Assembly: GCA_964291415.2 (NCBI GenBank)
Contig: OZ219918.1
Coordinates: 1,252,672 to 1,316,671, forward strand
Reading direction: 5' to 3'
Length of the DNA: 64,000 nt
Origin: Alphaproteobacteria bacterium
GTDB taxonomy: Bacteria; Pseudomonadota; Alphaproteobacteria; SP197
Shown here: positions 1 to 64,000 of the stretch, piece by piece
Layout: the number at the start of each line of letters is the position of its first letter
Numbering within the stretch: position 1 is the stretch's first letter
Program-made: the position numbers and the translations under genes
Notes under the pieces: generated by a model
Database searches by the model: none
What the model saw: only the letters and a program-made list of their open reading frames with translations
What the model was told of the DNA's origin: nothing

Positions 1-226
1 TGGTCGCCACGGATCGCGATGCCGCGCCAGCTCCTGCCGGTCTCGGCCCGGCACCAGGACAAGCCGCAGCCGCCGATGTCGCAGCCGGCCGCGGCGTGAT
101 CGTAGGTCGGAACCCTGCGAGGGCTTCACCTCGGTCACGTGGTGGCTCGCAGGGTGCAGCCCGGCAACCGTCGGTTGCGGTCGGTGCGGCCGATCCGATA
201 GGCTCTTGCGACGAGGGAGCGAGGCG

Positions 227-1816
227 ATGGCCCATCTCGATGCCGTGGTCGTGGGGGCCGGCTTTTCCGGTCTCTACATGATGCATCTGCTGCGTCAGCG
301 GGGCCTCTCGGCGCTCGGCATCGAAGCCGGCCGCGATGTCGGCGGCACGTGGTACTGGAACCGCTATCCCGGTGCCCGATGCGACAGCGAGAGCCTGAGC
401 TATTCCTACTCCTTCGTGCCCGAGATCGACCTCGACTGGCACTGGCCGGAGCGCTACTCCGAGCAGCCCGAGATTCTCGCGTACATCGACCATGTCGCCA
501 CCCGGCTCGACCTGCGACGCAGCTTCGTCTTCGAAACCCGGGTGACGACGGCCACCTACGACGAGGCGCGCGATCTCTGGACGGTCGGCACGGACCGGGG
601 CGATTGTCTCACGGCGCGCTTCCTCGTCATGGCGACAGGGTGCCTGTCGATCCCGAACAGACCGGCAATCGACGGCATCGAACGCTTCCGCGGCGAGTCC
701 CTGCACACCGGCCTGTGGCCCCACGACGGCGTCGACTTCACGGGCCGCCGAGTTGCCGTCATCGGCACCGGCTCGACCGCGATCCAGTCGGTTCCGAAGA
801 TCGCCGGGCAGGCCCGCGAGCTCTTCGTCTTCCAGCGCACGGCCAACCATTGCGTTCCGGCGCAAAATCACCCCATGGATCCCGAGGCCGAGCGCGCCTA
901 CAAGGCACGCTACGACGCGCTTCGCGAACAGGCGCGACACTCGTTTGCCGGTGACGTGGTGCCCGAACTCTACATCACCATCATGGATCTCTCCGATGAG
1001 GAGCTCGAACGCGAACTCGACCGGACATGGGCTCAAGGCGGGTTCTACACCCAGTATCCCTACATCGATCTCTTCACGGTCGGCGCGGCGAACGAGCGGG
1101 TGGCAGCCTACTCCCGCGCGCGCATCCGCGAGCGCGTGAACGATCCTGGCACCGCGGCGCTGCTGTGCGCCAGGGACCATCCGTTCGGGACCAAGCGCCT
1201 GTGCGCCGACACCTTCTACTTCGAGACCTTCAACGAGGACCACGTCCGTCTCGTCGACCTGCGCGCCACGCCGATCCGGGCGATCGACGAGAGCGGCATC
1301 GCCACGAGCGAGAGACACTACGAGGTGGACGCCATCGTCTATGCCACGGGCTTCGACGCCATGACCGGGGCGCTCACCGCCGTCGACATCCGCGGACGCG
1401 AGGGCGCGCGGCTCCGCGACGTGTGGGCGGGCGGCCCTGTCAACTTCCTCGGCCTGACGGTCGCGGGGTTTCCCAATCTCTTCACCGTCACCGGCCCCGG
1501 CAGTCCGTCGGTGCTGTGCAACATGGTCTCGGCGATCGAGCAGCACGTCGAGTGGATCGACCGCTGCCTCGACTGGATGGGGGCAAGGGGCGCCACGTGC
1601 ATCGAGGCCACCGCCGAGGCCCAGGCCGCATGGGTGGACGAGGTCAACGTCGCCGCCCACGCGACGCTCTTTCCCGAGGCCAACTCCTGGTACATGGGCG
1701 CCAACATCCCGGGCAAGGCCCGTGTCTTCCTGCCCTATGTCGACGGTCTCAAGACCTACCGCGACCGGTGCGACGCGGTGGCGGGCGACGGCTACGCCGG
1801 GTTCGTCGTCTCGTAA
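227..1816 (+). CDS. Baeyer-Villiger monooxygenase (cyclohexanone/phenylacetone monooxygenase family)
   Basis: Rossmann motifs GAGFSG and GTGSTA, GGTWYWNRYPG, BVMO fingerprint FRGESLHTGLW (FxGxxxHxxxW), ATG/ATGF motifs. ATG at 227 follows GAGG. Confidence 0.95.
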   Translation: MAHLDAVVVGAGFSGLYMMHLLRQRGLSALGIEAGRDVGGTWYWNRYPGARCDSESLSYSYSFVPEIDLDWHWPERYSEQPEILAYIDHVATRLDLRRSFVFETRVTTATYDEARDLWTVGTDRGDCLTARFLVMATGCLSIPNRPAIDGIERFRGESLHTGLWPHDGVDFTGRRVAVIGTGSTAIQSVPKIAGQARELFVFQRTANHCVPAQNHPMDPEAERAYKARYDALREQARHSFAGDVVPELYITIMDLSDEELERELDRTWAQGGFYTQYPYIDLFTVGAANERVAAYSRARIRERVNDPGTAALLCARDHPFGTKRLCADTFYFETFNEDHVRLVDLRATPIRAIDESGIATSERHYEVDAIVYATGFDAMTGALTAVDIRGREGARLRDVWAGGPVNFLGLTVAGFPNLFTVTGPGSPSVLCNMVSAIEQHVEWIDRCLDWMGARGATCIEATAEAQAAWVDEVNVAAHATLFPEANSWYMGANIPGKARVFLPYVDGLKTYRDRCDAVAGDGYAGFVVS

Positions 1817-1991
1817 GCCTCCGGCGCGGCAAGGCCGGGCTCCGACGCTTGCTGCAAGGGTGCCGCGGTCCGGCCCGGACGGGTCGAGCGCGTCGCGCGG
1901 CAGGCCACCGGTACGGGGTCGCACCACGCCCAGCAGGGCCAGCCGCGCGGCCCGCGGCATCGCCGCATAGCGGCGGCCCCGGCCAGCGGCG

Positions 1992-2945
1992 TTACGCCAC
2001 GATCAGTTCGTGCTGAACCCGGCTCAGCCAGCGGGCCTGGGTTTCTGTGAAGGCCATCGTGTCGATCAGGATCGAGTAGCCTTCGAGATGCGGCAGGAAG
2101 AACTGGCTTTCGTGGTTCACCACGCGGCCGGGTGCAAAGACCTGATCGTCGTCATGGAGCGTGTCGGCGTCGTAGTGGAAGTCGCCCACCCAATCGGGCG
2201 GAAAGGCGATGCCGAGCTCGTAGCCGCCGATCCAGCCGCGGTTCTCGTAGATTCCGACGTCCTTGTAATACTTGACGATCGTGTCGTTGAGCTCCTTGAC
2301 CGGGAGGTTGGGTCTGAGGATTCCCTCAAGAGCCTTGTAGACGCCGGCGGAGAGGTTGATCCGTTCTACCGCGTCCGGGTGGGGCTCGCCGATCGAGAAG
2401 CTGCGGGCCTGATCGACGTGGTAGCGGTTGAAGACGCCGCAGACGTCGAGGAACACGACCTCGCCGACTGCGATCTGCTTGCGCGAGGCCATGCCGTGAC
2501 CGGTGACCGCCTTCACGCCCGACGTCACCAGCATCGGGATCGCCTGGTTCTCGCCGCCGGCACGGGTCATGGCGGCCGTGGTCTCGCCCCAGAGCTCGAG
2601 TTCGGTGATGCCCGGCCGCAGGGTTTCGCGCGCGGCCTCGAGGCCGATGTCGGCGATACGGGCGGCCTTCTCGACGCAGACCATCTCGGCGGGCGACTTG
2701 AAGCTGCGCACCTCGCGGACGATCTCGGTGCCGTCGACCACGGTGCAGCCCTTGGCCTCCAGGGCCGCCTGGCATCGCTCGCTGACCCGCCGGTTGGGCC
2801 GATAGCTTCCCATCTCGAGACCCACGGTGCCGCCGGTCCAGCCCGATGACGCCAGTTCGTCGGCGACAAAGGCAAAAGCCGTGTCCGCGTCCTGGGGGCC
2901 ACTGTAGAGACGGACATCCTCGGCGACGGTGTACACAGAAGACGG
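1992..2945 (-). pseudogene. M24 (Xaa-Pro peptidase/creatinase-like) family protein, 5'-truncated
   Basis: R-x-x-KSPAE linker, LRPGITELEL, D-x-x-G-x-x-x-x-Y-x-x-D-x-x-R pita-bread fold motif. The N-terminal domain is short and lacks a convincing start; the sequence turns AT-richer at ~2950. Confidence 0.7.
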
Positions 2946-3170
2946 GTCGCGTACGCGCAACCCTTACTGAAACTCCAACCCGTTCTCTCTCCAATTACGA
3001 CGCCATTACAGCACGATAGGAGCAATGTCAAGACCGGTCGGAAACGCCATACTGACAACTTATGTCGTTATTCAGTCGCAAAACTGTTGCGCTCGGGGAA
3101 CTAAAGGGAAAACCCACAAGCCGCTAATACGGTACGTAAGAATGCTCCACAGTGGCCGTTTTCGCGGACA

Positions 3171-3198
3171 TTGACACGACATAAACACAACGTAGCCT
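3171..3198 (+). promoter_or_regulatory. candidate sigma70 promoter for the RHH operon
   Basis: TTGACA-16 nt-TAGCCT about 90 bp upstream of ATG 3290. Confidence 0.4.
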
Positions 3199-3289
3199 AG
3201 GCACGCCGGAGGCCATAGGAGAAACTCCGAAGGATGTTTCACACGACAAGGGGGAACCATTCCATGCATATGTTGCAAGCGCTGAACCG

Positions 3290-3628
3290 ATGACGGCATC
3301 TAGTCGCCGGCAGCGCGCCGTCATGGCGACCGATTCGGAGTGGGAGCGGATCACCCGCGCCGCCCAGGCGGCCGGCATGGATCTGTCGCGCTTCGTCATC
3401 CACCAGACACTCAATCGCGCTGCCCTGCCGGCGGAGGTCCTGCGCCGTACGGTGAGGGAGACGCTCATCCTCTCTCGCCTGGAGGAACGCCGACTGCGCG
3501 AGGCGGGCGCCGGCGGGGCCTGGGAGGATGCCGCCGCGGCGGTCGACGACTGGCTGGTCCGGGAAGGTGTCCTGGCGCATCTCACGGATCCGGGAGCGGC
3601 CAACCGCTGGAAGGCATCGGGTCCGTGA
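3290..3628 (+). CDS. MobC-like ribbon-helix-helix protein 1
   Basis: QRAVMATDSEWERITRAAQAAGMDLSRFV fits the RHH strand-helix-G-x-x-x-S-helix pattern. Confidence 0.65.
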   Translation: MTASSRRQRAVMATDSEWERITRAAQAAGMDLSRFVIHQTLNRAALPAEVLRRTVRETLILSRLEERRLREAGAGGAWEDAAAAVDDWLVREGVLAHLTDPGAANRWKASGP

Positions 3629-3915
3629 CCCCGGATCTCAAACGCCAGCGCACCGTGCACTGCGCGCCGGAGGACCAGGCGCTGATCCGCGAACAGGCGG
3701 CCAAGGCCGGCACGACGATCTCCGGCTATCTTATCGACCTGGTCCACAACGACGACCCAATGATCCATTCCCTCGTGCTCTCGCCCGACCAGCAGAGGGA
3801 GGTGCTGGCCGCCGCCCGCCAGGTGAACGGCATCGTCCATGCGCTCAACGAGGAGCTCCCCGGCACCGGCGGCCCCGGCATCTTCGCCGCCCTGGCGCTG
3901 ATGGCAGATAAGTGA
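3625..3915 (+). CDS. MobC-like ribbon-helix-helix protein 2
   Basis: GTG start overlaps the previous stop (GTGA). QRTVHCAPEDQALIREQAAKAGTTISGYL RHH pattern. Confidence 0.65.
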   Translation: MTPDLKRQRTVHCAPEDQALIREQAAKAGTTISGYLIDLVHNDDPMIHSLVLSPDQQREVLAAARQVNGIVHALNEELPGTGGPGIFAALALMADK

Positions 3916-4403
3916 TGCGGACCCGCCGCCGGCGCCGTACCAAGAGCAGGGCGCCGCCGAAGCACCTGACCATCTCGGCTACCGATGCCGAGTGGGAGAC
4001 GATCCGGTACTTTGCGGAACTGAAGGGTCTCTCGATCGCGCGCTATCTCGTAGACCTGGCGCGCCGCGACGCGGCAGGCCACAACGACGGCCCGCCGCTG
4101 GTGCTGGACGACGAGGAGCAGGTGGAGATTCTCGAACGGCTCCGGGAGGCGCCAACCCTCCTCGACACCGCCGGCGAGGCGAAGTCGCTGATTGCCGACA
4201 TGCAGGCGCGGATCGCGGCGATGTTCACGCTGTGGGCGCGCGACAGGATTGATCGTGGCCGCGGAGACGAGCTCCGCGAGGAGCTCGCCCGAATCGTCGG
4301 CGAGGAGCAGACCGCTACCGTCATGGCGTCTATCGGCGGGAGCCGGCCGCGACGGCAGCGCCGCGCGGCAGACGACGAACCCGAACTGGATCTCTTTTCC
4401 TGA
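3912..4403 (+). CDS. MobC-like ribbon-helix-helix protein 3
   Basis: Overlapping start/stop. HLTISATDAEWETIRYFAELKGLSIARYL RHH pattern with a helical C-terminus. Confidence 0.65.
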   Translation: MMRTRRRRRTKSRAPPKHLTISATDAEWETIRYFAELKGLSIARYLVDLARRDAAGHNDGPPLVLDDEEQVEILERLREAPTLLDTAGEAKSLIADMQARIAAMFTLWARDRIDRGRGDELREELARIVGEEQTATVMASIGGSRPRRQRRAADDEPELDLFS

Positions 4404-4586
4404 AGCCGCGCCGCAGGGATCCGGTTTGTCGACGGTATCCCGGAGTGCGGCCCCTGGCACGAGGTATCGACGGTCCGGTTGGACTCGCCCCGCCTTCGGG
4501 GAAGGCGAACCCGTCTGCGCCGCTTCGAATGCGGCGCCAGCAAGCCGGGCAAGAGACCATCCACGGTCACCCTGCGACCGCCGCTC

Positions 4587-5242
4587 TCACTGAGCGTATC
4601 CTTCTCCCGATCGGGCGCGGCCTTTCTGCGACGTTCGCGGCCCCGGCAGGAGCCCGGCGGGACAGAAGCGCTCGGGGATCACGCAGCCGCCGATCTCGTC
4701 AGCCATCTCCCTCAGCATGCATTCCTCATCCTCCAGGCGCTGAAGCTCCAAAGGACAGCCGCGGACACGGGCCTCCGCCAGGCGTTCGCATGTGGCGTCT
4801 TCCGCCTCCATGGCGGGAAAGCACGCGCCCATGCCCTGTGGCAGACTCGTGTCCTTCGTGACCGCCGTCCACGTGCCGTCTGCACGGCTCACCGGATCGA
4901 TGCCCCAGTAGTCGTTCAGCCGGGCCCGATGCGCCTTCTCCACCTCCTCAAGGCGCTCGGCCTCCCGGTCGTCACCGGCATCGCGTGCTTCTTCCCGGCG
5001 CTTCATCGTGGAGAAGACGTCATCGACCATTTTCGTCAGCGCCGTCCGCACCCGTCCAGGCGCCTCGAAGCGGCGGATCGTGTCAACGGCGACCGCAAGG
5101 CGGTACACTTCTGTCTCCAGCAACTCCAATGGCCTTTCGAGGAGACGGACCTCCTCGTGACGTCCGGCATCCCAGGCGTCGCGATAGCGGCCCGGAGGTC
5201 GTGCAGCTGCGCGTACATGATTTCCAGGCGGCGGGTGGACAT
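4587..5242 (-). CDS. hypothetical helical protein, apparently frameshifted near 5155
   Basis: MSTRRLEIMYAQLHDLRAAIATPGMPDV (start 5242) continues naturally in another frame as EEVRLLERPLELLETEVYRLAV. Confidence 0.45.
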
Positions 5243-5417
5243 GCCTGGCCCCGCGGTGTGGGTCGTCGGAGCGACAGCCTACCACGGCTGCAGGCCCTGT
5301 TCGAAGGGAAGGATGGCGCGAAGCCATCACGTGACACCCGTCGAGAGCCTGGCCCCGAAGCCCGGTCCGGGCCGCACCGAAGGACCGATTGCGGCTCCGT
5401 GACCTCCAGCCTCGGGG

Positions 5418-8400
5418 CTACATCGAGAAGCCCCGCGATCGTCCCCGCCGCCGGGCCTCGCTCTCGCGGAGAGCCTCGGCCATCCGTTCGGACCGCTCAT
5501 CCTCGTCCTCCCAGGGCGCGCGGACGCATCCGCGCATGAAGAGGGCCCGCATCTCCTGGCGGACCGTCGAACCGGCCGCGGGCGCCGCGTCCGTCCCCCA
5601 GGAGCGGATCACCCGCAGCGTCACCATGTCGGAGACCCGGTTGTTGATGGCGGGCTCGACGGCCTCGACGACGGCCTCGATGAGGGGCGTGTCGCCCCCC
5701 CTGGCGTCACGCCCGCCCGCCGGATCGCGTACCAACGTCCAGCGGACGCGGTCGCCCGGGAGGACCCCGTCCTCGCAGGTGAGCGGGAAGGACGCATCGG
5801 CCTCAGGGTACTGGCGCCCGCATTCGCGCCGCCGCACCTCCTCGTCGGGCCACAGCATGCGCCGGCAGGTGGCGTTGGCGGCAAGGGTCCTGATCGTCTC
5901 GTTGAAGAGGACGCGCGTTTCAATGCCGCCGACGGGCCGCAGGCGCAGGTGATCGATCGTGCCGGGACCGGAGACGTGGCCCACGATCTCGACGAGAGTG
6001 TCGTGCCGGCCCTCGCCGTCGCGCCAGGTCAGCCGGTCGCCGCGCAGCAGCGGTTCGGTGCCGTCCCAGCGGATGCTGCGCGACGTGTCGAACGGCGCGT
6101 CGCGCAGTCGCCGCACGGCGTCGTCAATCGCGAGAAGATGGCCGCTGCGGCGGCGCGCCTCGCGCACCGCGTCGTCGTCGGCTAGGCGCCCGCGGAGCGC
6201 CTCCAGGATACCGGCGATGCGCTCGGGCCCGGCGCCGGCCGCGCGGACGTGCGCCTCTGCCAGGGCATCCGCCGTCCCGGCGTTCAGCAGGGCCTCGGCC
6301 CGGCGGCGCCAGACGTCGGGAATGGGCCCGGCCCCCTCGAGGCGGGGTTCGAGCGCCAGCGCCTCGGCGACGATCCCGGCCACCCGGCGCCGGTCTCCGT
6401 CCCAGCCCTCGATGGCGTTGCGCCACCCGATGACCTTGGTCCGTTCGTCCGCGCTCAGGCGCGGATCGTCGCCGAGCTGACCCAGAGCCGTGCGCAGCGG
6501 CGCCAGGTGGACTGAATCGAGAGCATGGACGCCATTCTCCCGCACGTCCCGGTCGAGGGCGTGCGACCGCCTCACGAAGACCCTGCGGCTGTCGTCGAGG
6601 AGCGCCGCGTCGAGCCGCGCCGCCGTGTCCTGGACGGCCTCCACCGCACCCGCCATGTCGCCGGCAGGGAGGCCCGAGGCGCGCCACGCCCCGGGCAGGG
6701 CCCGGCCTTCGGCGATGAGCGCCGCAACGTCGCGGCGCCAGCCGGGATCACCGGGTTCCGGCGCCGCAGTGTCGTGCCGGTCGACGCGCTGCCGCCAGAC
6801 CGCGAGCGCCTCGAGGGCGGCGACCGTTGCCAGCCAGGAGGGAACGGCAGCGATTCGTTGTTCAAGAGCGGCGGCGGTCTCGCCGAGTGCAGTGAGGTGC
6901 GCGTTGCGTTCGCTGTCGGGGATGGCATCCACCGCCGCCGCGACCGTCCGGGCAGCGGCGGGAGCCGCGGCGCGCCAGGCCGCGCGGTCCGACTCCCGGC
7001 CATCGGCGAACCGGGGCCGGTTCGCCTCAATCTCCGCGAGGCGGGCGAGGGCGGCGCGGAGACGTTCGCGGTCTTGCTGCCGCCGTGCGTCGCTGACGAG
7101 ATGCGCGGCGAGGACTTCCAGGACCGGCGTACCGCCGGCCTCGCGCTCGACCGTGCCCCGGACCTCGTCCAGGAGACCCGGCCAGCCGGGCATGTCGAGA
7201 GACAGCAGGGCCCGTTCCGCCGCCTGCCGTTCGGTCTCCTCGACTCGCCAGAGCAGTGCGCCGTGGTCAACCGCGCGCATCGCGGCGGCGGTTCGCCCGA
7301 GAGCCTCCTCGATCGCCGCCCGCGTCTTCGGCATGGACCGCAGGAAGGGAGCTTCGGGCGTCTCGCCCGTCAGCACCGCGCGGGCCTCCCGCATCCAGGC
7401 GTCCGCCTCGTCGCGCCAGCTGACGATCTCCGCGGCCGCCGGATCGGTTGAGGAGTCGCCCGGGGCCTGCGCCAGCAGTGCCTCGGCGCGCGCCGTCAGG
7501 GACTCGAGCCTGGCGACAAGCGCGGTCTCGGCCGCGTGTCGGGCCTGCCACGACGCCACCTGTCGTGCGTCCTCGCCGGTCAGGCTTCCGGCATCGGCAA
7601 GCCGCTCGCCCTCCGACACCAGCTGCGCGTAGCCTGCCAGGGCGGCGACCGGCACGCCTTCGGCGTCCGCGCGAGCCTCCAACGCCCGCCAGTCGCGGGC
7701 GAAGCGCCGGGCGTCGTCGATGAGCCGCACTGCCCTGAGGCGCCGGCCGGCATTCGCAAGCGCCGTTCCGTCGGCGACGCTCCGCGCCGCCGCCTCCAGC
7801 AGCGCCGCCCCGCCCTCGCGCCACTGCCGCCACGCCGGCAACTCGTCGGCGGCGCAGGCCTTGGCCGACGCCGCCCAGTTGAGCTCCGGCCAGCGCCGGG
7901 CGTGGTCCAGGAGACCGTCGACAAGGCGGCGGACCTCGCGGTCGGCCGCGCGGACGGCTTCGTGCTCGTGAAGGCGCGCGTCGACGAAGGCCCGCATCTC
8001 GTGCGGCAGGTCCTCGATCGCCGCGAAGGCCGCCAGCCCTGCCATCGCCTCGGCGTAGCCCGGGACCGACGAGGGTTCGCGCCCGGTGCGCTCGGCCTGG
8101 TGGTGGACCGCCTCCCAGGCGGCGACGGCGTCGGCCCACGCGTCTGGGTCGACCACCGGAGCGTCGAAGTCCTCGCCCAGCGCCTCGAGGGCGACGTCGG
8201 GGACGTCGGGTGAGGTCTCCAGGCGCTCGATCAGCGCCTCGCGGTCGTCGGTCAGCAGCGTGAACCCGTGCGAGGCCCGGCTCACCTCGACGTAGAACAT
8301 CTCCTGGTCCGCCATGCCGCCGGCGTCGAGCACCGCGATGACTTTCTTCGCCGTTCGCCCCTGGGCGGCGTGAACGGTGGAGCTCCAGGCGTGGTCGAGG

Positions 8401-11000
8401 TGGCGCAGCTGCGGATCTGCCCGGGAGAACGAGACCTCGATGCCGTCGGCCGCCATCATGCGCACCCGCCGCGGCCCGATCGACATGATGCGCATCTCCT
8501 CGCCGTTGACGCACCCCGGCTTCCCGCGGCGGGGTCTGCGGTTCCGCGTCCAGCGGATGCGGTCGCCCGCCCGGATCTCGATCTGGGCCGTCTCGTAGAC
8601 GGAGAGGTTGCGAGCGGCGTTGCCCGAGGGCCTGAAGCGCCGTTCCCCGCCGTCGGCGCCGATGAGGACGACCATGCCGTCCTCGAGCCTTGAAACGGTG
8701 CACGTGTCATCGGCCATGCAGCCGTAGGCGTTGCGGTGGAAGACGACCGTGTCGCCGACTTCGTAGTTGCCTATCTCGGCGGCCTCGACGCGGGTATGGC
8801 GCCGGTCGATCAGGCGCTCGATCACGAGCGTGCGGCCCGACAGCCTGTCTTCCCCGGCGAGGCCCTCGCGGACGGCCTCGTTGATCTGCCGGCGGATGGC
8901 GTGGGTGGGAGCCAGCACCGCGCAGTCGTCCCTCTCGTCCACAGGCAAGGCGAGCCAGGCGTGAGCCGCTGCGGCCCCGAGATCCTCTCTCGCGTGCTCG
9001 ATCACCCGGTTTGCGAGACGGGTCACGGCCTCGCCCGCTTCGCCCTCGCGGGCGTGTGCGACTGCTGCCTTGAGTTCCGGGTCCTTCTGGCGCAGCACTT
9101 CGTCCATCACCGCCGTCGTCATGCCGGCCTTCTGCATCAGCGCGAAGGGCTGGCCGGCGTCAACGGCCTTCAGCTGCGCCGTGTCGCCCACCAGCACCAC
9201 CCGGGCGATTCCCAGATTGCCGGCGATGGCGAGCAGCCGCTCCATCTGCACCGTGCCGATCATCGAGGCCTCGTCGACCGCCAGGACGGTGCCGGCCAGC
9301 TCCTCCCGGGCCTGCGCCAGTCGTTCGGGCTCGAGATCGCCGTAGCGCACGAGGAACCACTGGAGTGTGCGTGTCGGAATGCCCGTCTCCCTGGCCAGCA
9401 CCCGCGCCGCGGCCGTCGAGGGTGCAAGACCTGTGAGAGAGTCTCTGCCGACGAGGTCCGCCACTGCGCGAAGCATCGTCGTCTTGCCAGACCCGGCGCG
9501 GCCCTGCACGCCGACGGTGCGGTCGCCCTCGCCGACGATGTGGCGCACCGCGTCCGCCTGGCCCGACGTCAGCGACGTCCCGGCAAGGCGCGTCGCGACC
9601 GTCTCCGGTTCGGCGAAGGCCTCGGCCATCGCCCTGCCTTCCTTCACCATCTTGAGGATCCGTCGCTCCGCCTTCACCGCGCGGTCGGTGACGAACGAGC
9701 GGTCCGAGCCGCGCTGGACGGTCTCCACCAGTTCCCCGTCCGCCACCAGGCGTTCGATCGCCTGGTCGATTTCTTCCAGGCGATAGCGACCCGGCGCGTG
9801 GCCCAGCGCCAGCATGCGGATGTCGCGTTCCGGGATGATCGTGCGTCTCTCCTCGACGTGGGCGACCGCGCGGGCCACCGCCTCCAGGCACCCGGTCTCC
9901 GGCTCCGGGATCATCTCCGGCGGCGCAGCCGGCCGCCGCCTCGTTTCCAGCGGCGGCGCCTCCACCACCGGCGTGAGGTGAGGCACGGCCGGCGACCGGC
10001 GGCGACGGCGCCTTTCGTTCTTGGTTAGATCCGCCTCCAGAGGCAGCGGCCGCGGCATCTCCTGGCCCGTTTCCGGATCGACCGGCCGCGGAGGGCTGAG
10101 CGCCGCCGGATCGCGGGCGAGGCCGAGGGCCCGGGCACGGTCCCGCCACTGAGGCACCAGTTCGGCCAGCCCTGCCTCCACCTTGCGCCGGCGCGTGTGG
10201 AGCGTCGCCTTCTGCGTCGCCTCCTTCGTATGGGGAAGGCCGTGCTTCTCCAGGTAGGCCAGGATCTCGCGGCGCCGCCCGGAGAAGGCGTCGAGGAACG
10301 CCTTGTCGTAGCCCGCCAGCTCGAACCCCGGCACCGAACCCACCATGGTCGGCGTCACCGCCAACCTCAGCGCCTCCAGCCGCGCCGCCAGCCCGTTGCG
10401 GTAGTGCGCCCCGATCAGCCTCTCGCTCCTTCTGATGAGCGTCGGCTCGATGCTCTTCCAGGCGCCCTCACGGTCGCGCGTCATGTTCGCCAGGACGCAG
10501 TGGGTGTGGAGCTGTGGGTCGAGGTCGCGGCTGGTGAGGTGGCGAAAACCCGCCACCACCATGCCGTGGGCCTTCACCCGGGGACGCCGTTTCGTCGTTG
10601 GATCCCAGCCGCGGGTCTGCAGGAGGTCGCGCTCGATCCAGTCGAGCGTCGCGCGCACCGCCTCGTCATGGGCGCGGATGACCCGGGCATCGCCCATGAC
10701 CAGCGCCTCCAGCGACACCGATTTTGGCGCCGACAACGTGATGTCCCAGCCAGGGCGGTGCTGCCGCGTGCCCTCGACGAGGCGGCCCAGGCGGATATCG
10801 CTCTTCGGCACCTTGCCTGAGAGCACCGATTCGAAGCGCGACGGCACCACGTGGCCCCTGAGGTTGAGAGCCGCCGCCGCGGTGCCGTGCCAGAAGCTCG
10901 CCTTCCTGTGCTCCGGGTCGTTCTTCGCGTAGTAGCCGTCCTTCTCGAAGTACGACACCGCCGTCGCCGTCGAGGCCAGCTCGTGGACCGTCGCCACCAT
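5418..11000 (-). CDS. MOBF (TrwC/TraI-type) conjugative relaxase-helicase with long C-terminal extension
   Basis: N-terminal YFEKDGYY catalytic tyrosines, DITLSAPKSVS, HLTSRDLDPQLHTH (3H motif), FSGRR, Walker A GRAGSGKT, DEASM, GDTAQL, HAAQG helicase motifs. Confidence 0.95.
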   Translation of the reverse strand: MVATVHELASTATAVSYFEKDGYYAKNDPEHRKASFWHGTAAAALNLRGHVVPSRFESVLSGKVPKSDIRLGRLVEGTRQHRPGWDITLSAPKSVSLEALVMGDARVIRAHDEAVRATLDWIERDLLQTRGWDPTTKRRPRVKAHGMVVAGFRHLTSRDLDPQLHTHCVLANMTRDREGAWKSIEPTLIRRSERLIGAHYRNGLAARLEALRLAVTPTMVGSVPGFELAGYDKAFLDAFSGRRREILAYLEKHGLPHTKEATQKATLHTRRRKVEAGLAELVPQWRDRARALGLARDPAALSPPRPVDPETGQEMPRPLPLEADLTKNERRRRRRSPAVPHLTPVVEAPPLETRRRPAAPPEMIPEPETGCLEAVARAVAHVEERRTIIPERDIRMLALGHAPGRYRLEEIDQAIERLVADGELVETVQRGSDRSFVTDRAVKAERRILKMVKEGRAMAEAFAEPETVATRLAGTSLTSGQADAVRHIVGEGDRTVGVQGRAGSGKTTMLRAVADLVGRDSLTGLAPSTAAARVLARETGIPTRTLQWFLVRYGDLEPERLAQAREELAGTVLAVDEASMIGTVQMERLLAIAGNLGIARVVLVGDTAQLKAVDAGQPFALMQKAGMTTAVMDEVLRQKDPELKAAVAHAREGEAGEAVTRLANRVIEHAREDLGAAAAHAWLALPVDERDDCAVLAPTHAIRRQINEAVREGLAGEDRLSGRTLVIERLIDRRHTRVEAAEIGNYEVGDTVVFHRNAYGCMADDTCTVSRLEDGMVVLIGADGGERRFRPSGNAARNLSVYETAQIEIRAGDRIRWTRNRRPRRGKPGCVNGEEMRIMSIGPRRVRMMAADGIEVSFSRADPQLRHLDHAWSSTVHAAQGRTAKKVIAVLDAGGMADQEMFYVEVSRASHGFTLLTDDREALIERLETSPDVPDVALEALGEDFDAPVVDPDAWADAVAAWEAVHHQAERTGREPSSVPGYAEAMAGLAAFAAIEDLPHEMRAFVDARLHEHEAVRAADREVRRLVDGLLDHARRWPELNWAASAKACAADELPAWRQWREGGAALLEAAARSVADGTALANAGRRLRAVRLIDDARRFARDWRALEARADAEGVPVAALAGYAQLVSEGERLADAGSLTGEDARQVASWQARHAAETALVARLESLTARAEALLAQAPGDSSTDPAAAEIVSWRDEADAWMREARAVLTGETPEAPFLRSMPKTRAAIEEALGRTAAAMRAVDHGALLWRVEETERQAAERALLSLDMPGWPGLLDEVRGTVEREAGGTPVLEVLAAHLVSDARRQQDRERLRAALARLAEIEANRPRFADGRESDRAAWRAAAPAAARTVAAAVDAIPDSERNAHLTALGETAAALEQRIAAVPSWLATVAALEALAVWRQRVDRHDTAAPEPGDPGWRRDVAALIAEGRALPGAWRASGLPAGDMAGAVEAVQDTAARLDAALLDDSRRVFVRRSHALDRDVRENGVHALDSVHLAPLRTALGQLGDDPRLSADERTKVIGWRNAIEGWDGDRRRVAGIVAEALALEPRLEGAGPIPDVWRRRAEALLNAGTADALAEAHVRAAGAGPERIAGILEALRGRLADDDAVREARRRSGHLLAIDDAVRRLRDAPFDTSRSIRWDGTEPLLRGDRLTWRDGEGRHDTLVEIVGHVSGPGTIDHLRLRPVGGIETRVLFNETIRTLAANATCRRMLWPDEEVRRRECGRQYPEADASFPLTCEDGVLPGDRVRWTLVRDPAGGRDARGGDTPLIEAVVEAVEPAINNRVSDMVTLRVIRSWGTDAAPAAGSTVRQEMRALFMRGCVRAPWEDEDERSERMAEALRESEARRRGRSRGFSM

Positions 11001-11006
11001 AGCCCG

Positions 11007-11771
11007 CTACCCCTGCGTTGCCGCCGGCAGTGGCCAGGGCATCAACCCCGTCGCAGGGCGCGCGAATTGACCCGCAGACCCGTCAAGGTGCTGGATCACG
11101 AAGCCGGTCATCATGCCGGCAGAGAACGTGAAGCCGAGGAGGAGGGGGATGGCACTCGTGTGAAGCCGGAAATCGGTCCTGTGCTGCGCCAGCGCCTGTT
11201 CGAAGCGCCCGAGCCGCGCGGCGAGCGAGGCCGTTCCCTTCACGAGGTCGCCCAGCGTCCGTGTCTGGCCGGTCCGCGCCTGGCGCGCGTGCTCGCTGTG
11301 CGCCGCCAGGCGCAGTGCGGCGACGGGGGCCGTGACGGCATCAGTCATGGCACCGAGGCGGTGGTCGTGCTGCTCGCGCGTGCGGGCTACCCTGTCGAGC
11401 GTGCCGCCCTGGGCCTTGAGGTCGGCGCGGATGCCCGCAGCGCGCGTCGCCCCGGCCGCATCGAGTTCGGTGCCGGGACCGGTGACGGCCACCGGGATCC
11501 GCCGTACCGAGGCTGTCGGTTCCACGTGCCGCGCCGAAGCGTCGCGCCCGGCAGCGTCGATCCGCCCCGAAAGACGGCCAGGCGCGTCGATGCAGGCCTG
11601 CAACGTCGCCGGTTGGTTTGCCGTTGCCTGATGTTGTGCTGCGCATTCGCCGGCGATGAGAGTCGTGAAGCCGGCGACCGCGGCCAGGAGCGCGCCGAGC
11701 GTCTCCCGGTCGGCGACCGCCAGGCGCTGTGCGGGTTCAAGCGGGCGAAGAAGGTCCCTTCTTTCTGTCAT
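11007..11771 (-). CDS. hypothetical coiled-coil protein with C-terminal hydrophobic helix, upstream of relaxase
   Basis: Ends 6 bp before the relaxase ATG. GGAG RBS. C-terminal IPLLLGFTFSAGMMTGFVI segment. Confidence 0.55.
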   Translation of the reverse strand: MTERRDLLRPLEPAQRLAVADRETLGALLAAVAGFTTLIAGECAAQHQATANQPATLQACIDAPGRLSGRIDAAGRDASARHVEPTASVRRIPVAVTGPGTELDAAGATRAAGIRADLKAQGGTLDRVARTREQHDHRLGAMTDAVTAPVAALRLAAHSEHARQARTGQTRTLGDLVKGTASLAARLGRFEQALAQHRTDFRLHTSAIPLLLGFTFSAGMMTGFVIQHLDGSAGQFARPATGLMPWPLPAATQG

Positions 11772-12149
11772 GGCGCATCTCCCCGGTCATGACATCAGCC
11801 GTCTTCCTCCCTGCCCTGACAGGGATGCACACAAGAGCCAGAAGAATGCAACCATTGAGTGGACGAGGGGGTAGAGCGTGCTCCTCGTCGACATCAACTG
11901 CACCAGCAGCCCGGCGGTTGGCAGCTGTCGTGCGACAGGAGCGGGCGAGATGGCGGCCGTGGTCGACAGTGCCAAGTGAAAACGCGGGGACCGTCCCGAT
12001 CCCGGGGCCATCGTGGGCAGACGGGCGGTCGTGACGTCCAGTCCAGACCTGTGATCTGTACATCCAGGGCGCGGGTTGCCATTTGAAATCGCTGACCACG
12101 CTTGACGCCAAGAAGTCGGCCATCCGACAGGCAGACGCTTTTGGAAGGA

Positions 12150-12720
12150 CTACCGAGGAAGCATGTCCGGGCTGACTACCGTGCCGCGCCGATCATCCCG
12201 CGGTCTCCCGAGCGGCAAACCCGGCCAAAAGGGAACATCATCGCGAAATCCGGCGCTCGACCGGGACAGGCCGGCGGATGGCAGAGGATGCGTGTCGGCC
12301 GACACGTGCCGCGAGACCCGACAGCTCCGCAACGGGCCGAAGAGAACCTAAGGGCGGGCACATTGCGGCGGGTGGCACCCTGATTGGAAGTCATCCGCCG
12401 GCCGCGGCGATCGACGTGCAGAGCGTGGGGGCGACGGAGGGGGGATCGGGAGGGCCGTCCGGACATGAAGCGGGCAGGAAGGGTAGGGGACGCAGGCGTC
12501 ACTTGGCGGTGGACACCGAGGGTTCGCTGATTGTCCTCACCAGATGCACGGTGGACATTCAGGTCCGGAACGCGATTGCGGATGTGCGAGTGAGTCTCCT
12601 GCGAAAGGCGCCCGGAATCGCGAGGGTGTTGCCGACGGCGTCCATCGGGGAAACCCGGGCCGCGCGACGCCGTGGCTCGCCGACGCCTTTCGGAGCTGAT
12701 CGAGATTGTTGCAAGACCGA
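12150..12720 (+). pseudogene. IS5-family transposase remnant
   Basis: PAAAIDVQSVGATEGGSGGPSGHEAGRKGRGRRRHLAVDTEG is a decayed form of the IS5 motif PSAxxIDSQSVK...GYDAGKKxKGRKRHxxVDT. Confidence 0.8.
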
Positions 12721-12865
12721 AGGATGTCAGGGCGCCCACCCGACCTCGCCGAGGCTGGGCGTCGGAGCGAACGGTTGCCCGGAAGGGCCGATGTCGGCGC
12801 CTGACAAAGGCGTCGATCGCACCGGGAGAGGGCTTTGGCGTGGGCCCGGCCGCATGTCGCTTCCG

Positions 12866-13586
12866 CATGCGCCGGACCGCAGGAGAGTCACATGCATGAA
12901 TCACCGAATACACTATTGTCGACCACGTGTGCGTCAACCGCGGAGGAACGGCGGGATTCACGTGAACGCCTGCATGACGGCGAATTGCTAACCTCAAGTC
13001 GAAGCAGCGGACAAAGTGGGAGACGTCAGTACCGCCGCCATGGACAACCAAGGCTGGCAAATCCCGAGTGTCGTGCCCAGAGCTAGAACAGAGAAGGTAT
13101 GAAAAAATAGTGAAAAACTACCACACTGGAGGAAACAACACACAATACATACATACCACGCACTATAGTGTTCGCCCAGATCATGCAATCCGGAAGGCAG
13201 AAGGAATTGAAGTACATCACTCAAGCAAGTCCGGCTCTATCCCTCGTGGTTGGCATTCCGGCGGCAGCTGATGATGTTTCGCAAGGAAGCCGTGTTTGCC
13301 CGCGATGGGGTGTGCGAGAAACTACAAGAAAAGAAGATACACCGTCATCGGCCAATTGGACCCCCGTGGATGCGCAGCCAGCGCACCAGCGCTTGGTCAT
13401 GGCCGATGTCCCGAGGGGACCCCGTCAGAACAGCCGGGTCAAGACACGAAACCATCCCGGCTATGTCAACCGTGTGACGCTCAACTAACGGACATGCCAT
13501 GAGCCAGATCCCCCGCAAGGGCGCAGGACTCCGCATAGCATCTCAGAGTGTGTTGGTTCCGGTTTTGCCGGGTTAGGGAAAATGCC
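12866..13586 (+). repeat. dispersed non-coding module, copy A (promoter plus long leader)
   Basis: 12866-13075 aligns with 41058-41265 (shared GAATCACCGAATACA, GTCAACCGCGGAGGA, ACGCCTGCATGACGGCGAATTGC, CAGCGGACAAAGTG). CTATAGT...CAGATCATGCAA at 13177-13188. Confidence 0.8.
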
Positions 13587-13799
13587 ATGAAAGAGAATGT
13601 TATTTCAGCTACCGCAATGTTGGCAATGGCACTATGCGGCACGGTTGCGTTGGCACAGGACTCGACGGACCTCACAACACGACAGATCACCTCGGAAAGT
13701 GACCCCCAGAACGGCAGCACGGAAACTCAAAGCATCGGTGGAATAAAGTGGTTTTGCGAAAAATATCCTGATTCACGAGCGTGCAACCCGGACAATTGA
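13587..13799 (+). CDS. small secreted protein with C-terminal Cys pair
   Basis: Signal peptide MKENVISATAMLAMALCGTVALA|QD. Ends WFCEKYPDSRACNPDN. AGGGA RBS. Confidence 0.6.
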   Translation: MKENVISATAMLAMALCGTVALAQDSTDLTTRQITSESDPQNGSTETQSIGGIKWFCEKYPDSRACNPDN

Positions 13800-13801
13800 A
13801 T

Positions 13802-14353
13802 ATGTACCACCAACAAGTCCTCGATTTGCTCGAACAGATTGCAAAGATACTCGGTGTCGTTGTCGCACTCGTGTCTGCTGCGATAGTGTGGTGTGAGTAC
13901 ACGGCCAATCAGAACAACGAACGCATCAATAGAACATTGCAGTTCTCGGAAGCATATCGGTCCGGTAGTTTTCTGGAGACTAGGAAAGAGCTTCATAAGA
14001 CAGTTGATCGCGCTATTTACGATAAAACCGGTTCGCAACGTGATTGGGACGAGTACGCTGAGGCTTTAGTTGCTATGTTGGATCGCGGCGAACCCTTCAT
14101 CAGCTATGAAATTGTTCTGGAATCGTTTGATGAACTTATGCGATGCACTATCACCGAAGTCTGTGATGTGAAAACAGCGACTGACCTTTTTGCGGAAGAA
14201 GCATGCTTTCTCGTCACTGTTCTGTTTCCGGCTATCGAAGGACGGATTAAGACGACGCATGCGGAACATGCGTCAGGACTACGTTACTTTGCGGACAAGT
14301 ACATTGAGAACGGCACAAAGCCGTGTGTTGCTGTATCCGCTCTCAATGGTTGA
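13802..14353 (+). CDS. single-pass membrane protein, DUF4760-like
   Basis: N-terminal TM (ILGVVVALVSAAIVW), then helical domain with VLESFDELMRCTITEVCD. Starts 2 bp after the previous stop; low GC. Confidence 0.55.
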   Translation: MYHQQVLDLLEQIAKILGVVVALVSAAIVWCEYTANQNNERINRTLQFSEAYRSGSFLETRKELHKTVDRAIYDKTGSQRDWDEYAEALVAMLDRGEPFISYEIVLESFDELMRCTITEVCDVKTATDLFAEEACFLVTVLFPAIEGRIKTTHAEHASGLRYFADKYIENGTKPCVAVSALNG

Positions 14354-14581
14354 TTTCAGGTGCTGTCGTGTCAGCAATGCTAGACATTTTGAGCGCGCCA
14401 GCCTTCGCGGTTGAGCTGCAGAGTTGGAACTGTTGGGGCAACGTCGCACCGTGGGAGACCACATCTACAGGTCGAGCCTTGGCTATTGTTAGAGCAGTTC
14501 GCGCGGTCGATCTATGTGGACCTCAACCTGTGGGCTTGCGCGGCGTTGTGCGCCCGCGTCCACTTGAAAGGAGAATGACCG

Positions 14582-14974
14582 GTGTTCGTGCAGAATCTGA
14601 ATGAGCGCCAACAGGGCGTCTTGCTTCACTACGCCGATGAAGTGATGCGCGTGGATCACAAGATCGACGCTGCGGAACTGTTGGCGATGGACATGCTCCG
14701 AAATCAGACGGAGCCCGGTGTGAAAGCCGAGGATGTGGCGATCGAAGCGCTGCCAGGACTGTTCGAGGACAGACTGAGCCGCGTGTCCTTCCTTCTGGAA
14801 CTGGTTGGCATGGGCTATGCCAACACGGACTTCCATCCCGAACAGTCGGAACTCATCACCCAGATCGCACGCGTGTTCGGCCTCCACGAGAACGGCACGA
14901 AAGAAGCCGTCGAACAATGGGTGAAGGACGAGATTGCCCTGATGAATAAGGCCCGGCAGTTGATGGAGGGCTGA
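14582..14974 (+). CDS. TerB-family protein
   Basis: MFVQNLNERQQ...VMRVDHKIDAAE and second repeat MGYANTDFHPEQSELITQIARVFG fit the TerB D-x-x-x-x-x-x-E helical pattern. AGGAG RBS. Confidence 0.75.
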   Translation: MFVQNLNERQQGVLLHYADEVMRVDHKIDAAELLAMDMLRNQTEPGVKAEDVAIEALPGLFEDRLSRVSFLLELVGMGYANTDFHPEQSELITQIARVFGLHENGTKEAVEQWVKDEIALMNKARQLMEG

Positions 14975-14977
14975 AGG

Positions 14978-16564
14978 ATGCCTCTGCCACTTGTCCTGAT
15001 AGGCGCAGCGGTGGCCGCAGGCGTTGCCATCGGTATTGCCACCGCAGACGACAACGATGACGATGACATCAAGTCGCGCAATCGAGGACGGTCTGACTCG
15101 CGAAGAAGCCGCATGCCGCCCCGGGACGGTTCACGCTTGTCGCGCGAGGAAGTGGCGGGGGTCAGTGCGGGGGTGGCCGGTAGCGGAACGAACTATGCCG
15201 ACAACGTCAGGTTCGGGGCCCAGCACGGTCATGGAGTCGCTGCCGAGAAAGCCAATCACCTCTTTGACACATTTACCGGCAAGGATGCCCGGGTCGTGGG
15301 TGGCGATAACGCGAAGGGCGGTCCGGATCGCATTGTCGGCGGCATCGAAATACAGACCAAATACTGCAGTAGTGGTGTGAAATGCATAGCTGAGTGCTTT
15401 GAAGGCGGCGAGTTTAGATATTTTGGTGGTGACGGTTCGCCCATGCAGATCGAGGTTCCCAGCGATATGTATGAAGGGGCCGTCAAAGCGATGGAAGGTC
15501 GCATCGCGAAGGGCCAGGTGAGCGGCGTTTCAGATCCAGCAAAGGCCAGGGAGATCGTACGCAAGGGACAATTCACCTATGCCCAAGCGAAGAACATTGC
15601 CCGTTTCGGCACGATCGAAAGCCTGACCTACGATACGGTGAACGGCGTGAAGCTGGCCGCGCAAGCGATGGGTGTTTCCGCCGCGCTGTCGTTTGCGGTT
15701 TCGATTTGGAACGGCGAGGATCCCGAAACGGCGTTGAGGCAGGCATGTGTAACGGGCATCAAGGTGGGAGGGATCGCCTGGGCTGGCAGCATCCTTGCGG
15801 CACAACTTGGCAGAACGGGAGTTGAGCAGACACTTAGAGGAACCACTGACTGGGTTGTCAAGCAGATTGGGCCGAAGGCGGCCGCTACAGTAGCCAATGC
15901 TCTGCGGTCCGGCACATCGATCCACGGAGCCGCGGCGATTAACCATGTCAGTAAGCTGCTACGGGGGAACATCGTCACGGGAATCGCGACAACGGCAATC
16001 CTGTCCTCGGTTGACTTCGCTCGCATGTTCCAAGGAAGGATGTCGGGTGCCCAGCTGTTCAAGAACGTTGCCACAACCGCTTCGGGTGTCGCCGGCGGTA
16101 CTGCGGGTTGGATGGCAGGCACCGCCATGGGCGCAGCCATCGGATCAGTTGTGCCTGGTGTCGGGACGGTCTTTGGCGGAGCTATCGGCGCCTTCGCAGG
16201 CGCGTTTGCGGGAGGGGCGGCAACATCGAAAGTGGTGACGGCTGTTCTGGATGAATTCATCGAAGACGATGCAAAAGAGATGCTGAAGATTGTTGAGAAG
16301 ACCTTCGGGATCCTGTGCGTCGACTACCTGCTGAACGAGAAGGAAGCGCTTGCTGTCCTCGAAGAACTACAGAAGTTGGATCTGCCTGTCACTTTGAGGG
16401 ATCTGTATGCATCGAATGATCGGAATGTCCACGCGCGCAGTGTTCTTGAACCGCTCGTGGAGGAACAGGTCAGAGCTAGAAAACGCATATTGCTTCCATC
16501 GAGCAACGACCTGGCGAAGCAAACCGGAGTCATCTTGCAGCAGGCGGCCGAAGCCGAACGTTGA
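14978..16564 (+). CDS. YeeR-like inner membrane protein
   Basis: GHGVAAEKANHLFD...GGDNAKGGPDRIVGGIEIQTKYC, MQIEVPSDMY and YAQAKNIARFGTIESLTYD resemble E. coli CP4-44 YeeR. Glycine-zipper helices near the C-terminus. Confidence 0.75.
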   Translation: MPLPLVLIGAAVAAGVAIGIATADDNDDDDIKSRNRGRSDSRRSRMPPRDGSRLSREEVAGVSAGVAGSGTNYADNVRFGAQHGHGVAAEKANHLFDTFTGKDARVVGGDNAKGGPDRIVGGIEIQTKYCSSGVKCIAECFEGGEFRYFGGDGSPMQIEVPSDMYEGAVKAMEGRIAKGQVSGVSDPAKAREIVRKGQFTYAQAKNIARFGTIESLTYDTVNGVKLAAQAMGVSAALSFAVSIWNGEDPETALRQACVTGIKVGGIAWAGSILAAQLGRTGVEQTLRGTTDWVVKQIGPKAAATVANALRSGTSIHGAAAINHVSKLLRGNIVTGIATTAILSSVDFARMFQGRMSGAQLFKNVATTASGVAGGTAGWMAGTAMGAAIGSVVPGVGTVFGGAIGAFAGAFAGGAATSKVVTAVLDEFIEDDAKEMLKIVEKTFGILCVDYLLNEKEALAVLEELQKLDLPVTLRDLYASNDRNVHARSVLEPLVEEQVRARKRILLPSSNDLAKQTGVILQQAAEAER

Positions 16565-17049
16565 TGTCTTGAGAAGTTCAGCGCGCCATTCGATCGCCAC
16601 ACCAGAACGGGCCCCATCACGTGGCGGCGATGTGCTGTCAACATGCACCGACCAGCGAACCAACAACGGATGGCTCGCAGGTGGTAACGCGCGTCGGCGT
16701 ACGGCGAAGATCGCGGAGAAGGCGGTTTGACCGCCACAAGCGGATTCTTCGACGGCAACCCATTACTATTGGGAGTTGGTTGCGGCCTGAAGTCACAGTC
16801 CCTCTTGCCGTTCCCACTCATCACGAACTCGGTAGCGATTACAATTTCGAGCAATTCCTAAGTGACCCGAGTTACGGATACGACGTCCAAGCATTCGCAC
16901 GCGCACGACCTCATCGCTGTACCTTATTCAAATCGTTGGGGTTGATGGAGATCACGCAAATGAAGGCGGCACCAGTCGCACGCGCCCGCCGCGCAAGCGT
17001 GCAAGCAGCGGCGCAAACGTAAGCGTTCGGCGAGACCGCCCCGGCGAGA

Positions 17050-18586
17050 TCAGGCTTCGGCCTGCCGATCTTCCGCCGGCGCGGTGTTCCACGGCAGCAG
17101 TTCGTCGATGCGGTTGATCTTGTAGTCCGGGATTCGTTCAAGGACGTCGGCAAGCCAGGCCTGCGGGTCGAGGCCGTTGAGCTTGGCGGTCTCGGTCAGG
17201 GTGTAGGCGATGGCAGCGGCCTTGCCGCCGCTGGCCGAGCCCATGAAGAGATAGTTCTTCCTTCCCACCGCGATCGGTCGGATCGCGCGCTCCGCCGGCA
17301 TTGTTATCGAGTTCCAGGAAGCCGTGCTCGAGATAAGGCCGCAGGCGCTTGATGCGGGTCAGCGCATAGCGGATCGCCGCCGCCAGAGGGGTCTTGGCGG
17401 AGATCTTCGGCAGTTGCGCGTGCAGCCAGCGCTCGAACTCGTCGAGGCGCGGCGCGGCCTTGCCGCGGCGGATGGCGACACGCCGCTCGGGGGGAAGGCC
17501 GCGGGCCTCCTTCTCGATCGCATAGAGGGCGGCGATCCGTTCCAGCGCCTCGGCGGCGATCGCCGAGCCCTGGGCGGCATGGACATCGAAGAACTTGCGC
17601 CGGATATGGGCCATGCAGGCGACCTCGCGGACCGGACCGGCGCGGGCCAGTGCACCGAACCCGGCATAGCCGTCCGAGTGCATCCAGCCGCTGAAGCCCG
17701 TCAGATGTTCCTGAGGATGCGCCGCCTTGCGGTCGGTCGAGAAGCGATACCAGGCCGCCGGCGCTGCCGCGCCCTGCCAGGGCCGCTCGTCCCGGACGTA
17801 GGTCCACACCCGCCCGGTCGCCGTCTTGCCGGTTCCCGGCGCCAGAAGCTTGACCGGGGTGTCGTCGGCGAACAACGCCTGGCCGGCCAGCACGTGGCGT
17901 CCGATCGCCTCGGCCAGCGGCTCCAGCAGCGCTGTGCTCTTGCCGACCCAGCCGGCCAGCGTCGAACGGTCGAGTTCCACGCCGTCGCGGGCGAAGATCC
18001 GGCTCATACGATACAGAGGCAAATGATCGCAGTACTTCGAGACCAGCACGTGCGCGAGAAGGCCGGGCCCCGGACGGCCGCGCTCGATCGGCCGCGGCGG
18101 CAAGGGTGTCTGGTGGAAGCGTTCGCAACTGCCGCAGGCCAGGCGCGGGCGAACGATGCGCTTCACCACGAAGCGACCGGGGATGTACTCCAGCTCCTCG
18201 GTCACATCCTGGCCCAGCCGCTTGAGATGCCCGCCGCAGTCCGTGCAGCGTTCGCCTGGCGCCAGGATCGTCTCCTGGCGCGGCAGATGATCCGGCAAGG
18301 GGCGGCGTCTGGGTTGCTTCTTCGCAGGCGTCGGTGGTTCGGGCAGCGCCTCGGCCGTCTGGGCGATCTCCTCGTCCTCCAGGGCGAGCTCGAGCTGGTC
18401 GAGAGCTTCCGAAGAGGCGCCGAAGCGCTGCCGGCGCAGACCCGCAAGCTGATGCTTGAGCTTCTCGATCAGCAGATCGCGGTGGCGCAGCTCGGTGTCC
18501 CGCGCCGCCAGTTCGGCCCTGGAGGTCAGCACCATGGCCTTCAATGCAGCGATGTCGTCAGGCAGGGAATGGGCTTCGGCGAGCAT
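17050..18586 (-). CDS. tnpC: IS66 transposase TnpC (frameshift near 17300)
   Basis: FGASSE, RRPLPDHLPR, CxxCG, KYCDHLPLYR, ADDTPV, DGY, CMAHIRRKF, LDNN. C-terminus AERAIRPIAVGRKNYLF lies in another frame. Confidence 0.9.
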
Positions 18587-18659
18587 GGCGGCAGCCTACC
18601 CGAAAGGGTCGGCGAAGGGAAGCCCGAATCAACTCAACATGTTGTTAAAATGTCGTGAA

Positions 18660-18857
18660 TCAGCCCGCAGACAACGGCCTCCACGTCCGCACAGGGGCCC
18701 GCCAGTCGATCCCCTCCAGCAGCATCGACAGCTGCGCCGGCGTCATCGTCACCTTGCCCCCGGACGCCGACGGCCACACGAAACGGCCGCGCTCCAGACG
18801 CTTCGAGAACAGGCATGCTCCCTGACCGTCCCACCAGATCACCTTGACCAGGTCGCC
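18660..18857 (-). pseudogene. tnpB: IS66 TnpB, 3' part
   Basis: GDLVKVIWWDGQGACLFSKRLERGRFVWP...LSMLLEGIDWR. Confidence 0.9.
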
Positions 18858-18892
18858 TAACCTCATCTCATTCTGCATACCGTCATAGCTTC

Positions 18893-19339
18893 GTGACGGT
18901 GGAGTATCGGTGGCACCCCTTTCACGGGCGTCGCCTCCATGCCCGCAACGCCGGCCGTCGCGACGGAATCCTCCTTCTCGTTGACGGGGACCCGCACACG
19001 TCCCGCAAGGTGCCTGACTGGATGTGCGATCCCGCCATCTGCCAAGCAATGACGCTGGGTCCACCGCTGGTTCGGCTCGACGCACTGTCCGAACTGTCGG
19101 CGGCCCTGGTGAGCCTGTTGCCGGGCGGAACAGGCCCGTCATCATCGGCCTCCCCCCGGAAGGAGAATGCCGATGAAGTCACCGACGTCACGACCACGAA
19201 CCCAACTCCGGTTGAGCCTGGAACCGCCGGTACCGGCGGCGCCGCGATCGGCGGCGCTGATGCGGGCTCTGGCGGATCTTCTGCTCGAAGCCCTGGATCC
19301 GGAGACCGTCACGACCGAGCCAAGGGAGGCGATCGATGA
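18893..19339 (+). CDS. accessory protein of the recombinase element (Y4bD/DUF5372-like)
   Basis: VEYRWHPFHGR...VPDWMCD...LDALSELSAAL pattern, typical of small ORFs preceding these recombinases. Stop overlaps the recombinase ATG. Confidence 0.55.
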   Translation: MTVEYRWHPFHGRRLHARNAGRRDGILLLVDGDPHTSRKVPDWMCDPAICQAMTLGPPLVRLDALSELSAALVSLLPGGTGPSSSASPRKENADEVTDVTTTNPTPVEPGTAGTGGAAIGGADAGSGGSSARSPGSGDRHDRAKGGDR

Positions 19340-19358
19340 ACTCCAAGATCACGTCTGA
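19167..19358 (+). CDS. small accessory ORF (possible directionality factor)
   Basis: GGAG RBS. QLRLSLE...ALMRALADLLLEAL amphipathic helix overlapping the recombinase start. Confidence 0.4.
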   Translation: MPMKSPTSRPRTQLRLSLEPPVPAAPRSAALMRALADLLLEALDPETVTTEPREAIDELQDHV

Positions 19359-21420
19359 GCATCTTTGCCGCGGCGCCACCGTCTACATCCGCCAGTCCAC
19401 GCCGGTGCAGGTGCTGGAGAACACCGAGAGCCAGAGGCGGCAATACGGGCTGGTGGATTCGGCCAAGGCCGCTGGATTCGCGTCGGTGACGGTGATCGAC
19501 GACGATCTTGGCCGTTCTGGCTCCGGGGTGGCGGACCGTCCCGGGTTCCAGAAGCTGGCCGCCGCGGTGTGTGCCGGATCGGTCGGCGCGGTGTTCTGCA
19601 TTGAGGCGTCCAGGCTCGCCCGCAATGGCCGGGACTGGCATCATCTGATCGACCTGTGCGCACTGGCCGGCGCACTGGTCATTGATCCGGACGGGACCTA
19701 CGATCCGCGCCTGATCAACGACCGGCTATTGCTCGGGCTGAAGGGGACGATGTCGGAGTATGAGCTGAGCCTGCTGCGCCAGCGCGGCCTCGCCGCCCGG
19801 GACGCCAAGGCCGGGCGCGGCGAGCTTCGGTTCACCCTGCCGCCGGGCTATTGCTGGGCCGAGAACGGGCGCATCGAGATCGACCCCGACGAGCGCGTGG
19901 CGGACGCGATCCGTCTGGTGTTCGAGAAGTTCCGGGAACTCGGCAGCTCGCGCCAGGTGTATCTATGGTTCCTGGCTGCCGGGCTGAGCCTGCCGGTGGT
20001 GCGGCGCAACTCCGTCGCGCGCCATATCGAGTGGCGGTCGGCGGCCTACCACACGGTGCGCCAGATTCTGAAGAGCCCGATCTATGCCGGGGCCTACGCC
20101 TTCGGGCGGACCGCGGGGCGAACCCGGATCGTGGACGGGCGGGCTCGGAAGACCGAGGGGCACAAGCGCCCGATTACTGACTGGAGGGTGCTGCTGCGCG
20201 ACAACCACGAGGGCTACATCACCTGGGAGCGTTTCGAGGAGAACCAGAGGACGCTGCTTGAGAATGCTCACATGAAGAAGCGTGCCTCGCGAAAGTCGGG
20301 CCGGGGCGGCCGGGCCCTGTTGACCGGCCTGGCGCGCTGCGGGCGCTGCGGGCGCATGATGCGGGTGTTCTACCAGGGCCGGTCGAATCATCCGTATCGC
20401 TACCAGTGCCGGGGAGACTCCAACGGCGCAGGTCTGTGCAATGGCATCGGCGGGTTGCGTATCGACCGCGCTGTCGCCGCGTGCATTCTGGATGCGGTCT
20501 CGCCGCACGCTGTGGAGGCGGCAATGCAGGCGGCCGAGCAAGCTGACCGGGCAGCGGTCGAGCGCCGGCGCGCCGTGGAGCGCGAGCTTGAGGAGGCCGA
20601 GTACGAAGCCTCGCTCGCGGCCCGGCGCTACGAGCTGGTCGATCCCGCCAAGCGGCACGTCGCGCGGGAGCTGGAGGCGCGGTGGAACACCGCGCTTGAG
20701 CGCGTCGAGCAGATCGCGCAACGCCTGGTCGGCCTGGACGCCGAGCGGGCGTCGCGTCCCTCGATCGATCGGGCGGCGCTGATGGATCTGGCGCAGGATC
20801 TTCCCGCGGTGTGGAACGCGCCGACGACGAGTGCGGGGGCGAAGCAGCGTTTGATCCGTACCCTGATCGAGGAAGTGGTGATCGGCCTGGATGATGAGGC
20901 CAACGAGGCGGTCCTGACGATCCACTGGGTGGGCGGGCGCCACAGCGAGACGCGGGTCCCGCGGAGGAGGACCGGCGGATATCCGTCCGACCGCAAGCCC
21001 GATCCGGTCGAGGTCATGTGCAAGCTTGGCGGTTGCTTCCCCGACCGCGATCTTGCGGTGACGATGAACAGAATGCGATGCAGGACCGAAGACGGCGGCA
21101 CCTGGACGATGGTACGAGTCCGCGAGCTCCGGGAGCGCTTGGGTATCGCCGCGTTCGATCCGGCGACGTCAGGTCCCGAGACGATTAGCGCCCAAGAGAC
21201 GGCACATCGCCTTGGGATCTACATCACCTCGGTCCATCAACTCATCCGCGAAGGCACGTTGCCGGCGAGACAACTCATGCCATCGGCTCCGTGGCAGATC
21301 CCGGTCGAAGCACTCGAAAGCGAGGCGGTTCGGATAGGCGTGCGAGAAATCATTGCGCGCCGTCCCGGCAATACCACGCAATTACAAAATCTTAACATTC
21401 CCAGGCTGCCGGGGATCTAA
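19336..21420 (+). CDS. large serine recombinase (resolvase + recombinase + Zn-ribbon + C-terminal HTH)
   Basis: YIRQST catalytic Ser, [40 protein letters not shown], coiled coil. Confidence 0.95.
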
Positions 21421-21446
21421 GAATGGGGACGCACAATGTCACACGA

Positions 21447-21601
21447 TCGCCCCGGCGGCCCCGGAACACGAACAGATGCCCGCTGTAGGGATCCGCCTTG
21501 AGCACCTCCTCGGCCAGCGCCGCCAGGCCCGGAAAGCCCTTGCGCATGTCCGTCACGCCGCTCGACAGCCAGACCCGGGTCGAAGACGGAACCGGAATCA
21601 T
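21447..21601 (-). pseudogene. tnpB: IS66 TnpB, 5' part
   Basis: [29 protein letters not shown]...[16 protein letters not shown]. Confidence 0.9.
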
Positions 21602-21951
21602 CTCAGCAGCGCCCGCACCACGCGACACAGGGCATCCACGTCGAACGACCCGCTCGCGCTCACCCGGTGGCCGCTCGCCAGCGCCACCTCGATGCGGCCG
21701 TCCGATGCCGCGGGCGCCGCCGATGGCGGCGACAAGGGCTCGGGAACCACCTCGACAGGCAGGAACGAGGTCTCGGCCTCGCCATCCCCGGCCCGCCGGA
21801 AGCGGGGATCGCGACGCCACTTGAAGATCAGGTTGGCGTTGACGTCATAGCGGCGTCCCACCTGGGACACCGAAACCCCCGGCGCCCAGGTCTGCGCCAC
21901 GATCCGGCGCTTCTCGTCCTCCGACCAGAACCGGCGTACTCGACGCGCCAC
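21598..21951 (-). CDS. tnpA: IS66 TnpA (HTH)
   Basis: [16 protein letters not shown]...[36 protein letters not shown]. Confidence 0.9.
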
Positions 21952-22234
21952 CGCAAAAGCCTCCTCCGATGGTGTCCACCAACCGATGGTGGACACCATC
22001 GAGCACTGGACCGACACCATCCGAATCTGCAGCTCCGCACTGAGCAGCCGCAAGGGCGGTCAGACCGAACGCTTACGCGCAAACTGGAGACGGGAGCCGC
22101 TGAATCTCATGGCGGAGACGGTAATGCGCGTGTATCTCTTGCGTTCATTTGTTTGTTCCGTGAGCAGTACGTCGAGGTTCTCGTGTCCCAAGGCGCCCCG
22201 AAGCGACCCATGGCGTCCCAGTCACCGGGAGTGG

Positions 22235-22440
22235 CCGCCGCCTCGGCGTCGCGAACCAAGCAGGAGGATCGAGCGTTCATTTGCACCGAGGTGTGACCGA
22301 GCAGTGTCCCGATTATCAACAGGGGTTCCCCGAGGGCGCAGGCAGGCGAAGCGCACCCGAGCCGGAAGTCATGAATGCGCACATCTTCCAGTTCGGCCCG
22401 CTCGCGTCTGCGCTCCGTGCAACACTTGACGTGTCGGCAG
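22235..22440 (-). pseudogene. tyrosine integrase C-terminal remnant
   Basis: AELEDVRIHDFR...GEPLLIIGTLLGHTSVQMNARS (decayed HxLRH / LGH...Y). Confidence 0.75.
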
Positions 22441-22858
22441 GGATCGGATCCGGACGACCGCAGGCACCACGCCCGACGAGCGAGAGCATCGTGGAGAGAA
22501 TGCAGGCGTCCGGTTCGCCTGGTGGGGCGCGACACGCAGGTAGAAGTGCAGCCTGTCGATGTCCTTGCGTTCCACCACGCAGAACCGCATTGCGACGACA
22601 CACCCTGCAGCCGGCGCCGCCTCAAGCGCCCTACGAAGTCGCGTCAGGCGAGCAGACACGGTGTTGACAGCACCTCCGGCGGAACCTTCATCGAGGAAGC
22701 AGTGCAGCCATCGGGAACACCATGTGTGCACCCGCGGTGCTGAACCGAAAATGTAACTAACTGCATGCACGGCCTTTTCTCTCTCACGATTCTATGCCTG
22801 GGGCACGGAAACAGGTCGTTTCCCTGCCCTCGGTGCAACACGCGAGGGAGAGAAAACC

Positions 22859-23337
22859 ATGGCGACCAGCCGTCTCACGCAACGCAGGATCGACGCCCAA
22901 AGGCCGCGCAAGAAGGTCTGTGCCATCCGCGATACCGACATCAAGGGGTTCGGTCTTCGTATTCTGCCTTCCGGGCGCAAGCACTTCCTGCACAGCCAGG
23001 TCAACGGTAGACGCGTCTGGCATGTCATCGGGAGTGTCACGTCCATCACGCTCGACGAGGCACGCCACGAGGCACGAGGCATCCTGACAGCGAGACGCGA
23101 GGGTAACGATCCTCCTAGCGATATCGCTCCCGACCCTCCGTTCGAGACGGTGGCCGACGAGGTCTTCCGGCGATATCGGCGTCACTGGAAGGCAAGCACC
23201 TTCAAGGTCAACGCCTACTACTACAGGAAACGGATCCTGCCCTGGTTTGGAGGCATGGCCATCCGCAGCATCACGCGTGCCGACGTTCAGCGATGGTTCG
23301 CCTCGCTCCATGCCACGCCGGCAGCTGCGGACCGTTC
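22859..23337 (+). pseudogene. tyrosine integrase N-terminal fragment (arm-binding DUF4102-like), truncated by an IS66 end
   Basis: LTQRRID...IRDTDIKGFGLRILPSGRK...ITLDEARHEAR...ITRADVQRWF. Ends where GTAAGCGG begins at 23338. Confidence 0.8.
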
Positions 23338-23953
23338 GTAAGCGGACATTTTGCGACGCCCTTGACGCCGGGCGTCCCGCACCCCTGACCAACTTGTGAT
23401 TTTCAGGCTGCCTGCGGCAGCTTCGTGGGGACGGCCTTGCCGACGTCGGATGTCATCGGGTTGTCGGCGAAGCGCTCCTTCCACAGACGCGCCCGCCGCA
23501 GGATCCCCTGCTCAAGGCCATCGGCTACGCCCGCAACCACAGGAGCGGCCTCGAGGTCTGCCTCCAGGATCCCGCCGTGGCAATCGACACGAACCATCTC
23601 GAAAGGTGCGTCAGGCCGGTCGCGCTGGGACGCCGCAACTGGCTGTTCTGCTGGAGCGAGGCGGGCGCGGAAGCCGTCGGCATCCTGCAGAGCTTGGTGC
23701 TGACATGCCGCCTGCACGGTATCGATCCCTACACGTGGCTGGTCGACGTTCTGCTGCGGGTCTCGACCCATCCCGCCCGGGATGTGGCCCAGCTGACGCC
23801 ACGCCTGTGGAAGGACCACTTCGCTGAGAACCCGATGACATCCGACATCAGCAGGGCCGTGCTCGCGAAGGTGCCGCAGGCAGCCTGAAAATCACAAGTT
23901 GGTCAGGGGTGCGGGAAGCCCGGCGTCAAGGACGTCGCAAAATGACCGGATAC
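23338..23953. mobile_element. IS66-derived miniature element made of two inverted tnpC 3' ends
   Basis: GTAAGCGGACATTTTGCGACG at the left and CGTCGCAAAATGACCGGATAC at the right. ~145-bp imperfect inverted arms. Internal tnpC C-terminus (IDTNHLER...GRRNWLF). No TSD. Confidence 0.8.
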
Positions 23954-23965
23954 GGCCCAACGGCG

Positions 23966-25060
23966 CTAGTCCAACCGAAAAACGTCATTGTCGAGGTCGT
24001 CAACCGCCTGCCTTCGCTGTTCCCGGGCCTGTCGGGCTGCACCGACGAGTTCGACCGAGCGCTTCACCTCGCCGACGCAGCGCATGGCGTCGTCATAACC
24101 CTGCTCGATCCAGGAGTGAATATCCGCCGAAAAGTTGAACATATCCCGCTTCTCGCCCGCAAAGCCTTCCTTTCGCCTCATTGTGCGGCCCGGTCGGATT
24201 TCAAGGACGACCGTGTTCGGAAACCTGTTCCGCGGCCAGGGCGAACCTTCGGACGAATGGGTGACAATAAGGTGGGTGCAACCGGCGTGCTCGACCAGAG
24301 GTTCGGCCGGAGTGTTCCCCTGCCTCGTGCGGTAGCCGCCCAACACGCCGTCCACAAACCGCCGGTTATCCGGCCCGAGCCTGCGGGCCTGCAACACGAT
24401 CGGCATGGCAGCCGAGGCCAGGATTGTCGCTTTGCGTTCATCACGCGGAAGCGACTGGATGTGGCGGAATTCGGACGGCGGCGTGTCCCACAACTCCAGC
24501 AGCATGCCACCAAGAGCAAGCGAGTCGGTCAACATCTCCTCACTCGCGAAGATCGACACGTAGAGGGGCAGCCCTTCTCCCTTCAGAAGAAGCTTCATGC
24601 CGCGATCGAGCATTTTCTCAAGTGATGCCGCGTCCGCCAGTTCAAGAGAGAGAAAACCAACCTTCCTGAGCGCTGCGGCAAGAACAGCTGCAACATCTAC
24701 AGCCTTTGCATATCGGGGGTCCTCTTCATACCGAGGATGATTGCGAGCCCGCCCCAGAATCATGGGCAGGCCTACCCCGAGGACGAACTTGCCTGGTTGC
24801 CACTCGAGCGGGCTGTTTCCGATCAGCCTGGTCCAGAGTTCCTCCAGTTCGATCGCTGCTTTCTTCAAGTCGCCGTTGGCTTCGGAAACCACGACGCCAT
24901 TCATCGCGCCTGCGCTGGCCCCGGCCACCGCATGGACATGGACATCGAGTTCGGCCAGCGCCTTGACGACGCCCGCCTGATAGGCGGCCGAGGCCCCGCC
25001 GCCGGACAACACCAACCCGACTCTGGCTTCCTTCGAATTCAACGCGATCTCCTTCGTCAC
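23966..25060 (-). CDS. patatin-like phospholipase
   Basis: GLVLSGGGASAAYQAGV, GASAG nucleophile elbow, ASAAMP, FVDGV. Confidence 0.9.
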   Translation of the reverse strand: MTKEIALNSKEARVGLVLSGGGASAAYQAGVVKALAELDVHVHAVAGASAGAMNGVVVSEANGDLKKAAIELEELWTRLIGNSPLEWQPGKFVLGVGLPMILGRARNHPRYEEDPRYAKAVDVAAVLAAALRKVGFLSLELADAASLEKMLDRGMKLLLKGEGLPLYVSIFASEEMLTDSLALGGMLLELWDTPPSEFRHIQSLPRDERKATILASAAMPIVLQARRLGPDNRRFVDGVLGGYRTRQGNTPAEPLVEHAGCTHLIVTHSSEGSPWPRNRFPNTVVLEIRPGRTMRRKEGFAGEKRDMFNFSADIHSWIEQGYDDAMRCVGEVKRSVELVGAARQAREQRRQAVDDLDNDVFRLD

Positions 25061-26067
25061 CGTGTCGCTCCGTCCCGGTTGAGCCTTTCAGTTGCGATGC
25101 GCCGAACCGTTTCCCGCAGGGCCATCTCGCCCAGATAGAACGGCTGAACCAGCCGTGGCCGGTTTCGGGGCAATTCCTCCTTGGAATCCTGAAGGCGCAT
25201 CCGGGCAGAGACGGCCAGCGGCCGATCGCCCGGCGATGCGTCGGCCAGAAGATATGCAATGGCATCTCGCCAATCCGTCGGAAGAGCCGCGTCCCTCAAC
25301 GGAGCCAGCCAGAGATCGACGATGACGGACTCCCGCTCCTCCCCGACAGCAAAGACGTCGGCCATGTTTCCCAGCACATTCCGTGCATTGTCAATCAAGC
25401 CCCAAGCATCCCTGTCGTCCGGGCCCTTCAGACGCAGGAACGCGCCGAATTCGTTCCAATAGAGGTCGTTGGCAGCCAGCAGCACTCGCAACAATGGAGG
25501 AACCGCCTTGAATCTGTTACTCAGCAATCGCTCCTTCGCAGCGGCAACGGAAGTCCAGGCCCGACCTTCTAATTTCTGATCTGCCAGGTCCTGTTGCAGG
25601 TCCGAAAGCCGGTGTTCCGTGGATTCGATATGGTTCGCAAGCCTCTGGTCGAGTTCCTCAACCTCGGTCCTCAATTCCTGGTGCCGCTCCTGGAGCTTCA
25701 TCACGCCCTGGCGAGTCTCCAGAAGCCGTTTCGCAACACGAGCCAGGGCAATGTCCGATTCCGCCTGCGCCGCCTGGAGTCCGTGCAGCCATTCGTTCAT
25801 GTTGCGCAGCACGCCTCGTGTTCCGCTGTCTATGCCTTGCTGCCGCCGCGCCGAGGTCCCGGTCACGAGATCCCAGGCCCGTCCTAGGAAGGATCCCGGG
25901 TTTTCGTCTCTGAACCTGAGATGATCGTCCACGACCTCCAGGCCGTTGACGACGTCCACAACTGCCTTCTCCCGCACCTTTGGGAAGTCGGCGAGTACTC
26001 CCAACGACAGTGGTCCTGCCGGAAGGTCACCGCGATTCATTGCCGCATTCTCCCGCACTATCGTCAT
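25057..26067 (-). CDS. YjcZ/RdcB-like coiled-coil protein
   Basis: EKAVVDVVNGLEV...FLGRAWDLVTGTSARRQ plus coiled coil. Overlaps the dynamin stop, as in crfC-yjcZ. Confidence 0.7.
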   Translation of the reverse strand: MTIVRENAAMNRGDLPAGPLSLGVLADFPKVREKAVVDVVNGLEVVDDHLRFRDENPGSFLGRAWDLVTGTSARRQQGIDSGTRGVLRNMNEWLHGLQAAQAESDIALARVAKRLLETRQGVMKLQERHQELRTEVEELDQRLANHIESTEHRLSDLQQDLADQKLEGRAWTSVAAAKERLLSNRFKAVPPLLRVLLAANDLYWNEFGAFLRLKGPDDRDAWGLIDNARNVLGNMADVFAVGEERESVIVDLWLAPLRDAALPTDWRDAIAYLLADASPGDRPLAVSARMRLQDSKEELPRNRPRLVQPFYLGEMALRETVRRIATERLNRDGATR

Positions 26068-28433
26068 CGGACACTGAGAAGGCGACCCGCTGCCTTCTCG
26101 AAGTCCCCCACATTCGCACGGCTGTCACCAGCCTCTTCTTCCATCCTCCTTATGGCTGTGAGAAAATGCGCCTTGCGCTCTCGCTTCATCCTGCGTTCGC
26201 TCAACCCATCGACCAGACTCTGGTGATACCCGTCCAGGAGCCTCAGAACGATGGTGAAACTGTCATCGACATGCTGCTTCCAGTCGTCAATACTAGCCTC
26301 CGCACGTTTGCGATAGCTCTCCAAAGTATCGGTCACGCCCTTCTTGAGGGACGCGATGACGTCATTGCGATAAATCACATATACGACTTTCGTATGGTGG
26401 ACCTCTCGTTTGCCCCACCCGAATGCGTCAAAGGGATCCAAGAAATTCGCTAGCTCGTGTGTCACCACCGTCCTTGGCCGTGACTTTCGTCTTTCCCTTT
26501 CCCGTTGAAAAGCAATATCGGCTGGCTTGGCGCAATCCTTGCCCGGATCAAAGTGCGGGACCTGAAGACTCAATTCGAAGCCACCATCGCCCAAAGCGCG
26601 ACGAGCAGCCTCCAACGCATCGGCCACACCAGTGTCCACCTTGCGTGCCAGATCGACATGGGTGCTGTCCATGAGTGCGCTAATCGATGAAGAAGCGTCC
26701 TTCACAATCTGATCTGCTAGCTTTAGGTAGACTTTCTTGATCCTATTGCATGCATTGCGCCAACACTCTTCGTTGTCGTATTCCAGTTTCCCATCCTCGA
26801 ATTGCTCTATAAGGTCCTCCGGGTTCACAATGCCAGAGTTGGTGGATCGCCTTGTGTTGGATGGTACATCGATCAATCGTCTTTCGTTCTGGATATCTTC
26901 GATAAACGTGCGGATGTTTTTTGTACTAGTCTTGTTGTTTGCGTTGCGCAGGATATTGTCTAACTTCTCGCTGAGGTCCTGCATGGTCGAAGTGAGCCAT
27001 GCGTCAAGGTCGCATCTTGCCTTCTTGGTGGCCTGGCTACACTCCTCCATGCTCTGAATGGTTTGCTCCAGATTCGCCCTGTCAATGGTCAAAGACCCGG
27101 TGAACAGTTTCAAGTGATGTTCAATATCGTTGCCGTACTGTTTCAATTTTGTCAAAGCGGATTGAAGGGCGAGTTCGCCGGCCCGCCGCTGCGCGGCCAC
27201 AACGACACCATCAAGCAGAGGCTGGAATCTACTTTCGCACCAAAGATGATTTGCCACTTGCTCGACCTGCGCCAAATCCTGGAGCCATGTATCGTCACCA
27301 CGGACATTTAGCTTGCCAAAGTCAGCGACCCACGGCTCGTCGGCGGAAGGCAGGGTGCCATTGCGGTTCAGGGCGTCACGCACCCTGCCGGCGAGATAGG
27401 CGTGTTGCGCCGACACCGGAAAGACACTCTGCGGATCGACGACGCCATTCATCAAGTCGGCGCTGATGTGGGTCCTGATTGCAGCAGCGTCAGGATCGCT
27501 GGACTTGCGTTCATCAAATTTGTTGACCAGGACGAACATTCTGTCCTGCATGATGCCCGATACGGTGTGGAGTAGCAGTTCGAGCTCTTCGGATGCTTCG
27601 GTGTTGAGTTGAGTGTAGTCTAGGACCACCAGGATCGCGGATGCCTTCTCCAGTTGCTCCTCAAGCACATCCGTCAGGTGTTCACTCAGTTGCGCTTCGT
27701 TGAAGCCGGGAAGGTCAAGCAGGGCAAGACTGCCTGACTGACGGGCGACATCGGCAAGGCAACGAAAGTGTACGGCCATGGCGGGCATTTCATCGAGATC
27801 ATCATACTCTTCGTTAGCGAGCGCCTCGCCCACTGCCTCGTGTCGCCCGAGGCGGAGGAGGTCGTTGAGCCGGCCGAGCGCTTCGAAGGCACCGGTTTCG
27901 CCCTTCGTACTCCTTGTCGAAACCCGCTCCTTCACCCTCAGCAAGGCCGTTGATCAACGCCTCCATGTCGATGTTGTAGTCTTTCCGCACGGCATCCAGC
28001 CGCGCCTCGTGCTGCAATTTGCAAGCTACCCTGTCTGCCAGTCCATTGAGTGCAGCGGCATTGTTGATCGTCAGGCCGGGCTCGAAACGGTCCGGCTCAT
28101 GGCGGATAACGGTAGGCAGCGCCGTCATCGGCCGGGCGCGGTGCGGCAGCGCCTCGGTCCCGATGATCGCGTTGACAACCGTGGACTTGCCGGCCTTGAC
28201 CGTGCCCGCCACCGCCAGCGTGATTTCGAGACGCGACACCTTGTCTTCCTCGCCCTCAATGAGTTCAACGATGCTCCTCGGCTCGCTCCTTGGAGAGGAC
28301 ACGTTCCTTCCCGTCTTTCGTCCGGCTGTGCAGCAGACCCTCCTCCCTGATCAGGGCTCTGCAGCAGCGCTTTCTGTTCATTCAGCAGCACGACCAGATG
28401 ATCTCGCGCCGCAGTCATGATGTCACCGCTCAT
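26064..28433 (-). CDS. CrfC/RdcA-like dynamin-family GTPase (frameshifts near 28310 and 27890)
   Basis: LAVAGTVKAGKSTVVNAIIG, PHRARPMTALPT (G1/G2), LLDLPGFNEA (G3), LVNKFD (G4), FPVSA, spread over three frames. Confidence 0.85.
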
Positions 28434-28769
28434 CGTCTGTCCCCCACGCCAAATCCGGTGGTTCCCTGCACATGGTGCGTCAGCCCCAGTACCATAGGTC
28501 AACGGAGGATGCACTGCGGTGGCACACATTAAGATGGTGTCGGTATCGGACCTGTTGAAGAAGGCCGCCGCGGCCTCTGGTATCGCGCGGCAATGTCAGC
28601 CGGAACCGTCAGCCCGTCAGAGGCGAAGACGGGTTTGAGCCGCTGTGCGACCAGTCCCAATTCGCAAGCATGCCGCGGGACTGCTGGAACCCGGTCGAGG
28701 TCGAGGGGCATCAGGATGCCATTTCCACGGTGCCTTGTCGTTGTATCACCATGCGCCGCCCATCGCGTG

Positions 28770-29170
28770 GTCAGGCGGCCGTCGCGCCGGGATATCGGAA
28801 GGCGACGGCGTGCTCGAGGACGCCCACGGCACCCGCGCGTCGGGCCATCCTGTGCCAGGGAGGAAGGATGGCGAGTGGACGAACCTCCATGCCGATGGTG
28901 ATGTGATCGGGCAGACCCATGCGGACGGCAAGCCCAAGGCCGATGGGCGTTTGATTCCCCCGCCTATGACAACGGGGTCTGCGTGGGGAACTACGAATAC
29001 GTTCGCCAGCATGGTCACTGGGAACATCGCGAAGCGGATGAATACAGCGCGATCGGGGCATTCGAGAACAACAAGCGAACGGGCACCTCGACCATCACCC
29101 GGCCCATGTGGCGTCGAAGCACGAGTTCGTTGTGTGGATGGCGAGATCGAGGGCACACTCACCGTCACCC
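28770..29170 (+). pseudogene. decayed MORN-variant repeat protein
   Basis: GRKDGEW, GNYEYVRQHGHW, GAFENNKRTG repeats in shifting frames. Confidence 0.45.
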
Positions 29171-29666
29171 GGCAAAGATTGCCTCTCTGCGTCCGCTGCC
29201 ACGCGGAGGTCAGGTGCCGTGCCGGCGTCCTGGCGCGGATGCGTGCCTTCCCCCGACAATCCCGGACGCACGCCATGGCGTCAGCTGTTCCGCTAGCGCC
29301 TCCAACCGTAGTGGTTTGCGTCGCCTCGATCGCAAAACGCGTGACGTGACGATCGAAGCGACCGGCCGCAACCCGGTGTTCTGCGACCGTCTCCGAACGC
29401 CTTGGCGAATTGGCGAGGAGGTTCACGTATGTCCCTACCATTTCAATCACCTCGCCCGTCGCCCGGCGACGCTGCTCGAACAGGCGCTCACTGGAGTGCG
29501 TCGTCGCGGATCGACGCGGGAACGCCGCCGCCGGCTGCGGTCGCGCCCTGCGCGTCGAGTTCGAACAGGATGACCGGCACCCGCTCACTGACCTGTTCGA
29601 CGCGCCGCGGGTCGAGGCCGGAAGCGCGCAAGGCCGTCACAAACCGGAAGAGCCGGGACTGCACGG

Positions 29667-30779
29667 TCATTCCTCCTGAAGGCCCGAGGGACAATCGACG
29701 CCATGGGCCGCGAAGAGGTCTGCGAGGCCCTCGATGGTCAGATCGAGCAGCGAAGTCGCGCGGCGCATGGAGAGATGACCCTGTTCCAGGGCCAGGCCGA
29801 CGACCTCGGCGAAGGGCCGCGAGAACAGGACGGGCGGGGAGTCCTCCGCAACAGTGCCGCCGTTCTTGTGCAGCGCGGCCTCGGGCAGCCCTCGCGCCGT
29901 CGCGTCATCGACCTCGCCCAGCTCGACGAGGCGCCACCGGAGCGCCGAGGAGCTCACCCGGAGCTCGTTGGCGACGGCGTTCAGCCGTGCGATGAGATGG
30001 TCTTCGGAGAGGCCCGACCAGCGGCCGAAGCGCTCCAGTGCCTGACCCGGCATGAGTAGCCCCGCCGCGAACCGGTTGGCGAGGCGCTCGACTTTCTTGC
30101 CGCCCGCCACCGCGCCCGTCTCCGAGCGGGCGGGCGGCATCGAGTCCCAGGTGAGGATGTGGAACAGCTCGTGGGCGAGGTCGAAGTGGCGGCGGCCGGG
30201 AAGTTCGTGGCGGGCGATCAGCACCGCGTCCAGGTCGGGCAGGCGGCAGGCCGCGCCGGAGATGCCGGGCTCCGCGTCGACCATGAGCACCAGCATGTCG
30301 AAGTCGCGCTCCATGACACCCGCAAGACGTGCGGCGGGCACACTGCCCAGGCCGAACTCGCACGCAAAGCGCTCCCCGGCACGCTCCGCGTCCTCGAACT
30401 TTGCGCCGGGCGCGAGCGTGAGCGAGCGGCGCAGCAGGGGAGGATCCCGGCCGACTTTTGGAGCCAGGGCGCGGTAGGCCGCGATCCAGGGTCCGGCCTT
30501 CCGTTCATAGGCGTCCAACACTTCGTCGTCGGCGCCGTCCAGCCGCCAGGAAAACCGTCCCTCGCCGACCAGGAGAAACGGATCGGTGAAGTAGTCCAGG
30601 GGAACGTCGAGCCTCTCGACCGCGAGAACGAGCTCATCGGCCGACAGGCGCCTGACGCCGGTCTCTATGGCGGACACGGTCTGCCGGTCCCTGAAGCCGA
30701 AGATGCGCGCCAGATCGTCCTGTGAGAGCCCGCGCGTCTCCCGCAGCGCCTTGATCCGCTTTGCCATGCGATAGCTCAC
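29667..30779 (-). CDS. XRE-family HTH fused to ImmA/IrrE metallopeptidase
   Basis: RIKALRETRGLSQDDLA...VSAIETG HTH, RRHFDLAHELFH (HExxH), ERLANRFAAGLLMP. GTG start with GGGAG RBS. Confidence 0.92.
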   Translation of the reverse strand: MSYRMAKRIKALRETRGLSQDDLARIFGFRDRQTVSAIETGVRRLSADELVLAVERLDVPLDYFTDPFLLVGEGRFSWRLDGADDEVLDAYERKAGPWIAAYRALAPKVGRDPPLLRRSLTLAPGAKFEDAERAGERFACEFGLGSVPAARLAGVMERDFDMLVLMVDAEPGISGAACRLPDLDAVLIARHELPGRRHFDLAHELFHILTWDSMPPARSETGAVAGGKKVERLANRFAAGLLMPGQALERFGRWSGLSEDHLIARLNAVANELRVSSSALRWRLVELGEVDDATARGLPEAALHKNGGTVAEDSPPVLFSRPFAEVVGLALEQGHLSMRRATSLLDLTIEGLADLFAAHGVDCPSGLQEE

Positions 30780-30804
30780 CGCGTGTCTCCCTTCAAAGCA
30801 ATAC

Positions 30805-30838
30805 CTTGCAGTAGACAATACGCAAGATTATATGTCAA
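30805..30838 (-). promoter_or_regulatory. candidate promoter/operator of the XRE-ImmA gene
   Basis: Minus strand TTGACA-17-TCTACT. Inverted repeat CTTGC-N12-GCAAG (30805-30826). Confidence 0.5.
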
Positions 30839-31004
30839 GACAGACAACGCGGCAATTGTGTTTTGATGGGTGTGCGCGGCTTGGCGGCATGACCGAAGGC
30901 GAAGACACAGGCCCGGGGCGGTCGGTCGAGCACACGAATGTGAAAGTATTCAATGAAATCAACGTCAACGTAGTGGAACAGAAGTTCAACCGCTGGAGGA
31001 AACC

Positions 31005-32569
31005 ATGCCCCGCTCTTTTGCCTTTCTCGCCGTCGCTCTTGTCATCGCCGCCTGCGGAGGCGGCGGTGGCGGCATGTCGGAAACCGCGATGGTCCCGGTG
31101 ACGCCGGATCCCAATCCGGAGCCACAACCCGAATCGATGGTGCCCGCGACGCCACCCGATGGGGTGCGCGGTGCCCTGGCCGCACCGGTTGTCGACCTCG
31201 ATACAGCCCGGTACGTGGAGAGGCGGACACTGAGCGGGATTCGCCATGTCGGCGCCGACACTGCGCCGCTGCCTGCGGGAACGACGTGCGACAGGTCGGG
31301 CGTGGATCGGTTCGGGCAACCTGCGACGGTGCCGAGTGCCCGTTGGTGCGAAAGCCCGTTACCGGATCACACCCTTCCCGGGTGACGCAGCATGGCACGG
31401 TGGCCGTGTCATATGGCCGGATCAAGGACGGGGTGGGTCGCGACCAGGTGATCGCTTTTCTGAGAGAGAATGCGGTGGCAGCACAAGAGTGGGTGCCGGG
31501 ACTGCTGCCCGGCCTGACGATCCGTTCCGAACCGCTTACCGTCCGTATGTTCGAAGGGACGACCGAGAAGCAGGCCGGTTACGTAATCGACGCCATTCGG
31601 ATCATCAACGCGGCCCTGCCGCGAGAGTGGAAGCTGACGGTGTCCGACGAACGGACGCCCGAGGTCGCGGTCGCGGACATTCCTGCCGGCGAAGTGCATG
31701 TCGGGTTCAATCTCGTGCCCGACAGCGGAAGGTTCAACCTGACGATCAGGGACGGCGCCTTCACCGGCGGTCGCCTTCTCATCAGGAGCGATCTTCCGCC
31801 CTACGGGGCGCAGTCAGCCGTCGCCACCGCGACGGAGCACGACTATCACCAGACCAACGTGGGACTGCTCGTCCACGAGTTCATGCACGCGATGGGCTTC
31901 CTGGCGCATCCGGACATGGTCTCCGCTACCAGCTATGATCGCGACCTGACGGGTTGGGCCGGACTGCCCGCGCACGTCCTCTATCCCCTCGACCGCGAGG
32001 CCCTGCTCGCCGCCTTCACGCGACTGGGGCCTGGCGATCATCGACCCGAAGACATCGCTCAGGGCCTGGGGCCGTGGTCCGACACGTCCATCCACGTCCG
32101 GGGTGTACTCGATCTACCGGGCGGTGGCGGGGACATGGCCTTCGGGGCCGCTCACCGCAACGGGTTTGCGCGGCCCTGGGCCTACGGCCCGGCGCCGCGA
32201 ACAGACATCACGGACAACGCCCGGATCGCCGGTTCAGCCAGCTGGGAAGGCCGTCTGCTCGGCCTCACTCCGCAGGCCGAGACGGTGGCCGGCGCCGCTG
32301 ACCTTGCGGTCCGGCTCGACAGCCTGACCGGCTCGATCGAATTCACCGGGCTGGAACAGTGGTCGGGAGCACCCGGCGCCATTGGCTCCGGCACGATGTG
32401 GGGCGACGGCGACCTCGGCTATGCGATTTCGGTGCAAGGCAACGTCTTCGTGCAGACCGGCGGCGACGAGGGCCAAGTCACGGGCGCGTTCTTCGGCGCG
32501 GCGCACGAGGGCATGGGCGGCACGCTCGAGCGCGACGATCTCGCGGCCGGCTTCGCCGGCACACGGTAG
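31005..32569 (+). CDS. surface lipoprotein: metzincin zinc-protease domain plus TbpB-like C-terminal barrel (frameshift ~31280-31370)
   Basis: Lipobox IAAC followed by GGGGG, HEFMHAMGFLAH zinc motif, C-terminal ASWEG...VTGAFFG...GGTL...GFAGTR. Confidence 0.75.
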
Positions 32570-32879
32570 GGCGGCGAGGACCTGCGTCTCGCGGAATCAC
32601 CGGATCAGCGTGTCGCGGCAGCTCTTCCCCATCCTTCCTGCCGCACCCATGCGGAGAAGAACACAGCGTCGCCCGCGGCCTGATGCGCGGGCGGCGCCGG
32701 TGCGCGTGGGAACCGAGTGCCTGCGCCCTTCGCCGGCGGCGACAGTAGGATTGCGCATGGCAGCGTGCGGGCTGCCGCGGACCAGTCCGTCTCTCCACGA
32801 GAGCCCTGAGAGCTGGGCAGGGACGCGGGCGAGGCTCTCCTTCGACAGCAGGCCGCACGCTTCCACGAATGGCGGCGCG

Positions 32880-33030
32880 ACGTGCGCAATGTTGCGGCGG
32901 ACCGAGACAGGCCGGCGCTCACTCTCGATCGGTTCGGCGCAGAGGCGGAGCCACTCAGGCAACACGAGCAACTGCCCTGGCTCGACGGGGAAGAAGGCCG
33001 GAGCCATGCGGCCGGCGGGTCTCGCGTAGA
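32880..33030 (-). pseudogene. possible 2OG-Fe(II) oxygenase (TIGR02466-like) C-terminal remnant
   Basis: VEPGQLLVLPEWLR..AEP..SERRPVSV resembles PxxGxLxxFPSWLxHxVxP...RxSI. Confidence 0.35.
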
Positions 33031-33578
33031 CGGGACGCGGCCCGGGCTGCGGGGCACAAACTTGCCAGTCCCTTTGTGTATCCCCTGAAAACTATGATGA
33101 AGCCCGGAAGCACCACACACATCCCACACAAGACCTGCCATGATTACATCCGTTGGTACGCGCACCACGCGGTGGGGCAATGGCGAGTTGTCTCAGAAAG
33201 CGCCCTCGCGCGGTACAGCGCGCTGCGCTCTTGCAAAAGGGTGAAACGGGAATGGACCATTGTCGCGCGGGCTCGCGATTGAACTGGCGCTGGAGGGCAT
33301 GCGGCACGAGCATGCGGGCGGCGCGGGTCCCGGATCACGGCCTCGCGGCCGGGGCAGCCGAGCGGCTCGCGGACTCGGGCGCGGGGTCGTTCGAGGTCCG
33401 CCTCGAAGCGGCGATGCGTCCCCTTCTTCACCCCACCTGCGGCCAGTGCAAGCCTGAGGTGCCGCAGACACAAGCCCCTCCCTTACTGCCGTGGCCGAAC
33501 CTGACCGACGCGCAGGTGGCAGCCTGACAACAGCCCGATCGATTCTTCGCACTGCATGCGAGAACCAGGAAACAAGAC

Positions 33579-35178
33579 ATGGAACGTCTCGCAGGCGTCG
33601 TAGGCGGGCTCGGCCTGTTCATCGTCGGGATGTGGCCCCTGACGGAGAACCTCAAGAAGCTCGCGAGCCGGCGCTTGCGCCAGATTGCGCATCGCTGGAC
33701 CGAGAACCGGTTTGCGGCGCTCCTCTGGGGGATGATCGGTGGCGGCATCACCCAGAGTATGACCGGGCTGACCTTCATCGTGGTCAGCATTCTGCGCTCC
33801 CGGCTGACTACCATGAGCGGCGCCCTGGCAATGATTCTGGGCGGGACGATCGGCGTGACGGGCCTGGTCATGATCGTCACCTTCGACATCAAGGTAGCCG
33901 CGCTCTACATCGTCGGCCTGGCCGGTGCCGTGGTGGCCACCGAGAGGCCTGGCGAGATACCAGGCCATAGCCGGCTCGTTCCTGGGCGGGGCCCTGATCA
34001 TCCTTGGCCTGATGCTGCTCAGGGAGGCAGCGGCGCCGCTGGCCGACGAGCCCTGGTTCCGGGAGATGATGGAGGGAACCGGGTACTCTCTGGTCCTCGC
34101 CTTCGTTGTCGCGGCCGCGCTGACCTTTGTCGTTCAGTCCGCGGCGGCGGTTTCCGTCTTCGGGATCAGTCTGGCGACGGTCGGCATCATCTCCGTCGAT
34201 CAGGCCATCATGACCATGTACGGCAGCTTCATCGGTTCGGGCGCAATCCTCTCCGTGCTGTCCGCCCACCTGACCGGGCGATCGCGCCAGGTCGTAATGT
34301 ACCTGGTGATCCTCAATGTTCTGATCTGCGCGGTGGTTATCCCGCTGCTCTACGCCGAAATCTACTTCGGCGTTCCGTCGATGAAGGCGGTGATCGAGGC
34401 GACCGGGTTCGACCTGCCTCAACGCCTGGCTCTCGTCTACATCATTCTTGCCGTGGTCCCGGCGCCGATCATGCTCGCCGTCCTGGGCCCATCGGCCTCC
34501 ATCCTCGAAAAGCTGTGGCCCGAATCGGAAATTGACGAGCTATCGCGCGCCGAGTTCATACACGGCCATGCGACGGTTGATATCGAGACGTCGCTGGTGC
34601 TCGCCGACCAAGAGCAGAAGCGCGCGTTCAAGATGCAGATGCGCTATTTCGAGCTCCTGCGGGAGGGCAAGGATGTGCGACCCCTCCGGGATGCGTCGCG
34701 CACCCTGATGACCGAGATCGAGGAGTTCCTGACGGAACTGCAGCCGCTTCACCCCATGCAGACGGTCGAAGACCGCAACATGCTGCTCAGCCGTCACAAG
34801 CTGCTCACGTGGCTGGCGGAGTCCGTGGCCGACATGTGCGGTGCGCTCTTCGACATCGGCGATCGGCCGGAGCTGAAGCAGTTTCGCGAGAGCATGTGCG
34901 AGGGCGTTGACAGCGTGTTTCTCGCTCTGGACCATGCGATGGAAAGCAATGACGAGGCGTCCTGGGATATCGCGAAGGCGTTGTCAGGAGACCGCGGCGA
35001 GATCATGCGCAGATTGCGCGGCAAGTACATGGAGGCGAATCTGAATCTGGACAAGCCCGATTTGCTGAACGTCGTACTCGCGACCAACGCAGCCGAGGAT
35101 CTGTTCTTCCTGCTGTCGAAGCTCGAGCAAGACTTCAATCCGTTTCCGCACGAGGACAGGCGGTTGCCGCTCATCTGA
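33579..35178 (+). CDS. Na+/phosphate cotransporter family protein (frameshift ~33945)
   Basis: GGLGLFIVGM, duplicated QS motifs (TQSMTG, VQSAAA), GxxIG motifs, PhoU-like helical C-terminus. Confidence 0.85.
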
Positions 35179-35864
35179 CGCGGACTTCCCACAACGCTCT
35201 TGACATGTCGTTGTTCGTCAAGGGCCGACCCCTCAGAGTCCAGCGTACTCACCAGGTTGTTGCGCCGATCAGCGCCATTCCACTTTGCTGATCGACATTC
35301 GAGACAATGGTAAGCGTCGCCCCGGAGGCGCCGCGCCATGCGGGAGTGCCGGACGAATCACGGGATCAACTGGATAAGGAGCTCGAGCGCTTAGAGCGCA
35401 ATCCTATCTGAGTGAGCAGACCTGCGCCGCCATGCGGGAAGCTCCGGTTGTCCAGTCCAGACACTGACCGGTGGCGTTGACAAGAGCGACCTGGTGGTCG
35501 TCCCCCGGTCGATGCCGACAACAACGTTGAACTCAGGCATGCAATCGACTCTCCGCAGGAATGGCACTCCTGCGGACCACTGCGTTACACGCCCACTCCT
35601 GTACTGGCGCTTGAGGCGCAGTCGCCCCACGGGGCATCCATCGTCGCCAACGAGCGGGACACGGGTCCATGGCAGGTGTTCGAGAAACGGAGTAACTTCG
35701 ATTGTTTCCGATCGATTGGCCCATGCCGTCTTTGCCGACGAAGCCCTGACACGGGAGGGAAGGGCGCGCAGGACTGCACTGTTCCCCGGGTTCCCCTCCG
35801 CGCTACGCGCTACAGAGAACTCGGGCCAGTTGCGCAGCGTACGCCGTCAGGAACCCTAGCACGC

Positions 35865-36473
35865 ACAGGATAACCACGCGTAGCAGCTCCCGCCTGCTGA
35901 GCCCAATCACGAAAAGAGAACACGAAAACAATAGAACGAAGCTGACGAAGTCGATGGCGCCGCAACACGCAAAGCATACATGCATGGTGCTATGATGTCG
36001 CGTCAGATCATGCAACCCGGAAAAAGGGAATGAGGCAAAACCGTCCACGCGATGCCAGCATGGGCCTCGTGGCCAGTATACCGGCGGCAGCCGAACAAGC
36101 CGATGCGGAAACAACGCTGAACTTGCCGGTAGGTGACCCGGATGGGGAGTTGATCGTGGTGCGCACGGAGCAGTGCCGGGACGCCTCGCTTGTACGGCAC
36201 CGACAGCGGGGAAGGCGTCAGACGTTGTGCAAGCAAGGGATGCAGGCTGGTCGCTCTGCAACCCGCTTCTGCGTCGGAACGCCGGGGACTGTGGTCCGTC
36301 GCAAAGGCCCCGCCCGTAATGCGAAGTCGAGAGACCAGGGTGTACGGCCTGTCCGGTCTTGCCTGCTCGCACGTTTGCGGACCAAGACGGCGTGTCAAGT
36401 GCGCTCGCCTCCCGAGCACAACAGGACAGGCAAAGCGCGACACTATGGCGCAGCACCAAATTGGGAGAGTGCC
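35865..36473 (+). repeat. dispersed non-coding module, copy B
   Basis: AACCACGCG.AGCAG, A-rich tract, CTATGAT, CAGATCATGCAA (36004-36015). GGGGAGTTGATCGTGG, CCGCCCGTAATGC, GTCTTGCCTGC and AAGCGCGACAC are shared with copy C. Confidence 0.8.
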
Positions 36474-37220
36474 ATGACCCTGTATTCCGAGCGCCTTGCA
36501 TGGGCATGCTGCGTGTCGCTGGGCGTGTTGGCGAGCACCTCCCTTGCGCCCGCCCAGCAGCCTTCATGCGACGAGTGGAACACATTCGAGTTTTTCCGCG
36601 ATGCCGCCGCAGCGACCGTGTCCCGTTGCCTGGAAGCCGGCGCCGACATCCACGCACGGGACGACAGGCTGCCCGCTTCCTCGGCCGCCACACCCGGATG
36701 GGGAGTTGATCGTGGTGCGCACGGAGCAGTGCCGGGACGCCGCTTGTACGGCACCGACAGCGGGGAAGGCGTCAGACGTTGTGCAAGCAAGGGATGCAGG
36801 CTGGTCGCTCTGCAACCCGCTTCTGCGTCGGAACGCCGGGGACTGTGGTCCGTCGCAAAGGCCCCGCCCGTAATGCGAAGTCGAGAGACCAGGGTGTACG
36901 GCCTGTCCGGTCTTGCCTGCTCGCACGTTTGCGGACCAAGACGGCGTGTCAAGTGCGCTCGCCTCCCGAGCACAACAGGACAGGCAAAGCGCGACACTAT
37001 GGCGCAGCACCAAATTGGGAGAGTGCCATGACCCTGTATTCCGAGCGCCTTGCATGGGCATGCTGCGTGTCGCTGGGCGTGTTGGCGAGCACCTCCCTTG
37101 CGCCCGCCCAGCAGCCTTCATGCGACGAGTGGAACACATTCGAGTTTTTCCGCGATGCCGCCGCAGCGACCGTGTCCCGTTGCCTGGAAGCCGGCGCCGA
37201 CATCCACGCACGGGACGACA
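36136..37220 (+). repeat. near-perfect tandem duplication (~530 bp x2: 36136-36666 and 36692-37220)
   Basis: The copies appear identical except for a 2-nt indel (ACGCCTCGCTT vs ACGCCGCTT). 25-bp spacer. Confidence 0.92.
36474..36691 (+). pseudogene. truncated secreted ankyrin protein N-terminus, copy 1
   Basis: Signal peptide plus CDEWNTFEFFRDAAAATVSRCLEAGADIHARD. The spacer reads as a decayed GxTPLHxAA. Confidence 0.7.
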
Positions 37221-37261
37221 ACACCAATCTGCAATCGGCGAACCGAGGACAATTGAGATGA
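37028..37261 (+). pseudogene. truncated secreted ankyrin protein N-terminus, copy 2
   Basis: Same peptide as 36474. Its stop overlaps the ATG of the next gene. Confidence 0.65.
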
Positions 37262-38742
37262 CTCAACGTCGGATGTCACTTCTTCGGCTGCTTGCCGCCA
37301 CATCCATACTCATGCTGTCCGCGTGGTCTTCGCAGGCCCATGGTCGTTCCTGTGGCGACTGGCCTGAGTCATCATTCTTCACGCGGGCTAGCACGCTAGA
37401 CGTAGTGAACTGTTTGGAAACCAAAGACCCTAACGCGAGAGATGAAGACGGCCGGCCGGCCTTGGCGAATCTAGTAGGCTTTGGATGGCACGATTCGATG
37501 CTAGAGAAGATCGTAGTCGTGTTGAGGGCCGGGGCCGACCCAAACTTGTTCGATCGTGGTTACAAGGGCACTGGATTCAACGAGAAGACCAGTCTGGAAA
37601 TGGCGTTGCTATATGCTCTTGGTGACGGGTTTGATTTCAGTGCAGCGCAAAGAGAACGATATTGGCAAGTCGTTACGGCCCTTCTTGCGTATGGTGGCGA
37701 CCTGCGCGCGATAGAGGGTGTCGACGGCGAGTTCGAATGGCGGGACGCCGAGCATGCTGCCAAATATCGGGCTGCATCATCGCCAGAAGCAATCGCGGCG
37801 TTCAGAAAGTGGGAAGCCGACGTGGTTGCGGCCCTTAGGGCGGAACAGGGCGCGGCCCAGGCGGAAGCCGATGCTCGCGAGATTGAGGATCATCTGCAAT
37901 CCGCGAGCGTCTCGTGCGAGCGTTGGAACACGGTGGGCTTCTTCACGACCGCCATCCCGGACGACATCGCCGCCTGCCTCGAAACCGAGAGCCTCGATGC
38001 GCGGGACGACCAGGGCCGCACGCCGATCCACCTGGCGGCCCTGCATGGCACCCCGGCGGTCGTGGCCGCGCTTGGCGAGGCCGGAGCCGACCCGGACGCG
38101 GCGGACGGCCAGGGCCGCACCCCCCTCCACCTGGTCGCGGTGTTCGGCGACGATCCCGCAATCGTGACCGCCCTCGTGCGGGCCGGTGCGAGCCTCGATG
38201 CGCAGGACGCCAGGGGCCGCACTCCCCTCGAGTTCGCCGAGACATTCAGCGAGGATCCTGCGATCGTCGCTGCGCTGCGCGAGGCCGTGACGGAAGCGAA
38301 CGCGCCTGACGAACCGGTCGCCTCCACGGCGGATACCGGACCGGCAACGTGCGCGGACTGGAACACGGCGGCCTTCTTCGGACGGGCGACGGCGGAGGAT
38401 GTTGCACGCTGCCTCGAGACGGCCGATCCGAACGCCAGGAACCAGCACGGCCGGACGCCGATGCACTACGCGGCGCAGGGCACCTCACCGGCGCTGGTGA
38501 CGATCCTGGCAGAGGCCGGGGCGGACCTCGACCCGGCGGACGGGCGGGGCGGCTGGACTCCCCTTCACCTCGCGGCGTGGTTCAGCACGACGCCTTCGGT
38601 GGTCGCGGCCCTTCTCGCTGCCGGTGCCGACCCGGCGGCCAAGGACGACGCGGGCAGGACGCCCTGGGACTACGCCCGCGAGAATGCGGCGCTGGAAGGC
38701 ACGCCGCCCTACTGGCGACTGAACGAGGAGGCCGGCGAATAG
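37258..38742 (+). CDS. secreted ankyrin-repeat protein
   Basis: Signal peptide. Repeats GRTPIHLAA, GRTPLHLVA, GRTPMHYAA, GWTPLHLAA with AGADP turns. Confidence 0.92.
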   Translation: MTQRRMSLLRLLAATSILMLSAWSSQAHGRSCGDWPESSFFTRASTLDVVNCLETKDPNARDEDGRPALANLVGFGWHDSMLEKIVVVLRAGADPNLFDRGYKGTGFNEKTSLEMALLYALGDGFDFSAAQRERYWQVVTALLAYGGDLRAIEGVDGEFEWRDAEHAAKYRAASSPEAIAAFRKWEADVVAALRAEQGAAQAEADAREIEDHLQSASVSCERWNTVGFFTTAIPDDIAACLETESLDARDDQGRTPIHLAALHGTPAVVAALGEAGADPDAADGQGRTPLHLVAVFGDDPAIVTALVRAGASLDAQDARGRTPLEFAETFSEDPAIVAALREAVTEANAPDEPVASTADTGPATCADWNTAAFFGRATAEDVARCLETADPNARNQHGRTPMHYAAQGTSPALVTILAEAGADLDPADGRGGWTPLHLAAWFSTTPSVVAALLAAGADPAAKDDAGRTPWDYARENAALEGTPPYWRLNEEAGE

Positions 38743-38803
38743 GCCCGCGGAACGGCCGGAACGCAGGCCAGCCGGGGTTCTGCACAATCAGGAGGACGAA
38801 GCG

Positions 38804-39967
38804 ATGAATCGCACGCTTCCGATCATCCCGGCAACGCTCGCCGTCGTGGCGGCGTCGTTGCCGACAGACGCGTCAGACGTCGATCTGTGTGCCGCGGACC
38901 AATACGAGCCCTGTTCGTTCTTCACGACGAACCGGGAAATCGGGCATCACGAGCAGATCATCGACAATCACCTCGCCGGGTTCACCCGCAGTGAGGGCTC
39001 GTGGACCATCAGCGTTCGGTATCAGCCGGACACGCAATGCGCGAAGGTCGACATTCTGGTTGACATGGGACCGCTGGACATCCCGCGGCAGTACAGGGAG
39101 GAGTTCAGCGCTGGCGCGGGCGAGATCAGCGACAGCGGCGCCTTCATGCACAAGATGGATGACCTTGAAAGCGCCCTGGGCATACTCTCGAGTTCATGCC
39201 GCGTGCCCAGGGCGGAGAGTTCGCAGGCGGACACCGCCGCGGGTGATGGCGCAACGCCCGATGAAGAAGAGCGGGAAAGGCTGGCGCTGGAAGAGGAGCG
39301 TGAGCGCCTTGCGCTGGAGCGTGAACGTGAACGGCTTGCCGTCGAACGGGAACAGGAGAGGCTTGCCCTGGAGCGGGAGCGGCTCGCCCTGGAACACGAC
39401 CTTGCCGCTGCCCGCGAGAGAGAGCGCCTTGAGCGGGAGCGCGCCCACCGACTGGAGGAGGAAAGGCGCGAACGCGAGCGTCTGGCGCAACGGCAACGGG
39501 AGCAGGAAGAACTCGCAAGACGTCAGGCACAACACGACGACTGGATGCACGACGAGTGGACGCGCGAGGATACGGCCGATGCATCGGAGACCGACCCCTT
39601 CGGCGACGTCATGACCGGGCTCGGGCTCGGGGTTCTCGCCGGTGCGATCATTGCGGGCGATGACGAAGCCCTCGACGCGGCTGCCGATATCCTTACCGGG
39701 AGCCTTGGCGGCGTGTACGCGCCTTCGACCGGCAGCACCTACGACACCGGGAGCGGCACCTGTCAGGAACTGGGCGAACGGTTCGCCACGGACTATGGCG
39801 CCTTCCACGGCGACGGGTCCATGTGCGGCATCTACAGGCACCAGTACAACGTCATGGTCGCGTACCGCGAGCCGCTCGTCCGCAACAACTGCACGGACGC
39901 GGCCGAATGGGATGCATCGATCCGGCAGACCCGGGAAGGTGTGGAGGCGGCCTGTGCCGGCTCCTGA
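38804..39967 (+). CDS. secreted protein with ERERLAL coiled-coil repeats and Cys-rich ends
   Basis: AGGAGG RBS, signal peptide, tandem ERERLALE repeats at ~39265-39440. Confidence 0.75.
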   Translation: MNRTLPIIPATLAVVAASLPTDASDVDLCAADQYEPCSFFTTNREIGHHEQIIDNHLAGFTRSEGSWTISVRYQPDTQCAKVDILVDMGPLDIPRQYREEFSAGAGEISDSGAFMHKMDDLESALGILSSSCRVPRAESSQADTAAGDGATPDEEERERLALEEERERLALERERERLAVEREQERLALERERLALEHDLAAARERERLERERAHRLEEERRERERLAQRQREQEELARRQAQHDDWMHDEWTREDTADASETDPFGDVMTGLGLGVLAGAIIAGDDEALDAAADILTGSLGGVYAPSTGSTYDTGSGTCQELGERFATDYGAFHGDGSMCGIYRHQYNVMVAYREPLVRNNCTDAAEWDASIRQTREGVEAACAGS

Positions 39968-40124
39968 CATCCAGCCGGACGATGCCAAGGCCAAGGCGGG
40001 AGCAGGGGAGGGCAGCCGGACCGGCATCGAAGTCGCGGGAAACCATGGGACGGGGCTGACGCGTGCACGCCAGCCGTCCCCGAATCGTGACATTGCGCTG
40101 AACCAGCCGCCAACGGGGATCGAC

Positions 40125-40829
40125 ATGAGACGTTCGGCAGCGACGATCGCAGCGTCCCTTGGCATGGCGCTGATACTCGACGCGAACGCTGGCGACCTCG
40201 TCGTTCGCGTCGCGACGTATGAGCACCAGGGCTGTCATGTTGGCAACAGTCGCTACCTGCCAGCCGGGGCAGAAGACGGGAGCGCAGTCCGTCACGTTTT
40301 TCCGGGAGGGGAACAGCAGTGCAGGACAATGATCGAGCACAAGCAGCAAGGGTGTCGAATGGCGGTCATTTTCCCGTCCACGAATGAGGGCACCCCATGG
40401 CAGCCGGGAGAGAAGGAGCCCTCCTGTCTCGCCGAGTTCGCCGCCGAGGTTCAACGATGCATCGCGCACTATGAACTGGAGAGCGCGAAATGCGCCGGTG
40501 ACGACGACAACGCCAGCCCCGGCGCCGCCGTTCTTGAGTCCGCCATCGAGCGCTCGGTGTTCGACGGCACCTGGCTGGTCCAAGGACAATCCAATCAAGG
40601 AGTCACCTTTACGTACATCTGCACGCTGACGACCCGTGGTTCCAGCATTGAAGAGCGCTGTACCGGAGAGGGTGTCCTGCCCGGCGATGTCCAGACAGGA
40701 GTCGTGAGCGGGCAGGTGGCCCGGCTTGCAGCCACCAGTGGTAGCTACGTCACCGAATTGCGGGCAGTGGACCAAGACACCCTGGTCTTCACATACCGAT
40801 ACGGCAGCGGCACCTACAAGCGGCAGTAA
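40125..40829 (+). CDS. secreted Cys-rich hypothetical protein
   Basis: Signal peptide MRRSAATIAASLGMALILDANA, 8 Cys, C-terminal FDGTW beta domain. Confidence 0.65.
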   Translation: MRRSAATIAASLGMALILDANAGDLVVRVATYEHQGCHVGNSRYLPAGAEDGSAVRHVFPGGEQQCRTMIEHKQQGCRMAVIFPSTNEGTPWQPGEKEPSCLAEFAAEVQRCIAHYELESAKCAGDDDNASPGAAVLESAIERSVFDGTWLVQGQSNQGVTFTYICTLTTRGSSIEERCTGEGVLPGDVQTGVVSGQVARLAATSGSYVTELRAVDQDTLVFTYRYGSGTYKRQ

Positions 40830-41057
40830 CCCAGGAAACATCACGGCGGGCGGGCCAGTCCGACGACCACTCACGATGGCACAGCCACCGAGCCCCGACG
40901 CATGACGGCCGATCCGGCGACGCGGCCCGGCCCGATCGGGCCGCCATCGCGCGGAAGTCCGCCTTCTCCGTGGGGAACCGCTCGGCCTTGCGCCGCAGAC
41001 GCCGCTTCCGCAACGTCATCCGGCTTTCGGTCTGCCATTCCGCCGCCCGCCAGGCCC

Positions 41058-41827
41058 CATGCGCCGGGCCGCAGGAGAATCACATTCAAGAATCACCGAA
41101 TACAAGGTTGTCGACTACGCGTGGGTCAACCGCGGAGGATGGCGGGATTCGCGTGTACGCCTGCATGACGGCGAATTGCACACATCGTGTCGAACCAGCG
41201 GACAAAGTGCGAAACGTCAGCGCCGCCGCCATCGACAACCACGCTTGGCAGAACCCGAGTGCCGACTCAGTGTGAGAGCAGCGAATTCTAGGAAAGAACA
41301 TGAAAACGATAGATGTGAGATCTGAAACAACATAGGAAAAACACACGCTAGATGCTATGATATTGGGTCAGATCATGCAAGTCGAAAGAAGGGAATAGAA
41401 GTATTCCATCCAAGCGAAGCCAGCGTTGGCCTTACCTGGCCAGCGTGCCGGCGGCGGCTGTGGAAACAACGCCGCACTTTCCGCCAGGCGACCTGGAAGG
41501 GGAGTTGATCGTGGCGCATGCGGAGCGGTGCCCGGATCGCCGCAGGTACGGCGCCGGGAGCGGGGAACGCTTCCGACATGGTCCGAACAGGGAATGCGCG
41601 TTGGCCACCCTGCGATTCGTGCCCGCACCAGGATTGCCGGAATGTGATCCGTCAAAACGGTCCCGCCCGTAATGCCAGGTCGAGAGAACAGGGCTTACAA
41701 CCTGTCCTGTCTTGCCTGCCCGTGCGTTTGCAGAACAGGCCGGTGTGTCACTTCCGTCTGTTCGTCGTGCCGCCCGGGCGCTGCAGGACCGGCGAAGCGC
41801 GACACCCCGTTTGCCGTTAACCGCTAG
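41058..41827 (+). repeat. dispersed non-coding module, copy C (most complete)
   Basis: 5' part aligns with copy A and 3' part with copy B. CTATGAT and CAGATCATGCAA at 41369-41380. Confidence 0.8.
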
Positions 41828-42817
41828 ATGAGAGTAGTGCCCAATGGCGTGTGCATGGGATCGGTCCTGCTGCTCGCCGCCTGCGGCGGGGACGGACCGG
41901 TCCCGGGCGCGATGGAGGATCCCTTTCCGCCGCTCAAGGCACTTGGGACGGTCTCGGACCCGGATCAAGTGAAGCTGAGGGTCCTCAGCGCCGACTCAAC
42001 GATTCACGAGGCCGTGCGCGGCGTCGTGACATCCGGTCGTTCCACCGCCATCGGGACGTGGGACGGCCAAGTCATCGGCATCATAATCCCATTCGGTGCC
42101 GGATACCGCGCCATGACCTCGACCGATCACGCCACGAACGGACCCACCACTATCGAGAGCCCGGTCCGTGGCGCTGGCCACCAATTGACGACAGTTGGGG
42201 TGGGTGGAACCTCTGGCGACGTTCACGCACTGGGACGACTCTCCGTCGATTGGGCATCGGACGACCCCACCAACTACCTCGCTGGTGGCCACTGGATCGT
42301 CGTGGACCTATCCGATCCGGAAATGCCCGTGGCGAGCGCGGGGGCCTCTCTGGATGGCCCAATGCTCGATTCGGCACCCGACGTGCGGACGACCGGTTTA
42401 GCGACCTACACGGGCCGCGCCGGCGGACTGCACACCGTCATCTATTCCGATGGCTGGTTCGCGGCGGGAGAGTTTGACGCGAACATCACCCTCGAGGCCG
42501 ACTTCGACGCCATGGAGATCTCCGGGTTGATCGATGACATCTACTCCACTGAGGAAGGCATCTTCGAGGGTGAACTGGAGTCATACGAACGGTCGACGCG
42601 CCCATATGCCCTGGTACTCGGGACGGCCCCCATCGACGGAACGACGTTCGCCGGCGACGTCGACGTGACCACACCAGCTGACAACATCGCGTCATCGACC
42701 GGTAGGTGGGACGGACAGTTCATTGGAGAGGGGACCGTGGGGACCTTCGGTTCCACGTGGGTCCATGACAGTGGTACCGAGGGTCAGTACATTGGTACCT
42801 TCTTCGCCACCGAGTAG
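41828..42817 (+). CDS. lipoprotein with TbpB-like beta-barrel
   Basis: Lipobox LAAC+GG, DDPTNYLAGGHW, DGP, ATYTGRAGG, LEADFD...ISG, WDGQF, GTFG. Confidence 0.75.
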   Translation: MRVVPNGVCMGSVLLLAACGGDGPVPGAMEDPFPPLKALGTVSDPDQVKLRVLSADSTIHEAVRGVVTSGRSTAIGTWDGQVIGIIIPFGAGYRAMTSTDHATNGPTTIESPVRGAGHQLTTVGVGGTSGDVHALGRLSVDWASDDPTNYLAGGHWIVVDLSDPEMPVASAGASLDGPMLDSAPDVRTTGLATYTGRAGGLHTVIYSDGWFAAGEFDANITLEADFDAMEISGLIDDIYSTEEGIFEGELESYERSTRPYALVLGTAPIDGTTFAGDVDVTTPADNIASSTGRWDGQFIGEGTVGTFGSTWVHDSGTEGQYIGTFFATE

Positions 42818-43149
42818 GGATAAGTGCTCACATGGCCAACGAGAACGATGAATCGGAAGACCTGACGGTCCCGGCGACCCCAGAGGAGTTGGCACGAGCG
42901 ACGTGGAGCGCCAAGGCCCTCTGGAGCGGTGCGGCAACTGCCGACGCTGGCACCGATGGGTCGACGACCGAGAGGGGTACGGGGAGTGCAAGGCTCAACC
43001 GGACCTCGCCGGGTTCCGACGGTTCACGAGCGAGGAGTCTCACTGGTGCCTCAAGTATGACGGGATCATGAGACTGTAGTCGAGGCGCGGGCCGGATTTG
43101 GACCGGCGTACGAACATTTGAAGTGTCCTGCCTGATATGTATTGACCTG

Positions 43150-43453
43150 TCTATACCGGCTCGGTCCGTTTCTATCCCGACCTCCTTTTGGCATGACGGG
43201 AGCGGACCGCGGGCGGCTTGCTGCGACGGTGGATCACTCTGATATCCGTGGGTTGGTTACCACCTGACTTCACTTCGTCGCGGAGCTGCCTCTGTCTAAT
43301 GACGCGGGTTGACGAACGTTCCGGTTCGCCGCGCATAGGCAGAACGAGGGTTCTCCTCACCGGCCACCCGCGTTCCGCACCCGTCATGCCTGATCGTCCT
43401 TTGTTGGTTGCCTTGCCAGGCAGAGTTGTTGGTTGTTTCAGGATCTGCGGCAT
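43150..43453 (-). ncRNA. candidate bridge/seek RNA of the IS110 element
   Basis: ~300-nt non-coding region downstream of the transposase, containing short matches to the element end and to the target flank. Confidence 0.6.
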
Positions 43454-44581
43454 TCAGGTCAGGGCACGACTGCCGTGGGGACGGCCAGCCATCTCGCAGG
43501 CGATGGCCCATATGAAGCCGGCCAGCTCGCGGGCCACGGCGGTGGTCACCTGGCAGTGCGCCTTGCCGGCATGGGAGAGCCGCCGGTAGCGGCCGCACAG
43601 GCGTTTCTGGGCAGCCCAGGCGAGGGCCTGGACCCGGGGCGGGGCCGAGGCGGCCTTGCGCTGGAGATGGGCCGTCTTGCGGGCCGCGAAGCGATAGCTC
43701 CAGGCGGCCTCGACGAGCACGCGGCGCACGTGGCCGTTGCCGGTCTTGGTGATTCCACTCCGCCGCCGCCGTGCGCCTGAGGAGTGCTCGCTGGGCACCA
43801 GGCCGAGATGGCTCATCAGTTGACGGGGGCTGTCGAAGCGCGTCAGGTCGCCGAGTTCGGCCAGCACCGTCACCGCGGTGAGAACGTTGACGCCGCGCAG
43901 GCTGATCAAGGCCTCCACCAAAGGACGCAACGACCACGTGGCGACAGCCTGGTGGATCTGTTCGTCCAGGCCCGCCACCCGGCGCTGGGCGTCCAGCACC
44001 GCATCCACGTACTCCTGGAACACCACCTGCTGCATCGGATGCTCGAAGGACTGCTCCTCCAGCCAGCGGAAGTGCGCCTGCGTCCAGCGGCTGCGACCCG
44101 CGTAGATCCGCTCGTGGCGTAGCAGGAACGCTCCCAGGCGCTGCCTGGCCTTGAGCTCGATCGCCTTCATGTCCTCGCGCGCCCGCGTCAGGTCTCGCAT
44201 CGCCTCCTGATCGGCGTCGGGAACCCACACCCGACGCAACTCCCCGGCGCGGTGAAGACGCGCCAGGTTCAGCGCGTCACGACGATCCGTCTTCACCCGG
44301 TCACCCGCCTTGCGCGGAACCAGGCTCGGCGCCACCACCATGCAGTCGTGGCCCGTCGCCACAAGCTCCCGGTACACCCCATAGCCGCAGGGACCGGCCT
44401 CATAAGCGAAGCTCAACACTTCGCCATGCGAACTCAGCTTGCCAACCAGGCGACGCAACGATGAACGCTTGTTGGAGATCTCGCCCCGGTACACCGGATC
44501 CTCTCGACCCGGCACCGCAACCGCCACCGCGATCGTCTCCTTGTGGACGTCCAGACCAACGAATGCGTTATACTCGACCAT
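43454..44581 (-). CDS. IS110-family DEDD recombinase/transposase
   Basis: GLDVHKE, YEAGPCG, KTDRRDA, GLVPSEHSSG, ITKTGN, AVARELAGFIW. Confidence 0.95.
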   Translation of the reverse strand: MVEYNAFVGLDVHKETIAVAVAVPGREDPVYRGEISNKRSSLRRLVGKLSSHGEVLSFAYEAGPCGYGVYRELVATGHDCMVVAPSLVPRKAGDRVKTDRRDALNLARLHRAGELRRVWVPDADQEAMRDLTRAREDMKAIELKARQRLGAFLLRHERIYAGRSRWTQAHFRWLEEQSFEHPMQQVVFQEYVDAVLDAQRRVAGLDEQIHQAVATWSLRPLVEALISLRGVNVLTAVTVLAELGDLTRFDSPRQLMSHLGLVPSEHSSGARRRRSGITKTGNGHVRRVLVEAAWSYRFAARKTAHLQRKAASAPPRVQALAWAAQKRLCGRYRRLSHAGKAHCQVTTAVARELAGFIWAIACEMAGRPHGSRALT

Positions 44582-44949
44582 GACCTGCCCTCCTCGATGT
44601 GGCTCTGTACTCAAAGGGTTCCTGACCTCGAGAATAACCCACGATCCTCGAGGCCAGGGCAGGTCAATCCATGATGTCTAACCTGACTTGGCCACCGCGC
44701 CACACGAAGAGACCGCCCCGGATTCGGTGTCCCGCGTGGTTCTCGTCTGATTCCATTTATCCGGTGACTTGTTGACTCCTCGGAAGAGGAGTCTGCGTGC
44801 AGAGTCCGGGGGTTAGCCTCGCGCGGGCGCGAGGGGCGTTGTTAGAGAGAGCTGTAATCGCCCAAGCCAAGGCTGTTGGCGCGTACCCGCACGCGAGGAG
44901 GGAGCGGGCAGGCGTATCGCGCGAGGTGCTTCAGGCCGGTTGCTAATGC

Positions 44950-45273
44950 ACGCCGCAACTGGCTGTTCTGCTGGAGCGAGTCGGGCGCGGAAGCCCTCGG
45001 GATCCTGCAGAGCCTGGTGTTGACTTGCCGCCTGCACGGCGTCGATCCGTACACGTGGCTGGTCGATGTCCTGCAGCGGGTCTCGACCCATCCCGCCCGG
45101 GACGTGGCCCAACTGACGCCGCGTCTGTGGAAGGACCGCTTCGCCGACAACCCGATGACATCCGACGTCTGCAGGGCCGTGCCCGCGAAGGTGCCGCAGG
45201 CGGCTTGACAATCGCAGACTGGTCAAGAGTGCGGGTCGCCCGGCGTCAGGGACATCGCAAAATGTCCGCATGC
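44950..45273 (+). pseudogene. IS66 tnpC 3' end and terminal repeat remnant
   Basis: RRNWLFCWSESGAE...TPRLWK, highly similar to 23632-23953. Ends CGCAAAATGTCCGCATGC. Confidence 0.85.
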
Positions 45274-45332
45274 CCCGTTGATTCGCCGGGGCGGTGGACG
45301 ATAACGTTCCATGCCGGCTGAAAGAGAGCGCG

Positions 45333-45512
45333 ATGCGACCGAGACTTCAGCGAGACGAGCCTGCGCGCAAGTCTGGCGGAGGGTTGCGAAACACAGTGAT
45401 TCTGGTTGTGTCTGCAGTACTATTCTTGCTTGTTGTTTATGTCTTGGCGGACAAACACTACAGCGATTACTGGTCTCAACACGAATGTGAGTATCATGGT
45501 TCCTGCGACTAG
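45333..45512 (+). CDS. small single-TM hypothetical protein
   Basis: VILVVSAVLFLLVVYVL hydrophobic helix with a C-terminal Cys pair. Confidence 0.4.
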   Translation: MRPRLQRDEPARKSGGGLRNTVILVVSAVLFLLVVYVLADKHYSDYWSQHECEYHGSCD

Positions 45513-45666
45513 AACCTCACGTGAAACCCATTCAAACTGATCAGTGCCTTGCAAGTCGTCAGTCGGTTCTCCGCTCGGCGGGATGCGACCCGGTTGCATC
45601 CAGTTCGGGCGTTCCGCCGTGGCGCAGCGTGCGGTCCAGCGACCGGCGTTGCGCTTCAGACAAGGG

Positions 45667-47883
45667 TCAGCGTGGCAGCGGCGACAATGTGTCGCCTGGC
45701 ATCGAACGAGCCTTGATGAGGTATGCGGACAGCTTCAGCGCCAGTTCGTTGTCGTCCCGTTGCAGCAGGTGCATCGCGGCCGGGCTCAGCATCATCGTAC
45801 GGCAGGCGATCCGGGCCTCAGCGGTCGACTCCGCAGGATGTTCGGAAAAGGCGGCCCAGGGTTCGATCACGTCGCCCGGACCGCACTGGCAAAGGCGGCG
45901 TCCCGCGGGATCGTGGATGGACACCTCGCCCGCCACGAGGAAATGCGCGCCGGCCTGAAACGCGCCCCGCTCGGCCAGTCTTTCCCCCGCCCCGAACGTT
46001 CGCGGTTCCAGCCAGGGTTCGAGTCGTTCGATCAGTTCCTCGAACACGATCTGGGAGTCAAGGTGGCGCACCAGATCGTCCGTGACGCGGGACAGCAACG
46101 CGCCGCGGCCCGCGTCGCCGGCCCTCGCGAGTTCCTCGGACGCGGTCGCGAGAATGGCGTCTTCCCCGCGTTCCAGCCCGTGATCGAGATCCCTCTCGAA
46201 CCGCAGGAGCCCCTCGTCGCTCGCCGCGAGGTGCTGCCGCAGGTGTGTTTGCAGCTGTTTCGACGCCTCGGTGATCAGGATCTTTGATCCGCCCGCGGAA
46301 CGCGCGAATTGGCACAACATGTCGATGGCGGAAAAGTCGCAACCCGACACGGCGGCGAAGTCGAGCAGAATGACGGTCGGGCACGTTCCCTGCGACATCG
46401 GCTGCCTCAGTCGTTCGACCAGTCGGTGGGCGCTGCCGAAGAAGATGTAGCCCCGCAGCCGGTAGACGCGCAGAGAGTCGCCGCGATCCTTCAGAAGGAC
46501 GCGGTCGGGAACGGACCGGACTCGCGTGCTGGCGCGGTCCCGTCCGGTGAATTCCTCGGAGACGACGTTCACCCGGCTCACCCGGAAGGTGAATACGGCC
46601 AGGGTGGCGAGCATTCCCACGCCGACGCCTTCGATGAAACCGAAGACGGCGATGGCGACGCCGATAAGGACGATGATGGCGTATTCGGTCGGGGGCAGCC
46701 GGGTGCCGGCCCGGATCAGCCAGGTGCGCAGCAGGTCGCCGCCGATGAAGAACAGCACCCCGCCGATGACCGGCATCGGCAGGAGTTCCAGTACGCCGGT
46801 GCCGTAGAACAGGGATACCCCGAGGACAACGGCGACGATGACGCCGATCCACGGCGTGTCGACGCCGAGCCTGCGGCACGGCTGCGTGAAGACGAAGGAC
46901 TGGCACCCCGGCACGCTTCCCCCGGCGCCCGCCAGGATGTTGGCGATGCCGGCCACGCGAAACTCCCGGTCCAGATCGATCTCGACGCCAGTCTCGACCT
47001 GCAGGCCGTTGACGTAGACCAGCAGACACAGCAGGGTGACCAGCGCGACGGTGAGCAGGTCCGGCACGAGGCCCGCGACGACACGCCAGTCGACATTCTT
47101 CAGATCGCCGATACCGAAAGCGGGCCAGAAGGCGCCCTCCTGGAATACCCCCGACATGAGCAGGCCACGCGCCCGGGCGTCCGCCAGGGGAATGTCGAGG
47201 ACGAGCAGGCCGACATGGTAGAGCCCGGCAACGAGGGCAACGCTCCCCATCATGGTGACGAAGGTGCCGCCGCGGCTCATGACGACGACGAGAACGAACC
47301 CGTAGAGCGCTCCCGGCGCCCATTTCCACGCCATGTCGGAGTCGAGGAGCCGGGGAACCGCCCGCCAGTCCACGGCTTCCCCGCTCATCACCGAAAAGGA
47401 CGCCAGAACCAGCACGAAACCGGTACCGGCGAAGAAGCCGCCCGTCACCGGATAGGGGATGAAACGGAAGAAGCCGGCCAGGCGGAAATGTCCGATGGCA
47501 TAAAGGAGCAGGCCCGTGACCACACCGGAGAGCAGCAACAGCGCCGCCATGGTCGCGAATGCCGCGTCGCCCGACGCGGCGGCCGTACCGCCGGCGACGG
47601 CGGCGCTGAGCGTACCGATCGCGGTCGCCGGCACTTCCTGAGGACAGGCGAGCATCCCGGAAAAACTGCTCGCCGCTCCGATCAGAAGGCAAATGACCAC
47701 GGCGCCGAACAGCATCATCCCGGCACCCTGAACCGCGTAGGGAAGCAAGGGCCCGTTGAACACGATGGCGGCGAGCGCAAGACAGTGAATGAGGAGAACG
47801 GCGGCCACGAGGACGCCGACGGCCAGCGCCCGGAGCATTGCTGACGAAAACAGGTCGCCCCGCATTTGCGACAATCGCGTCAT
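45667..47883 (-). CDS. SulP-family anion transporter with STAS and cNMP-binding domains
   Basis: RFIPYPVTGGFFAGTG, DLDREF...GIAN, LRGYIFFGSA and LDFAAVSGCDFSA (STAS), C-terminal cNMP-like domain. Confidence 0.9.
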   Translation of the reverse strand: MTRLSQMRGDLFSSAMLRALAVGVLVAAVLLIHCLALAAIVFNGPLLPYAVQGAGMMLFGAVVICLLIGAASSFSGMLACPQEVPATAIGTLSAAVAGGTAAASGDAAFATMAALLLLSGVVTGLLLYAIGHFRLAGFFRFIPYPVTGGFFAGTGFVLVLASFSVMSGEAVDWRAVPRLLDSDMAWKWAPGALYGFVLVVVMSRGGTFVTMMGSVALVAGLYHVGLLVLDIPLADARARGLLMSGVFQEGAFWPAFGIGDLKNVDWRVVAGLVPDLLTVALVTLLCLLVYVNGLQVETGVEIDLDREFRVAGIANILAGAGGSVPGCQSFVFTQPCRRLGVDTPWIGVIVAVVLGVSLFYGTGVLELLPMPVIGGVLFFIGGDLLRTWLIRAGTRLPPTEYAIIVLIGVAIAVFGFIEGVGVGMLATLAVFTFRVSRVNVVSEEFTGRDRASTRVRSVPDRVLLKDRGDSLRVYRLRGYIFFGSAHRLVERLRQPMSQGTCPTVILLDFAAVSGCDFSAIDMLCQFARSAGGSKILITEASKQLQTHLRQHLAASDEGLLRFERDLDHGLERGEDAILATASEELARAGDAGRGALLSRVTDDLVRHLDSQIVFEELIERLEPWLEPRTFGAGERLAERGAFQAGAHFLVAGEVSIHDPAGRRLCQCGPGDVIEPWAAFSEHPAESTAEARIACRTMMLSPAAMHLLQRDDNELALKLSAYLIKARSMPGDTLSPLPR

Positions 47884-48429
47884 GCGCGCGCGCCGCAATC
47901 GCAACGGGTCCGGCGGCTGGCCCTGCCGAGTCCGCTCAGCGGGGCGTCCGCGCCCAATCGGTGAATCGGTCCGTTCTCGTTCATCATGGATACTCCAGCC
48001 GATCCGGCGTGCCGACGCAGCCGCTCGCATGCCTTTGGCATGGGCCCCACCGTCCGCAGTCGAATGCGAAGCCAAGCGATGCGATCGGCCCCACCCCGGC
48101 CTGATGCCGGCAGAACCCGGCGACAACCGCGCTGCACACTCCCTCTCAGACACACGACCGTCGGCTCCCGTCCCGGACGGAAGCCGACGGTCCTCACCGC
48201 GGAAACTAGCAAAGAATGTGTAGTGGTTGCATGGTACTGTGCTTGCTTATAGTAGTATTATGATGGTCATCGGGTGCTCAGGCCGCCTCGATACGGCCCG
48301 GAACTATTGGTGGCCGGAGGTAACCACCGCCTTCCCGGCGCCGCGCGCCAAGCGCGTATCCCTCGGCGGCGCCGGTCCGGACAGGGCCCGGCAGCCGGCC
48401 GGGATGAAGGAGGGGCAAGGCGGATCATG

Positions 48430-49058
48430 AACGAGCCGGGGAAGAGTGGTTGCCGCAGAACCTTTGGGTGAGGTCAAGAGTGCGATGGTCGCCGTCGGAA
48501 AGCGGCCGGACGTACCGTCGCTGTCCGGTGCGCAGGGGTGTTGGGACAGGGCAGTGGTGGGTCTTGAGGTCGGTGGAACGGGCTTCGTTCACGCACACAC
48601 GCCAATCGAGGTCGCCGAAAGGAAACCGGAACCGGACCCCGAGACCGGAGCGGTCTGCGACTGGGCCATGACGTGGAGCGTGACGCGCGGCCAGCGCATA
48701 TCGGAGGAAGGGGTTGCCGGGCTCCGCGTGAACACGGCGAATGGAAGAGCACGTGCCTGCAGAACCGGCCGAACGGTGGGTACGGCACCCGACGAAAGAC
48801 GAGACGAGTACGCCGTTGTCGAGCGTTGGCGGGCACGAACGGCAGGAAGAAGTCGAGGCGATCGTGAGGAACGTGAAGTGCGGGAAGGTCGACGCCGGGA
48901 CGACCGCCCGGAAACCGCAGGCCGGGAGGATGGGAGTCCTCGAATCCAACATCCCCCTGTCGATGCTCGGGATTCCGGCGGGCATGATGGAGGGGGCATG
49001 GAAGGACCGTCCGGTTTTCAGCTTCGGCTGCACGGATCCAGGGATACCGGGACGGTGA
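48430..49058 (+). pseudogene. hypothetical protein, probably frameshifted
   Basis: Two overlapping + ORFs (48446, 48741) with protein-like composition. No family recognised. Confidence 0.3.
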
Positions 49059-49389
49059 CCCGGAGCACTCAGGAGTCGTGATAGATGGCGCCGGATTTGG
49101 CGGCCGGCGCCGCGGAGGTGGCGCTCGATCTCGCGGTGGCGGAGGCGAGGCCGACCGCGATCCGCTCGAAGGCGGCCGTCATTTGCGGCGGCCCGGGGCG
49201 CTGGTCCGCGACCCAGTCGAGATCGGTCCTGAACTCTGACGAGGTGACGCGCGGATCCGTCATGGGGTCGTTTTCCGGACGCGCCTGCCTTCGGCAAGGC
49301 ACAGCGTCGGAGAAATGCGGCCTGGCAGGTCGGGTGCCGGCGGGGTTCCTGTTCACCCTGCTCGCCGGCAATCAGGGCGCGCCGGACCG

Positions 49390-49560
49390 CGGCCGGCCCG
49401 TCGCGTCGACGGTCGCGATGAGGCCGTAGCGCGCGCAGGTCACCGCACGGAAGCTCTCGACCGCCTCCAGCAAGACGGTGTCGATATCAAGGCTTGCGCC
49501 AATACGCAGGATGGCCGCGACAGCGCCGGGGCGCGCTCGCACAGCGCATCGGACTCCGGG
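49390..49560 (-). pseudogene. GAF-domain signalling protein remnant
   Basis: AAILRIGASLDIDTVLLEAVESFRAVTCARYGLIATVD. Confidence 0.7.
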
Positions 49561-49908
49561 GCCGTCCCGGTGCGTCTGGTCAACGGCCTCCCTCGACGAT
49601 GGCGCGCAAGGCCCGGTCCGGCGCCGTGCAGGCGCAAACGCCGGCAATGCGCGGTGGCACCGCACCGGGAGACGCCGTGCCCATGCGACGCCCGGGTCAG
49701 TGCCTGACCCGCAATCGGTGCGGGTGCACAGTCCACCGTGCAGGCCGAAGCGATCGTAATGGCCACGGAAAAAATATCACAACAACGGCAATCTCTACAC
49801 ACATAACACACAAGATCGTTCATGGTGCCGTCGGTAGAAACATCACAGGGGCGGTGTTGGTCAAGGAGTCTCCTCCTCTCGCCCGCTCCCATCAGCGTCG
49901 GAGCTGAC

Positions 49909-50901
49909 ATGAGAATCCCGCTCGCAGTCCTTCTCGCCGCGTTTCTGACAACCGGATGTTTCCGCAGCGACAACGAACCGGAGCAAGAACCCAGCATAAC
50001 GTGGGAGCGCAACTCGTCCTTTGCCACCGAGCCGAGGATGGAAGTCTTCATCCGGTTCGGGCCGGGAGAGCTTGGCGAGAACGATCCGGGACGGCGCGAG
50101 TCCGTCAACTCGCACGACGACGCCATCGCCTCGCGTCCCGCCGAGACCCCCATCCCCGACCATCAGGCCCGCGACTGGGTCTTCCTCAAGGAAACAGAGC
50201 ACGGCACGTCCCTCGTCTATTCCGTCACCAGCTGGGATCCGGACAACCCCGCCGACTACATCATGGCGGGCTGGTGGGCCGAGTTCCCCGGCCAGCACCT
50301 GCCGGACCTCGATATCAGCGAGGCGACTCGCTACGGCATCGTCGACGGTCCGGAGGTCGACGCACGGTTCCCGCCCGACATGCCCGTCGAAGGGCACGCG
50401 AACTACCTGGGCCAGACCGGCGGAATCTACCGCACCATTCCCCCTGGCGGCACCAGCGAGGACATCCAGACCGAGGAGTATCAGGGGACCATCAACCTCA
50501 CCGCCGACTTCGCGGAAGGGATCATAGCGGGCTGTGTCGGCTGCGTGGGAGATCTCGTATCCCGCCGCGAGTACTTCAACGCGATCCTCGGGGAGGAACA
50601 GCATTTCGACCCCAGCCACGACATCAAGGACTACCAGATTCTCCTCGGCGCCGCGCCCTTCCGGGACAACGGTACGTTCGAGAGCACCGACGTGGAGGTA
50701 AGGCACCCCCACCATGAGGAGACCGGACACATATACGGCGTCTGGGGCGGATCCATGTCGAACAAGCCCGATCACGACAGCAACCCCCGTCTCGCGTCCG
50801 GCTTCACCGTCGGGGTATTCGAGGGCCACGATGGCAGGCTCGGATCGTTCGTCGGCTCCTTCCTTGCCCTCAGCGACACCTTCAGGAACGGGACGCCGTG
50901 A
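49909..50901 (+). CDS. lipoprotein with TbpB-like beta-barrel, paralog of 41828
   Basis: Lipobox LTTGC, WDPDNPADYIMAGWW, VDGPE, ANYLGQTGG, LTADFAEG, WGGSM. Confidence 0.78.
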   Translation: MRIPLAVLLAAFLTTGCFRSDNEPEQEPSITWERNSSFATEPRMEVFIRFGPGELGENDPGRRESVNSHDDAIASRPAETPIPDHQARDWVFLKETEHGTSLVYSVTSWDPDNPADYIMAGWWAEFPGQHLPDLDISEATRYGIVDGPEVDARFPPDMPVEGHANYLGQTGGIYRTIPPGGTSEDIQTEEYQGTINLTADFAEGIIAGCVGCVGDLVSRREYFNAILGEEQHFDPSHDIKDYQILLGAAPFRDNGTFESTDVEVRHPHHEETGHIYGVWGGSMSNKPDHDSNPRLASGFTVGVFEGHDGRLGSFVGSFLALSDTFRNGTP

Positions 50902-51407
50902 GGCCTGCGGAGCGGGGATGGAATCGGATTGTTGACAGCAAGGAACTGGCGATGCGCGCAAGAACCGTTCCAGCGGCAGCATCGACCGCGGCAGGAAACG
51001 TCCTCCACCGGACGTGACGCCTGCACAGCAGACTAGCGAGCGAGAAAGCCGTTCCAAAGCCGATGCACGCGAGCCAGCCTCATGCGGAGTTCCGAGCCCC
51101 GCGATGCCGGACGTGAGCTGTGTCCAGATTTATCCGCAGTTTGCGCATGGCATCCGACGGGGTGTGGTGGCATGGCTGCCGCGGAGAACGGAGACGGGCC
51201 GCACGGGCGTGGAGCCATGGTGGCGGTCAGGTGCGAGAAGCCCGCATCCATGGCGAAGGGGGCAGGAGGTAAACCGACTATCGACTGACGGAGGAGTTGT
51301 CCGCGGACTCGGATAATCAGGCCGACAAGGCGCGGTTCCGCCAAGTTCGGCCATCCGTCTGACAGGCTGCCGTGACGGAGGGACGGATTCATGATAGCGC
51401 CTGACCG

Positions 51408-52394
51408 ATGAAGACGCTGGTAACGGGCGCCACGGGTTTCGTGGGCGGCAACCTCGTGCGAGCGCTGCTGCGCGAGGACGTCGAGGTCCGCGCGCTGGTC
51501 CGCAGCGAGGGCCCTCATCCGGCACTGGAAGGATTGCGCGTGGAGCGGACGCCGGGAGACGTGGAGGACCCGCAGAGCCTGCGCATGGCAGCCTCGGGGT
51601 GCGACGTGGTCTTCCACGTCGCCGCACTGACCGATCTCTGGGACAGGAACCCGCCGAGGCACCACCGCGTGAACGTGGTGGGGACGCGGAACGTCCTCGC
51701 CGCCGCGGAGGCGGCGGGAGTGGGGCGCGTGGTGCACACGAGCACCTGGGTGACGGTCGGCCGGCCTGCGCCCGGTGCGCTGTCGACCGAGGACACCCCG
51801 CCGTCGAGGGGAGACCTCGACGGGGCCTACCGCCGCTCCAAGTGGCGTGCGGAACAGGAGGTGCGGACGGCGGTCGCGCGAGGCCAGGACGTGGTGATCG
51901 CGAGCCCGACGGTGCCCATCGGCCCCTGGGACGTGAAGCCCACGCCGACGGGACGCATCGTTCTGGACTTCATCAGGGGCAGGATGCCCGTCGCCGTCGG
52001 CGTTCACCTCAACCTGGTCGACGTGGACGACGTGGCGCAGGGACACATCGGCGCGTGGCGGCACGGGCGCCGAGGCGAGCGCTATCTGCTGGGCAACTGG
52101 AACACGACGCTGCCGGAGGTGCTGTCCGTACTGGGCGAGATCACCGGACGGCGGCCGCCTCGGCTGAAAGCGCCGGCGGCGATTGCGCTGGCGGCCGCCC
52201 ACGTGGACGCGGTGCTGGAGGGCATGATCCTGCGCCGGCAGCCATACCTGCCGCTGGAGGGGGCGCGGCTGGCCCGGCACCGGATGGCGGTCGACTGCAC
52301 GAAGGCGATGTCGGAGCTGGGACTTCCCCAGAGTTCCACCACGAGGGCGCTGGAGCGGTCCGTGCGATGGTTCACGGACCGCGGGTACGCGTGA
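51408..52394 (+). CDS. NAD-dependent epimerase/dehydratase, HpnA/dihydroflavonol-reductase-like
   Basis: TGATGFVG, FHVAA, YRRSK, PIGPWDVKPTPTG, NLVDVDDVAQGH. Confidence 0.92.
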   Translation: MKTLVTGATGFVGGNLVRALLREDVEVRALVRSEGPHPALEGLRVERTPGDVEDPQSLRMAASGCDVVFHVAALTDLWDRNPPRHHRVNVVGTRNVLAAAEAAGVGRVVHTSTWVTVGRPAPGALSTEDTPPSRGDLDGAYRRSKWRAEQEVRTAVARGQDVVIASPTVPIGPWDVKPTPTGRIVLDFIRGRMPVAVGVHLNLVDVDDVAQGHIGAWRHGRRGERYLLGNWNTTLPEVLSVLGEITGRRPPRLKAPAAIALAAAHVDAVLEGMILRRQPYLPLEGARLARHRMAVDCTKAMSELGLPQSSTTRALERSVRWFTDRGYA

Positions 52395-53355
52395 GCCGCG
52401 GCCTGCGCGTCGCCGTGACGGGCGCGGCCGGGTCGGTGGGCGCAAGACTGGTGGAGCGGCTGGTCGGATCGGACGACGTGGACGGCATCGTCGCACTCGA
52501 CGTTCGCCCGGCCGATCGCATCCCACCCGAAGGTGACGGCGTTCCGGCGGGACATCCGGGAACCCATTGCGGACATTCTCGGCGAGCATGCCGTGGATGC
52601 GGTCGCGCACCTGGCCTTCATGCTGCGGCCCGGCCACGACCGCGAGGCGGCGCGGCAGGTGAACGTCGACGGCACGGCCCGCGTGTTGCGCGACTGCCGG
52701 GCCACTGGTGTGCGGCGCGTGATCTACCTCAGCAGCACGACGGTGTACGGCGCCCGCCCCGGTGCCGAACTGCCCTACACGGAGGATTCGCCCGTCCGGG
52801 CCCGTTCGCGGGTATCGGTACGCCGAGGACAAAGCGGAAGCGGAGCGTTTGCTGGAGGCCTTCGCGGCGGACGATCCCGGCGCCTGCATCACCGTGCTGC
52901 GCGGCTGCCCGGTCATGGCGCCGGGGCCGGAGGACGCGGTCTCGCGGGTCTGTTCGAGGCTGACCCGGGTCCGCATTGCCGGCGCGGACCCACCGATGCA
53001 GTTCATCCATTCCGACGACTTGGTGGAGGCGCTGGAGCTGTGTCTGCTGGAGCCTGTGGCCGGGGTGTTCAACGTCACCGGGGAGGGCGTCGTTGCCTGG
53101 AGCGAGATCGCCCGCATCGCCGGCCGGCGCCCGGTGCCCGTGCCGGCGCACCTTCTCGCGTTCATCGTGCAGGCGGCCTGGATGCTGCGGCTGCAGGGCC
53201 ACTCGCCCGCCTGCATCCTCGCCATGATGCGATGGCCATGGATGGCCAGCAGCGAGAAGCTGGCGCGCAAGACCGGGTTTCGTCCGCGGTACACCTCGCT
53301 GGAGGCGCTCATGAGCTCGGCGCTGGCTGCCCGCAGCGCAGCGCGGTGTGGGTGA
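52391..53355 (+). CDS. extended SDR / NAD-dependent epimerase (frameshifts ~52525 and ~52800)
   Basis: TGAAGSVG, HLAF, NVDGT, SSTTVYG, YAEDK, QFIHSDD across three frames. Confidence 0.8.
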
Positions 53356-53459
53356 GCCCTGCCTCGTTCAGGGGCCGAGGCGTCGTGTGCGGGGGGCGCA
53401 AGGGCGGCGGGATCGCTTCGGCGGTGGCCCCGGCGAGTGCGTTCGCGGCAGGTCAGGCT

Positions 53460-54193
53460 CCATCGGACCGGCGCGCCTGCACAAGCGCGATCCAGGGGAT
53501 CTCGACACTGCGAAGGACGATGCCATCCCCTACCAGGAACCGGTCGCCAAGCTGATCGACGGAAAACGACCGAGCAAACCACGGAGTGCGATGCGAGCCT
53601 CCGGCAGTGCCGGCGCAGCGCTGAGACAGCGCTGAATGTCGCACCCGAAGGAAAGAAGGTCTTTCGCCCTCCGCCCGATGCCGAGCTCCGCGGAGTTCCC
53701 GAACGCTTGCGGGTCCCGACTGGCCACACCGAGCAGGACGATCGCCGTCTTCCCCGTGCGCAGGCCCCTGCCGCACACCTGCGGGTCCTTGCGGACCACG
53801 CTGCCGTCGAGCGGGAACGGGCCGTCGCAGTGCCGCCAGACGTTGACGGAAGGCTCCAGCAGGTGGCGTTAGCCGTGCAGCCGCTGCATTTGAGCGGGGT
53901 GGCGCAGCAGCGCCGGCATGCCGTTGCCGATCGGGCTGCGGGCGGTCCCGCTGCCCGCCACCAGGGTTGGCAGCATGGTCGAGGCAGTTCGTCGCGGGCC
54001 GGTCTGCCGCCTCCCCGTCGATGGTCGCGATGGCGCCCTGTTGCGCGCCGGTGAGCGCGCGGGCGCTCTCGTGCGCTTCGCGCATCGCCATCGACAATTC
54101 GAGGCCCGTGCTGTTGCGCGGGACGGCAGCGCCCGGGCCGGAGATGCGCTCGCGCAACACCTCGGCTTCGCGAGTCGGCCGGTTGTGTTTCAC
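53460..54193 (-). pseudogene. decayed GAF / response-regulator gene
   Basis: LRERIS...ESARALTGAQQGAIATID, paralogous to the 49.4-kb remnant. Confidence 0.6.
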
Positions 54194-54572
54194 CCTCCCA
54201 AAGGCGGCGATCCTGCCCGGGGAGATGCATGGTGTTCTGAAGGTCCTTATCGGGCCTGAAGGTCAACCAGGATCCCGAAAACCCCTGAAGAACTATCATA
54301 AGAACCCAAAAAAACACGCACATCATACAAAGTATCGACCATAGTTTCGCCTGTTAAGCCGTACGGCAAGTGTGTGAGGGGCCCTGCTCCCGAACTGCCA
54401 TCGCCAGTGCGGATGAACCGGAGGACGCTGGATGTTGCGGTTGACAGTTCGGGGAATATCTGACGACACGCGTATAACAGAAGCCGGAAGCCGGTACCGC
54501 GTCCGCGGCCCGGACGGCGCCTTCGGGCACCCCGACCGACACCGGCCTGTGCCGGACCGCGCGGCTGACGCC

Positions 54573-57500
54573 ATGGGCCGCGCCAGTTGCGCCCGGCGGG
54601 AGCGCCAATCCCGTCCAGGCTTCCCCGGCTTCCGCCGCCCGGCGGGGCCTGCTTCCTCCCCCGCTCGCGAAACCGGTGGGGCCAGCGTCCGTGTTTCGGG
54701 CGGCGCGTGGGGGCTGTTCCGGTTCCGCCGTGCCGCGCTCTCGGCGCTGCTCGGGCTCGCCGCCTTCGCCGCCGCCCCGCAGGGCGCCTCCGCCGATCCC
54801 TGTCCCGGCGACATCGTGCCCCCCGGCACCTTCTGGTCGGCGTGCATGACGCCGGCGTTTCAGGATAACCGCATTCAAACACTATCAGGTTACCGCCGCA
54901 CCGCAGGTTACGGCAGTCTGTCCGACATAACGGTCGATAGCGCGGCCGGCACCCTTACGGTCCAAATCCCTGACCTACACTTTCAGCAAGCTCGCGAACT
55001 CGCGTGAAATCAGGATTGACTTCTTAGGTGACGAAAGCCACTCCGCCCCTCCAAGCGTCACCGCGGGTTGGAAGCTGCACATCGGCAGCTACACCTATGC
55101 TCTCGACTCCAATGCTCACAATGTTTCGCGGCAATACAGCTCCTACGACTGGGATGCAGCCGGCCCGATCTGGACCGAGGGACAGGAGATCACGGTGATC
55201 CTGCGGGTGGATCCCGCCAGAAGGATCGGCGGCCGCGTGGTGTGGGCCGGGCTGCCGTTCCTCTACGTGCTAAAGGAGGACACGTTCAAGGACCCGGTGG
55301 GCGACGGGCTGACCTACTCGGCGGCGCTGGAAGGCGGTGCCGCGCTGCCGGACTGGCTCACCTTCGATCCCGACCGGCGCACCCTCAGGGGCACGCCGAC
55401 CAACGCCGACGCGACCGGGCCCGACGAGCGGATCCATGTCGCGTTCCTGGCCACCGACGGCAACGGCGGCGAACAGGTCCGCGTGCTCAGCATCGGCGTC
55501 GTGCCGGACACCGACCCGCCCGTGATCCAGAGCGTCTCGAAAGCCTCCGGGAAGCTCGTCCTCACCTATAGCGAGCCGCTGGACGAGGACTCCGAGCCCG
55601 GCGCCGGCGCCTTCGCGGTGACCGATGGCGGCAACCCGGCCACGGTGAGCAGCGTCGATGTGTCGGGCCGCACCGTCGTGCTGACGCTCGCCTCCGCGCT
55701 CACCGGCGCGGCGCAGGTGAGCTACACGGTGCCGACCGGGGCGAATGCGACGCCGATCCGGGACGTGGCGGGCACCAACGCGGCGGCGTTCAGCAACATG
55801 GCCGCCCCGGACTACGTCGTCAGCCTGCGCGCGTTGCAATCGCGGGTTTCGGAGGGGGCCGAATCCGCGGGGTTCGAGATTTCGCTCAAGCCGGTCCCGG
55901 CGGACCCGAAGGTGGCCTTCTTCGTGCACTGGGAGACGGTGCCCGGCACGGCGGTGCCGCACTGGAAGTCGCAGACCGGCGCCGACTACACCGGCACGGG
56001 CGGGGGGATTGCGCTCGGCAACAACTCCAACAACAAGCCCACACACCGGGTGTGGGTACCCCTCAACGACGACGGGCTCGACGAGGGGAGCGAGACGTTC
56101 GGCCTGCGCATCGCGCTCGGCTTCGGCCCGGACGAGACCGACATCGTGAACCCGACAGGCGCCCCGCAGTATGTCAAGGACCTTGCGGTGAGTGTCGATA
56201 CGGCCGAAGCGGAGGTGACGATCGAGGACAACGACTCCGGCCCGTCGGTGACGCTGCGCGCGCCCGGCGGCAGGCTCGGGGACGACATCCGCGAGGGCGA
56301 CGAGGAGGCGGCGTTCGGCGTGTGGCTGCTGCCGGGGACGGGGTCGGTCTCCTACCCGGTGACGGTGAACTACGCCGTGCGCGCGCTGACCGCGGCCGAG
56401 GCGGCCGAGGCGGACGGGCGCGTCAGGGCGACCGCGGGCACGGACTTCACCGCGGCGACGGGCATGGTGACCTTCAATACCGGCGAGACCTACAAGGCGG
56501 TGCCGGTCGACGTGCCGCGCACGCCGGAGCTGGAGGGCGACGAGTATTTCGCGGTGGAGCTTTCGGGCCCGAGCGGCAACCTCGACATCGAGGATAGCCT
56601 GGGGCTCTATCTGATTTACGACAATCCGGGGCCGTACAAGTCGCGGATGGGGGTGGGGTCCGGGGCGCCGCCGGAGAGCGAAGGCGGGGGCTGCGGGGCG
56701 AACCTGTGGGTCGAGTTCCGCGACGGCAACGGCGACCGGACGCAAGTGTCGTCGCTCGCGGCGACCGACTTCGCGGTGGAGAACGGGCGCATCGGCGCGC
56801 CGGCGGCCGACGCGGACGGCCTGCGCTGGACGGTGCCGGCCTGGGCGACGGCGGGCTTCACCGGGCTGATGCGGGTGCGGCTTGCGGCGAAGGCGCCGGC
56901 GCCGGAAGGGCGGGTGATGGCCTGGGAGGCGGCGGAGCAGGTCCTGCGGGTCGCGAGCGATACGGACTGCCCGGCGGTGGCGCGGAGCGAGCTCGCCTCG
57001 CTCGCGCTGGAGGGCCTCGAGCTGGACCCGGCCTTCGATGCGGGAACGACGTCCTATACGGCGGCCGCGGCGGAGGACACGGAGACGGTGACGGTGAAGG
57101 CGGAGGCGGTCTACGGCACGTCGGACGTCGCCATCGCGCCGGCGGACGCCGACACCGACGCCGAGGGCCACCAGGTGGCGCTCGCGGAAGGCGGGACCGG
57201 GATCGCGGTGACGGTGACGCCGGGCGACGGCAGCGCGGCCAAGACCTGGACGGTGACGGTGACGGGCGCGTCCGATTCGGGCGTGCTGACCGGCTTCGTG
57301 CTGGTCGACGCCTCGAACGATGCCGACCTGGGCGCGGTCGAGAGCGGCGGCACGGTGTCGGTGTCGGCGGACGGCCGCTACGGCGTGCGCGCCGGGATCG
57401 AGGCGAACGCGGAGGTCGGCAGCGTGGTGCTGACGCTGGCGGGTCCGGGCGCCGAGGACACGCACACGCGGACCGAGAACATCGCGCCCTACTCGCTCTG

Positions 57501-60204
57501 GGGCGACGACATGCAGGGCGCCGAGCACGGCCGGGCGCTTGCAGCGGGCTCCTACACCCTGACGGCGACGGCCTATGCAGACAGGGGCGGCGCGGGCGAC
57601 GTGCTCGGCACGCTCGCGGTGCCGTTCACGGTCGCGGTCGAGGCGGCGCCGGGCGTGCTGACCGGCTTCGTTCTGGTGGACGCGTCGACGGACGCGGATC
57701 TGGGAGCGATTGCGGACGGCGGCACGGTGTCGGTGTCGGCGAACGGCAGCTACGGCATCCGCGCCGAGACGCAAGCGGACGCGGAGGTCGGCAGCGTGGT
57801 GCTGACGCTTGCGGGTCCGGGCACCGAGGACACGTACACGCGGACCGAGAACGTGGCGCCCTGGTCGCTCTACGGCGATGCCGAGGGCGCCGAGCACGGC
57901 CGGGGGCTGGCGGTGGGGCCCTACACCCTGACGGCGACGGCCTATGCGGAGCGCGGCGGCGCGGGCTCGGCGCTCGGCGCGCTCACGGTGGCGTTCACGG
58001 CGGCGGCCTCGACGGCGCCGCTGACGGCGTCGCTGGAGAACCTGCCCGCGCGGCACGACGGCGCCACGGCGTTCAGCTTCGAGCTTCGTTTCAGCGAGCA
58101 CGTGCCGGCGCTGGGCTACAAGACGGTGCGCGACGACGCGTTCGCGGTGACCGGCGGCGAAGTGACCGATGTCCGGCGGATCGCGCCGCAGGCGGCCGAC
58201 AGGAACCGGCGCTGGGAGATCACGGTGGAGCCGGACTCGTTCGGGGAGGTGGCGGTGACGCTGCCGGCGACGACGGACTGCGAGGCGACGGGGGCGGTGT
58301 GCCACGAGGACGGGCGGATGCTGTCGGCCGCGGCCTCGGGCACGGTGCCGGGGCCGGCGCTGTCGGTGGCGGACGCCCAGGCCCAGGAAGGGACCGACGC
58401 GACGCTCGACTTCGCGGTCACCCTCGTCCCGGCGCGGACGGCGACGGTGACGGTGGCCTACGCGACCGCCGACGGCACGGCGACGGCGGGGTCGGACTAC
58501 ACGGCGACCTCGGGCACGCTGACCTTCGCCGCGGGCGAGACGCAGAAGACCGTCTCGGTGCCGGTGCTGAACGACGACCATGACGAGGGCAGCGAGACGC
58601 TGACGCTCAGGCTGTCGAACGCGCAAGGGGCGAACATCGCGGACGGCGAGGCGACGGGGACCATCACCAACTCCGACGCGATCCCCGAGGCGTGGCTGGC
58701 GCGGTTCGGTCGCACGGTGACGGGCCAGGTGCTGGATGCTGTCCAGGACCGGCTGGCGGCGTCGCGGCAGGCGGGGGCGCAGATGTCCCTGGCGGGCCAG
58801 GCGCTGCCGTCGTGGCGGGGCGGCGATGCGGCCGGCGCCGCGGAGCGCGAGGAGGAAGAGGCGCGGCGGGCGCTGGCGTCGATGACGGCGTGGCTCGCAC
58901 GGACGGGCTCGGACTCCGCATCGGGGGCCGGCGTCGACGGGACGGGCCGCGAGCCGGAGTCGCGCGCGCTCACCGAACAGGACTTCATCACGGGCACGTC
59001 GTTCGCGCTGACCGGCGGGTCTTCGGAGGGCGGCGGTTTCGCCGCGCTGTGGGGCCGCGCCTCGATCGCGGGCTTCGACGGCCGCGAGGGCGACCTCACG
59101 GTGGACGGCGAGGTGACGACGGGCCTCGTCGGCGCCGACTGGGCGTCGGATCCGGGGTCCGGGTCCGGCCGCTGGATCGCCGGGCTGGCGCTCGGCCATT
59201 CGACCGGCACGGGCGGCTGGCGGGGTGCGAACGGTTCGGGCGCCATCGAGGCGGTCCTGACCGCCCTCTACCCCTATGCCGGCATGGACCTGACGGAGCG
59301 GCTCTCGGTGTGGGCCGCGGCGGGCTGGGGTGCGGGCGAGGTGACGGTGACGCCCGACGGCGAGGCCGGCCTGACGGCGGACCTCGCGCTGGCGATGGGC
59401 GCCGCCGGGCTGCGCAGCGAGGTGCTGCGGCCCGTTGACGGCGACGGCCTCGCCCTGGCGGTGAAGGGCGATGCCCGCTTCACCCGCACGACCTCGGACG
59501 CGGCGCGGAGCGAAGACGGCAACCTGGCGGCGTCGGAGGCGGACGTCTGGCTGCTGCGCACCGGCATCGAGGGCTCGCGGCCGGTGGCGCTGGGCGAAGG
59601 CGGCGCCACCCTCACGCCGACCTTCGAGCTGGGCTTGAGGCTCGACGGCGGCGACGCGGAGACCGGCATGGGCGCGGACCTGGGCGGCGGTGTCGCCTTC
59701 GCCGACCCGGCGAACGGGGTTGCGCTCGACATGAAGGCGCGGGGCCTGGTGGCGCACGAGACGCCGGGCTTCCGGGAATGGGGCGCGAGCCTCTCGGCTT
59801 CCTGGGACCCGCGTCCGGCGACCGACCGGGGGCTGTCGCTCACGCTGCGCCAGAGCTGGGGTGCTGCGCCCTCGGGCGGCATGGACGCGCTGCTCTCGCG
59901 CGAGACGCTGGCGGGCCTCGCCGCCAACGACAACGCCGGGAAGTTCGAGGCGGCGGGCCGCCTGGAGGGCGAGCTCGGCTACGGGCTGCCTGCGTTCGGC
60001 GGCGCCTTCACGAGCACGCCAAACATCGGCTTCGCCCTGTCGGACGGCGGCGCGCGCGACTGGCGCCTCGGCTGGCGGCTGACGTCGGCGATCCGGAACG
60101 ATCCCGGCTTCGAGGTCAGCCTGGATGCGACCCGCACGGAGCCCGCGAACGACAACGGGCCGCCCGAGCACGGGGCGATGCTGAAGGGCACGATCCGCTG
60201 GTGA
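54573..60204 (+). CDS. large autotransporter-like adhesin (Ig/He_PIG, SwmB-like, Calx-beta, cadherin-like; frameshift ~55000)
   Basis: Signal peptide ...AALSALLGLAAFAAAPQGASA, LPDWLTFDP..RTLRGTP, LTYSEPLD, DYT..SGTLTFAAGET...DD..DEGSET, WLARFGRTV linker, beta-barrel ending in W. Start position uncertain. Confidence 0.85.
57281..58000 (+). repeat. internal tandem duplication of a ~120-aa domain in the adhesin
   Basis: GVLTGFVLVDAS.DADLGA...RTEN.AP.SL.GD...YTLTATAYA occurs twice. Confidence 0.85.
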
Positions 60205-60207
60205 GTC

Positions 60208-61016
60208 ATGGCGGGCCCCGGGGTCAGGAAGTCCGCCGCTGCGCGGGCACGCGCTTCACGGCGAGGCGCCTGCGCCTGTATGCGGCGCGACCCCGGCTAT
60301 CGTGCGGCCTGGGCGGCGCAGGCGTGCCCGGCGCGCTTCGAGGCGGCGCCGTTTCCGCTCAGGGTCCAGACCGCAGCGGACCTCGCGGCGGCGGGATGGG
60401 GGCTCGCCGTCTGGGAGGACCCGGGCGTGGAGGCCTGGCGCACGCCCTTCCTGCCCGGCATGCCGGCGCTGGTCGCCGAGCCCGACCCGGATCCCTGGCC
60501 GGACCCGACGCCGCTGCTGGGGCTGCTCGGCGAGGCGGGGGCGCAGCTGGAGGGGCTCAGGCTGCTGAACGGGCGGTTCGTCCTCAAGGCGGAGCTGGGC
60601 GACGCGGCGTTGCAGATCCTGGTTCCGTCCGGGCGAGTTTTCGGACCCGAAGACGGTATCGTGGCGAAGCTGGGGCTGAGCCTGCCCCTGGAGGCTCCGG
60701 TCGGCCGGATCGCCGACCTGTGGCGGGTCGCCGGCCGCCCGCCCCCTCCTCGGACGCGACCCTTCATGGGCGGGCGGGTCGCGCCCTGGTATCGGTGCTG
60801 GACGGGCTCGGGGCCGAGAGGTTGCACCGCTGGATGGCCGAGCGCATCTGGGGCAAGGCAAGGGTCGCCTCGGAGTGGAGTTCCGACAGCTGGATGCGCG
60901 CGCAGGTCCGGCGCTGGATCCCGCAGGCCAGGGCGCTCGCGGGCGGCGGCTGGCGCGACCTCGTGCCCCGCCATGTGCCGGAGCTGTGGCGGGGGCATGG
61001 CGAGGCTCCCGCATGA
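60208..61016 (+). CDS. DUF6499 + DUF2285 (FseA-like) transcriptional activator, frameshift ~60780
   Basis: RRDPGYRAAW...WGL..WEDP (DUF6499). VLDGL...HR.MAERIWG..RV..EW..DSWMRAQVRR...ALAGGGWRDL (DUF2285). Confidence 0.75.
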
Positions 61017-61249
61017 GGTCGAAGCGCCGGAGCGCCGCGGGTGCGGCGCCGCCGGAGGGGGAGGCTCGCGCAGGTGTCGCGGTCGTGAGTTGGGGAGGCA
61101 GGGACGATGATGCGGTCGACACTTCGCGAATCCTCGGCCGAGGCTGTTAGAAGCCGGAAGCCGGAAAACAACGAACCGGAAGACGCGCGGGCGAGGCCCT
61201 GGCCGCGCCCCGCTTCCCGCAACGCTTTCCTGATCTGACCGAGGCGGGA

Positions 61250-64000
61250 ATGCCCGTAGCAGCGCTTCTGCGGCGCTGGGGGTTGGCTTCGGCCGTCCTC
61301 CTGGCATGCGCCGCGGCATCGGCTCAGGAAACGCCTGAGAACTCGCCGCCCACCGGGGCGCCGGCGTTGAGCGGCACGGCGCGGGTGGGCGAGACGCTGA
61401 CCGCCGCCAAGGGGACGCTCGCGGACGCGGACGGCCTGCCCGACGATGCGAGCCTCTCCTGGCAGTGGGTGCGCCAGGACGACGCCGCCGGCGCGAACCC
61501 GGCGGACATCGCCTCGGCGACGGGCACCGCCTACACCCTGACGCTGGACGACACCGGCAAATACATCACGGTGCGGGTGAGCTACACCGACGACGGCGGC
61601 ACAGACGAAAATGTCACCGCCGCCGCGATGGGTCCGGTGCTCGCGCCGCCCCTCGCGCCCGACAACCTGCGCGAGACCGCCCGCACCGCGGACGGGTTCA
61701 CGATCGCCTGGGACGCCCCCGGCAACACGGGCCGGCCGGACATCGCGCACTACGACGTGCAGCACCGCACGCCGCCCGGGACCGGCACCTGGACCGACGG
61801 GCCGCAGGGCGTCGCGGCCGCGACCACGACGGCGACCCTCGCCGGCCTGACCGCCGGCACCGGGTACGAGGTGCGGGCGCGGGCCGCGAACGCCGACGGC
61901 GACGGCCCCTGGTCGGCGCCGCTCGCCGCCACCGCGGGTCCGCCGCGGATCGCGGCGGTGGCGATCGCCTCGGACCCGGGCGATGACAAGTCCTACGCCA
62001 TCGGGGACCGGGTCGAAGTGACGGTGACCTTCGACACCCCCGTGCAGGTGACCGGCACGCCGGAACTCGCCCTGCAGGTCGGCGCCAACTCCCGCAGCGC
62101 GGTGTATGCGAGCGGCGACGGCACGGCGGCGCTCGTGTTCGCCTACACCGTTCAGGCAGAGGTCAGCGAGGTCGACGCCGACGGCATCGCCATCGGCGCC
62201 AACGCGCTGAGCCTCCCGAACGGAGCCGCGATCGCGAACGGAATCGCCGCGACCGTGACGCATGACGCCGTGGACGCGGACGACGCGCACCGAGTAGACG
62301 GCAGGCGCCCGCGGCTGCACACGGGAAACTTCCGTCCCCCCGCCACCTCGGAGGACGGCGCCCGAATTGTCCTGAGCTTCCCCGAGGCGATCCGCTCGGA
62401 CCCGGCGCCGAACGGCGGCGTCACCATCCGGGTGGCCGGCTCGGAGGTGGACGACGACGGGAACGATTACGTCGTCCAGGACGACACCGTGACCATCGCG
62501 CTGGCGAGTCCGGTGCGGGCCGGTCAGGCGGTCGAGGTAGACGTTGCACCGGAGCCCGCCACCGGCGAGCCGATTCGCGACCTCGCCGGCAACCCGGTCG
62601 AGGCGGTCTCCAATGTCGCCGTGACCAACAACACCGAGGGAGTTGCCCTGGTGCTGACGCCGGCCTCGATATCCGAGAACGGCGGCCGGAGCGCGGTGAC
62701 GGCCACGCTGAAAGGAACATCCAACGCGGCCACGACGCTGACGGTATCCGTGACGCCGGTCAGCCCGGCGACGGCGTCGGACTTCACACTGAGCGACAAC
62801 AAGGTGCTCACCATCGCCGCCGGCCAGACCGCCAGCAGCGGAACCGTGATCGTCACCGCCGTGAACAACAGCCTGGCGGCGGCGGACAAGAGGTTCGCCA
62901 TAAGCGCGACGATCGCGAACGAAGACGGCTTGGCCGCTCCGGCGGATGTCACGCTCACCATCCGGAACGACGACGGCGGCATCTGCGACCGGACCTTGAA
63001 GGTGCAGCAGGCCATCCTGGACAAGCTGACCGCGGTGAACGAGTGCCAGAACGTGACCGCCACCCACCTGAGCGGGATCACGGGCACCCTCAGGCTGACC
63101 AGCCAGGGCATCGGCTCGCTCAAGACGGGGGATTTCACCGGCCTGTCCGGGCTGGAACAACTGGAGCTGGACCAGAACTCCCTCACCACCCTGCCTCCCG
63201 GTCTGCTGTCGGGCCTGTCCTCGCTGACGAAGCTTCATCTCGCCCGGAACCAGCTCGCCGCGCTGCCCGCCGACCTGATCTCGGGGCTGTCGAGCCTCGA
63301 TGAGCTCTGGCTCGAGCACAACCGGCTCAGGGGCTTCCCTCCCGGCTTCTTCCGCGGCATGGGGAGTTCGCCGAACTCCATACGGACAACAATCCCGGCG
63401 ATTCCGCTCTCGAAAATCTGGATTGGGATTGGAACACAGGCAGCAGCCCCGTTCCCATCGCAATCTCGCTCGCCGCCGACGACCGGGCGCGGTGAAGGTC
63501 GTCGCTCCGTCCGGGGTGCCATTCGGCATGACGTTCACCATCACGTTGACCAACGGGGAAATCGACGGCGCGGCCACCACGTTCACGCTCTCGGTACCCG
63601 GCGGAGCGTTGGAGAGCAACGAAACCAAGACCGTGACCCGGACCGCTGGCACCTCGGAGGCGGTCACCGCGGACATCACCCGCGTGCCGCACCACACGGA
63701 CGCAGCCTGGCAGCCCTTGAACCACGGATTCCTGCCCAAGGCGGCCGACGACCTGCTGCTGGAGGTGTTTCCCGCCTAGAAGCCGCAGGTCGGAATCTCG
63801 CCGAAAACCGACAAGACGACGGTGACGGAGGGAACCGCCGCCGAGTTCATCCTCACGCGGGATGCGCCCCACGACGACGCCCTGATGGTGACGGTGGCGG
63901 TCGCCCAGACCGGCTCGGTAATCAAGACCGCGGATTCCTACGAGCCGCCAGACAGCGTGGAATTCCTCGCCGGCGAGGGAACCGCCACGCTCACCGTGGA
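61250..64000 (+). CDS. large secreted surface protein with FN3, SwmB-like, LRR and Calx-beta-like domains; runs off the window and is disrupted after ~63365
   Basis: ATG 61250 with signal peptide MPVAALLRRWGLASAVLLACAAASA. TGAPALSGTARVGETLTA, W.APG...Y.V...YEVRARA (FN3), ICDRT cap, LxxLxLxxNxL LRRs. Absent from the ORF track because this frame has no stop before the window end. Confidence 0.85.
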   Translation, partial: MPVAALLRRWGLASAVLLACAAASAQETPENSPPTGAPALSGTARVGETLTAAKGTLADADGLPDDASLSWQWVRQDDAAGANPADIASATGTAYTLTLDDTGKYITVRVSYTDDGGTDENVTAAAMGPVLAPPLAPDNLRETARTADGFTIAWDAPGNTGRPDIAHYDVQHRTPPGTGTWTDGPQGVAAATTTATLAGLTAGTGYEVRARAANADGDGPWSAPLAATAGPPRIAAVAIASDPGDDKSYAIGDRVEVTVTFDTPVQVTGTPELALQVGANSRSAVYASGDGTAALVFAYTVQAEVSEVDADGIAIGANALSLPNGAAIANGIAATVTHDAVDADDAHRVDGRRPRLHTGNFRPPATSEDGARIVLSFPEAIRSDPAPNGGVTIRVAGSEVDDDGNDYVVQDDTVTIALASPVRAGQAVEVDVAPEPATGEPIRDLAGNPVEAVSNVAVTNNTEGVALVLTPASISENGGRSAVTATLKGTSNAATTLTVSVTPVSPATASDFTLSDNKVLTIAAGQTASSGTVIVTAVNNSLAAADKRFAISATIANEDGLAAPADVTLTIRNDDGGICDRTLKVQQAILDKLTAVNECQNVTATHLSGITGTLRLTSQGIGSLKTGDFTGLSGLEQLELDQNSLTTLPPGLLSGLSSLTKLHLARNQLAALPADLISGLSSLDELWLEHNRLRGFPPGFFRGMGSSPNSIRTTIPAIPLSKIWIGIGTQAAAPFPSQSRSPPTTGRGEGRRSVRGAIRHDVHHHVDQRGNRRRGHHVHALGTRRSVGEQRNQDRDPDRWHLGGGHRGHHPRAAPHGRSLAALEPRIPAQGGRRPAAGGVSRLEAAGRNLAENRQDDGDGGNRRRVHPHAGCAPRRRPDGDGGGRPDRLGNQDRGFLRAARQRGIPRRRGNRHAHRG

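Follow-up and report, generated by a model that had tools for sequence, protein, structure and literature searches.

Putative mobile promoters (PMPs; Matus-Garcia, Nijveen & van Passel 2012) are closely similar stretches of non-coding DNA that stand before non-paralogous genes of one genome. As summarised in PMC3575422, the cut-off is an identity of 80% or more across 50 nt or more in the interval -150 to -50 of the start codons, part of the PMPs are associated with insertion sequences, and typical pairs have a mean identity of 92%. In the Borrelia erp loci, one conserved promoter/operator region precedes diverse surface-lipoprotein ORFs on mobile DNA, the gene bodies are swapped by recombination, and the genes are co-expressed via common operators (PMC10016077). 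Here we describe a non-coding region present three times in the window (the whole stretch of 64,000 nt that was analysed), which looks like an instance of an already known kind, a passively copied promoter region.

By alignment and BLAST, the three copies that a first-pass annotation had proposed are indeed present in the window, all on the + strand (A 12863-13270, B about 35917-36473, C 41055-41827), and each lies 5' of a + strand ORF with a signal-peptide-like start. Three is also the copy number in the whole 4.44 Mb genome, and all lie within 29 kb of one another. The copies are made up of the following parts:

12863-13073, + strand: upstream block of copy A, in common with C (85-87% identity to 41055-41264)
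13074-13270, + strand: core of copy A, with an A-rich tract of 47% A and 40% GC; about 62% identity to C
13271-13586, + strand: A-specific segment of 316 nt between core and gene, delimited by comparison with B, C and the genome
35917-36015, + strand: core of copy B, with an A-rich tract, a palindrome (35988-36015) and a 12-mer (36004-36015)
36016-36473, + strand: leader of copy B, 72% identical to the C leader
41055-41264, + strand: upstream block of copy C, from alignment with A and tblastn
41265-41380, + strand: core of copy C, A-rich (43% A, 41% GC), with a palindrome (41353-41380) and a 12-mer (41369-41380)
41381-41827, + strand: leader of copy C, with homology to B up to GAGAGT..GCC..ATG

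A and C share the ~210 bp upstream that had been ascribed to them (12863-12947 versus 41055-41139, 87%; 12950-13073 versus 41141-41264, 85%; by BLAST, 82% over 252 nt), and at 13073 their identity steps down from 85% to about 62%. Likewise, B and C share the ~400 bp downstream, at 72% by BLAST (35988-36443 versus 41353-41805), and a 112-nt block of theirs is 80% conserved. To the left of about 35917, copy B has no significant similarity to extend it, and copy A is without the leader common to B and C, its own 316 nt having no homology to B, C or anything else in the genome. In the three-way alignment of the core, pairwise identity is only 53-62%, and this likeness is partly an ascertainment effect, the core having been chosen as the overlap of three partial copies. 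The ends of the copies are ragged, and the module forms no clean unit.

The left part of copies A and C proved to be of recognisable origin:

12096-12943, + strand: decayed IS5-family insertion sequence 5' of copy A, recognised by tblastn, Pfam, NCBIfam and an inverted repeat

Its transposase remnant spans 12395-12896 in two frames, with the stop at 12897-12899, and the candidate end repeats lie at 12096-12108 and 12931-12943. Intact IS5 transposases from genomes of the same family match the remnant in tblastn (E 4e-27 and 9e-16), as do Pfam DDE_Tnp_1 (E 0.0019) and, at E 0.11, NCBIfam IS5_3. Intact IS5 copies have about 43 nt from transposase stop to element end, and from these we infer that the right end of the dead element lies at 12943. 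The shared block of copy A consists of this right-end stub (12863-12943) and 130 bp of flank of unrecognised origin; in copy C, 41055-41135 is a stub of the same right end, the rest being the flank in common with A, and tblastn found no transposase 5' of the C stub. The initial ~81 bp in A and C thus come from a dead IS5-family right end, the last transposase codons included. The first-pass annotation had seen neither transposase nor terminal inverted repeat, which is wrong for the left part, where the IS5 transposase ends (12897-12899) inside the A/C block. It had also named a match to a known IS end as evidence against its own reading, and this applies in part, one end of the copies lying inside a dead IS.

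The conservation is at the nucleotide level, as had been supposed, and a six-frame comparison of B with C favoured no frame. The short frames quoted in support (MQSGRQKELK.., MQPGKRE*, MQVERRE*) read as stated. Against Pfam, 41 of the 42 open frames of the module had no match and the other gave a chance-level GntR match (E 0.0096; 16 bits, cut-off 27 bits); no module ORF passed the GC3 filter, and NCBIfam on six ORFs returned nothing beyond the hint of IS5 (E 0.11) and an ArfB match at chance level. No terminal inverted repeats bounding the module were found, and with three copies, no bounding repeats and an IS5 part limited to the left 81 bp of A and C, it does not qualify as an insertion sequence or MITE.

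What the three cores have in common is a short series of motifs. The invariant 12-mer CAGATCATGCAA stands at 13177, 36004 and 41369, as first described, and these three positions, one per copy, are its only occurrences on both strands of the genome. Twelve consecutive invariant columns appeared in 0.3% of column shuffles of the three-way core alignment (P about 0.003). The offset of the 12-mer from the A/C upstream block is nearly equal in A (104 nt) and C (105 nt), and CCGGCGGC follows 66-70 nt 3' of it in every copy. The core of A carries CTATAGT at 13163, CAGATCATGCAA at 13177-13188, GAAGGAAT at 13200 and CCGGCGGCAGC at 13258. In B and C, the 12-mer is one arm of an imperfect palindrome, TGCTATGAT-N10-ATCATGCA, whose other arm is formed by the box TGcTATGAT (-10-like, TGn-TATGAT). 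The -10-like box of A is CACTATAGT, without the TG of an extended -10 and with a degenerate left palindrome arm; CAGATCATGCAA stands about 7 nt further on in all three. Genome-wide, the palindrome occurs twice, once in B and once in C, and between the two its arms are conserved while the spacer varies; it was found before no further gene of the genome, so no wider regulon is seen. Its shape in B and C would suit a putative operator for a dimeric repressor, placed over the -10 box and the transcription start. A consensus sigma-70 promoter scan of the + strand cores returned no site in any copy, and a recognisable -35 box is absent from all three cores; on the opposite strand, a promoter-like site (TCGACT-17-TATCAT, 41385-41357) overlaps the core of C. 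In the short-read contig of run X1, the core of B has 13 nt fewer than the assembly at 35944-35961.

Downstream of the copies, the window carries the following features:

13587-13799, + strand: 70-aa ORF after A, with a signal-peptide-like N-terminus and two Cys
36136-37220, + strand: tandem duplication, 36136-36666 recurring as 36692-37220 with 25 nt between the two and a 2-nt indel as their difference
37028-37261, + strand: second copy of a truncated ankyrin-like ORF, 77 codons to the stop, 64 of them ankyrin-like
37258-38742, + strand: intact 494-aa ankyrin-repeat protein (Pfam Ank, E 5e-27)
41828-42817, + strand: 329-aa ORF after C, with a lipobox-like LLAAC

From the 12-mer to the next start codon there are 410 nt in A, 470 nt in B and 459 nt in C, in agreement with the 410-480 nt given earlier. 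The 70-aa ORF after A has no family match; a low-GC block begins at this ORF. Directly after B, where an ankyrin gene had been read, the sequence is ankyrin-like but amounts to a truncated 64-codon fragment inside the 0.55 kb tandem duplication, which spans the 3' 338 nt of the B leader and the first 193 nt of the ankyrin-like ORF. The intact gene starts at 37258 with its own signal-peptide-like start (MTQRRMSLL..), and the stop of the second truncated ORF overlaps its ATG (ATGA). In the short-read contigs of two runs, one bin is without cover, at 36704-36987, a gap that carries no meaning. The 'TbpB-like' lipoprotein proposed after C finds only a sub-threshold match to a Slam-dependent lipoprotein model (E 0.0013; 19 bits against a cut-off of 80 bits), and distant paralogues of this ORF elsewhere in the genome are without the module. 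The signal-peptide regions of the three downstream ORFs are mutually unrelated, and the B/C homology reaches the ribosome-binding site and ATG, ending at or just before the start codon.

So how does this arrangement compare with the described systems? As in PMPs, similar non-coding DNA stands upstream of non-paralogous genes, blastp having given no cross-matches at E up to 0.01 among 14 ORF products that include the three downstream. B and C are 80.6% identical over 72 nt within -150 to -50, inside the PMP cut-off, whereas A gave no match to B and only a 10-nt chance match to C, its similarity lying further upstream; the PMP definition therefore extends to one pair only. The present copies are also older (53-85% identity versus the PMP mean of 92%), and the unit, at up to 0.77 kb, is of unusual length. 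With the erp loci they have in common a conserved promoter/operator-like region before diverse exported-protein ORFs on mobile DNA. However, the conserved erp unit runs into a leader peptide, whereas the homology seen here goes no further than the start codon; erp genes occupy allelic positions on many prophage plasmids, as against three sites in one island; and they are co-expressed via common operators, while in the present copies the operator is putative. The 'upstream homology box' of Borrelia belongs with this type (Marconi et al. 1996, cited in PMC10016077). The module appears to work like these Borrelia systems without being a member of them, its homology ending at the start codon and the signal-peptide regions behind it being unrelated. 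Two of the three copies physically include an IS end, as in the IS-linked examples of promoter capture named in PMC3575422, but here the IS is dead, the putative promoter is not in its end but some 230 nt beyond it, and copy B is without the stub.

We give roughly even odds to a reading of the PMP type, in which a promoter/operator region with a long unstructured leader was duplicated passively. The three copies would be old paralogues of a single intergenic, non-coding stretch, which segmental duplication and recombination carried passively to new places in an island rich in dead mobile DNA; passive copying is suggested because A and C begin on the left with 81 bp of an IS5 end, transposase codons included, and because identity steps down at 13073. 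All three appear to have retained a promoter-like core, that is an A-rich low-GC tract, a -10-like box and then CAGATCATGCAA. Transcription would start near CAGATC under one as yet unnamed regulator, and would run through the unstructured leader of 410-470 nt into whichever exported-protein gene recombination had placed behind it. Promoter activity, operator activity and co-regulation of the copies are what we infer from these sequence features. Promoter reuse before non-homologous exported-protein genes fits the anatomy, and of the shared expression platform first envisaged, this much stands: the orientation, the -10-like box and palindrome of B and C, and the homology up to the ATG. For its RNA leader and its portability we find no support, and on the present reading the copies are neither a self-mobile element nor a structured RNA. 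At least some of the copies may be dead, given that the gene behind B is a truncated fragment and that the 316 nt downstream in A differ from those of the other two.

The main rival holds that the copies are neutral relics of segmental duplication and deletion in a decaying island, with no regulatory role and with motifs that are chance survivals, which we consider possible, if doubtful. The ragged ends, one of them inside a dead IS, are what such relics would leave, as are the position of B in a tandem duplication before a truncated gene, the loss from A of the B/C leader, and surroundings in which remnants of IS66, IS110 and IS5 occur alongside a serine recombinase and ORFs with frameshifts. 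Furthermore, no copy was found outside the source genome. BLAST against 60 related genomes gave only a 25-nt GC-rich chance match, the same that was returned by five further genomes reached via relaxase loci; plasmids matched neither the module in blastn nor the IS fragment in tblastn. Pattern scans of public genome contigs (10, 10 and 0 stretches) and metagenome contigs (15 stretches) yielded no recognised copy, nhmmer finding similarity confined to the searched motif itself. With three ragged-ended copies in 29 kb of one genome, the term 'portable' finds no support. Neutral decay accounts less well for the invariant 12-mer and the arm-conserved, spacer-variable palindrome, which stand out from a near-saturated background, and for B/C homology that stops right at the start codons of unrelated genes.

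An unlikely elaboration of the promoter reading is an island-specific promoter-operator cassette, in which one repressor on TGCTATGAT-N10-ATCATGCA would jointly switch on interchangeable exported proteins, new cargo arriving by recombination in the leader, helped by the IS5 end. The cargo set behind such a putative cassette comprises an ankyrin-repeat, a surface-lipoprotein-like and a small Cys peptide product.

Quite improbable is a DNA-transaction site, with the 12-mer or palindrome as a recombination/attachment core or a transfer origin for the neighbouring MobF/TrwC relaxase. In its favour, the copies are arranged as direct repeats, their short core is identical and their flanks are element-specific, like the att sites of accreted elements. 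Copy A does lie 2.2 kb upstream of the relaxase operon, on the strand where a nic site would be expected, and loosely resembles the R388 nic region as given by an oligonucleotide in Table 1 of PMC4814116. However, a gapped scan of the window with the R388 nic 25-mer placed A about sixth and B and C outside the top 24, and for this reason a MOBF (R388/TrwC-type) transfer origin was rejected; the core, upstream and downstream blocks are found in none of 76 related relaxase loci, and in nine close ones homology ends at about 11871, before the module. Accretion at att sites was likewise rejected, none of the genome's 21 tyrosine integrase hits lying in the window and the conserved end of the relaxase element (about 11838-11871) being unrepeated in the genome. 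A large serine recombinase would leave a 2-bp repeat only. Single-strand promoters of leading regions (Frpo/ssi type) form an extended imperfect hairpin when single-stranded. No such hairpin came out of ssDNA folds for either strand of A and C (z -0.62, -1.57, -0.63 and -0.99), and this candidate was rejected at z of -0.6 to -1.6.

Very unlikely, too, is a structured cis-regulatory RNA leader, riboswitch-like or thermosensor-like and common to the transcripts, which the first-pass annotation had proposed as one of two readings and for which the length of the leaders (410-470 nt) and the 80% conserved 112-nt block of B and C would speak. Rfam gave no match at gathering level in the whole window, and one irrelevant lncRNA match (E 0.25) at E up to 1 in the 10.5 kb around the copies. 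Single-sequence folds (z -0.14 for B, -1.79 for C, +0.52 for A) show no excess structure, and the B+C consensus fold does not stand out from alignments with shuffled columns (z +0.13), 118 of 200 of which did as well or better, in a test of low power that rests on two informative sequences. Moreover, the B/C leader is wholly missing from A. Least credible of all is that the module is a protein-coding gene in decay, or a transposable element that is complete but unrecognised. It is true that 81 bp at the left of A and C derive from a transposase gene end and the IS around it, but the remainder is without frame-specific conservation, Pfam matches above chance level, terminal inverted repeats or further copies.

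The first reading is thus corrected on three points: an IS stub is part of two copies, the ankyrin fragment is truncated, and RNA structure is absent. As it stands, the locus illustrates how segmental duplication beside dead insertion sequences yields look-alike 'modules'. If the core is active and the copies are jointly regulated, it would be a small natural case of promoter reuse, in which unrelated exported proteins are drawn into one regulon, and the putative 28-bp operator would be a bait for finding the regulator. That regulon would then reside on the mobile DNA of an uncultured alphaproteobacterium, and would include a eukaryote-like ankyrin protein.

Repeat finding, BLAST and a three-way alignment all recover three copies of the non-coding module on one strand, as the first-pass annotation had proposed. 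The window is the final 64 kb of contig 2 in a 4.44-Mb, five-contig assembly, and the copies lie there in an island of mobile-DNA remains:

5418-11000, minus strand: MobF/TrwC relaxase
12863-13270, plus strand: copy A, followed by a 70-aa ORF at 13587
~35917-36473, plus strand: copy B, followed by an ankyrin-like fragment
41055-41827, plus strand: copy C, followed by a 329-aa ORF (41828-42817)
Other mobile remains in the island: an IS5 remnant; IS66 and IS110 transposases; a large serine recombinase; an Xre/ImmA-like pair

Copies A and C share an upstream block (12863-13073 and 41055-41264; 85-87% identity), and B and C share a downstream leader (35988-36443 and 41353-41805; 72% identity). The extent first assigned to the module needs correction in two places: the extension of B to the left of ~35917 is not significant, and the downstream part of A is specific to A, which lacks the B/C leader and carries instead an unrelated 316-nt stretch, followed by a low-GC gene block. 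The core common to all three shows weak likeness (53-62% pairwise identity in the alignment) and holds an invariant 12-mer, CAGATCATGCAA, with CCGGCGGC 66-70 nt downstream of it in each copy. This 12-mer occurs three times genome-wide, always within A, B and C and on a single strand, and when the columns of the core alignment were shuffled, an invariant run of 12 arose in 0.3% of cases. Since it lies 104 nt (A) and 105 nt (C) downstream of the point where the well-conserved upstream block stops, the weak core similarity reflects collinear homology rather than chance. Profile searches of the genome with the core, upstream and downstream blocks returned no further copies, the sole additional match being a partial copy from the tandem duplication in B. 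At its left edge B matches at 17 of 19 positions (35917-35935) and is collinear with C only after removal of 13 nt; those same 13 nt (2+5+6) are missing from a short-read contig of run X1 at 35944-35961, in the A-rich tract of B. That contig is also 2 nt short relative to the window at 36185, and the indels at both places are either strain variation or assembly indels.

The initial statement that the module contains neither transposase nor terminal inverted repeat is wrong for A and C at their left edge. When intact IS5-family transposases of same-family genomes are aligned to the window, they match 12395-12682 and 12648-12896, in two frames (E 4e-27 and 9e-16), and the stop is at 12897-12899; the block common to A and C starts at 12863 and 41055, so that the transposase C-terminus and stop fall within it. 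In intact IS5-family copies the element ends ~43 nt past the transposase stop, and copy A has a 13-nt repeat at 12931-12943 whose partner is at 12096-12108. Together these features mark the opening ~81 bp of both copies as the right terminus of a dead element of the IS5 family, of which C retains the stub only. Identity between A and C also changes in steps (~85% to 13072, then ~62%); the copies are mosaics.

At nine loci with relaxases 84-89% identical to that of the island, DNA common with the window ends at ~11871, before the module, and none of 76 relaxase loci carries any part of it. A conserved stretch of ~100 bp (11772-11871), upstream of the 254-aa gene adjoining the relaxase and bearing repeated GTCATGAC-like motifs, is common to nine loci of other genomes; homology breaks off sharply at about 11871, apparently the terminus of the relaxase-bearing mobile element. 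Another repeat, of 150-300 nt and 86-88% identity, forms an inverted pair at 23337-23954 and recurs at 44916-45269 adjoining the IS110 transposase, overlapping small ORFs with gene-like GC3 (23577-23888, 44876-45208).

All copies are oriented as their downstream ORFs, each of which opens with a signal-peptide-like sequence, and B/C homology spans ~450 nt up to the ribosome-binding site and start codon of genes encoding unrelated proteins. The ankyrin gene assigned to B is in fact further on: directly after B comes a 64-codon ankyrin-like N-terminal fragment within a tandem duplication (36136-36666 and 36692-37220), and the stop of the second fragment copy overlaps the ATG (37258) of an intact 494-aa ankyrin gene. 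Within its protein (37258-38742) a C..W(N/P)..FF....CLE..(D)...ARD..GR(T)P module occurs in three internal copies, and the upstream fragment is a fourth, broken copy of this module behind a signal peptide. The ORF behind C (41828-42817) shows weak, sub-threshold likeness to Slam-dependent surface lipoproteins, as do 31286-32569, also with an HExxH motif (LLVHEFMHAMGF), and 49822-50901 (E 6e-4 to 2e-3). Behind A, four ORFs make up a low-GC block (13587-16564, 52-59%), apparently foreign cargo without assigned function, with weak matches only (DUF4760, TerB, DUF6861 and, at E 0.014, a retron Ec48 effector model). A 387-aa exported-looking protein at 38804-39967, for which no family matched, includes a long stretch of charged ERERLALE-type repeats.

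Each copy contains an A-rich, T-poor tract (40-53% GC, against ~65% for this part of the genome) with a -10-like box downstream, which in B and C reads TGcTATGAT, an extended -10 shape, 7 nt upstream of CAGATC. In these two the box and the 12-mer form an imperfect palindrome, TGCTATGAT-N10-ATCATGCA, found nowhere else in the genome; its arms are conserved and its spacer is variable, and it has the look expected of a candidate operator over a promoter. In the interval -150..-50 relative to the starts, a 72-nt stretch shows 80.6% identity between B and C. Combined with the orientation of the copies and the B/C homology reaching the starts, these features argue for a duplicated promoter/operator. 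Against this count the consensus scan, which found no plus-strand sigma-70 promoter in any core and whose sole site overlapping a core lies on the opposite strand in C, the lack of a -35 box in the cores, the degenerate -10-like box and left palindrome arm of A, and the broken gene behind B. We regard the main rival, that the copies are neutral relics of duplication, as possible though rather unlikely.

Coding sequence is rejected: all six frames scored equally between B and C, with frame-hopping, 41 of 42 open frames had no Pfam match (one had a chance-level GntR match, E 0.0096), and the GC3 signature of this genome's genes is absent from all module ORFs. Of the two origins that the first-pass annotation had set against its proposal, a decayed gene left no coding signal, and an IS end accounts for the left ~81 bp of A and C. 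Its suggestion of a cis-regulatory RNA leader gained no support, with no Rfam match, no excess fold (z-scores -0.14, -1.79 and +0.52) and a B+C consensus fold no better than that of shuffled alignments (z +0.13; two informative sequences, low power). Fold tests of ssDNA rejected a single-strand promoter hairpin; a transposon is rejected for a module without terminal repeats or further copies, and an att site of a local tyrosine integrase in a window with no tyrosine integrase. As for a transfer origin, the likeness of A to the R388 nic region (query from PMC4814116) is within background, and B and C have none.

The window's top match to that region is elsewhere, an exact 13-nt match, TGCGTATTGTCTA, at 30809-30821 on the minus strand (within 30802-30826). 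This site is flanked by a TTGACA box on one side and by the start of the Xre/ImmA-like gene 29667-30818 on the other, with a near direct repeat, GCGTTGTCTGTC, immediately upstream; it may act as a nic site or as an operator.

No relative of the module was found in 60 related genomes, in five genomes reached via relaxase loci or in a plasmid collection, and pattern scans of public genomes and metagenomes matched the motif alone. The module is confined to one genome, and its ends are ragged and partly IS-derived. The nearest described systems are putative mobile promoters, whose operational definition, as worded in PMC3575422, the B/C pair satisfies, and, by way of working, the 'upstream homology box' of Borrelia erp, described in PMC10016077 as a conserved promoter/operator before diverse lipoprotein genes. 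The module is not a member of the erp type so described, because its homology ends before the signal peptide. What this genome carries would, with about an even chance in our judgement, be a passively duplicated promoter/operator region whose leader is long and unstructured.

Follow-up and report, generated by a model that had tools for sequence, protein, structure and literature searches.

The window analysed here, a 64,000-nt stretch of the genome of Alphaproteobacteria bacterium (SP197; GCA_964291415.2, OZ219918.1, 1,252,672-1,316,671 of the forward strand), harbours an IS66 insertion sequence whose tnpB gene is split by an insert of 2594 bp at 18858-21451 (Table 1). The host carries tnpA, tnpB and tnpC with the domains of the IS66 family, together with terminal inverted repeats and an 8-bp duplication. 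Its tnpC displays the Pfam domains DDE_Tnp_IS66, LZ_Tnp_IS66, zf-IS66 and DDE_Tnp_IS66_C and, when compared by blastx with an intact homolog, changes frame at about 17295; a related metagenome contig is 1 nt shorter at 17295. Read directly from the sequence, the insert lies at the Gly codon of the RGD motif: the minus-strand tnpB frame runs ...F-R-G-R-R-G up to 21452 and continues at 18857 as (G)D-L-V-K-V, and the Pfam profile TnpB_IS66 matches in two pieces, positions 2-43 on 21452-21640 and 45-99 on 18660-18857. TCGCC is present at both ends (18853-18857 and 21447-21451) with a spacing of 2594 nt. Two small conserved ORFs, orf1 and orf2, are followed by the gene of a 694-aa recombinase, and the insert holds no other genes.

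Table 1. Features of the insert, its predicted attachment sites and the IS66 host (positions in the window).
Feature	Position	Strand	Basis or remark
Host target site duplication, left copy, GCGCAAAC	17011-17018		same 8 bp at 22077-22084
IS66 terminal inverted repeat, tnpC side	17019-17046		pairs with 22049-22077: 29 nt, 83% complementary
IS66 tnpC, DDE transposase, broken by 1-nt frameshift near 17295	17050-18586	-	domains across two overlapping ORFs
tnpB C-terminal part, Gly-Asp of RGD onward; B' side of attachment site	18660-18857	-	TnpB_IS66 positions 45-99
Left crossover dinucleotide CC (GG of Gly codon on tnpB strand)	18856-18857		identical at both junctions in 50/61 loci
Predicted left-end recombinase half-site, 11-nt spacer + CATTCTGC (family motif CATTCNGCATAC)	18858-18876	+	conserved, dyad-symmetric
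orf1 body: DUF5372-like N-domain up to ~19120, unconstrained tail over orf2 thereafter	18869-19339	+	codon periodicity
orf2, roughly 60 aa, conserved ALADLLLEAL-type helix	19167-19358	+	conserved in 75 loci
Large serine recombinase, 694 aa, extra C-terminal winged-helix-like domain	19336-21420	+	Resolvase, Recombinase, Zn_ribbon_recom domains
Purine-rich run GGGGA + ATG (21436-21438), proposed orf1 ribosome site and start after circularisation	21424-21438	+	family survey
Predicted right-end recombinase half-site, GCACAATG + 11-nt spacer	21431-21449	+	conserved, dyad-symmetric
Right crossover dinucleotide CC	21450-21451		junction dinucleotide comparison
tnpB N-terminal part, 50 codons, end ...FRGRR; B side of attachment site	21452-21601	-	TnpB_IS66 positions 2-43
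IS66 tnpA	21598-22053	-	HTH_Tnp_1
IS66 terminal inverted repeat, tnpA side	22049-22076		then second duplication copy GCGCAAAC, 22077-22084
Predicted attP	21425-21451 joined to 18858-18885		half-sites + core
Predicted attB	18830-18857 joined to 21452-21480		flanks + core

A metagenome contig with a related IS66 bridges 18852 to 21447 with 5 ambiguous letters and omits the same 2594 nt, so the boundaries of the insert are independently reproduced. This was the sole bridging contig and represents a related intact tnpB; neither a circle junction nor an excision of the window copy was found in the contigs searched. The element is single-copy in its genome. The first-pass annotation had described a minimal large-serine-recombinase element of 2.59 kb at the RGD of tnpB, with TCGCC at both ends, inside an IS66 retaining its inverted repeats and 8-bp duplication. 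The sequence, the two Pfam halves and the bridging contig bear this out, as do the matching flanks, the 29-nt repeat pair and a content of orf1, orf2 and recombinase only.

The recombinase combines an N-terminal resolvase-type domain with a Recombinase domain and a four-Cys zinc ribbon, and the junctions of the element carry a matching 2-bp core, all of which place it among the large serine recombinases. In Pfam, Resolvase covers residues 15-163 (E 2.6e-20), Recombinase 188-310 and Zn_ribbon_recom 328-380, and residues 615-661 give a weak match to Rv2175c_wHTH/HTH_17. Y17, R19, Q20 and S21 are invariant across 68 homologs, S21 being presumably the serine nucleophile by the usual motif, and so are the zinc-ribbon cysteines C335, C338, C358 and C368. 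Among solved structures the SPbeta integrase is closest (E 2.4e-9, residues 61-345), and the top NCBIfam match is XisF, the fdxN-element excisase (E 8.1e-24), at 84 bits against a cut-off of 375.

At the right end GCACAATG (21431-21438) is followed by 11 nt and the CC at 21450-21451, and at the left end the CC at 18856-18857 is followed by 11 nt and CATTCTGC (18869-18876). The two octamers are 7/8 complementary, and direct reading thereby confirms the earlier description of the joined ends as an inverted repeat around a central CC. Across the family the half-site motifs are GCAYWATG on the right and CATTCNGCATAC on the left, separated from the 2-bp core by 11 nt each, and the two ends are dyad-symmetric at distances 12-14 and 19-21. 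The most dyad-symmetric part of attP is the ATG/CAT pair at distances 12-14 (0.95-1.0). At distance 22 complementarity between the arms is always absent, the right arm retaining a G of the purine run there.

At 11 nt beyond the end motifs, both junctions had the same dinucleotide in 50/61 loci (CC 21, GG 10, CG 7, GC 6, AG 2, AA 2, CA 1, TG 1) and unequal ones in the other 11/61, whereas control shifts of -8 to +8 gave identical junction dinucleotides in just 1-18 of the 61. This match at the predicted position, together with the filled and empty sites of Azospirillum sp. B510 described below, bears out the suggested role of the central CC in crossover. The comparison shows the crossover core to be formed by bases 1 and 2 of the Gly codon in R-G-D, and it shows a conservative integration in which a single core copy stays at each junction. 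Since CC is the crossover dinucleotide, precise excision would restore tnpB, a proposal of the first-pass annotation that the empty B510 sites also support.

A survey of homologs found 320 relatives, 80 of which were kept (recombinase identity 63-84%; several phyla), and counts are given over 81 loci. Halves of tnpB abutted the element in 62/81 loci at first (32 antiparallel, 29 co-oriented, 1 mixed), and a profile search of the flanks contributed 2 further tnpB loci, so that the same tnpB codon is occupied in 64/81. The N halves end at residue 62/63 and the C halves begin at residue 1/2. The insertion site in the window is hence not a matter of chance, and the claim that the element targets IS66 tnpB is upheld. 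Flanks of at least 100 nt were without tnpB in 11/81 loci, which indicates either that target specificity is not absolute or that rearrangements are common; copies outside tnpB lie within another recombinase gene (L036) or in unrelated DNA (L013, L034, L073, L076). The family is distributed over well-studied rhizobial, Azospirillum, Paracoccus and Burkholderiaceae replicons, with 98 plasmid records. As relatives occur in many bacterial phyla at the same tnpB codon, the insert is, judging from these sequences, a member of a widespread and as yet unnamed family whose members are mobile elements living inside other mobile elements.

The orientation of the element in tnpB varies with its core. CC/CC junctions were found in 17 antiparallel loci and GG/GG junctions in 9 co-oriented loci, CG and GC occur in both orientations, and the sole co-oriented CC locus (L083) has CC in its target. 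At least 11-14 orientation changes are placed on the recombinase tree, and in one sister pair an antiparallel copy with CC (L068) stands beside a co-oriented copy with GG (L070). By comparison of these loci, the core dinucleotide of the element is shown to match that of the target and to set the orientation, the palindromic CG and GC permitting either.

In Azospirillum sp. B510, 3 filled and 4 empty copies of ISAzs20 are spread across three plasmids; the empty site is exactly flank, GG and flank, and in filled sites each junction carries a GG. Elsewhere, one genome carries identical recombinases in two distinct copies of IS66 (L041 and L042). The comparison shows that the same element has entered diverged copies of IS66 and that one IS can be present in filled and in empty form within a single genome. 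That the recombinase module is a mere passenger of a variant IS66, never self-mobile and moved only by IS66 transposition, is hardly credible in the light of these sites, which differ within one genome exactly by the element and one core dinucleotide. Its company with IS66 in most loci would agree with such passive carriage, as would two B510 plasmids bearing composites of IS66 and element that are 5416 bp long and 99.9% identical; these composites are without target duplications and could equally be independent insertions into identical IS copies, so that the hitch-hiking on IS66 suggested in the first-pass annotation would be one of two equal readings of them. However, the tnpB genes hosting elements are just 30-85% identical to that of the window and are entered in both orientations, copies are found outside tnpB, and the insert destroys the tnpB of its supposed carrier.

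It is likewise improbable, against the suggestion of the first-pass annotation, that the element is a reversible on/off switch of IS66, whose regulated excision would restore tnpB and re-arm the IS in the manner of skin, SPbeta and fdxN. The conservative 2-bp crossover, by which excision would restore the tnpB frame exactly, and the XisF match, far below its cut-off, are in keeping with a switch, but no regulator, signal or sign of regulated excision is apparent. The two orientations occur at nearly equal frequency (32 against 29-31), a finding at odds with coupling to IS66 transcription, and the tnpC of the window is frameshifted as well, so that this IS would stay disarmed even with its tnpB restored. 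The view of a selfish element that uses tnpB as a safe harbour requires fewer assumptions.

The window copy looks intact, yet it is single and the genome offers no second RGD-type tnpB as a target. That it is a stranded relic, sequence-intact but immobile because a second target is lacking, is a real possibility, if somewhat short of even. No further copy of the window's IS66 is present in the genome, the sole other TnpB_IS66 gene carries ...NRRRTL... instead of the RGD site, the host IS is decaying, and the Shine-Dalgarno run, just GGGGA, is weaker than in most relatives. On the other hand, all three ORFs of the element are open and the recombinase retains every residue invariant in the 68 homologs, and being stranded would be compatible with excision or with transfer to another cell.

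The small ORFs are arranged in an unusual manner with respect to the recombinase gene. Codon periodicity follows the orf1 frame from 18869 to about 19110 and the orf2 frame from about 19169 to 19320. Over orf2 the orf1 frame is nevertheless open in 66/69 loci against 21.5 expected; it is kept stop-free without amino-acid constraint up to the recombinase start. The stop of orf1 overlaps the recombinase ATG (at +1 or +4 in 65/69 loci), and that of orf2 lies 23 nt inside the recombinase gene (at +23 in 65/75 loci). A sigma-70-like promoter was sought and none was found. No Pfam profile reached its threshold on the window orf1. The profile DUF5372 did not match it at E up to 1, and matches 40/64 orf1 homologs at that threshold (best 2.1e-7); the top three protein-atlas matches of orf1 are DUF5372 clusters (0.92-0.93). 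A comparison of the orf1 fold with solved structures gave no match (best E 0.87).

In the left arm of the element orf1 has no ATG of its own. The right end holds a run resembling a ribosome site, an ATG and the first five orf1 codons, and the left end holds the remainder, so that joining of the ends is required for a canonical orf1. The ORF from the right-end ATG is open across the joined ends in 61/61 loci with a median of 167 aa, compared to medians of 2 and 47 for the other two frames, and the eight codons from this ATG to the left motif are stop-free in all 61. The ATG is present in 73/73 loci and is preceded by a Shine-Dalgarno 4-mer in 56/73, against 0-18/73 at control offsets; its being in frame is a consequence of the fixed 27-nt site geometry. 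The first-pass annotation mentions neither this splitting of orf1 by integration, nor its overlap with orf2 and its frame kept open up to the recombinase, nor the two core-dependent orientations of insertion.

Since the right-end ATG and part of the purine run lie in the dyad motif, DNA binding alone could account for their conservation. They would then be a binding site only, and orf1 would start elsewhere, be expressed also in the integrated state and encode an ordinary excision factor (recombination directionality factor, RDF). The rank of the ATG/CAT pair as the most symmetric part of attP points in this direction, and candidate starts for the integrated state exist in 46/60 loci, among them an in-frame ATG in the flank in 12/23 co-oriented loci and GTG or TTG within the first 13 codons in 16/26 antiparallel loci. 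However, an internal orf1 ATG is found in 0/60 loci and 14/60 are without any candidate start. Nor would binding alone account for the absence of stops from the ATG to the left motif, for the frequent Shine-Dalgarno 4-mer together with arms that never pair at distance 22, or for the orf1 residues H1, S2 and Y4, which are encoded at the extreme left end and are invariant or nearly so.

The relation between orf1 and the recombinase was approached by a complex model, which reached an ipSAE of 0.70 (0.70-0.71 in three runs) against 0.00 for the best control; the mark applied is reached by 58/80 solved complexes and by 2/110 mismatched pairs. The runs share at least 90% of contacts and the pLDDT of the partner is at least 72. 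The modelled interface comprises residues 334-341, 383-400, 475-515 and 528-538 of the recombinase and 15-18, 46-48 and 60-85 of orf1, with invariant residues of both proteins, and recombinase residues ~390-520 within it are situated between the zinc-ribbon elements. The orf1 protein is thus predicted to sit on the zinc/coiled-coil region of the recombinase. Known RDFs work through the zinc domain and coiled coil (PMC5814800, PMC11722253). As RDFs use the surface contacted in the model, the factor would by phage logic favour excision, and an RDF-like factor made only in the circle would be counter-productive. This shared surface (PMC5814800 for RDFs) speaks for an ordinary RDF expressed also in the integrated state; with the start-codon evidence taken into account, we regard a right-end sequence that serves binding alone as unlikely.

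The reading preferred here, and in our view probable, is that of a widespread, cargo-free family of ~2.6 kb (orf1/DUF5372, orf2, recombinase) whose attB is the most conserved stretch of tnpB and whose orf1 start is available only in the circle. The element would excise as a circle through attL x attR recombination. In the circle, ribosomes would begin at the restored orf1 start, cross the orf2 start and couple into the recombinase gene, and this coupling could yield a burst of recombinase and DUF5372 protein. The latter may bind the zinc-ribbon/coiled-coil base of the recombinase and bias it towards attP x attB integration, and reintegration would split orf1 again and reset the system. While integrated, the element would express orf2 and small amounts of recombinase only, permitting rare excision. 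One may speculate further that DUF5372-recombinase mini-elements form a guild of hyperparasites homing to the most conserved codons of other mobile elements' genes, with a direction wired by topology. In such a guild the DUF5372 protein, made only from the circle because its start codon is on the far side of the attachment site, would be an integration-specific directionality factor in reverse of phage RDF logic, and the orf1 tail and orf2 would be two mutually exclusive translational routes into the recombinase. This wider proposal is less likely than not.

Several known systems resemble parts of this arrangement. In Tn4451/Tn4453 (TnpX) and Tn5397 (TndX) a lone large serine recombinase excises a non-replicating circle and reinserts it by a 2-bp crossover, and the joined ends create new expression signals for element genes in the circle. 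Resistance or conjugation genes travel with these elements, and their targets are numerous and only loosely defined, whereas the present element is free of cargo; it is found at one conserved target in another mobile element, has two small accessory genes, and would regain at its joint a start codon rather than a promoter alone. The absence of cargo and the single codon occupied in 64/81 loci led to rejection of a Tn4451/Tn5397-type assignment. IS607 is likewise minimal and relies on a serine recombinase for its movement; this enzyme is small, has an N-terminal DNA-binding domain and shows little target preference. The IS607 family was rejected since the present enzyme has 694 aa, an N-terminal catalytic domain, a zinc ribbon and a defined site. 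Excision of the fdxN element by XisF, as of other developmentally excised elements, restores an interrupted gene, and XisF requires two small helper proteins. Here, in contrast, the helpers would be DUF5372 and a 60-aa protein without match to XisH or XisI, and the interrupted gene belongs to an insertion sequence. The group II intron RmInt1, which homes into ISRm2011-2, similarly exploits another mobile element, whose conserved sequence offers a safe landing site that is multi-copy and travels horizontally, but with an enzyme of another class; here a serine recombinase recognises a protein-coding motif. In IS911, IS30 and IS492 a circle or tandem junction assembles expression signals lacking in the integrated copy, namely promoters for DDE or other transposases, whereas the present junction would join a ribosome site and start codon to an accessory gene coupled to a serine recombinase. 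The phage serine integrases phiC31 Int/gp3, Bxb1 and SPbeta SprA/SprB share the domain set, distinct attP and attB and a 2-bp core, and also a small partner on the zinc/coiled-coil region (PMC5814800, PMC11795197, PMC11722253), which is predicted here. Sequence similarity to them is distant, the element of 2.6 kb is not a phage, its accessory gene is split by integration, and its recombinase has an extra C-terminal winged-helix domain.

The family defined here is large, and its present annotation reads only 'recombinase family protein', next to the fragments of a split tnpB. The attL/attR pairs of more than 60 orthologous recombinases give an attP, an attB and a crossover core each and constitute a natural experiment, in which natural pairs show that a change of core flips the orientation; this is of direct use in the choice of orthogonal integrase/att sets. 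The expectation of a ready set of large serine recombinase, attB and attP is thereby extended, since the family offers many such natural sets as deduced from the junctions. DUF5372 gains a testable role as recombinase partner. A start codon split off from its gene, and a frame held open by selection over orf2, suggest a new coupling of recombination direction to the integrated or excised state. The family is also a clean case of a mobile element that finds a safe harbour, multi-copy and horizontally travelling, in a conserved coding motif of another, and it provides a handle on the poorly understood IS66 TnpB.

A second DUF5372-recombinase family was observed in the same genome. Its DUF5372 copy scores 25.4 against a cut-off of 25, a hand check placed its right-end ATGs out of frame with the DUF5372 ORF, which counts against the reading preferred here, and its target is the FFD motif of a group II intron reverse transcriptase.

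The first-pass annotation had placed an insert bounded by TCGCC inside the tnpB gene of an IS66 copy, with end motifs matching at seven of eight positions and with the IS66 repeats and 8-bp target duplication still in place, and this was borne out in every detail (table). The tnpB frame is continuous over the gap of the insert, reading ...FRGRR-G on one side and D-LVKV on the other, and the two end motifs, the 8-mers GCACAATG and CATTCTGC, are complementary at 7/8 positions. The tnpC frame shifts relative to intact homologs (window 17290-17300), and a related contig (run X1) lacks one base exactly at 17295. The frame change in tnpC together with the insertion in tnpB means that the host IS66 has been damaged twice, the tnpC defect being independent of the insertion. 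The region at 22100-25060 contains further fragments, and the host IS66 appears to lie within a patch of mobile-element debris.

Features of the host IS66 copy, its insert and the adjoining region (window positions)
Feature	Position	Strand	Remarks
IS66-family insertion sequence	17019-22076	minus	terminal inverted repeats of 29 nt
Target duplication GCGCAAAC	both sides of the IS66 copy		8 bp
tnpA	21598-22053	minus	expected Pfam domains
tnpB, two pieces	21452-21601 and 18660-18857	minus	expected Pfam domains
tnpC	17050-18586	minus	expected Pfam domains; frame change near 17295
Insert between the tnpB pieces	18858-21451		2594 nt; TCGCC at 18853-18857 and 21447-21451
Left-end motif CATTCTGC	18869-18876		preceded by CC and 11 nt
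Large serine recombinase gene	19336-21420		694 aa; Resolvase, Recombinase, Zn_ribbon_recom; weak C-terminal winged-helix match
Right-end motif GCACAATG	21431-21438		followed by 11 nt, then CC
Tyrosine-integrase-like N-terminal fragment	22859-23341		ORF translation, judged by eye
Fragment like IS66 transposase C-terminus	23577-23888		ORF translation, judged by eye
Patatin-like gene	23966-25060	minus	ORF translation, judged by eye

Relatives were sought in one genome per species (185,579 species), and the best 80 of 320, with 63-84% identity, were used. These came from isolates of Alpha-, Beta- and Gammaproteobacteria and from bins labelled Verrucomicrobiota, Acidobacteriota, Myxococcota, Gemmatimonadota and Actinomycetota, and many lay on contigs of only 2.3-3.8 kb, which matches the expectation for a repeat collapsing in short-read assemblies. 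With the two TnpB pieces of the window as queries, a tnpB half directly adjoined the element in 62 of 81 loci, window included; in these the N halves end at residue 62/63 and the C halves begin at residue 1/2. A profile made from the tnpB flanks added two loci. The proposed common target thus holds for 64/81 loci when homologs are surveyed, while 17 are without a tnpB match, six of them with flanks shorter than 30 nt and 11 with at least 100 nt of tnpB-free flank. Counted by side, tnpB was present in 48 of 63 adequate left flanks and in 50 of 65 adequate right flanks. Homologs were also present in 98 PLSDB plasmid records, mostly of Sinorhizobium, Bradyrhizobium, Rhizobium and Azospirillum, all of them annotated solely as 'recombinase family protein'.

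Three surveyed loci have unusual surroundings. Two are off-target copies that belong to the 11 loci with longer tnpB-free flanks: one element (L036:5-3214), with CC as the core at each of its junctions, lies within a recombinase gene that is not its own and is only distantly related, and in the other locus (L010:53-349) the left flank is tnpC-like IS66 sequence and not tnpB. In a third (L052:3356-6248), which has the palindromic core GC, a tnpB N-terminal half is found on each side, one forward and one inverted, as if an inversion had taken place or two occupied IS66 copies had undergone an exchange.

End motifs were the same in kind in all elements, GCAYWATG on the right and CATTCNGCATAC on the left, and the junctions could be compared in the 61 of 81 loci where regular expressions detected both. 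The dinucleotide 11 nt outside the motifs was identical at both junctions in 50/61 loci, as opposed to just 1-18/61 when the position was shifted by -8 to +8. Since this core differs between elements (CC 21, GG 10, CG 7, GC 6 and a few others), the identity of the junctions represents covariation and not mere conservation. At the level of sequence comparison, this covariation matches the prediction for a serine recombinase with a 2-bp core.

The core also follows the orientation of the element relative to tnpB, antiparallel in 32 loci and co-oriented in 29. Antiparallel elements carry CC and co-oriented ones GG, and the palindromic CG and GC occur in either orientation; the sole co-oriented CC element (L083) has a target with CC. 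Orientation switches at least 11-14 times on a recombinase tree of 73/81 rows, from which incomplete matches and sequences with stops or N were left out, and the close sisters L068 and L070 on this tree differ exactly in orientation and core. On the tnpB strand the core constitutes the first two bases of the Gly codon in R-G-D, and where Verrucomicrobiota-type tnpB has CGC as this codon, the elements carry CG. Logos of the attachment sites, limited to the 42 tnpB loci in which the cores are equal and 26 nt of flank are available, display dyad symmetry of attP, the joined element ends, at distances of 12-14 and 19-21 from the core. The uninterrupted target, attB, is without dyad symmetry, its conserved positions being those of the coding sequence F-x-F-R-G-x-R-G-D-L-I-K-V-L-W.

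Aligning 68 homologs of the recombinase showed no variation at Y17, R19, Q20, S21 or the four cysteines of the zinc ribbon. Among solved structures the SPbeta integrase comes nearest, as a distant relative only (E 2.4e-9), and XisF is the best NCBIfam model with a score far under its cut-off.

Filled and empty sites are found side by side in Azospirillum sp. B510, where the host IS (annotated ISAzs20) is present on three plasmids in three filled and four empty copies. Empty copies read flank-GG-flank; filled copies have GG at each junction and are otherwise unchanged. Paraburkholderia sp. HD33-4 has identical recombinases within two different IS66 copies. One B510 copy (L091:2430-3888, plasmid pAB510f) is rearranged: most of its left arm has been replaced by an ISAzs20 end, which meets the element 113 nt upstream of the recombinase start, and on its right lies a different, oppositely oriented IS66, with GG as the core.

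It is plausible that the element hitch-hikes on IS66, because IS66 elements are multi-copy and plasmid-borne. In B510, two composites of IS66 and element are 99.9% identical with different flanks, and target duplications are absent from both, so that composite transposition and independent insertions are inseparable. The element could in principle act as an on/off switch of IS66, since excision would restore tnpB exactly; against this stand the lack of any sign of regulated excision, the equal frequency of the two orientations and the second lesion of the IS66 in the window.

A contig from metagenome run X4 bridges 18852 to 21447 with five ambiguous bases, and a separate contig has the element. 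The bridging contig represents a related intact tnpB and is not proof of excision. Other joints (e.g. 18745-21817 and 18803-21543) were set aside for their short sides and their origin in metagenomes at 90% likeness. The sequencing runs with the element were present as contigs only (best word shares 0.43 and 0.42), and the circle junction was not found in the four contig sets mapped to the window, in which uncovered parts carry no meaning.

In the genome to which the window belongs, the element is present only once and no intact copy of the window's IS66 was found, which makes a comparison of filled and empty sites within this genome impossible. Its only other TnpB_IS66 gene (contig 4, 579355-579639; L105) is intact and divergent and reads ...NRRRTL... 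at the position of the target R-G-D, and the genome therefore offers no second landing site. The window copy may be stranded, though all its ORFs are intact. A scan of 18700-21700 yielded no sigma-70-like promoter sites (mean of 0.3 in shuffles) and one terminator-like site, not above chance.

Codon periodicity in about 70 homologous left arms indicates that the orf1 frame is coding from 18869 to ~19110 and the orf2 frame from ~19169 to 19320. Neither window ORF had a family match in NCBIfam or Pfam; the N-terminal domain of orf1 is DUF5372-like, the family profile being matched by 40/64 homologs at E up to 1 (best 2.1e-7) with the window copy below threshold, and the top protein-atlas hits of orf1 are DUF5372 clusters. 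The orf1 model (pLDDT 79.5) has four strands and three helices and gave no PDB match at E up to 0.001; the best fold matches, PsaE/SH3-like small barrels at E ~0.9 to 3, allow no functional inference. The orf2 product of ~60 aa is basic at its N-terminus and contains a conserved ALADLLLEAL-type helix.

The start of orf1 is peculiar. Among related and hence not independent loci, an orf1 ATG was absent from the left arm in all 60, whereas the right end had an ATG within the end motif in 73/73. In 56/73 loci this ATG is preceded, at a distance of 5-16 nt, by a Shine-Dalgarno 4-mer, versus 0-18/73 at control offsets; the window copy has GGGGA only. When the ends were joined in silico, an ORF ran from the right-end ATG into orf1 in 61/61 loci with a median of 167 aa, as against 2 and 47 in the two other frames. 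Because the geometry of the site is fixed at 27 nt, the ATG necessarily comes to lie in frame. Together with part of the purine run it is included in the dyad-symmetric binding motif, and alternative GTG/TTG starts or flank ATGs are present in 46/60 loci.

The orf1 frame is also stop-free through orf2 in 66 of 69 distinct, though related, loci versus 21.5 expected from shuffled orf2 codons. In 65/69 it ends with the last base of its stop codon at +1 or +4 relative to the recombinase start, and in 65/75 the orf2 stop is at +23 of the recombinase gene. The open frame and the stop positions imply that the orf1 tail stays open with no constraint on its amino acids, which, as far as sequence patterns go, would fit selection that lets ribosomes pass into the start of the recombinase.

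Prediction of a complex between orf1 and the recombinase with both alignments gave 0.70 (runs 0.70-0.71) versus 0.00 for the best control, a mark reached by 58/80 solved complexes and 2/110 mismatched pairs. The runs share at least 90% of contacts, with partner pLDDT of at least 72. The predicted contacts involve recombinase residues 334-341, 383-400, 475-515 and 528-538 and orf1 residues 15-18, 46-48 and 60-85, and include the invariant W531, G533, G534 and H536 of the recombinase and W15, P17, R46 and G64 of orf1. The model thus supports binding of orf1 to the recombinase. According to PMC5814800 and PMC11722253, the zinc-domain/coiled-coil region is where phage directionality factors act, and the predicted orf1 contact surface on the recombinase coincides with the region used by these factors.

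The comparisons establish a conservative 2-bp recombination at a defined tnpB codon in which the core determines orientation, and they show that the genes are arranged differently in the integrated and in the joined element. Most likely, the element excises as a circle, and only there would orf1 regain a ribosome site and a start. Ribosomes on orf1 would then override the orf2 start and reach the recombinase ATG, while the DUF5372 protein would bind the recombinase and bias it toward integration, which would split orf1 again and reset the system. The least secure part of this proposal is the sign of the DUF5372 effect: if the protein were like a phage recombination directionality factor, excision would be favoured, and synthesis in the circle only would make little sense.

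The enzyme class and its reaction are already known. In the literature searched, with supplements, ISfinder and subscription journals outside the search, the element and its family are undescribed and DUF5372 is unmentioned, and no description was found of IS66 tnpB as a target, of a natural core-flip of orientation, of a split accessory gene with a selected overlapping frame or of a link between DUF5372 and recombinases. The main text of PMC10083194 has no occurrence of IS66 or 'insertion sequence', and its supplementary database of recombinases and targets could include the window element's family. PMC7371123 is unrelated to the window element.

A second family with the same layout, a DUF5372 ORF, a gap and a recombinase, is present on contig 1 of the same genome as two 2714-bp elements with 99.7% identity (L108:1983-4696, contig positions 115482-118195, and a twin in L109). 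Each of the two interrupts a group II intron reverse-transcriptase/maturase gene, at the FFD/FLE motif in its RT domain, with RVT_1 profile positions 1-79 on one side and RVT_1 99-204 plus GIIM on the other. This suggests that homing into conserved codons of other mobile elements is a more general habit. Their right-end ATGs are out of frame with the DUF5372 ORF. The recombinase, judged by eye, seems frameshifted with the C-terminal domain in another frame, and the copies may for this reason be decaying.

DUF5372 matches were found in 5/301 sampled genomes of the phylum, and all six places adjoin recombinase sequence. In one of these (L114) the DUF5372-recombinase pair is located between a GHMP-kinase gene and an alpha-amylase gene, showing that targeting of mobile-element genes is not universal. 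Loci L115-L117 are degraded or are without the catalytic half of the recombinase. In L116:4110-5397 and L117:4999-6291, the DUF5372 ORF is followed by the recombinase C-terminal half only (~residues 332-685), with no catalytic domain; this arrangement is common to two genomes of one genus and may represent a deletion derivative or a domesticated DNA-binding module.
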